This document shows positions 1-44,305 of a stretch of 44,305 nt of DNA, one piece after another. Positions within the stretch are counted from its first letter, which is position 1. Each line of letters opens with the position of its first letter. The translations under genes and the position numbers were made by a program. Source of the stretch: Phoronis australis (taxonomy: Eukaryota > Animalia > Phoronida); the NCBI GenBank assembly GCA_002633005.1, contig NMRA01001168.1:1-44305 (forward strand), written 5' to 3'. A model generated the notes under the pieces. It was not told the origin of the DNA and searched no databases. It saw only the letters and a program-made list of their open reading frames with translations.

Positions 1-2749
1 ACTTTTTATAGCGACGTACAATTCAGTTAATGTTAAGAATATAGCAATAATAATTATAAACACGAATTTAGAGCATGTTGTTCAGATTGGTTGAGACCTT
101 GCAATTTACACTTTAAAGTTGTTAAGTAGTTTTGTAACAGTATGATTTGTATTTGGTGTTTAGTTTTGTAAAAGACTTGGGTCAGTCTTTGGGGGCCGGT
201 GTAAGATACTTCACGTTTGTTTTCTCCGGGTGGCTCATGGTCACGTGTATATTCAAGGCTGAATAGACTGAATGTAATTTGCATATGACCTGACACTCAT
301 TTCAGTATAAGTGTTGTGCGCTGACTCGATTTACTGACATTGTGGCAGTGCATATTTGGCGTCAGTGAGGAGAGCCAGGGAGCGGCAGTATTGAGAAATG
401 AAACAGAGAAGAACTGTGAAAATGTCAATTAGAAATGTTTCACGTCTCTCAATAAAGCACTTTTAAAAGATGTAACTCCTCTTGACTTGCCAAACACTCA
501 CAATGTGTTTACTTCATTAGAAACCGCCCAGGGTCGCCGGTCATTAAAATCAGGCTACACATGTATTTTCACATAACCTAAAAACATCCATTCTTCGTAA
601 TCTATATACTCTGTTTATAGCATAAAATGATTATTTTTATCAGCCTTGCCAAGGGTGGACGCGGTCAGGTGGATCCTGAGGCCAAGGAAGTAATGCTCAA
701 CAGTGCCATTGATTGGCAAAGAATTTAGCTCATTTACGAGAGTAATTTGATTGGTATTTACGTGTAAAACCAAGCTTTTTTGTTTAAGTTCGTCTACGGA
801 GCATTGCAGTATAAGCAATTAGATATATTTTTGAATTAGAGGTCCTTTCTAAAGGTATAGGAGTTTGTTACAAATAGTTTTAGGCGTATCTGGTCTTTGT
901 TGTTAAGGAATCTCATTAGCTTTCTTGAAAATTATCTGCCCCTCTATTTTTTACAATTGTTTAGAATAACAAAATATATATGATTCCTGGTCATTTTACA
1001 ATCTCCAGCAGCCTTGACTTTCAAATCACAGCATATGTCAATGAATGGTGTATAACAAGAATCTTTATAAAGTTCATTATGATTAGCAAAAACGATACCA
1101 GTTTCAGCGGCTAAACCGCTATCAACAACGCTAGCGTTTTAGCCAGACATACCCGATTCGCATGCTGGCTGACACGACAGTGCTCATGGACGAGTATGCA
1201 CGAGAGGATTTTCAGAGGGCAGTGCACGTTTAGAAAATACTTTCGACAATCCCATCCTAACGGATCTGGTGCCGATCAGAGAGACAACACATACATGTAC
1301 TTGTACAATTCACGATGAGGTCCAAAGTTTTTTTCCCTGTCTACATACTTGAAGGCTTGTAGCAGATTTACGCTTCATGCTGCCTGTTTTTTATGTTTTA
1401 TTTGGAGGTGCATTCATAGACATCAGACTTTGTCACACACACGGTCTACACGTTTACATGTGTGAGCTTGACAACGGATGAAATGCCTCTGTATAAATGT
1501 AAAGAACTGTCCCTGAAGTTGCACTAAACTGCTCAAAAAAACCAAGGGAGGAAGAGTGTCGCTTAGCAATTCTAAATACTTCAAGCATTTTTAGAATGTA
1601 GAGCTGAAATCTAAGATGTCACGTATGCTACAATTACCGGGGCAGCGCGCCAAATGGGTTTTTTTAAAATCAAATTATAGAAAACAAATTCAAAACAAAT
1701 CTGATTAATTTGAAAGCATCATAACAGAGAAATCGCTGATGGAATTCCGATGACACTTTCGGAATCCATTGTCGCTGGAAAGGGTATTGTTTTTGAAATG
1801 TTTTACATTGCATCAGAAGATATAATAATTAGTTTTTATGCATGATATGAAATTTAATTGTGTAGAAAACCGCTAAAGTCCTTTGGAGACTTACATGTGT
1901 TGTGGTGAACAAACAAAATTAAACAGAAAAAATTGTGTCTTTTTTTCTTTCAGTCCTGTTTCGCGCAAGAAGCAACACTCATCACTACACTCCCAGAGGA
2001 GAAGTGAAACAATAAACGATAATGTTTGAGCCTTAACACAACAGTTAATGATCTTTGAGCAGAGTTATTTAAGCAATTCACGAATTTTTCCAAGAGGTTT
2101 CTTTGCAGATTTCCTAATAGTCTTTTGACTACTAATGCCATTATTGGAGTCCAAAAGCTCAGAATCTTGATATGTGTAATCAGATTTGCGAGACACTACA
2201 GAATTATCACATTTACGAACGCTGCTCTCCATAGGGTATAGCAACGACCGTGGGCGATTTAAAGTTTTTTGAGACGGTAATACTACTTTAGCAGCCTTCA
2301 TTTCAACATCACATCTTTTTAACAATTTTTGATAAGCCCTGTTTTCCACATTCCACGGGTTGTCCACTGTCTTTTATGAGCACAACATCAGCAAGAGAGT
2401 GTGATTTCTTTGCCTGGACTTTTGGCGCCTTTAAATGTGTTTATGTTCTTTCACAGAGGCTAAGTAGATAATCGTTTTTCCAAATTTGCCAAAACTAGTT
2501 AAGCATGTGTTGGCGTCGTTTCAACATTTTCAGGAGTTCAGACTCGCTACTGACCCTTTTCAAATAGTCACGCTCTTCAGTGTCATCGTCTGACTGAGCT
2601 GGGAATGCTACATCGGGGTTGTTGCGTGATAGGGGATTTTGAGCCAACAGGTTTGCTTCATATACATGTAGCATGTTTGTTGCGACAATATCACTGTTAG
2701 CACATTTTTCGATATCTGGCGTAAGTTGTGGTAAATTCCACGTCGACCC

Positions 2750-3900
2750 AGCTTTTGAGGAGTTTTAAGCCACCGTGACGCCTGCCACCAGATCTCACAT
2801 TTGTTCAGTTATCACCTGTCATTCCTCGCGCCGCTGTATCAACAGATTGTTCTTTGTGTTGACGCATCGGAAAGTGAAATTGTGCGACTATGATTTCTCT
2901 GAAACGGTTTTTCACAAATACAGATAGCGGTATTTTCATGTCAATCCAATTTAGATCACATTGGGAATCAGTCCACAACACGGTCGTCCCCATGGCAAGA
3001 TTCAGTTGCTTTTAAACAAAGTTGAGAGCTCTTACGTCTATGGTAACATTCAAGAGTACAACTCTTGGCATGGTTATTGGAGCTAGTCGTGTTGGAATAA
3101 AGCAGATTTACAGCTCCGTTTTCATCACAGGAGACGCTCAGGTGCACCGTGACAGCATACATTTATGCCTTTTTAGAAGCTTCACAAAATCGTACTGTGG
3201 TTGAGAATTACAGTCTGGTAATCCGGTATAGTGTGGAATTTCATTAATTGAGAACTTCGACGGTTTTAGCCACTGCCCTTTGAGTTCATCAGGCAGCTCA
3301 TTGTCCCAGTCTTATCGAGGGCGAAAGGATTGCAGGCAGATCTTTGCAGCTAGGGTCACTTGTGTGATATAGCCTAAAGAGTCTTAGATTGAGCTGATTT
3401 GCCGCAGGATTTCCACTTTGCTTTTCACTTGATCTTCACTGTTTCCTGTAGGACAGAAAGAGACTCTATCGTTCCAGTAGATACCAAGAAGTTTCATTCC
3501 GTCACATTTAGCTCTGTCTTCATTAGGTATACTCGTTAGGAAGTTCTCGTCATTAGAGTACCATTTCTATTAGGTTTTTCATTTTTGAACTCTAGTTCAT
3601 AGTTTGAGGGTAGAATCAGTAATCCAGATTCTGTTTGCGTGGCAGAGGTCTCACTGGTGGGTGATCGCCCAGTCAAAATCCATCCAAGTTTTTTAAAAGT
3701 CGATGAGAAATAACCCTACTTGAGTTTTGAGCCTTTTATACCAAGAGCTCATGGTAGAAGTCATTACCTATCAGGACATCGACGGAAGAGACATCTGGTG
3801 ATTTGGGTAGGGTATCAGCTCTGATGTATTTGTTCCATTTTGACGGAAGACTTGTTGATTAACCCTGTAATTTCAGGACGGACATTCACCTCAATTTCCG
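2750..3900 (-). mobile_element. Degenerate BEL/Pao LTR retrotransposon pol remnant (protease region, RNase H region; most of RT deleted)
   Basis: Minus-strand translations give BEL-type motifs in order: DVLIGNDFY, KLGWIL, KLLGIYWN, FCEASKKA, YAVTVHL, LWTDSQ..LNWI..FVKNR..EI, WWQASRWL. Many frameshifts and stops. Boundaries approximate. Confidence 0.8.
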
Positions 3901-4574
3901 GAATATGATGAAGTAGTTGTCACGGGCCTTCACTACTCACTAACATAGGTCGTGTTGGTACAGCTACATGAACACCGAAATGACAAAGACCGCAATAACT
4001 CGCATTGGCTGATTTTGACCTAATCACTGTCCTGGGTTAATTTAATCCCTTATGTGCAAGGCTGTTGCAGACACCTATTGTTATTTTTTTTGGGGGGGTG
4101 TGAAATTTAGCAAATCCGTGCCTTTTACCTTGCTACAACTACCGTAAAAAACCGGAATACCAATAATAACCAAGAAGTGAATGTCACGGTGCAAAAAAGG
4201 AGAACGCCATCTGAATGCATTTCCAGTACATGTACGTCTAAATTCCAAAAATTTAGGTAAAAATGTATCATTTTCAACAAGCTTGTTGGCAATTTTCATT
4301 GATCAAAAGGGTGAATGCAACTGGATTCGTGCCAAGAACTCACAACGCAACAAAGATGTGCTCTCAAAGTGGAGAACTTCCGTATCCAAGTAATCAAGAG
4401 CACAGGTTAAATTTTGTGGGCTCAAAACAACTTCAAGGAACAGGAACTACTGAATACCATTTGTTGCAATCAATTACCGACCTACCCCATTTTTTCATGA
4501 GATACGTGTACCTTTGATGTGGTATTACTTGTAGACCACGAGTCTCGAAGACTGGGAACGCCCACTCTCACTTG

Positions 4575-4717
4575 CATGCACGCACCCAGCCTAAAAAGGA
4601 GGGGCTCTAATGTTTTGGAATGTGGACCTTTAGCTAAAACATAAAATGGGCTACGTTCACTGCTGTGAGTTGTGCATTCGCTCAGTTTAGGTACCTCGTG
4701 CCTTTTCAGTGGTCTTC
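4575..4717 (+). repeat. Dispersed repeat, copy 1 (direct homologue at ~24192-24330)
   Basis: Shared blocks catgYacgcacMcagccta...aatgtggaccttt...tacgttca...ttgtgcattcgct...tgccttttYagtgg. Confidence 0.7.
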
Positions 4718-5859
4718 CAGTGGACCAGCAAAGAGACCCCTCTATATTCGATTTGGCGCAGCTGACTTTTTGATGTCCTACATGCTGCTGTGTTTGTAAG
4801 GAGTCTTAAAGTGCCACAGTCGTGTGCCTGAATACGATGGCAAGCCATTTTGTCACTCATACTAAACTGACAATGGAATTTCCTGGGATTCGGAGTAAAG
4901 GTTGCAAATACCAATTGCCTTTTTCATGAACCGCAAATTTGTTATGGTGTCGTTCGTCGATGATACATGTACCTTTATCTCTGGGTCAGAAACTTCATTT
5001 ATCGATGCCAATGTAGCCTAGTTTAACAAGTGTTATTTCTCCCTCTTGATTTTACGCGATGTTATCAGTATAAAGGAAAGAAAACAAAGTATAAAGGTCG
5101 GGCGCTTTGATAGGTTTTAACAAGACATCACTATGTTACCACTGGTATTTCTCTTATTGGTCAGTTCCCTAAGCGGAACACATGGTAATTACAGGACGTA
5201 AGTGTTGTTTTTTAAATACTAAGGTAAAATATATTAAGAAAAATAGGTGAAGTTAAATCAATCTTCTTCTACTCATTCTTCATACATTATTTTCATTGAA
5301 AGGACATATCGCGGGTGTTTGACGATTTTTAACGCTCCATTGACGTCTCCTCTTGACCTTCCTGGAAGTCATTTCTATAATAAGCTGAAAATAGTCAGCT
5401 GCAAATGATAAGAAATATAGACTGCTCCAGCTGGCCCAATCCATGATCGAGTTATGATCACGTCATTTCAGTTTTGTGATTTGTGTATTAAGCATTCGTT
5501 TATGACTCCAAGTGAGACCCACACCATCTCTTCAACAACCTTGCATTGCAAAGTGTACAGATTTTCGGAAATTTAACTACAAAACGTAAAGGTTTACCAA
5601 ACTTTTGCATTTCATAGTCCCAAATTTGAGATTTCCTCGAGTCACCACCACTTCTGTCGCATTCTGGTAACCGCACCCCGCCACAGGATAAGGATCTAGC
5701 TGCTTGGGGGGGCAAAAAAACCGTTGAGCACCAACCCCCTCGCCAAGGCCCACAAACCCCTCCATCCGGTCTGCACAAAGTTGACACGATCTGATCTCAG
5801 ATTACTTTTCCTTGCTTTTTTGTTATTCAGAGATTCGATTCGGCAGGTTTCATAGGCCA

Positions 5860-6423
5860 AAAAACACAAAAATCAACGCGATCAAATCAAAGACCTAACA
5901 ACGTTACAATTTTTGTTCCCGGCAGAGTGTATTCGTCTCGTTTGCTCTTCAGTGAATGAACAATTAATAAGCTTTTTTCTTCAATAAATTTAATGTGTTA
6001 ACTAAACCAGTATCTCATCCTTATATGGAGTATATTGTAAACGAGTATTCAACAGAAAGCAAATAGTAAAACTATGAAATTATGTACATTCACGTTAATG
6101 TACTTTCTCCCTAACATTGGTAGCCGCTCGTGAAACTTTTTTTCCGTGACAGAGATAGCACTCTCACAATTATGCGCTATTTCACCTCACGTTCTCACGT
6201 CACTTTTTGTTTTAATCACCAGACTTGAGCCAGAACAGACTCGCATATAGATATGTCTTATGGGAAAGTCTTTCAACGACGTATTATGATCATGAAATGT
6301 GTAAAAACCGCTAATATACATTTATTCCCGCAAGTCGTGGGTCAAGGGGTTGAGGGTCGTGGGTCGTGGAATTGTAGGTCGAGGGGGCGTGGACACTGGG
6401 ATTCGAGGGGTTTAAGAGCAATC
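5860..6423 (-). mobile_element. Partial inverted copy of the non-autonomous TIR element at 22437-23574
   Basis: Reverse complement of 6205-6265 matches ~22540-22597 (ttcccataagacata...gcgagtctg...ttaaaac). Reverse complement of 5870-5955 matches ~23252-23345 (tgaagagca.acgaga...tgccgggaac...tctttgatttgat). Ends in ...caatc like the TIR. Confidence 0.7.
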
Positions 6424-7084
6424 ACCGTCTGAGCCCACTAGTGCCGTGTATTGTCAAATGTAACGAACTGTCTGACGTATCAGCTTACTTTTGCCTACGT
6501 CACGGCGAGAAAAACAGATGCCAATATCACTTGCACGCAATGGTGTCCTATTCAGACCCCTATTCAATAGAACTATTATCGGTCCTTTGTTGTTTTTCCT
6601 GGGATCTCTCGGCACAAAAAGGAAGCTTCACCGTTCATTTGACAGGCCTACATTTGCGTGATTGAATTGGCGTTTTCTTACATGTATGTTGCTAACGCTT
6701 TGCTAGGACTAACTGGTTAGCCCAATGCATCTAAAATAACAACTTTCCGTTGAAGTTAAGCTTTAATGAGACATCATTCATGATATTGAAGGAAATGAAT
6801 GCACTCTATCAACACGTGAAACGGAACCTATTGGTTCTTCAGAATGCTTGTTTTCTTACATACTGTACTGTAGTGTTACAGAATGAATTAAATTATAATT
6901 TTATTTTGCGATTCCAAGTACCAGGCTGGAAAAATAGTGTATTGATACCAAGAGGGCCACGTTATGGACGCCGCTCTTGATGTATCGCTTCAGTCTATAT
7001 CATACCGCCGCAGTGCTGATGTAAATCGTGTTTTTGACGTATTCGTAACTGAACAGTTGTGATTGCTTGAGTTGTGTTCTTTAG

Positions 7085-7384
7085 GTGCATGTGCTCATAC
7101 AAAATAGGCAGTGCGACCGGTGACACCATCAACACGGTGCACAGAATTGGCGCCATAACTACATGTAGAGAGGTGGAGCCGCGATGCCCAAATGACTGCA
7201 GAAATAACGCGGAGAAGTTCTTTAAGTTCAGCACTACAGCAGGAAGGAACAAAGTGTGCAGTATTTATGGTGGTTCAAGCATAACAGGGGTTGTTGTTTA
7301 TTCCGGTTCCATTGCGAGTAGTTGCCAAGGTTACGCAAGGTATCAAACTACAATAGGAGAGGGAATCATATGCTGCAAAAGGCC
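7085..7384 (+). CDS. Cys-rich repeat protein, domain exon 1 (phase 2-2, 300 nt, 9 Cys)
   Basis: Acceptor gttctttag|G, donor CC|gtaagt. Encodes CMC...CREVEPRCPNDC...KVC...C...IICCKRP. Confidence 0.85.
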
Positions 7385-8574
7385 GTAAGTATAATATTTT
7401 ATTTAGTAGTGATACATAACATAAACAGTGTGATACATAAGACAATTTTCTTGTTTTCTTCAAAAGCTGAATACCGTATACTACATGTATGTACAACCGA
7501 CAACTATTGGCATGACTGTTTTGCACTAGTTACATGTAGTTTGTCTAAAACCTTATCTAATTGTGAACCTTCCAACAGCACATAAACAAGGAAATTGAGC
7601 ATACATTTCAGGGGCATACAGTCAGGACCGCATTAATATTCCTCGGACTTGAGGCTCCCAGTCTATAAGTAATCTGGGACCCTAGTCGTTACAAGTGCTT
7701 GTAACGAAGATTTTCGTACTGTGCGCACCTCTCTTCTGTCAGCATAACTTTTGAGACCTGCAGTGACGAAGCAGGGTTCCTAATTTGTGCGAGACCCTAT
7801 GCTTTGCTTATTGAGGACTGTGAATTCCCCCGTTTTCACCAAATTTGGATTTATCCTCGCAAGGACGAGACGTGTCCCCTTCTTTGCGCTGGGCCCCATT
7901 CCGTAGCTTACATGCATTTAGCTGCATGACTGGGTGGTGCGGCACTGCATACAGTACTAAACCTAATTAAATAATATATACCAACAACATTTATTGTTTT
8001 CGTAAATCGCACACTCTCAGCCAATGCCCGAGCATCTGAACTTTTTACAACGGTTAGTATCAGATTTGTTAGGCAATTTCTTAAGTAATGATGTCGTCTA
8101 CGTAATTACCAGGCTTTTCGGCCTATATTGAGAGCAATATCATCATAACAATTAGGTAACAAACGAATAAATTACCTCGCTAAGGCGAACTTCTATTTTT
8201 CGAAGAAGAACCGGAAACAGCTTTGTGTCTCGAAATGCCCAAACGTCAAACCGCGCTTAATGTGTGATATTCATTTGGTTTGATCGATCAGGTTTTAAAA
8301 AAGAAAGAATATAACGAAAAAATATGTATAGGCAGTAAGTAGACCAATGCCAAAATTAAGAAAAGTTTCAGCAGAGAGTATATTTCAGTGGTTTTGATGT
8401 AGTTTTCAAGCATTTTCAATTCTGCTTATATGGTTTAAGCACAAATACGTCATTTTAAAAAATATACTGTAGGTAATGAAAAAACATTTTCATAAAGTTA
8501 ACGTGTTGGCTAAGGTTTAAGGTGTTCCGTAACTATTGCTTGATCATTTAAAGTATCGTCCATTGTTATTTCAG

Positions 8575-8868
8575 TTGCAGTGCATGCCGACGGTATTACA
8601 AAGTGGGGTATTCAGCTTACCTTCAATATCTCGACAGTTGGAAACCAAATGTACCAAACAACGACCTCTACTATGCTTGCTTGAGCAGAGGCGAACTGGA
8701 GAATGTCTGTTTCGCCGATTGCAAGAAAGCCATGTCTTCGTTAACACCTCAAAATTTTTGTAACACCGTTAAGAGGCAAATTGGATATCCTGGTGCGACA
8801 TTTGGAGTTTCATTTTCAGCCCCATACTATACGAAGCGGGAGTTGTCAAGTCCGGCGGTCTGCTGTGG
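8575..8868 (+). CDS. Cys-rich repeat protein, domain exon 2 (phase 2-2, 294 nt)
   Basis: Acceptor ttatttcag|T, donor GG|gtaaga. Encodes CSACRRYY...YYAC...VCFADC...FC...AVCCG. Confidence 0.85.
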
Positions 8869-9698
8869 GTAAGAGAACCAGAAAAAGCACATAAAAGCAG
8901 TGCGCGAGCTTTCTTTCACGTCATACATATACTTCATGCAGATGCATGCATGTACATAATGTATCTACAGGTTTCCAAAGATGTTTACATGCATGTAGTG
9001 TTCTTGGGTGGGAACTATCTTTTACAAGAAATATAAATTGATTTTTTTCTTTTTTAGTAGTTTCTTCTCTACCGCGGTAAGAATTCAAGATACATTTACG
9101 TGTAATAATACGTGTAAGAGTATGTTGTCGTTAGCGTAGATGACAGTGTAGTCTTCTTTTGCAGTCGGTGAAAGCCATTATTTTTCGAAATCGTACTGCG
9201 CACAGACACTGCCTTGTCCTTAGATGGGCGGTTAATCAGTCAAATCTCCTAATCCAGTGTATTCAAATGTGCTGTAGGCATACTTTTGCTCTCAACTACA
9301 TCCTCGCTGCAACTATTCACTTAAATCCTCATTTCCTCAGTGTTTACATGTAGCTAGCAAAAACAAAATATTATTCATGGTGCTTACTCTCATTTTGTTC
9401 TTTACCCTGTCATGGATATTCTCGCTTCAGAATTTACTAGAATTGGCTAATCTTAAAATTGAAAATTCACTGTTCGCGACTTGATTCATCGTCTCATTGT
9501 ACAATTCAAGATGACACGAGTGTTAACTTTGGCATGATAGCCCTTTAAGGGTTCAAGTTGGAGATTGGCTTCAGGCCCATTTTTCAACAAGGCAGGGACC
9601 TTGTTTTTGGCCGGGATCTAGGCTATAGTAGTTTTTTAGCATTGTGGAAAACCGAGCACTTTCTCTCAGCATATTTTAAGAGTTCCTCAAATTTTCAG

Positions 9699-10016
9699 GT
9701 GCATATGTGATTTAGAAGCAGTTATCAATGGACAGTCTTCGAGTATGCCGGTTCACCTGCATCAGTCGAAAGAAACAACAACCTTCGACTGCGCTAAACA
9801 GTCTGGGCAATGCAAGGACCATTGTCGTTCAGTGATCGCATCGGCGCTGAACAACAAGAAAGCTACGTTCTCATCCTTTGACCAAGCATCCGGAGACAAA
9901 GTCTGCGGGCTTCTGGGTGAGCACAATTCTGTTAACTCCCCGGGACATGTCGTGTACTCCACCTACAGCTACGGAACTGGATTGAAAAAAGACTATCTGG
10001 GGACAGTTTGTTGTGG
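9699..10016 (+). CDS. Cys-rich repeat protein, domain exon 3 (phase 2-2, 318 nt)
   Basis: Acceptor attttcag|G, donor GG|gtatgt. Encodes CICDLEA...FDCAKQSGQCKDHC...KVCGLLG...DYLGTVCCG. Confidence 0.9.
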
Positions 10017-10361
10017 GTATGTAGCGATTTCAACATTTATATGATAAATGTGTAAAAAAAGTTATCGGAGTTGTGTATCTGACACATGCCCAGAAAAACA
10101 GGCGGACGACCATACGGAAGGGAACGCTGAGTGAGACACAGCTTCAGCGAGAGAAAGAGGGAGAGTTAGAACCGGCAGGGAACTGGGACAGGATAAGGGC
10201 GGGGTGGAAATGTGGACGAGCAGATGCACGACGCAAAAAGGGAGATGCAATCAATTCAAATTTATTTGGGCGACGACCTAAAATGTACACTTGTGAAAAA
10301 TCCAAGTGGACAAAATGAACAACATCTTTGGATTTCAACGGCTAATTGGTTTTAATTCTAG

Positions 10362-10679
10362 GTGCACGTGTGACTTAAAGGCCTCTCTTGCTTCGGGAAA
10401 GCTGGTGGAAGTTCAACTTCCCTTAACGCAGTATTTGAAAACCAAGTTTTACACGTGTCAAAACCAAAAACAAGATTGCTCGAACGACTGCAGGAGTGCT
10501 ATTGGTGCTGTGTTCAACAAAGATAGAACAATGTTTGGGAAGTTTGATGCCAATTCCGGAAGGAAAATGTGTGATCTGGTTTGGAAAAAGAATTTTACTG
10601 CCACTGATATTCCAGTTTACTCACAATACAAGTTCGGACAGATCACTGAAATGGACCCACTAGGAACCGTCTGTTGCGG
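10362..10679 (+). CDS. Cys-rich repeat protein, domain exon 4 (phase 2-2, 318 nt)
   Basis: Acceptor tttaattctag|G, donor GG|gtaaga. Encodes CTCDLKA...FYTCQNQKQDCSNDC...KMC...PLGTVCCG, with an NFT sequon. Confidence 0.9.
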
Positions 10680-11145
10680 GTAAGATCTTGAATTGCATTT
10701 GGTTCATGTTTTAAGAAATGTAATGATGTCATAATCTTGTATTACCTGATCCCAATTTTACAATCGCATTAATGTCATTAAAATGTTTATCCGATTATTG
10801 GCAGAATTTTCATTATGGGTTAAAAATGATTGACTTAACCAAATTATACATTGTGTCAAAATTAAACGAATCAACACGTCAGTAGTAAATGCGTGTGCTC
10901 AATTCGCTGTGAATTTGTTTACATATACATGCTCTGATACACACGGAAAAAGCGAGAAAAGGTAACGATTTTTGAACGTACGGTGATGTATGTGCTATTA
11001 AAGTTCTGTACCCGGATCCAGACTACGTAAAATCACTACTCTTGCTGCACGGTATTAGACTGTTAGGGATAACGATTATCTCAAAAGGATCAACCTGTCG
11101 ATTAAACCATATCGTATGTTTAAAGCAGCCTTAACCACATTCTGG

Positions 11146-11614
11146 TGTTAAGAAACAGTTACCACTACTACAGTTGCTACCATAGCAACGTCACCTTGTT
11201 CTTATAATTTGTGTCGCAGAATGTGTTATTGTGTATTTGCTTCATTTAGTTTAGTCATCGTATTACATCACTTACTGTTGTTGTTTTCTACCACTTTCTT
11301 AGACTAGAAGATTAGTAACACTTTCTGTTCCTAGAACTGTTTGTTTGTCAGCATAGTGCATCTTTATTTGTTCGTTTAATTTGATTGGTTTAATTCGTGT
11401 TTCTCTAGTCTCTATATATATCACTTTCACTTGTATTTCATGTAGTAGCATTAGTAGCATCAGTAGTTTTCATGAGTAGTTCTTTCTTCGCATTGAGAGT
11501 TGTTCTCATCATTCGTTGACAGTCTTCAATATACTAGTCAAGACTCATCTCTTGTGTTCTTGCCTACGAACCACCTCGTACACAGCCGAACCGCATTTTC
11601 CCGTGTGCCCCCCA
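11146..11614 (+). repeat. 5' LTR of BEL element (TG...CA)
   Basis: Starts TGTTAAG and ends CCCA just before the PBS. 11261-11413 is repeated at ~16040-16180. The exact 5' boundary is inferred because the 3' LTR is incomplete. Confidence 0.7.
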
Positions 11615-11619
11615 AATTT

Positions 11620-11632
11620 TGGTGTCGTGACC
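11620..11632 (+). promoter_or_regulatory. Primer binding site, tRNA-His-like
   Basis: TGGTGTCGTGACC immediately after the LTR, one mismatch from TGGTGCCGTGACC (complement of the tRNA-His 3' end). Confidence 0.7.
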
Positions 11633-14600
11633 GTCGATTGAAGACTGGTTGATTCACTTCACCGTTCAACTAATATACTAGCTACCACGGACACTTCTTT
11701 GAAACGCCTGAAGTCAAAACGCGCCCCACAGAAAGGCCAAGTTACCACCCTGCTCTACCGTCTACAGGAGCTATCGCCTTCGTCATCTCAGAGCAAACTT
11801 CTACTGGGCACCCTTAACACCAAGCTGAACACCATTCATGAATTCACCGCTGCCATGCACGACCTTATCGATGAAGACAACGCAACCGAGGAAATGTTGG
11901 CCGATGAATCCTTCATGACTGAGATAGAACTTGTTAGTTTTTTACATCTCGAGGTTCACTACGCACTCCCGTCTCCACAACCTGCCGTGATCACCGCACC
12001 CTCACCTGGAAATGCACGTCTACCCAAGCTGGAACTACCTCGCTTTTCTGGCGATCGGTTGGACTTCCCATGTTCTCCGCCACTATCGACACCAATAACC
12101 AGCTTCCGGTTAATCAAAAACTTCAATATTTGCTTCCGGTGATTGATGGACCTGCCAAAGAAGTAAAAAGTGGACTCACCCTCACGCCAGAAAATTATAT
12201 CACTGCAAAAGAACTTCTCACAGAACGCTACGCTTCAGTAACTAAGCTCAAAGCCGACATCTTCCGCTCGCTTCAACCTCTGCCACACTCATCCCAAGCA
12301 AAATTTTGACACTAATACGCACACCTGGAAAAAGTTCTTCGCACTCTTGACTCTACCGATCCTTTTGGTAACAAGGACTTTCTCGTTACCGTTGTGTTAG
12401 ACAAGCTGCCAATCGAGATACAGCGCAACATAGCACGCCACAACAATGGAAGTTCAGAATGCGACCTTGCCACTCTGTGCGCATACATGTACCTAAAAAC
12501 TGAACGCGATATTATGGAGACAGGCAACCACCATCAGAACTAGCTGTCCGCCAGTCCCAGTGATTACGTTGCCTAGACAATTAAAACAGGCTTTCTTTTT
12601 CTTAACTATAATTAAGCAAGAATCACAAGAAATGTCTGTTGGGCAGTGAGTGGGTGTGTGGTCCCCCGAACAATAAAAGCATAACATACATTGTGGATTG
12701 GTCTTGTACAGTCTAGCGCTGGTTTGGAAAGCAATCATTGAGCAGAGGTGAAACTTCCGTGGAAACCAGACCACGGGGACCTCCCCTCCAACTATGCCGT
12801 CTCTTACTCTCGCACTCGCGGTATGGTCAAACGTTTAGAGCTCGACACTCTATCCCACTGTTACCAAATTATTAAAAAACAATTGAGCGTAGGGATAATT
12901 GAGAAAGTCTCGAGTGACCATAATGGTCATTTTATCCCACATCAACCAGTGATTCGACCTGGCTCAAAAACCACACATGTAAGCTTGGTATATGACTGCA
13001 GCTGTAATCCCGACCCTGCCAAACCATCCCTGAATGACTGTCTCCAAGTCAGCCCATCACTAATCCATGACCTGTGCGCCATTCTGCTGCGATTTCGATT
13101 GCACAAATTGGCGTATCCACCGACCTCGAAAAATCCTTTCATTCATGTTCACGAATGTGATCGAGACTACCTTAAATTTCTATGGCTTTCAGACCCAAAT
13201 GACCCTGACACGGATTTTTTTTAACATACCGCTTTAGCACTGCACTGTTTGGTGCTGTATGCTCACCGTTTACTTCGAATGCGTTAGTGCGTTACCATCT
13301 TGACCGCTGTGATAACAACCCCATCGTCTCAGACATCAAACGCACTGTTATGTGGACAATATCATTACCAGCTGTCGCACTGTTCACCATTCACATGAAG
13401 GCAGCTGGCTTCAGTTTGCGTTCTTGGGCTTCTTCGGACAAGACTGGTCGAGACACAGCTTCTGATGACTCTACTACCGTGAAAGTGCTAGGCATCAATT
13501 GGGACACTCAAGCAGACAGCGTTAATCTAATGAGCCATGATTCTAACCACTATAACACGCACGTTTACACAAAACGAAATGTTGTCAGTTCGACAGCTAA
13601 GTCGTTTGATCCTCTAGGGCTTGTAAACCCAATAGCTGTTCGTGCCAAACTATTCCTTCAAAATCTATGGGCTGACAAGTGTGAGTGGGATGAACTCCCT
13701 GTCCAGTATATTGCATAACGAGTGGTCTGACATTGCAGCAGACCTTCAGAAGTGTAATCAGAAATCTCTTCCTAGGTAATATTTTTCCTAGTATTGATTG
13801 TGTCACCAATGTCAAGCATATGGTGCTGTAGTCTATCAACAATCTTTTGATCGGGCAACATTAATTATGTCTAAGTGTAGAGCATCGCGTACCCCTCAGA
13901 TGTAAGCGTACATTACCACAGTTGGAGCTACTAGAAGCTTTAATCAGTATACTATGTCCTCATTAGCAGATGTACATGTAATCTCAGTGGACAATGTATT
14001 TCTTTGGTCAGAGAGCCAGATTACATTGTGCTGGCTACAATCTAAGAAAAAATGCTTGTATTTGTTCAGAACCGTGTAACTGAAATTCATGCCCTGAACG
14101 CCAGTGCCAAATGGATGCACTGTCCAACAGATAGTTACCCGGCAGATATTTTAACCAGGGGTATAGTTTTTGAAACTTTGAAACGATCACGCTTATGGTG
14201 GAACGGCCCCGACTGGCTTCCCAAGCAACAATGGCCACCCTAATCACTACATTTGGACACTACCCTGAATGTTCTGGTCTTTCCAGTAACAAATGACCCG
14301 CGTAGCAATCAACGTCCTTCAGCCAACGTTCAACTGGTGTCAGCCAAATCATGGACATCAACAGGTTCTCTACCCTTCGACGATTGCTTCGTGTCACCAC
14401 ATGGATAAACAGATTTGTCAACCGGTGCAACGACACAACCTCAGCCGTTTCCGAGACTCTAACCGCGCAAGAACTAATTTCTGCGAAACGTCGGTGGATT
14501 TGGGCTACACAACATGAAATCTACCACATAAACATCGATGACGTCATACAGGCCAGAACCAAAACCCCACTCGTCAAACAAGATGGCCTATTACTCAGCG

Positions 14601-16039
14601 CAGGAAGAATATACAACGCCAACCTACATGACCACACAAAGTTTCCAATCATGTTGCCATCCGCCCAAAAGTTCACAGAATTGGTCCTCAAAGACGTCAG
14701 AACCCTCTTCAGTGGTGTCAACATAATCAGCACATACTTACGTCAGAACTACTGGATTCCAAGAAACCGACAACGCCTAAAGCTGTCATCCGGTTGTTTG
14801 TACCGTGTTGCAGCGTGACTGGTCAACCGAATCCTCAATTAGCCACGTCTCCACTGCCTGCTGACCGCGTGAGAGATGCACAACCCTTTGAGATTACTGG
14901 TGTTGATTACAATGGCCATCTGTTTGTCAAGAACCCTTCAGACAACAAAAACAACACAGCCCATGTATGTTTGTTTACATGCGCAATTACTCGAGCGATA
15001 CATCTGGAGTTGGTCTCTGACATCATTTATTCGAGCTTTTCGTCGCTTTGCGAGCCGACGCTCCTTACCACGTGTTGTGATTTCTGACAATGCTACAAAT
15101 TCTGTTGGTGCTCCAGCAGACGTCAATGAATTGACCAAATCAGATCACATTCAAGATTTCCTCGCAGATCAACTCGTTTCATGAAAATTCATTCCCCGCC
15201 GCGCTCCATGGTTCGGTGGTTTTTGGGAACGTCTCGTTGGAATTACCAAGACCTGCTTAAAAAGATCCTCGGTCGTTCGCAAGTGCCATTTGACGAATTT
15301 CGAACGATTCTCATGGAATGTGACTGCTTTTAAACGACCACCCCCTTACATTAGTGTCCGGCTCTGAAAACGAACCTGGACCGCTCTCTCCATCACACGT
15401 ATTACCTACACGGACGTAAAATCTCAGGCTTTCCCTTCCGCGACGTCCAAAATGAAGAACTCTCTGACCACAGTTTTGACGCGACCACTGTACAGTTGCA
15501 ATATACAAGGCGATCTGCACTCAACAGTCATTTCTTTCGCAGTTGGCAACACGAGTAAAAACTGCACTTCGTGAACGGCAACACTTCCTAACCCGACGTT
15601 ACCATACTTCACTCATCACCATCGGCGACGTTGTTTTGGTTCACGACGACAAGCCAAGTATTCTATGGAAAATGGCTCTAGTAGAGCGACTCATTTGCGG
15701 GCATGATGGATTCATTTGCTCTGCCGACATTCGTTCTCAGTCTGGCAGAACCAACCGTCCCATGATTAAGCTCTACCCACTTGAGACAGGCGTGGACTAC
15801 GTTCCGGATCCGCCACCCGCCGACACTACGAGTACCCCATCTAATTCGGCCTCAACACCGCGTCCTCCACCACAAAGGCGAGCAGCTTTCCGGGCTCGTC
15901 ACAATATACGACATTGGACAACTGATTGATTCGACTACATTATTTCGTTTTTCATGCGTCTACTTCTTCACATGTTTATCACATATCTCTTATTCTAGCA
16001 TATTTCGCAAGTTATCTTTAGCATAATTGTTATTTGACT

Positions 16040-16173
16040 ACTACATCACTTACTTTTGTTTTTTTCTACCACTTTCTTAGACTAGAAGAATAGTAACGCT
16101 TCCTGTTCCTAGAACTGTTTGTTTGTCAGCAAAGTGCAACCTTATTATTTGGTTGGTTAATTCGTGTTTCTCT

Positions 16174-16180
<7 letters not shown>
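16040..16180 (+). repeat. Partial 3' LTR of BEL element
   Basis: tacatcacttact...ttctaccactttcttagactagaaga...ttcctagaactgtttgtttgtcagca...ttaattcgtgtttctct matches the 5' LTR. No PPT or LTR 5' end is visible. Confidence 0.85.

Positions 16181-16208
<28 letters not shown>
16176..16208. repeat. (CT)n microsatellite running into assembly gap
   Basis: Direct reading. Ns follow at 16209-16292. Confidence 0.95.
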
Positions 16209-16292
16209 NNNNNNNNNNNNNNNNNNNNNNNNNNNNNNNNNNNNNNNNNNNNNNNNNNNNNNNNNNNNNNNNNNNNNNNNNNNNNNNNNNNN
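16209..16292. other. Assembly gap (N run)
   Basis: 84 Ns. Confidence 1.
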
Positions 16293-17038
16293 CCCCCATC
16301 CTCCCCCCTCTCTCTGTCATTATTACATCAAACCAGATTTGATAAGCGTTAGCAATAAGTGTACGAGGAATAGGAGAGTTCACTCTGCCATCTTGCCATT
16401 AGCCGCAATGGTTAAGGGGGCACACTACACTACAACAGGCTTTTGGCTGCCGACACACACCGAAGTACAGATGGGCCCTTTCTTCACGTGCTAATCAAGT
16501 GTCTGAATAAAACAAAGGTTCTTGTAGCATTCCCAACTCACAAGCACTACTGCTGACAACTGAAACTTACTTATGCCACAGATTTTCAATCGATTAATTC
16601 ACATCGGCAAAAAATCCCGGCACACAGAAATGTTACCAAAAAACACCAACTTTGACAAGTTTTCTACCCAAAATTGTCACTACCCTGCAAGTGCTAGGAA
16701 AAATCCGACTACAGATTCAGAATGATCGCACTCTCGAGATTCTTGTGGTCATAGTATGCCCATAGTTACTTTTTGGCAATTTTGATCTGTCTGACAGCCA
16801 ACTAAAAATCGCAGCCTGTATATCGGACATCAGGCTACAAGGTTTCAGCAAACGAAAGTCACCGTTTTTCATCAAAAGTATGTCACGTCTAAAAAACTTG
16901 GATTTTCTCATTCAAAAACACAAGTAAATCAGTTTCCTGGCATTTGTTTTCAGTAAATTCCTCGAACAACCAGCCAAACCTGGCATACGCCCTGGCATAC
17001 GCCCTGCACATAAATTCTAGGGACTAGAAATGGCAAAG

Positions 17039-17125
17039 TGGCTGCTGCCTAACTGTTCAGTGTGGCCCCGTGGCTGCAGCCTAACTGTTCAGTGTGGCCC
17101 CGTGGCTGCAGTCTACCTGTTGAGT
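17039..17125. repeat. 32-bp minisatellite, ~2.7 copies
   Basis: tggctgcWgcctaactgttcagtgtggccccg repeated. Confidence 0.9.
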
Positions 17126-18112
17126 CCATCCAAATCAGTCGCACCAAGCGGCGAATAAAAACCACTAATTTAGCGGCGCAGTCCGAACAATGTAAATACT
17201 GATAAATTCATACCTAAGTTTAATGACGTTCGACGTGCAATGAAAATATGTCTGTGGGCGCCAAATGGGTGGTGACCCCTCTCAGGGTGTACATGTCAGG
17301 ATTGCTAAACAGGTAAAAACCAATGGGTGTGCTACATGACTGTTGAGCCCTCCCTTCGTCTCAAAATTTGGTTGTTCCTCTGACCATTGACAACATGTGT
17401 TGAGGTGGTGATAATATTAGCCCCTTGTAGCGAACTCGCAAGTGAACTCCCCGATTGTAACTCAGTCTTTGGTGTTGGTTTTTAAAAGGCGTGAACGTTT
17501 CACCCCTGAAAGCGAAAATTCAACACTGTGTGGTTGGATTTGTTTAGTGCTTTAATGAATTGCATATTACACGTAGTTGGTGTCTTTTGAAAGCGTAGGC
17601 CTATATGCCCACATAAAATATTTCAAAAAATATAGCGGACACCAAAGTGAACTCAGGAAATGAAGCAATCTTTAGATACCATCGAGTGGTTCACGAGATT
17701 TGAACATTTGCAATTTCTGCTAACTAGGTCCATTGTATAACTGGGTAACAGAAGTTAAAATTGCTTTGCCTAAATCGGTATCGAAAAAGCATCTCACAAC
17801 CATTGTTTCAACAAAGTTTATATACCTGCTCTGATTACATTGCTCGGTACATCTTTTGTGAAATACCATAATTTGGATAATCTCCAGGCGACTTTAACTT
17901 ACAATGAATCTATGAGCATCAAATTAAATCGAGCATCTAGGCTACATGTACATAGGAATGAAAAAAATACCACATTCCATAAAGAAATTAATTCTTGGGA
18001 TATGCTTACCCATAAGTTATGCTTATTAGGGCCAAAAGCAGATTTAATTATGCAAGCACATGAGATTAAATGAGGTCAAACTTGCTGGAACAGAACCAGA
18101 CTTAACTGAGAC

Positions 18113-18690
18113 TATCATGGGACGTTCGGGTGAAATTGTCGCGCGTAATTACACAATTACGACCGAGACTTCTCTCGTGTTTTACGAACATAATCAATAT
18201 ATGCAAGAGAAATTGGTCTGTAGGTTACGGGATTTCTGGAGCAGTTGTACGGTCGTAATTTTACAATCGTATTTTTAACATGTTGTGAAGTGTTCAGAAG
18301 GCAAGGTATACACATGTATATTAATATGAAAAGACTGAAAGGTATCGAAGACTGACTGACTTTTTACATGATGCCCTAGCCATCCAAGGCATTTCAAATT
18401 GGTCCGTTTTAATACATAGTGAGGTGTCTGGCAACTTGCTTTTACTGTATTTCTTAAAATTAGCAAGCTTTTTAAATATTTCGGCCTAACGATTTCAGTC
18501 ACGGGCGATCTCTCGGTAGTAATTACCAGCGAACGATTTTGGTCGTAAAACACGAGCAAAATCTCGGCCGTAATTAGGAGCGTAATTACGGACAAACTAT
18601 TTTGGTCGTAAAGTACGAGCGAAATCCCGGTCGTACTTACATGTCCGAGCATAATTACAGGCGATATTCACTCTTAAACGCCCCATGATA
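18113..18690. mobile_element. MITE-like element with TIRs and internal taattacg/gtcgtaa subrepeats
   Basis: Left end tatcatgggacgtt, right end aacgccccatgata. Subterminal motifs are inverted between the arms. Confidence 0.65.
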
Positions 18691-18707
18691 ATTATACTAG
18701 TAAATAG

Positions 18708-20017
18708 GACAAAGACTTCCCTTGTGTTTTACGACCAAAATCGTTCGCTGGTAATTACGAGCGAAATTACAAACGAGTGTTCGCTCGTGTTGCTCTTCCG
18801 ATATCGTTGTGTCCAATAAGAAATTGGTTTGTAGGTCACGTGAGCTCTGAAGAAGTGAGTTTACGCTCGAAATTTTAGCAAGTAGCTGTTACTAGATTTA
18901 AGCAGAGGCAGATCTACAGGACGTTCAAGGGGTTCAACCCCCTCAACCAGGATCAAAAGTATAAATTGAAAAAATGTCACAAGAATAACGAAATCAGCTA
19001 CCAAAAACCACAAAAATTCTTTCACCGAATAAGGAAACCCATCCCGACCTTCCCTCTGCTCAGCGCTACCCGCCTCGGATTTTTTCTAATCCTAACTTCC
19101 GCCTTACTGAAAACGTAGATCTGCCACGGTTAAGTACCGGTCCACGAGACCAATATTACACAGATACATTTGTTTTGTGGTGCAAATGGTTTGTTATTCA
19201 AATTTCTTGATTAAAGAATGAAGGATTTACAACCATAATTTAGAAATTCTACATTACCACCCCCTCAAAAAATCTATCAGGACCTGTGATCGGCTAACAG
19301 AAGTCTTTAAAGCTAGCTTCTTGTTAAAGTTATTTTGGTGATTTGTCATGACGCTCAGTTATGCATGTAATTGCGCGTTGTCAAATTCACGTTTTGACGT
19401 TTGTTTTGAAACGTTTGAGTTTTATCTGTTTGTTACTAGAATTTCAACACACTAATTAACCTGTTGCTCTTCAGAAGAGAATCTCCTTTTAATTTAACTC
19501 ACATGCTCACTTATCATTACAAAAATAGTTTTGAATCATTTTTTGCAATGTCATACTTTATGTCATCAGCACGCTCTGGACTAACAGAGTGAAACTTGCC
19601 TAAATATTGCAAAAGCAGGATAATTTTAAAAAATGAAATAAAAACATTGTCAAACAATCTGATAGATATGCATTCTGGCCCCTCAATATGTTCAAGAATG
19701 GACCATTTTAAAATGCCTAGAATTTCTAAGGCAGCAAGTAAATTTGTTTTAGTTAGTCTTCTATATTTTTAGATCTTTTTGTTCTTATATACTTTGCAGC
19801 TTCGATTTTACATTCTGAACATTTCATAAATTATGCGCAAATATGAGCGTAAAATTATGGGCGCACAATTATTAACATAAAATTACGAGCGAAAAACACA
19901 AGCGTAAATTACGAAGGTATTACTAGTGAGCAACAGGTTCAGAGATCTCGTTACTTACAGATCAATCCGCATTGGATATAGTGACTACGGTCGTAAAACA
20001 CAAGGGATGTCTCGGTC
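18708..20017. mobile_element. Related foldback/MITE-like element with inverted arms
   Basis: gacaaagacttcccttgtgttttacgacc (18708) is inverted at ggtcgtaaaacacaagggatgtctcggtc (19989-20017). The arm is also similar to 18161-18240. Confidence 0.55.
18903..19129. mobile_element. Small nested MITE (hAT-like ends)
   Basis: ggcagatctac ... gtagatctgcc terminal inverted repeat. TSD not clean. Confidence 0.5.
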
Positions 20018-21088
20018 TTAACTAAATTCTGCCCTCTCGGCCCGCGACACTTTCGCGATGGTAGAAAAATACATCAGGCCAGACCTAGTTGTCGAAATTA
20101 CAGGCACTTCTATTGAATTAATGAACATGAGAATCACAGTCATCTCTGATATTTGCACTTTCTGCCAATTTCTTAGGAAATCTTTGTAAGTGTAACGCAA
20201 AAATACATGTGCACTTGCGCAAGTTGCCTGCATTACATTAACGGGTCAAGTATAGTGCATAAGATACATGTAATAACGTGCACATTCTCCAGTGAGCATT
20301 GTGGGTGAGCACCTTGGAACGAGTAGTGCTGTGCTTTTTGGGACGTGCCTATTAGCCAGCTTGTTGTGCTATTACAAACTTTGAAAATTGAGTCATGTAC
20401 AGTATTTTATTACAGTTACATGTACGTAAAATGTAGAAACATTTCTAGAGCAACTACCTTTTGAATTATTCAATGAAGTGATATGCCTATCACTATGTCA
20501 TGGCTCTTAATATGATGTTTTAAAAAGTACAATTGAAAAGGTGCATTTGCGTAAAATTATTTTTGGAGTACAGTATTATAAGGAACCACCAGCTGTTACT
20601 GTATAGTTTTGCTCGTATAGTTCTCAGCTATTTTTCGGCTATGATGCCGCAGAAAAAGGGCTGACCCGGCCTTTAGAACATTTATTTTCTTTTACAAAAT
20701 GCCGGCAGCTCATTTTATGCATTAGTAAGTTATAAGACTAAGTTGTGTGATCTACATCGTCTCTTCTTGAAGCAGCTGTTAACATTCACATTTTGTAAAC
20801 GCACGTAGTAATTTTTAAACTATTTCATTCAAATCTTGAGAGCCCCTCACATGTCCCTGAATTACTATCACTGTTCGGCCTGAACATCTGGAACATTTTT
20901 TTTGTTTTGCTGGCCTCCTTAACGGCCACGGTCTCCGGGCTTGTGGGCCCTTTTGTTCAATTCTCTCGACGTCCATGGCCATGCATTCCATTTAGTTTGC
21001 AAAGTGTTTTTTATCCAAACTGCTTTGAGTATTCGTTGTGGAAACCACGATGTTTTAGTTGAGACTGGTTTGCTATGTTGACAGAATC

Positions 21089-21203
21089 GAGATCCCGAAA
21101 TAATTAAGTCGGTATCTCGAGTTCCTAAGGTCCCAAGATAATAAAGTCGGGATCTTCAGATCCCGAGATACTTTAGTCGGGATATCAAGATCCCGAGACA
21201 TTT
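21089..21203. repeat. Hairpin-forming minisatellite (~4 units)
   Basis: agatcccgagata...agtcgggat units repeated in tandem, each self-complementary. Confidence 0.7.
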
Positions 21204-21457
21204 AAACAAGAAACGCGCGATGTCATTTTTGAGCCACCGTACTTTCACGCAACAGTGGAAAATTTTATAAACAATTCCTTTCAACTTTCCGGTGGACAGT
21301 GGATAAAAAAGAGTATCCATCAGTTCCATATGAAACCAGTCAGCCATTTCCAAGTTGTCCAACCTTAGCCAAATTTAATAAGTTTCTAGGGTCTTACTAA
21401 CCTTATCACAACAATACTGGGTTGACGTCTCTGATTTCAAACGTTTATTTTCATCAG

Positions 21458-21793
21458 GAAATGCCTTTCGTGTGCTGTGCGGTACACTCAAATTACCAAC
21501 AATTTTGTCGCAAAAGAGTACAAGTTGGACGGCCCACTTGATCCTTCACCATATTATGACTGTTCACAGCGTCTAACTGCCAAATGTGAAAAAGATTGTA
21601 GTGCGGCTCTGACAGTCGCGAGCAACAAAAAGTACTTTGGAAGAAACTCCGTAGATTCAGTTTCAGCCCAAAAAGTATGTGCTAACATTGGACGACCTAT
21701 ATCCACCCCTGGATTGCGACTCGAAGTGACGTATGACATAGGTGACAATCACCATCACCATTTTGTGGTGCCAGGTGGAAGTGTTTGTTGTGG
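21458..21793 (+). CDS. Cys-rich repeat protein, domain exon 5 (phase 2-2, 336 nt, His cluster)
   Basis: Acceptor ttttcatcag|G, donor GG|gtaagt. Encodes KCLSCAVRY...YDCSQRLTAKCEKDC...KVC...DNHHHHFVVPGGSVCCG. Confidence 0.9.
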
Positions 21794-22436
21794 GTAAGTT
21801 GTATAGTTTTTAACATCGTTCCTATTGTCATTTGTATTACAACCCTCAATGTGAAATAGTGTACATTTATTTCTTGTTCTTTGCATGATTGAGGACAATG
21901 GAATCGGCAAGTTGTCAAATCTGAAGTTAACTGAGCCATGCGCTATCGATCTATGACATTACTCAGTTTATAGGTGCTAACAAGGATATTTTGATTGCAT
22001 AAAATTCAAAGCACGCCATTGGACGGAAGAATTGCTATGTACACTGAGTTAATACCCGAAAAAATCAATGTAACAGACAGCGAAAGCAAACCTTGTGTAG
22101 GCATTTCTGTCTTCAATTGGCGACTTGCCTGCTGCAAAACTGCAACTGTCTACAACTGAAGAAGTCTGCTGCGACTTGGCTATGCCCACTATCAATCAGC
22201 CGGAGACCGAGATAACGACTGTAAGCAGGCCGTTGCTTGTCATCTAGACGGCCGATCGCCTACTTGCAGCGAATCTGACAAGTATTCGTGACGTGCTCTG
22301 AAGTTCATTGCTTTGCAGGACTCTTGTTTTCGGTGGCGAGAATTGTGAAATTGGTTGAACTTACAATAAGTTGTAATAGGTCTCCATTACTCATGCTTTG
22401 ATATTCCGTTTATTCGCAGCAGAGACACATGTAACC

Positions 22437-23574
22437 GATTGTTCTAGAACACCCTCACCCCCACCCACGACCCCATCGACCTACGAGCTGTGGCATTAGA
22501 TGTATCTTTGCGCTGTTTACATTTCACGATGATATTACCTTCCCATAAGACATACCTACACGCGAGTCTGCCTTGGCTCACGTCCAGTGGTTAAAACCGA
22601 AAACCCGAAAGATCATGATCTGGCAAAGCGAATTGCGAACTAGACAATGACAATCATTTCTAGCTATTATAGGAGCTTTTCGTCGAATTATGCATCGCAC
22701 CTGACTAAAACATCAAAGTCACGTTGTTCTAAAAAACCTTTTGAACACAAAGGACACATTAGGAGGTCTTCGGTGTATTTAGTGTCTTCCAACTCGACAA
22801 AATACTCCCGTTATCAATCTTTTTCTTCGAGCACTCCCCCGTTTAGTTCCCAATATCGGTAACTCGCCATTTTAACATTTTGCACACCAGGGCAGGGATA
22901 CATACGTCTTGCTACCTGCCGGGTGCAGTGTTAACAATGGCGAGTTATCAGGTTTGGCAACTGAACGAGGGACTGCTCGAAAAGAAAGTTTGATGTCACA
23001 GAAAGTCCCAAGAGCGGTTCTAGTAGGCCTAGCCCTGTTCTAGTAAACTTAGGGAGAGAGAACGTTAACTTGAATGAACATAACTTGACATTATATTACA
23101 TTCATTTGATTTCTATTGTTTACTCGTTTACAATATACTCCATGTAACACCGAGGTACTAGTTTATTGAGCAGTTCATTTTTCAAACTGTATTTACTGAA
23201 GAAATTGCATATTCGTCGGTTCCTCTCCCAAAAAACCTGAATTTGCCATTCAATGAAGAGCAGACGAGATGATTACACTTTGCCGGGAACACTTTTAACG
23301 TTAGTATATGTACATGTAAGTCTTTGATTTGATTTGGGTCGCGTTTTTTCTGTCCGTGGCTTTCTATCTTGTCGAATTGACTCTCCTAGGTGGAAAAAAA
23401 CAGGGGCAAGCCTACTGAATTCCTTGTCTACGATGTCAGCGCTTGTTCTATGTTTAGATCGAGTCGAGCCCGAGTAGACTGAGTCGAAAAGATCGTGGTT
23501 CTTGGGTCATCGGTCTACGGGGATCGTGGGTTGATGGAGTCGTAAGGTGTGGGTCAAAGTGTTTTAGAACAATC
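22437..23574. mobile_element. Non-autonomous TIR DNA transposon inserted in a pseudoexon
   Basis: Left gattgttctagaacac...cgaccccatcgacctacgag vs right (reverse complement) gattgttctaaaacac...cgactccatcaacccacgat. Flanks acatgtaac / acgtgtaaa resemble a decayed ~9-bp TSD. Second copy at ~5860-6423. Confidence 0.75.
22815..22992. repeat. Long imperfect palindrome (nested small MITE/foldback)
   Basis: tcgagcactccc...taactcgccatt..taaca..tgcac pairs with gtgca.tgttaacaatggcgagtta...gggactgctcga. Confidence 0.8.
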
Positions 23575-23575
23575 C

Positions 23576-23868
23576 ACGTGTAAATTAAGAGCACCAAGCG
23601 GCGTCGTTTGAACCAAGGTATCGCTTAAGCTCAAGGGGATCAGCTGCACAAGAGCTCCAGTACATAGATTATTGCCTATATGTAGTTGAGGCTACACTGA
23701 ACATAAATGGGAAAATGCATTTAGTTTCGGACCAAAGTATCCAGGAAACAAAGTGTGTGGACTTCTTGGAAATCGAAAGTTTGTCAGCTCAAAAAGAGTA
23801 GCTTTATATTACGAATCAGACTCAGGGAGGAACTAAAACAGAGTACTTGGGAAATGCCTGTTAAGCGG
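23576..23868 (+). pseudogene. Decayed domain exon (pseudoexon, paralogue of exon 3)
   Basis: Fragments TCKLRA..., PGNKVCGLLGNRKFVSSKRVALY, then after a frameshift GTKTEYLGNAC*, ending gcgg|gtaaat. Contains stops and frameshifts. Not in the ORF track. Confidence 0.8.
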
Positions 23869-24191
23869 GTAAATCTGCAGTGGAAAATCTTGTTCTGAAA
23901 TGCTGCGACCCTGTTAGTGACTATTTCAATTGAGAATTTCTGGAAAATTTCGATATGGTGGTGTCTACTGTCAACTCTCTAGCTACTCCACATAAATGAA
24001 CTGAACAAACGTATAACTGTCTTAGAATCTATCGTGCCTGGGTGCCTGATTGTCATATCGAGAAAGTCTATGAAAGCACTTGGTAATTATAATTCATCAC
24101 TACCTAAAAACTAAACTGAAATTTTCAAGTTAAACAGGAGTGTTCAATTGGGCATTACTTTTTAATTGGCGACAGAGATATTTTTACTGTC

Positions 24192-24330
24192 CATGTACGC
24201 ACACAGCCTACAAAATGGGGGGCTTGAATTTTTGAGAATGTGGACCTTTTTCTTAGATTTACCGGGTACGTTCAGAGCTATGAATTGTGCATTCGCTGAA
24301 TTTTGGCAGTTTCTGCCTTTTTAGTGGACT
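24192..24330 (+). repeat. Dispersed repeat, copy 2 (homologue of 4575-4717)
   Basis: See copy 1. Confidence 0.7.
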
Positions 24331-25030
24331 TTTTCATCGTTTTCTACTTTCTTCAGAGTTTTTGTTTTACTAAGGTATACCTTTTTTGCCCACTTCAATA
24401 AATAGGGACCTGTTCGAGTCACCCCCGAGCGCTCCAGGGTGAGCACATGGTGCTACCAAGCCGTTAAACTACGAAAGGGGTTATTATGTACCTAATACAT
24501 AGTATACACTGTAGCTTAACACATAATTCGGCATCACAGGTACGTTTCACAAAAACTTCAAAACCTGATGACATTTTACACAATGCTAACAGACAGTTTT
24601 TGTTGCCGTAAGTTTTGGAGTTTTTAAGTAACGAATTTTCAATGAAGCAGGTTCCAGGAAAACCAAAGGAATTTCTAAAAACAGCCCACTTGATTGGGGC
24701 GTTTATTTGGAAAATTTTCGAATTAAGCACCATCCCATGCACTTGCCTTCGGAGACAGCAGTGTAGTTCATAGTTTCGTAGCGCAAAGGTGATCGATTTT
24801 ACACTAGATACAACTGATCGAAAATGGAATAAAAATTCAAAATACCCAAGTAACGTATGAAGAACTGGAGTGAAGGTACATAAACCCTCCATCAGGAGTC
24901 CCATGTAAGAAAGCATGGCGTTTCACCGTTCAGTTGTAGCATCTGTCAGAAAGTGTTTCTACAATGCTTGTGGTTGTAAGGAATTTCTGTAAATTCTTCT
25001 ACATGTACACATGTTCTTGCTTGATTGCAG

Positions 25031-25351
25031 ATGCAACTGTAATTTAAAAGCAAAGACTGTAAGTGGTGACATTGTGAAGGTACCGATTACTCTAGCTCAA
25101 TCTGCGAAATACAAGTACTACAATTGCCAAGCTCAGGAAGAGGAATGTCGGAAAGATTGTAGGAGCGTTATTGGAAATGCACTTACCGCTAATAAAGGAC
25201 CATTTACTGAATTTGACAAGTACTCTGGAGAGAAAGTATGCCGGAAGGTTGACCAAAATAGTTTTTTTAATGAAACAGGAATTCCACTATACTCAGAATA
25301 TCAATTCGGAGCCATCGATGGCCTGGATTATCTGGGAAGTGTATGCTGCAG
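25031..25351 (+). CDS. Cys-rich repeat protein, domain exon 6 (phase 2-2, 321 nt; close paralogue of exon 4)
   Basis: Acceptor ttgattgcag|A, donor AG|gtaaga. Encodes CNCNLKA...YYNCQAQEEECRKDC...KVC...DYLGSVCCR, with an NET sequon. Confidence 0.9.
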
Positions 25352-28300
25352 GTAAGATCTCAATGCAAGACATGTGATTTGTCCTAATAATAGTTACACA
25401 AGGCACCCCAATGATTGAAACCCGCATGATAAAATGTTCATGTACTTGTAGTCCCAACAGCGAAACTTGTCTCAAGTCATCGTCCACACAAATCTTTTTC
25501 CTATCGTTTTGACAAAAAATTGTAGAAAGTGAGTACAGGTACGTACAATTTATTGCGTGTCGAAATGGTTGGCATCATCTCATAATTATGTCATCTCAAA
25601 CACATGGGCTCGATTTACTCGCCTATACACGGCTCGGGAGTGCTTAGAACATGTTACATTTATTCTGTAAACGGAGACAACGGACCTGTTGGACTTTATT
25701 TATTTATAATAACTGTTTCAAATGAATGGCTATCTCCTATCAGATTAAGGAGTATATAAAGACTTGTCACGTACATTTCAGGCCCGTCGGAAGGCAAAAA
25801 TTATTGGGGGACACAAACCATTTCAACTTCGCGAAACCATATGAACCCCCGCCCTACCGCCACCCTCGTCCCCGTCTCAAGATGCCACCATATTTGTACC
25901 GAATCTGCCACGTCCGCCCTAGGTGGGGGGTAGAGGGGCGGATGTAGGTGTAGAAAAGAGTCCATGGCCACCTTAAAAGTCTTCCAGATTCCATTTGACA
26001 ATTCGTGGGTGCAAATTTCTGACGGGTAAAACCCTAGCTATTAGTCTGCCCTGACCTCCCAGCTCAAAATCCTGGATCAACCCCTGTTACAATCCCAGGT
26101 ATGAAGCCATCAAGAGTTGAGTAACCGTGAACCAACACGGGGAGAATGGGCCCAGGACCAGTACACTGACCGGTAGCGAGGAGATGCCTCAAGTAGCTAT
26201 AGCTGAGATCTAACAGTATGAAAATACGAAATTCTCGATGAACTATAGCTAGTTGCTGGTCAGCTCAGCTCGTACCGGCCGTCTGAGCTCGCTCTAAGGT
26301 CAAGATTCGTTTTATTGTGATCCAGTTTCGGGAAAGCTTTATTTTATTCTGGTCATCCTTTGAAGTAGTTTTTTGAAAAGGTGAGGCCCCGAAGAACCTG
26401 GTATAGTGTGTTTGGGGCTGTTTCAAAATGCCTAGTTGAAACACGACCGGTAGTCCAGTTTCTGGTGGCTGGGGAAAAAGATAGTGTGTCCCAAAAATGT
26501 ACACACTTCCTGAACGCCTGGAGTTCAAATTCAGTTCCCGTGGATCACTGAGATCTGCGCGGGCCTACTGCATGGTGTCATCTTATTTTTAATGTAGGCA
26601 CGTCAGTCATGAAGTGCACGCGAATCTGGACAAGCAATAAATTAAGTTTTGAAGACCAAAAATTTATTGCTCAATGCTAATGGAAACTAAAAACACCAAG
26701 GAAGTGCACAGAAAACCTTCCAAGCAATGAGTTCAATTTTATGTCGGGTATTAAGTGATTTTTAAAACTTTTTTCTATCTACGGTTTGTTACTCCGAATT
26801 TCATCAATGCCTTTGAGAGTTATTTTAGATATGCAAATATCGTCTACAAGTGTATATGACTATTATTTTGGGGATCGGATTATGGAGTTTTTCCAACTTC
26901 TAGCTGCAATTAAATTCACTGAAACATCATCAATTCTTACTAGATTAGCTTCTAATTGTCAAAAAAAAATCATCCATGAATGTATCGATTTCCGTAGATA
27001 TATAAACAAGTAAATCAGAAACCTAAGAATTGGTTTATCAAAACGGAATCTTATAAGCAATTTCGGGGGCAAATGGGAGATGGGGCACTCATATTAAGAT
27101 GGATTTTTTCTCATTTCAGAGGTAACTATAACGGTTCACGAGGTAAACTTGAAATCCATTGACAAAAAAGCAATGAAATCTTTGTTTATGATTGCGAGAT
27201 TTGTTTGAGTAGCCCCTTTCGACATGTACACAGTAATGATCACAAACAGTAGTCTAGACAGCAGTGTTTTCCACATGTGTAAGATTGAACATAGATTAGA
27301 AGTGCATATGAGCAATTGTGTAACGGTACCTAATCGGTTAAACCAGAATCGGGAAAATCAATCTTCTATTTTTACTTACCAGTCACTAATCATAGGTTCC
27401 ATTGTTATGCCTGACATCGCATAAAACTTAATGCGATTCCCTAGTTGGTATCTCGAGTAAAAATGTTATCTCTTGTAAAAAACGGCAAAAACTAACCCAC
27501 AATTGAGTTCCTTGTCATTTTTTATCACGAATAATTATCATTGCCCTTGTTATACTTCTTCAGTAGAAAATTTCGAAATCCTAAATTCATCCATTGTTTA
27601 ATGTAAACATCAAAACAGCCCTGGTATTTGTAATTTGAAGTTGTTATATAGTTTGACGTACAGCTGGTGGCGATGTGATTTTAGCGCTGATATGGCCCAT
27701 TTCACTCGTGTATCTTTATCTATATTAACGCACTGCATAGGAATGAGAAATTTCAATATTATGTCATTTTCTTTCTCTTGCATTCAAAACATACACCCAT
27801 GAATGAAATGGAGAGCATTAAAATAAAATTGCCACGAGAAAGTACTCAAGAAAGTATTTCAAACCTCCTGCTCAGTTCCCACTAACTAGTCACGATTAAA
27901 TAGCTTGTAAACATTTTTGCTGAAAACCCCTCTACTACACTGGTAACATACACTTGTACATGTATGAGAACAGTTTACCTCCATTTGGTTTGTAGGACTG
28001 TCGTTGTTGTATATGCGCACCTAAAGATTCTGACCAGATCTTGTAGGCTGTAAACTTGACAAATATGGAACAGAGTTATTTAAATGCTTGGAGTACCTGT
28101 AAGCGGTTAGCATACATGCACACATTCATGTACCTAACTACGGATATAGGCGTAAGTTCAAATATTAGCGTAATTGGGACTAAATAAGCGAATATCTACG
28201 GACATATCCTACGGTTTAATAAAGGTGACACTTCGTGTAAGCAAGTTCATTACACAAGCCCAAATTATTGAATTTTCGGTATTAAAGCAAGCACGTTGTA

Positions 28301-29457
28301 TTACAATTTCACAGACACTGATACCAGTGTTCAAAATACAATTACCTTCAAACCACACACAATAAACAACTTGCAGCGTTGTACAGGAAATTATATTTGC
28401 TACCGGGCCCAACGTTTGACGGTCTTCGAGTAACTTGAGGCATGCCATGCAAGTACTCAGTTCTTGAATCGACTTATGACTACAGAGATTAGTCTCCGGG
28501 TCCTGAAGTTATTTAAAAACTATTCCTAGATGCTCCAGCTATGCGTTTAACTTCGGTTGTTAGTAAGTGGGGCAATCCTGGTGGTCTTTTATTCCTACTC
28601 GTTGAACAGAGGCCATTGCGAAAGAAAATCAAAGACCTCAAACAATCACTAACAAAAAAGTTCCTCGGGTTCTTAAATTTGCTGAATCTTTTATTTTGAT
28701 CAGTTTTGTTTGACTTTAAAACTCGAAATGATTTCATAGTTTCGTATCGGTCTAGTTTTATTTGACAAAATGAACTTCAGCAAAAGTAGGTGGTCATAAG
28801 GCCACGGATTTTCTGGAGGCATCGAAAAAGTTTCGAAGATTACAGTTAGATTATGCATGGTCGACACGCGGATGTGTGAATATAATGTACTCGAATAAAT
28901 GGTCATGGTTCTTGTCTGTGTATTACATTCAAATTTTGCTTCAATTCAAAGAGTATCATTCGCCAAACCCGGGCTAGGAAACAGGGGGGGAGGAGGAGCG
29001 AGGAAAGAGGGAGCGGGAGGGAAGGCGATGGAGGGGAGAGAGGGAAGGAGTTAGGGAGAGGGAAATTTCATTTAACACAAAACCGATCCTACATTCCCGT
29101 TCATTGACCACATAGTCGTTGTTTAAACTTATGTGCCCGAAAAAATCACCTAGGCAAAAACAAAAGTTATATTGAAGTTATTCCTAGAGACATTGCTCGG
29201 CGTATATAATGACGTGACACTAGTCAAATTGTAGAGCCTGGTCTTGGGGAACATCGAGCTGTCAATGCTTAGTGAGCCCAGAATCAACTATTGTGACTAA
29301 CAATACTTAGACCAATGTCAAAATCACCAATTGTTTGTTTTTATAACAGAAATCGGGTTTATAGCCGATTTAAGGACATGTCCCCTAGAGTAAAATCTTG
29401 CCCGTTACTAGTAGATTGTTCATAGTTGGGCCGTTCTATAGTATAGGTTTAAGAGAA

Positions 29458-30050
29458 GTTACCTATCTGCGACCTGTTGCGTTTGACTATCGCCAAAGTA
29501 CATGTAACATCAACAGGTGAGCATTTGAAACGAAGATTTCTGATAGCACTCAGACGAAGGGCCCAGTGCCCGGTTGCATGAAAGAGTCTCATATAGGGAC
29601 TCAGCCAAGGTCCTTAAGTCTTTTTTTGCGTATTTGTGTCTTGGTGAACTCTCACATGTAACATTTTTCTATCACGTCATCCTTATTATGAGCTCCTATT
29701 TGATTAATGACATTTTCAAACAATATAACTAAATACTGCGACCATAGTTCATTGAAAATAAATAGGGACTCAGTCCTCAAAACGGGGGTGAAAAGATCCG
29801 CAATTATTTTCGATAATATTGACAATTCAATGTAGAGTTCACTCTCGATTTGTATCAAAGTCAAGAGTTGACGTAGAAATGTAACTAAAACACTACAGGA
29901 AAGGGCAATCGATGTATTCAAAAGTGCAAAAATACGCAGTAGATTTAGGGAACTTAGTTGAGTCACTATGTGAGACTGTTTCGTGCAACCGGGCAAAGGA
30001 GGGTCACAAAAGCTAGGTCCTCAAATACAACCAGGTCGCCAATAGGTAAC
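29458..30050. mobile_element. MITE-like element (outer) with nested insertion
   Basis: gttacctatctgcgacctg ... caggtcgccaataggtaac terminal inverted repeat. Confidence 0.6.
29568..29994. mobile_element. Nested MITE with ~54-bp TIRs (Harbinger-like ends)
   Basis: gcccggttgcatgaaagagtctcatatagggactca ... tgagtcactatgtgagactgtttcgtgcaaccgggc. Superfamily tentative. Confidence 0.75.
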
Positions 30051-30106
30051 AACATTAATCCCTCTTCGTGTGATCGTTCAACTTAACTGTGCGTTCTTTT
30101 TACCAG

Positions 30107-30439
30107 GAAATGTCAAGCGTGCGTTTTGCGATACATTGAGAATGACAACGGTCAAGTGAAAAAAGAATTTGTTCTGGATGGCCCTCACAACGTGACGTCG
30201 TACCACTGTTCTCGACGATTAACCACTACTTGTGAAAAATCTTGCAACGCCACTCTGTTGTCACCAAGCAACCATGAGTACTTTGGTAACACTTTCGTCA
30301 ATGCGGTCTCTGCACAAAGAGTGTGCGAAAAGCTTGGGCGAGCGATACCCAGCCCTGGATTACGCGTTGAAGTCAATTACGATATGGGGGACGACCACTA
30401 TCACCATTTTCTGGTGCCTGGCGGGAATGTATGCTGTGG
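30107..30439 (+). CDS. Cys-rich repeat protein, domain exon 7 (phase 2-2, 333 nt; close paralogue of exon 5)
   Basis: Acceptor tttttaccag|G, donor GG|gtaagt. Encodes KCQACVLRY...YHCSRRLTTTCEKSC...RVC...DDHYHHFLVPGGNVCCG. Confidence 0.9.
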
Positions 30440-32549
30440 GTAAGTACATGTATGTAGCCCAACGTACCGTCACGAGGGCACGAACCTGCAAATAGTTAAA
30501 GTTTGTGGTAGCTCGAATCTCTTGTTAAACAGCCCGGACGATTCAAGTGGATTCAGTTCCATCATTTCTGGGTTTCAGATCTTTATTTTACCAAGTGCAG
30601 TCAGGTTGTTATTAAATATTTTTTTCTCAATGTCCGGATTTCGTTTCTCATGGATTTTTTCTCTTAAACAGTAATATCATTTCGTCGGTCTTATTCCCTT
30701 ATTCCTAGATTTCGGGTTGACTTACTCCATTCTTGGAAGGGGTATTAAAATGCAGAGATCCTGAAATTATGAAATTTTAGAGAAATAAATTTAAAATTAC
30801 AACAGTGAGCCTTAATAGACTTGGATTTGGCAATTAGTTTCTTCGGAGTGCGAGGTTTTGCTCGCGACTGCAAAACGATTGAAGAGGACTTTTGGTTCTA
30901 CCGGAGAAATCACGAACGCGAACTAGTCCTGTATCCAAAAATGGAAGGTGTTCTGATATATTGAGAGGTACAACAGAAGTGTTGAGGCAATGAATACGGT
31001 CGGGTCCAAAGCACAAAAAATGAGAGAAACTGAAAAGTGCCCTCCTTCTGATAATCAATTTCTCGATGAGAGAAAACTTCACTTGTCCCAATTTACGTTA
31101 AGGATATCTCAAACCTTGTGCACAAAAATTCGTCATTTTTACAATATTTCAATGTCTAGAGAAATAGATTACCTTCATTCTCGGGGAACTACAAACACGA
31201 AATATGTACCGTGTACACTATTAGGATTTTCAATATAAGGGCCCAGTTTCTTCGTTATGTAACAAAAACGAATAGTACTTACAAAAAATACTTTACATTT
31301 TGTGAGTTGATTTGTCATAGAAATTAATTGAAAAGACTTGTCGAATATTCCTTACACCGTTTTCGAAGTTACTGGTGAAGTTTTCTTTTAAGAGGTTTCA
31401 CTAAATTGACGGAGGGATTATTTTGCTGTGAATGTACCTTTTTAAACATGTAATTTTGTCTTAAAACAGATGTTAACGTAATAATAACAATGGTAATTTA
31501 AAGATAAGAAATATTTTTGCATTTCCTAGTCTACTTTCTTTTAAAAAACATACCTTTGCCAGTTGCCAAAGCCTAGATTTTTACATACCAGCTAGGATGG
31601 AGGCCACTAAATAGGGTTTGAGATAATCTTAAGAAAACGAACATGCTGCACACCGCTGCTGCAACACTGGTGGTGATAGTAATAATGATCGCACAAAAGA
31701 TACTGGTGAGGTAAATTAGGAAAGGACTGACGTAACTATGACGATGACTGTGGTTAAGAGGTATAATATCGATGATGACTTGCCATGGGGTGATACTGGT
31801 TGTCTTGAAAAGGAAGCTGATTAGCTGTGCTTCTGGTTGGTTATATTTTAGGCTATTGTACATTCCGATATTAATGTATCATGTATACTTTGCTCTGCCA
31901 AAAACTTTATTGGAACTGAAATACAATACAATTAAGCGGTAACATCCACATGCAGTCAGGGAAAATACAGGAAATAAATGACCAAGAATATATGTAAGGT
32001 ATAAGGTGTTTCCAGTACACTAGATTATTCTCTGAAACAAAAGTCAATGCAACAAGACACTCCAGAATTATAGTGTGTCATTGCTTCCTAACACGAATCA
32101 GACCAGGATATTTCATCCTTCAACTATACAAAAATTGATCTACGAAGAACACATCCATGACCCATAAACAAACAGACAATCAAGTTATACTAAACCAAAT
32201 TCATTAGGATGCTTGCTTAAAAACACTTTAAAAAGCCATCCGGATGCTGTATATTTAACACAACTGGAGTCGAAAATTGTGGTAGAATGCATATTGATCA
32301 GTCATCGTCAAAGTACTACCATTCTTCGCCACAACAGCTTGTTGGCTTGGTTTGTGCAGTGACGACTTTCGGTCACTGCTAATTAGAACAGCATTTCCCA
32401 CTCAAAAGTTATACCTATACGGTGCCTTTTAAAGGTATATGGGTACAAGTACATGTATAGTACACGTCCATGTATGAATACAATTGTAAATACCAGTAAT
32501 CTATGTGCTGCTTAAGAGTTGCTCAGAAATTTACATTGCCATGTTACAG

Positions 32550-32928
32550 ATGTAGTTGTGAAGTGAAGATAAGATACGAGATCAACGGAACTGTAAACAC
32601 GCTCGGCGTTGCCGCTGAACTGGCAGCTAGGCCAAAATACTTCGCTTGCGGTAGCCACGACATCCAATGTAAGAACCAGTGTAGAACGACCGCTGGTAAG
32701 GCCCTTACTGGTGAAGAGAAACCAGTAACTAAGCTGGATCCGAACATCGCCAAGAAAGTCTGCATGCTTCTGAATACGACAGTACCTGATCCAGGCGCCT
32801 TAGTGTATACTGAGTACGACGTGGGAAGGGGAAGCCGGGGAGACTCTCTGGGATATGTCTGTTGCTTTGAAATTCCTGAGGAATACAGGGCAATTGGACT
32901 TCCGCCAATCCTTGCGACCTTGTGTTAA
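32550..32928 (+). CDS. Cys-rich repeat protein, terminal exon (domain 8 plus 22-aa tail ending in Cys)
   Basis: Acceptor tgttacag|A (phase 2). Encodes CSC...FACGSHDIQCKNQC...KVC...SLGYVCCFEIPEEYRAIGLPPILATLC then TAA TAG. No donor after CC. Confidence 0.9.
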
Positions 32929-33294
32929 TAGACTATATAACGAGTTCCTTGAAATTATCTGCTCACGACAACAACCTAATTTTTGTTTCACGAATATAAT
33001 TTTGAATCGTCACTTTAACTTTATTGTGATATCAGGGCCTCCTTAATTATGTGGGTTGGGGGTATGATCTTCCCCAATAACATGGTGTGACAATTTATCT
33101 GGGTTATTTTACAAATTTCACAAAATCGAAAGAATTATAAACGACTTCTGTGTACCATATTACCGTTCCTTTAGGACCATGGGCCTGTATCTAAAATAAT
33201 ACATTTTTCGTGGCCAATTGTTTACTCACACATCCGTTTTAATTAAATCAGTTTTTGGTCACAGTAAGATTAAAAACCGGACGATAGCCGCACA

Positions 33295-33300
33295 AATAAA
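33295..33300 (+). promoter_or_regulatory. Candidate polyadenylation signal
   Basis: AATAAA ~370 nt after the stop codon. Confidence 0.4.
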
Positions 33301-33321
33301 AAAGTTCATGTTCAATTTAAG

Positions 33322-33355
33322 GTTTCGTCTTTTCCATTAGACATCATCAGGATCA
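33322..33355 (-). ncRNA. Degenerate hammerhead-ribozyme-like core
   Basis: Minus strand reads gatc-CTGATGA-t-gtc-taatggaaaa-gac-GAAAC, directly 3' of the PLE endonuclease. Stem III and cleavage triplet are not canonical. Confidence 0.5.
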
Positions 33356-33874
33356 TATTTATTACAATTTAGGAGAACAAGTGCCAGCAGACAGCTCATC
33401 TAACATCCATAAAGTGAAGTGAGAGATACAGGGAATATAGTCAGTGGCTGGTCATCACCATAGTTGCAGGGTCACTGAGCTCTGCATGTTATTCAGAGAA
33501 TCATTGGCATGCTAGTTCTGAATGGCCAATGACTCTTTAAAGGCGAAGGCAACCTTTTTCCATGTCATTTTGAGCTAAAATAAGGTCGGTTGGTTATCCT
33601 AGACATATTTTCTACTTAATTACAGCTTTTCGTAATTTTATAAATTACTCGTCCGCTACTCCGGAAGTGACGTTTTAGGAGGCAAGCGTTTCCCGCCACT
33701 TGATTTTGCGTTGACTTTACTGTGCGAATCTGTTCTATTCTACTTTTGTTTTGTGCTGTTTTTCAACAATTGTCGCCACCACTTTCCATCGGCGAGTATT
33801 CTGCGGCAAGATAGGTTAGTAGGGAACTCAACTACGTTGGATTTAGGGATTGTTTAGTGTGTTGTAAGCTGAAA

Positions 33875-34180
33875 ATGACTGGAGTCGGTGATCCGTATCA
33901 CAGTGACAGTAGTGTGAGTGACGGAGACCTTGTTCACAGCAGTGGTGACAAGTAATTTTTTCACGGACATTCAGTGGGTGGGTACATGTTTGAGCCCGAG
34001 CATAACGAGGCAGAGTACGCACAGGCACAGGCAGCTGTTGAGAGAAACGAGGCGGCTACTGAGGACAGACGTGGTGACACATCTTGGTGCAAATGCACTG
34101 TGTGCGTTGTTATGCCTACCTCAATGGAATGCTTGTGCTGTTCAGAGTTCGACGAGGCCAAGCCACTACTGGACATGGTT
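33875..34180 (+). pseudogene. Truncated KolX / P2X7 ballast-like Cys-rich protein N-terminus
   Basis: ATG at 33875 is in frame (one internal stop) with YMFEPE...RRGDTSWCKCTVCVVMPTSMECLCCSE, the WCxCxxC..MP...ECxCCxE zinc motif of P2X7 C-terminal-like proteins. Confidence 0.8.
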
Positions 34181-34487
34181 AAGTGGACCTCCGGCGTACC
34201 ACGGACAGGTCAGGAACAACTGTCCCACTTGCCAGAGTGTCCCGCGACATCAGTTCAGTGTACAAATCCCTTTCGTAATCGGACGGCAGAAAGTGCTTGC
34301 CACACACACGGTAATTCTCTACTGCTTTGTTCGTTGCGTGGACGGGTAACGCTGCATTCCTCACACGAACGAGCCAAGTACGGCGAAGTGTGTCATCCAT
34401 CGGAAAGCGATGCAAAGGTACTCCCAATGCGCGCGTGAGCCTATAATTAGTACATGTACATCCTGGTACGCAGCAACAGTGTGGCAT
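34179..34487 (-). CDS. THAP zinc-finger domain (N-terminus of truncated transposase)
   Basis: MPHCCCVPGC...LHRFP..D..RRTW...RVCGKHF....Y...VVP, the C2CH THAP signature. Confidence 0.9.
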   Translation of the reverse strand: MPHCCCVPGCTCTNYRLTRALGVPLHRFPMDDTLRRTWLVRVRNAALPVHATNKAVENYRVCGKHFLPSDYERDLYTELMSRDTLASGTVVPDLSVVRRRST

Positions 34488-35559
34488 GTTGACTGACTAG
34501 TAAATGAAAGTAAATGACGAAGGAACTTAACACAACCGAGGTAGAACAATGACTGACTCGGCAGCTCTCGCAGTCAGACTATATGAAAAGAAATTGGCGC
34601 GAAATGCCTGCCTCCTAAAACATCACTTCCGGAGTAGCGGACGAGTAATTAATAAAATTACGAAAAGCTGTAATTAAGTGGAAAATATGTCTGGGATAAC
34701 CAACCAACCTTATTTTAGCTCGAAATGACATGGAAAAAGGTTGCCTTCGCCTTTAATGTACGGTAACTCCTTATTAGGTTCTCTGCAGATAATGCTAACT
34801 GAATTAGCTTGGTGATTGTTGCTAACACAGTGCCTATATATGTTGCTTTTCTCTGAGGTGTGATGTTCTTTCAACCTGTCAGAGAGCCGTGTCTGCTTGA
34901 GTACAATATGGAATTCCTTACAGTTGTCACATTCAACCTTACACACAACATTGGTCCTGTTCAATAAAGGGATGGTGACTTCAGTTAACACAGCATATTG
35001 GAAAGTTTCCAAAGAGGTTTGAAACAAACATAAGTTTTGTATATAAGCACGCCCAGGTAATTTACCTTGCATATGCCTAAACATGAAGTCGTATATTGGC
35101 ACACCTGTTTTGGTTAACGTTGTGCCTCCTACTGGCATTTTTACGTTTCCCTCTGTATCTGGCGTACCTTGGTGTATTTTTAGGAAAGTTGGTAAATACA
35201 GTGTAGTCACATGATTCCTGCGTCTTTATGGCCATTGGCTTTTATCCGAAATAATGCCTTGCGGCCTTTTTACCACAGGGTGCATGTGTCTAAGTTTCGC
35301 ATGTAAGCACAGTTTCGTACAGACGTTCATGGGTCTCATAATGCGAGGCAATACGGTACAAACTATCTCCAGCCCACACATGTATACAAAATCATATAGT
35401 ACATTACAAGAAGTAACGTATCTACTGCAGAGTGAAAATTCTAAATTTGTGAACCACGTTGAAATCAGTGGTCCACTGCCACTGTAAAAACAAAATTACC
35501 TAAAACACTGTTGTTGTGTGCTGTTTCTCCAAGTGCTGTCATCAGCTAGAATGCATCCT

Positions 35560-36960
35560 CATCGATAATTTAAACCCCTAATCTAGAATCATCTCGGATG
35601 CCTGGTCCCCGAAGTTGATCAGGCTTCGGTCATCACTTGGAGTGCCACCTGTTGTCTCGCTGTAACCTTAACCACGACGACGCCTCTTCAGCAGATCTCA
35701 TCACTGACTAAACCAAACTCTTCCTCGACACTGTGCCGATACCTAAGAACTTCATCAACCTCCACATGGTGCTCCCGATGAAACCTCTACATCGTACTTC
35801 GACTGGCATGCAAAAACACTTCCAACCAGCTACTGAACAATCATGAGGAAGTTCTGCATACTTAAGTGTTTTCCTCTCGTTGGCCTCTACCATTCGGGAT
35901 TCCCATGGTACTGTAAGTTCTACTATGATGACCGTCTTTGTGCCATCTGACCATAATACCAAGTCAGGCCGGAGTGTCGTCATCACTATATGGCTCGGGA
36001 ATACTGCCAACGGCCCTACATCCACAGTCATCTTCCAATCACTCGCTGTAGTCAACACACCTGCATCTTTCCTCCTTCCCAATGCACCTTCTCAGCAAAA
36101 TGATATTAGTGGGCTTTCGGTGTTGCTAACCACCTTCCTTCTTTCTAGATCCAAAATATGCGCAATCACCTTGAGAATCTTGTCATGTCTCCACTTGCAT
36201 TTGCCTTCGGCCAAAGCCGACTTACATGATGACAAAACGTGCTGTAAAGTGCAGAGCTCCCCACAACTGCTGCAAGAATCGTCTTCTATCCTTCCCCATA
36301 ACTTCAGGTTAGTCGGACCATAGAGTACGTGATACACAGAACGCAGGATAAAACTTAATCTGTACTGTTCACTTGAAATCAGGTCGTTCGCTGTAATGCG
36401 CCTACTGTGAACCCCCTCCCATGCTGTCCAGGCGCCCTGTTTTATCAAACCCACAGCATGAGAAAAGCGCTTCTCCTATTCCTGGTGACGTTCTTCGTCT
36501 AACACCATAGAACGACGCTCTTTCCCTCTAGTTGTCTTCCACCTCTTAAACTGTTTCATGCCGAGGGCTTCACGTCCTCTAGAAACTGCCCTTACTAAAT
36601 CTTTATGGTGAAGCCTGCTCTCTGCTGATGCTACTTCCTCCTCTGGACTCCACGTCCTTCCCGCAAAAACGTCAATCTTTACACCACTGATATCATCATC
36701 TTTCGAGTCCCTCACAGTCAGGGACGTCCTGCACTTAACGACTTTAAACTCTTCCACAATAAATCGTGTACGTATATTTACTGCTGAAGACCTCATGTAC
36801 AGGCCCAACCTGATGAAACTTGGGGGGATGCCTAACCACTTGCGCAACCAGCGGCTAACCAAGCGCTCTATCCTCTCCGCTGATGTAATAGGTAGATCGT
36901 AAACTGTCAAAGGCCACATGGCCTTTGGGAATTGACCAAACTGGTAACACCGGCTCATCT
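35560..36960 (-). mobile_element. 5'-truncated RLE-type non-LTR retrotransposon (HERO-like)
   Basis: Thumb WPLTVY..RWLRKWLGIP, CCHC knuckle CSSC..TLQHVLSSC, RHD, RPDLVLW, IVELTVPWE, K..KY restriction-like endonuclease motifs. Frameshifted. Confidence 0.9.
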
Positions 36961-38726
36961 TCAAACCTCATTACCGTGTCCAACATGTGACTTGGGGAAG
37001 GGGTGCGAATGTAAAGAATGCGCATGAAGCCCGGACTTCAATCGTTGATGTAAACTACTGCCCTCGTCACATGAAAAATCCCCATAATGAGGCTTTATTA
37101 TGCACTGGCCAAAATTGTACATCACCGGAAATGATCAAAAAAAGAAGAATATATCCGTTTTTGTGGATGTGGTTAGCGGCAGTGCACAAGTTTGTTTATA
37201 AGGGTGTGGTTTCGTGGCTCTCATTTGAACTGTGAGACTACCCTTAAAGTTAAATACAAATGAAATACGTGTTAACGAAATTGGCAATCAAATTTCTGAG
37301 TTACAATGGAGGATACAGTGACAAAAGCTACACGTAGGGAAACTGAAAGGAAATACGTCTATAAGGAGGCAGCTAGCTTAATGTCCTCAGAGATGCACAG
37401 TGTCAAGTTCAGTTGAACACATGCGCATGCATTGGTAGACAGTATCACGCAACTGAATAGCCTGGCTACAAAGTACAGTATCACTACTTTCCTCAAAATA
37501 TCAGGCACCCAAACTTTCTTAAGTTTATGCCAAACCCTTAGTAGTGGCAAAATTGGGTAACATCGGAACATCGTATCCCGGAAGTGGCTGATCGGATTTA
37601 TTTGAACCTAACAGATGTTATGCTTTCTGCACTGTTCTGCAAAACGCCTTTGAAAACTGTTTTCAGAAAGTTCCAATTTTGTGTGAGAAATAAGGAGTTT
37701 TGTGTTTTTATGCAAAGATGATTATAGTTGGATAAAACAAAAGACGAAGTAACAATTTGAAAAAAAAACGTTTGCAGGGTTTTTGTGATTTTATCGTGAA
37801 CATTTAAATCGAACAAAATTTGGTCACCCTTGTTCGGCTGTTAAACTAATAAACTAATACAATCGAACGTGGTGACTGCCGTTAACTGTGAATTTACACT
37901 GTACATGCTGTCTAAAATTAATATCCCACCAGTTCGCAAATTCTTTGTACTCCTCCTGCCGTTTATTGCCGTCTCTAAATTGCGTTGCTAATTTCTAAAG
38001 TACATGTACCTGTTGTCAAACAAAACTACCAGAATTTATGACAATGCTCACATGCAGATATAAATTTTATTCACATTTGTGCTGAAAGACTTGAGGAAAA
38101 CCCAAAGAAAAATCAAACGACCCCTTTTGTTTCCGTTCACCGAGTATTTTATGCCGTAAAGGCAATGCCATCATGGCATAAAATTATCACCCATTGTATC
38201 AACAGAAGTAACTGCAATTCAACTTGCCAATTTGACCTTTGACTAGCCTGGGGCCGTAATTTACTTATTGGCATGCCATCGGACAACCGTTAATGGTTAG
38301 TGTAGAGATCATTGGATGATAGTTCAACTATTAGCCCTGTTGCTTTTAATATAGAGAGCTGGGCGTTTTAGTTCACAGGGACAGTGACTTCGAAATAAAG
38401 AAACTACAGTTGCATCATAATTTTCGTCCCTAACATTCGGTGCACATCTCCCAGGAAAGGGAAGTGACACGCAAAATCTTCAGATCCATCTTATCAGTGT
38501 TGCATATGTCACAAATTCTCTCAAACTAAGGTTGACCTGCGTGCTGCCCTGTTGCAATAAAAAGCTTATACATTGAGCAACTGAATCCATGGTAGGCGCA
38601 CGGCAGGGTGCTGGGGGAGGGGCTATAACCCCCCACTTATTTCAGTGCTGCGCCGCCCATGAAAACGAGCAAGTATTTATTCAGATCGGATCTAAAAAGT
38701 AACGGTATTTTTCGCACTGTTCTGAT

Positions 38727-39177
38727 ACGCAAACTTAGTTAAAAACACGACTCGAGTTTTTCTTTGCACATTTCGGCTAAAGATTTGGGAATTGCTATTA
38801 ATCAGTCACGAAAAACCTAATGAGTAGCTCACAGGTGTGTATCGCATGCTGGCTCTGTTTCGATTGGGTTGCGGGATTCCTACCGTGTGTTGCATTCACA
38901 CTCTTTGCTTGTATACCCCTCTTCCCGATGTCACGTGAATTTCACTGTTGATTTCGCTATGTATACATGTATGTTCATTCCACTCATTGCCTGATGATGC
39001 TGTCACGAAATATAGTTAGTTTTTTTAATTTGTTTGTTTGTTATGTCTCGGTGTTTTATTTCATACATTTACAATGTGCCTGCACACCTGAAGAATGAGA
39101 CTGTTTCGAAATTATGAGCGTACCAGTATCAAGCTTGCAAACGAAAAGTCGTGTCGTGTTTTTAACGAAGCGTGCGT
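38727..39177. mobile_element. MITE-like inverted repeat pair
   Basis: acgcaaacttagttaaaaacacgactcgagtttt vs aaaagtcgtgtcgtgtttttaacgaagcgtgcgt. Confidence 0.55.
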
Positions 39178-40789
39178 AAACAAAAGGCTACTACCGATCT
39201 ATAGCCTATGACTGTTCTCGATAGCACAATGCCACATATTTTTTGTGATATAACATATTAAAGAGCCCTCGCTGTGATTTTTGTTAACAACTTACAATGT
39301 AAAAATGTCCATTATGCTGTACCAAGTTCATTGAGAAGGAATTTGGTTTTGAATAAGCTCATGTTTTAAATAAAATTCTTGTAACGAGCATTTTTTGTAT
39401 AAAATTAGGACCATTGATTATGATATGTGTTCTTTTTGTAAGCTACACCGTTCTTTCACGACTGTGTAATAACCGAAAATCTTTCGCCAAAGGAAAAATA
39501 ATTTTATACATAATGCTAAAGTTTAAGCCTTTTTTGGAATATTTCTCAAGTGGAAGATTAAGCTTTAAGTTATTTTGTAAATTTACAACAAATATGCTAA
39601 GGAAAAAATCAGAAGTAATACCAACATTTTTATTTTTTAATGTTCAAACATGAATTCAATGAACAGTAATATCTTAATCTTTTGAGAATAATAGTATGGA
39701 AGAAAAACTTTCTCGCATTTTCTCAGGAAATCACACTCAGTGACTGATTAACTTTATGTGCTTGTGTGCGAATATGAAGGACGTTCATTTTCATCTGTTT
39801 GTTATACATGGTTATTTTATTCAATAACCGTTGAAGAAACCAAAAAAGAGGGCGTTAATGTTTTTTTTTTTGGTAAAGAACATTGGAGACGAAATGGTAA
39901 AAAGTGGGGAGACAACCATGTGCGCCCCAGAGAAACAAGCAGTCCGAGAAAACGAGACAAAATTCCACTACAGAAGTGCAGACGCACAATGAAGGCCCAT
40001 TTTTAATTTTTTTTTTTAGTCTTCACGCTTATTTGTCAGCAAAAAGGTCGAAATTCGAGCCTCTCATATTAAAGGCTGGGTGCGCGCATGACAACGTCAA
40101 CGTCCCACTACGTCTACACCTCTGCTCTTTAGGACGAGGCCCATCCGTACAGACTCTCCTCAAACACCTCCATGTAAAGAAAAATTCTGGGTTGCTGATG
40201 TTCAGACACTTTAGCATCGTGGAAAACAGTTTCAACAGTCACATTCATCAATTTCATGCACCAGGTGAAGAGACCGTCGCGAATGATCCACGACTCCCCT
40301 AGAGCAGCCAAGCAACGACGCGGAAACGACGACATTCCGTGAGTTCGCTCAAAAATATTTTACGAGAAAGGAAAATCAAGATAAGCGATCAAAAACATAA
40401 AAGAACGCTTGGCATTGAGTTTGATACCCGATATTACAAAGCAATGTCATGGTTTAATGTTCGTCGGAAATACTTCAAGCGGTTACATATGTGGAGATAA
40501 TGTGACTGGGCTACAGTGTTGAACGATATCATTAGCTTGAGTCGCCTACTGAAGTTGGTTGTACCATTTTTCCTACTATTCAACTGCCAGGACAACTCAC
40601 TGCTTAATGATTAATATTGCAGGCAGTCTGGTACACGTACAGCTGTACCAACGTGCGCAAGCCGTTCCGGGTGGTCCTTTCCGCATTGATCACCTGGAAA
40701 AATGTTTGTGCTTTATTAATATATACAGTAGTTGAAACCGAGCTGAGAAGCTAGAGACCTCAGTGACTCAAGGGTCTGGCAGTATGCTA

Positions 40790-40863
40790 GGATGCCTAGA
40801 GTGGGACTCGAAACCACGACCCTCAGTAATTAAGAGTATCCAACTACAGGACACGCTGCCCCC
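40790..40863 (-). mobile_element. tRNA-derived SINE-like head (degenerate)
   Basis: Minus strand gggggcagcgtgtcctgtagttgg...gagggtcgtggtttcgagtcccact contains a B-box-like GTTTCGAGTCCC. No intact cloverleaf. Confidence 0.4.
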
Positions 40864-41813
40864 TCTAATTCACTGCAGCTGGGCTTTAGTGCAGCATTCG
40901 GTGAAAAATAAAAGTTGAAACACTCTGGAATGTTCTTGCACGTTTAACATCAAGTGCGTTTTTTATTTACTTGAGCTTACATTGTATAATCGTTTGTCCC
41001 AGCGCTTCACGAATTGATCACTTAAACAACCCCGTAGGCCTAAGTTTACTTCAGTAAGTACAACAATGTAGTGAATTTGAGAAACTTTTATGCATTGTAA
41101 AAGCACCAAATTCACATTAAAACACCAAAAAATACAACAAAAAATAAAAAACAACCACACCACCAGTCTATCATCTGTCAACTAAGTAAGAACACTCGCA
41201 AACACCATAGGCGGATTTAGGTTATGGGGAGACAGCCCCTCCCCCCTACGTTGGCTGCCGTAAGCAAATTGAAACAGCAAAGGCGTGAAGCGTGAGGAAA
41301 TATCGAGAAACTACGACCGGTAGCGGAGAAAGGGGGGGGGACCCCAGATCGCGGCGTATGAATGCAATCAACGGCCACAGCCCCAAGGGTTACCGACCCC
41401 TACATGCATAGGCCTGCGTGCCAACGCCCTATCAAGTGAAAACGTTTAGACGGTAAATGCTGCTGCAGCAAAAATTGTAACCCTGCAATGTACCCCTCAG
41501 GGTCATTGAAGGAGTCAAGCACCGACTGCCGTGAGAGATTAGATGAGGGCGAAGCCCTCAGACAGCTTCGCGAGATCGGAGGATCTCGCCTTCTGTCCTT
41601 GCTGTTGTTGGTGTGGACGCGGATCGAGGGCAGGACCTGGTAGGCCGGTGGTGGTAGAGGTTGTGTGCTTGATCTTCTTCTGGATACGAGACGCTGGCTG
41701 GATGGCAACAGCGTTACTGACATCGTAGAGGTGGAGCTGGCTTGATGGCAACAGCTTAGAGTTGGTTCACATGAAGCCGGCTTGCTGGCAACAGCTGTCA
41801 TGCTACTGGTTGC

Positions 41814-42115
41814 TTGTCTTTATACTGTCCCGTCGGGACAGTTTTTTTTTCCCTTGTCTTTATACTGCCCCGACGCCCCTTCGGGACAGTTACCAGTGGC
41901 ACAGGGCCCGAACCCTTAGTGTTCCGGTAGCAGGTTGTCACGAAATTTGGTTGTCTTTATACTGCCCCGTCGCCCCTTCGGAACAGTTACCAGTAACCCA
42001 GGGCCCGAACCCTTAGTGCTCCGGTACATGGTTGTCACGACAGTTTGGTTGTCTTTATACTGCCCCGTCGGGACAGTTTTTACCAGTTGAGCAGGGTCAG
42101 GACCCTTAAGTGCTC
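41814..42115. repeat. ~97-bp tandem repeat at the 3' end of the LINE
   Basis: ttgtctttatactg starts at 41814, 41854, 41951 and 42049, with shared ggacagttaccag...gaacccttagtg...ggttgtcacga. Confidence 0.85.
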
Positions 42116-43175
42116 CTGGAATAGGTTTGTCATGGAAATGCGGCGTAACGTGGCTTGGCGGAGTGACTGCAGCCTGTCGGAGACAATCTGCATTCCGGCG
42201 AGCTCGTGTAGTGTGTCAATTCGGCAATATCTGGGCTGGCCGAGAGCAATTCTCAGCGCCCAGTTTTGTAGTTTCTGTAGTCTTTCGATTGTGGAAGGAG
42301 CACAGGTTGAAATGTCGATGGCGTCATATTCGAATAGGGGTCTGATGAACATTTTGTAGATCAGTAGTAGGCAGTCGCTCCTAGCGCCCCACCCTGTGCC
42401 CTTCAATCGATACATGAGCTTGACTCTGGTTCTTGCACGGTCACACACGCGTGCGACGTGGGGTTGTAACGTCAGTCTTTGATCGAGGGTTACCCCTAGC
42501 AGAGTGGCCTCTGCTTTTGGTGTGAGCCTGACACCAAATAGTGAGAGACTGAACTGTCGCAGTTTCTGTTTGCGGTGGAACAGGATGACCTGTGATTTTG
42601 CGGCATTGAGTTTGATGCGCCAGATGGAGCACCAGTCCTCCAGTTTTGATAGTGCCCCCTGAGGCGTGCTTGGACAACTGTCTCTTGTTTTTCACTTGTC
42701 CAGAACCCGAGATCGTCGCCGGGCGAACTGGGATATCTGAACTTTGTCCCTTGGGTGAACTGGTAGGTCGTTGACATAGTCAAAAATAGCAACGGACTTA
42801 GGACGGACCCCTGAGGGGTGCCGGCCTTCAGATTCACCGGTTGGGAGACGGTTTGTCCCTGTCTGACTGAGATGCATTCTCTCAGGAAAGATGACAAGAG
42901 TCTAACCATTTTGTCAGGTAGACCTATATTGGAGAGTTTGTATCTCATTCCGTCATGCCATACAGAGTCAAAGGCTTTTTCCACGTCCAACATTATGGCT
43001 CCGGTGCAAAAGTTTTTGCCCATTGCCGTTTTGCCTTGAGCTATCAGTCTATGTACGTGGTTCGGTTCCTTCACGATTTTTCCTATAGGCTCGTTGCCAC
43101 GTGTTAAAGAAGCCTTTGGAATCCAGTTCTGCGTTTATTCTATTCGTGAGGATTCGTTCGAACGTTTTGCCAATG
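42060..43175 (-). mobile_element. APE-type LINE (I/Jockey group) reverse transcriptase fragment, degenerate
   Basis: LDVEKAFDSVWHDG, GTPQGSVLSPLLF, SQFA/DDL, LKGTGWGA...YKMFIRPLFEY. Frameshifted. Confidence 0.9.
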
Positions 43176-44305
43176 CATGAAGCACCGACTGCCGACTGCT
43201 AGATAGACGATTTAACCCTGGCGCCTTGCAAAATAGCGGGGGCACGTGCCCCTCATTCTCCTTGATCACTCAGGGCTGGGGGGGGGGGGTCTCGGAGGGC
43301 TCCAACGAGCCGTCCCCCCATTTGGCGAAGTGGACAAGAAGGTCCGCCCCAGAGAAACAAAAAGTCGAGAAAACGAGACAATTAAACAGTCCACTAAAAA
43401 GCCCAAACGCACGATCGCAGCCCTGGACGTGGTCAGCCCTAACCCGTTTTTTAGTCGTTCGGCTGCTTTTGTCGGTGAAAGGTCCACATCGTCAGGAAAT
43501 TCGAGACCCCAAACATTAAAGGCTGGATGTGTGCTTCAGCTGAACGCGGCCCGTTGGGCGCTTTATACACTGTACGTACGTAACGCATTGAGAAAAAAAA
43601 ATGCACAAACAGTTTTAACTATGTATTAGTTAAAACTATTAAAACGACTACACAGTCTTTTTACCATGTATGGTGAAACTGGAACATTGCATCCTCATAT
43701 TTTGAGCAGCAATGGACCAAAGCACGTGATCTGCAAAAATTTCAAACTGGCCGAGTTGTGTTTTAGTTCGCGGCCATCGATCGTTTCCTTGTTTTGGCTA
43801 TGACATCATACCCAGAATGCAATTCATAGTCGATAAGCCTTTTGGAATTTCCTAGCCGCTGGAAATTTTCTTTCCAAACAAGTTTATTTTATGTGTCAAG
43901 CTCTGTACCAATCTTCCGAAGAATTCCTCACAGCACCCTGGGACACGATCCATCTCGTTTGGAGATCATTCAACGCCATATTCTGTGAAAATAGTTGAAG
44001 ACTTAACCTTGGCTCTGTCGGGTGCCGGTGAGTTGCTCAGATGCGGAATCGGTGTGTCTACCGCCTTGAGAAATAATTGTTGTGTGCTTCTTGATTGATA
44101 TAGTGTGTATTTTATGTTCATAATTCAATTCAGTTGTTTTTGTTTTTTAAAGTCACGCATGAAATCTCAGGGAATTTGTGTTCGCGGTTGTTGTTTTGCT
44201 TTCACATTCCGGTTTCTAAATATAATTGTTGTCTCATTCTGTGAATTCTCCCAACCGCTTTACATGCTCACCGGTGATCTTTGTGGGCCGCCATCTTGGA
44301 CTTTT

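Follow-up and report, generated by a model that had tools for sequence, protein, structure and literature searches.

We have identified, in the phoronid Phoronis australis, a gene that belongs to an undescribed tandem family using a variant of a little-known domain. The whole stretch of DNA analysed here, which we call the window, covers the 44,305 nucleotides of contig NMRA01001168.1 (GenBank assembly GCA_002633005.1). Nine exons in this window are very probably one real gene, whose predicted protein, including a signal-like exon, has 887 amino acids and 66 cysteines. Taken together, the gene, a secreted rod of eight disulfide-stapled domains and a role in an outer matrix make up a picture that we hold to be slightly better than an even bet.

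A six-frame regular-expression search finds the cysteine framework at eight places in the window, all on the forward strand, versus none in 200 hexamer shuffles. This agrees exactly with the eight framework-bearing open reading frames described in an earlier note on this DNA. The gene model of that note holds up as well: the seven internal exons measure 300, 294, 318, 318, 336, 321 and 333 nucleotides, every intron is in phase 2, the joined frame contains a single stop at its end, the six sequons that were listed are present, and eight cysteine columns are without change across the domains. These invariant positions use both TGC and TGT codons. Seven of the eight donors read GTAAG, compared with 1.7% of 1725 GT sites, and all eight acceptors are CAG or TAG, with a pyrimidine content in the 81st to 99th percentile of AG sites. 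A hydropathy scan places a candidate N-terminal signal peptide, in phase, in the first coding exon (Table 1, where cysteines are numbered C1 to C10). The window has one other hydrophobic ATG-to-donor candidate, at 14876-14964, which we discarded since it falls within a retrotransposon. Profile scans found no ninth domain in the window. The literature gave no support for the use of the octamer TACATGTA as a taxon marker.

Table 1. Features of the predicted gene, in window coordinates
Feature	Position	Strand	Remarks
Two TATA-like motifs, putative promoter	5068..5095	+	Upstream of start codon, read from sequence
First coding exon, likely signal peptide	5133..5197	+	21 codons + 2 nt; phase-2 GTAAGT donor
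Domain 1 exon	7085..7384	+	9 Cys; sole window domain with C7
Domain 2 exon	8575..8868	+	8 Cys; most divergent
Domain 3 exon	9699..10016	+	8 Cys
Domain 4 exon	10362..10679	+	8 Cys
Domain 5 exon	21458..21793	+	8 Cys; His cluster in last hairpin
Domain 6 exon	25031..25351	+	8 Cys; 46% identity to domain 4
Domain 7 exon	30107..30439	+	8 Cys; His cluster; 55% identity to domain 5
Domain 8 exon	32550..32928	+	8 Cys + terminal Cys; stop codon
Three candidate polyadenylation hexamers	33242..33300	+	Read from sequence

No spliced reads joining these exons were found among the joints listed for three RNA-seq runs and one contig set. The RNA-seq sample comprised 11-13 million records per run, about a fifth of each run, from unspecified tissues; depth over exon bins was 0 to 0.42, and repeats were covered in the same data. 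Furthermore, intron 4 hosts both an assembly gap of 84 N (16209-16292) and a decayed retrotransposon. The missing spliced reads and the contents of intron 4 would suit a gene that was silenced recently, or a joining of two gene halves over the assembly gap. Against this, the 2.66 kb coding frame is unbroken and its splice sites are canonical. The first half also has no stop exon while the second has neither a signal exon nor a C7 domain, therefore the halves complete each other. We regard a silenced or artificially joined locus as very improbable and favour one gene, whose matrix role may be limited to a tissue or stage.

The earlier note could not name the domain family, and it stays without a name after Pfam, AlphaFold and Foldseek comparisons. 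None of the eight window domains reaches the cut-off of a Pfam family; weak matches to Sod_Cu (0.24) and CoV_NSP4_C (0.0049) were taken as chance. Seven relatives gave no Pfam family, bar one match at 0.05, and the PDB sequences gave a single match with an E-value of 0.6. Each domain is predicted to form a four-stranded sheet with two helices, and the confident AlphaFold model of domain 4 (pLDDT 84.7) runs strand-strand-helix-helix-strand-strand. With this model Foldseek found no match at E<=0.001 in PDB or BFVD, and a comparison with 48,161 chains found none at Z>=5 (best 4.6), which does not in itself prove a new fold. The model of domain 1 is poor (pLDDT 54.8) and the fold search with it was uninformative.

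A profile built from the domains, as the earlier note had suggested, retrieved 27 relatives at E<=1e-3, 11 of them at E<=1e-10, all uncharacterised. They are mostly tandem, include rotifer, sea cucumber and amphioxus proteins, and come in the majority probably from one group. In the reverse direction, a profile of the relatives alone recovers six of the eight window domains at iE<=4e-9, with domain 1 at 0.004 and domain 2 at 0.036. Domain 1 is closest to a sea cucumber relative (P0012, pairwise E 5e-8). Good examples of the family, each a significant profile match that follows the same positional cysteine rule as the window protein (see below), are CAF0853428.1 of Brachionus calyciflorus with four domains, XP_071846670.1 of Apostichopus japonicus with two, and CAH1233337.1 and its paralogues in Branchiostoma spp. 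with one. Four is the largest domain count among the 27 relatives; the window protein has eight. The relatives, the signal-like exon and the absence of a Pfam family at cut-off support the description of the protein as secreted, rich in disulfides and built of tandem domains from a family without a name. Scans of metagenomes with domain 1 and with P0008 gave no matches, and neither did word-index searches of proteins with the window alignment, at near or at longer lengths. Literature searches on six accessions among the relatives returned no paper naming any of them, and no functional data on relatives were found; the literature searched (few subscription journals, and the best rows of broad queries) lists no description of this tandem family or of its non-arthropod range.

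The cysteines of this family follow a positional rule. Window domains 1 to 8 carry 9, 8, 8, 8, 8, 8, 8 and 9 cysteines, since domain 1 bears an additional cysteine and domain 8 a terminal one, and the window obeys the rule that C7 occurs in the first domain only and a tail cysteine after the last domain only. C7 is present in 0 of 36 complete non-first domains and C3 in all 36, while the tail cysteine follows the last domain only, with exactly one cysteine in 21 of 22 true tails. Of the 15 first domains preceded by a signal-like peptide, 11 carry C3 and C7 together, four lack the two, and none is discordant. In the tree these four sit among domains of internal type, which is what one would expect of an internal domain that moved to first place and then lost its orphaned C3; they may represent one evolutionary event, not four. 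A second loop cysteine is found in five first domains, all of which also have an extra cysteine 8-9 residues before C1, roughly the site of a preceding domain's CC. In the amphioxus single-domain proteins all ten cysteines are present.

The simplest reading of this rule is a disulfide bond from the end of each domain to C3 of the next, which, judged from the sequences, we find reasonably probable. In a lone domain with its ten cysteines, C1-C10, C3 would pair with C7, and one of the adjacent C8 and C9 with C10 in the tail. Where domains stand in tandem, the following domain would replace the tail and drop C7, and its C3 would bond the free cysteine of the preceding C8/C9 pair. This scheme would account for all 66 cysteines (8 x 8 + 2), and eight domains stapled end to end would make a stiff secreted rod. 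The beads on a string of the earlier note, if taken as flexible, are likely wrong, because the linkers are just 1-3 residues long in the window (2-4 in relatives) and the cysteine rule suggests covalent links between domains. Thrombospondin type 3 repeats, which have disulfides between repeats, link neighbours covalently as in the proposed staple, although the domain is unrelated.

Could the internal domains instead pair all eight cysteines among themselves, leaving domains 1 and 8 to join molecules head to tail, through their odd cysteines, in a disulfide polymer? The even internal and odd terminal counts are consistent with this, and polymer formation would suit a coat protein, but it explains neither the loss of C3 in internal-type domains turned first nor the even ten cysteines of the single-domain amphioxus proteins; we think such a polymer improbable. 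Another possibility, compatible with the staple, is that the exons act as interchangeable cassettes and that alternative splicing yields rods that vary in length and make-up. All exons are phase 2-2, none of the 36 pairings of exons creates a stop at the junction, and the cysteine count would stay even whichever exons between domains 1 and 8 were used. However, symmetric exons are also a simple footprint of exon duplication and the relatives have fixed forms of 1-4 domains, so that we see little likelihood in alternative cassettes. The window gene resembles other tandem extracellular proteins in having one module per symmetric exon, but its domain is unrelated to those modules, with no fold match. 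Common shuffled extracellular modules mostly have phase 1-1 exons, unlike the phase 2-2 exons here. In a stapled rod, each added exon would substitute for the preceding domain's tail cysteine, a disulfide hand-off by which domains could therefore be duplicated, lost or skipped without a free thiol.

The domain may have named kin in arthropods. Crustacean larval factor (Clf), reported from arthropods only, is a single acidic domain of ~100-200 aa with ten cysteines and a signal peptide (PMC6391395), and the FCP3 domain of insect follicle cell protein 3C (Fcp3C) has been reported as insect-only and single in each protein (PMC5493777, PMC6391395). Against Clf/FCP3 spacing ranges hand-counted from 8 chosen sequences (PMC6391395), domain 1 lies inside at 8 of 8 gaps, with a chance of ~3e-8 before post-hoc choice is considered; domain 3 also lies inside at all gaps, and the other domains deviate by no more than 3 residues at any gap. 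The domain, which the earlier note had left without a name, is indeed unnamed in Pfam but is probably not wholly unknown, because its spacing agrees with the published domain. In the ESM Atlas, domains 1 and 8 both rank first an unnamed 119-aa arthropod cluster of 76 members (0.89 and 0.90); recognition values are low (2100 and 1752), and we take these scores as no more than leads. Named Clf or Fcp3C proteins are among 0 of 27 and 0 of 9 matches in two protein searches.

Clf has a signal peptide, as the window protein likely does, and shares with it the cysteine order CxC, C, CxxxC, C, C, CC, C, at spacings that overlap (PMC6391395), and, by eye, a similar residue pattern near C6 and before CC. 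It differs in being one acidic ten-cysteine domain, as opposed to 887 aa and eight domains of 8-9 cysteines each with pI 6.4-8.8. Fcp3C shares the cysteine order, secretion and a net basic charge (PMC5493777, PMC6391395); by eye, the listed beetle sequences lack both C3 and C7, and also an extra insect cysteine. Its C5-C6 spacing is shorter and it has one FCP3 domain, with no tandem form in PMC5493777 or PMC6391395. A common ancestor with arthropod Clf and Fcp3C is likely. More tentatively, with a chance somewhat below even, the Clf/Fcp3C domain may be an extracellular module of ancient bilaterian origin, its fold absent from the PDB, which builds rods by disulfide hand-off and has in the window gene its largest form among those examined.

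Knockdown of Fcp3C leads to chorion fractures (PMC5493777), and Clf binds to chitosan and impedes the growth of calcite (PMC6391395). Clf and Fcp3C are further marked by expression in larvae or follicle cells. By analogy, we lean towards the view that the window protein helps, as a multivalent component, to build an outer matrix such as an egg coat or cuticle. Nothing points to mineral control, as the window domains lack the acidity of Clf. The egg-coat and matrix options of the earlier note fit these likely relatives; its immune- or toxin-style diversification pattern is not supported. In the alignable domain pairs synonymous sites are almost saturated, with dN < dS (pS 0.69 and pN 0.26 for D5-D7; pS 0.67 and pN 0.36 for D4-D6). 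Purifying selection acts on the domain copies, which are old and do not diversify rapidly.

That said, a multivalent effector in defence, recognition or venom, with divergent domains for different targets, deserves some thought. Identity between window domains is just 19-55%, most of them are basic or neutral, the rotifer-like relatives are numerous and varied, and the CxxxC helix beside a CxC strand is reminiscent of cystine-stabilised defence peptides. Such alpha-beta defensins and toxins have a helix cross-linked to a beta-hairpin with CxxxC before CxC; here the motif order is opposite, and no such chain is among the matches listed. As dN < dS wherever measurable, no defensin or toxin fold is among the matches listed for the domain 4 model, and the likely relatives with data work in eggshell and cuticle, we consider an effector unlikely and retain the matrix role.

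In summary, this work points to a family of secreted domains that is found in both protostomes and deuterostomes, lacks a Pfam model and a structural match, and likely joins an insect eggshell gene whose loss leaves females sterile. The cysteine rule offers a precise and cheap test of how a module becomes a covalently stiffened tandem via exon duplication. Furthermore, the Brachionus and amphioxus relatives open its function to testing in laboratory animals.

We conclude that the gene is real. A regular expression for its cysteine framework matches the window eight times, on the plus strand only, and has no match in 200 hexamer-shuffled windows. The eight exons, one per cysteine-rich domain, have the borders and lengths given in an earlier note on this DNA; joined, they form an uninterrupted frame whose sole stop is terminal and which carries all six sequons that note had named. 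The introns are all in phase 2, and the donor GTAAG occurs at seven of eight exons versus 1.7% of 1725 GT sites. TATA-like motifs precede the upstream exon (see table). The product is predicted to be 887 residues long, 66 of them cysteines; no membrane anchor is seen in it (the tail is 20 residues), and profile scans of all six frames of the window found no ninth domain. Intron 4 is interrupted by an 84-base assembly gap. Because every exon pairing is in frame and leaves no stop at the junction, cassette splicing would be possible.

Features located in the window
Feature	Position	Strand	Remarks
Short frames	2065-2764 and about 3000-3900	-	upstream of gene; no Pfam matches
Upstream exon	5133-5197		starts ATG; hydrophobic 21-residue peptide; phase-2 GTAAGT donor
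Domain 1 exon	7085-7384	+	
Decayed Bel/Pao-type LTR retrotransposon	11261-16198	+	intron 4; assembly gap next
Assembly gap	16209-16292		
Domain 5	21458-21793	+	histidine clusters or runs
Domain 7	30107-30439	+	histidine clusters or runs
Domain 8 exon	32550-32928	+	
Short Kolobok-like DNA transposon	33537-34756		
Decayed LINE-like fragment	35708-36967	-	
Decayed LINE-like fragment	42080-43134	-	Pfam RVT_1 match; adjoins 97-base tandem repeat 41854-42070

Three RNA-seq runs labelled as the same species (about one fifth of each was read) and one contig set cover repeats only. Depth over exon bins is 0 to 0.42 in those runs, and no joint links two exons among the joints listed. This silence holds for those samples only, whose tissues are unspecified and in which most placed reads are less than 95% alike.

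The most frequent 8-mer of the window is the palindrome TACATGTA (23 copies). It is typical of the genomes of several marine invertebrates, although a literature search gave no confirmation of this. Among the repeats, the Bel/Pao-type element has direct repeats 83% alike across 171 bases and holds Pfam DUF1759, Peptidase_A17 and DUF5641 in broken frames. The upstream stretches with the short frames also hold sequence that, by eye, resembles another decayed retrotransposon. The Kolobok-like element has inverted ends of 171 bases (93% alike), TTAA flanks, AGG/CCT termini, and THAP fragments on one strand with P2X7-tail-like ones on the other, features that agree with PMC9587614. RNA reads cover its family well, and some skip the entire element.

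Pfam, PDB sequences and word-index protein searches gave no matches for the domains. When 1.84 billion representatives were scanned in full with HMMER, 27 matched at E<=0.001; the best reached 1.6e-22, and the majority have two to four domains. Each of the 27 was looked up; those named, all uncharacterised, are from Brachionus calyciflorus (four domains), Apostichopus japonicus (two) and Branchiostoma lanceolatum (one). Further searching added amphioxus paralogues (9 matches in 1015 candidates). A profile built from 54 of the relatives' domains alone recovers six of the eight domains in the window at iE<=4e-9; the other two, domains 1 and 2, score weakly. Domain 1 is nearest to a sea cucumber first domain (pairwise E 5e-8), and the tree groups it with sea cucumber and amphioxus (support 99/92) on a long branch, a placement that may point to a marine non-arthropod source. 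Two relatives, P0002 and P0008, with cluster members, are on contigs equal in size (5771 and 17267), which suggests neighbouring paralogues of a gene cluster.

The cysteines follow a positional rule, numbered here C1-C10 after the lone amphioxus domain with ten cysteines (C8 and C9 adjacent, C10 in the tail). In the window, C7 is found in domain 1 only and the tail cysteine in domain 8 only. Among complete non-first domains of the 27 relatives, C3 is present in 36 of 36 and C7 in none. First domains behind a signal-like peptide (n=15, omitting N-terminally incomplete first segments) have both in 11 cases and neither in four; the latter sit among internal-type domains in the tree and may reflect a single event. 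In all five first domains whose loop holds a second cysteine, an extra cysteine lies 8-9 residues upstream of C1. Of 22 true tails (five proteins cut within a domain excluded), 21 have a single cysteine, the exception being a 6-residue tail. By eye, beetle Fcp3C (insect follicle cell protein 3C) entries in the PMC6391395 supplement lack C3 and C7 jointly, as well as an extra insect cysteine.

From this pattern we infer a well-supported inter-domain disulfide design. C3 would bond with C7 in the first domain, and the tail cysteine with C8 or C9 in the last. Inside the tandem the partners of C3 and of the CC pair are both absent, which would leave two orphan cysteines opposed across each junction, where linkers are 1-4 residues; a bond between them, the staple, would consume all 66 cysteines. 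Within-domain pairing with head-to-tail polymerisation agrees with cysteine parity, but is at odds with the C3/C7 loss pattern. Under the staple model, C3 would be lost when a domain becomes first because its cross-junction partner is gone.

The domain 4 AlphaFold model is confident (pLDDT 84.7, pTM 0.77; eight-sequence alignment) and runs two strands, two helices, two strands; that of domain 1 is poor. Foldseek gave no match to domain 4 at E<=0.001 in PDB or BFVD, nor was there one at Z>=5 among 48,161 chains; the modelled fold is possibly new. Histidine clusters or runs occur in the last hairpin of domains 5 and 7 and could possibly bind metal.

The domains share 19-55% pairwise identity, with synonymous sites near saturation; many distant pairs are saturated in both site classes and uninformative. 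In alignable pairs replacement changes are far fewer, even with cysteine columns removed (D5-D7: pS 0.69, pN 0.26; D4-D6: pS 0.67, pN 0.36), and 0 of 300 bootstrap samples reverse either result. The duplications are therefore old and the reading frame has been maintained, which argues against recent, immune-style diversification. The succession of domains 4,5 and then 6,7 suggests that two exons were duplicated together.

In cysteine order and spacing the domains match those of Clf (crustacean larval factor) and FCP3, as described in PMC6391395. Against ranges hand-counted from eight chosen Clf/FCP3 sequences, domain 1 lies inside at all eight gaps (chance about 3e-8 before post-hoc choice is allowed for) and the others are at most 3 residues off per gap. 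A 76-member, 119-aa arthropod cluster ranked top in the ESM Atlas for both domain 1 and domain 8, at lead-level scores. The gene is likely a relative short of membership, because no sequence search returned a named Clf or Fcp3C and the domains differ from the single-domain, ten-cysteine definition. PMC6391395 reports that nothing similar was found in annelids, molluscs, echinoderms or hemichordates. In a literature search of incomplete coverage, none of the papers listed describes the tandem family or its non-arthropod range, or the staple; in the part of PMC13339497 available, Clf appears in the reference list only. Our verdict is that this is a little-known domain in a new tandem variant.

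Clf is reported to bind chitosan and to inhibit calcite (PMC6391395), and knocking down Fcp3C causes the chorion to break and stops egg laying (PMC5493777). A matrix or coat role may carry over by analogy, the weakest step of our argument. The stapled product would be a stiff rod presenting eight different surfaces.
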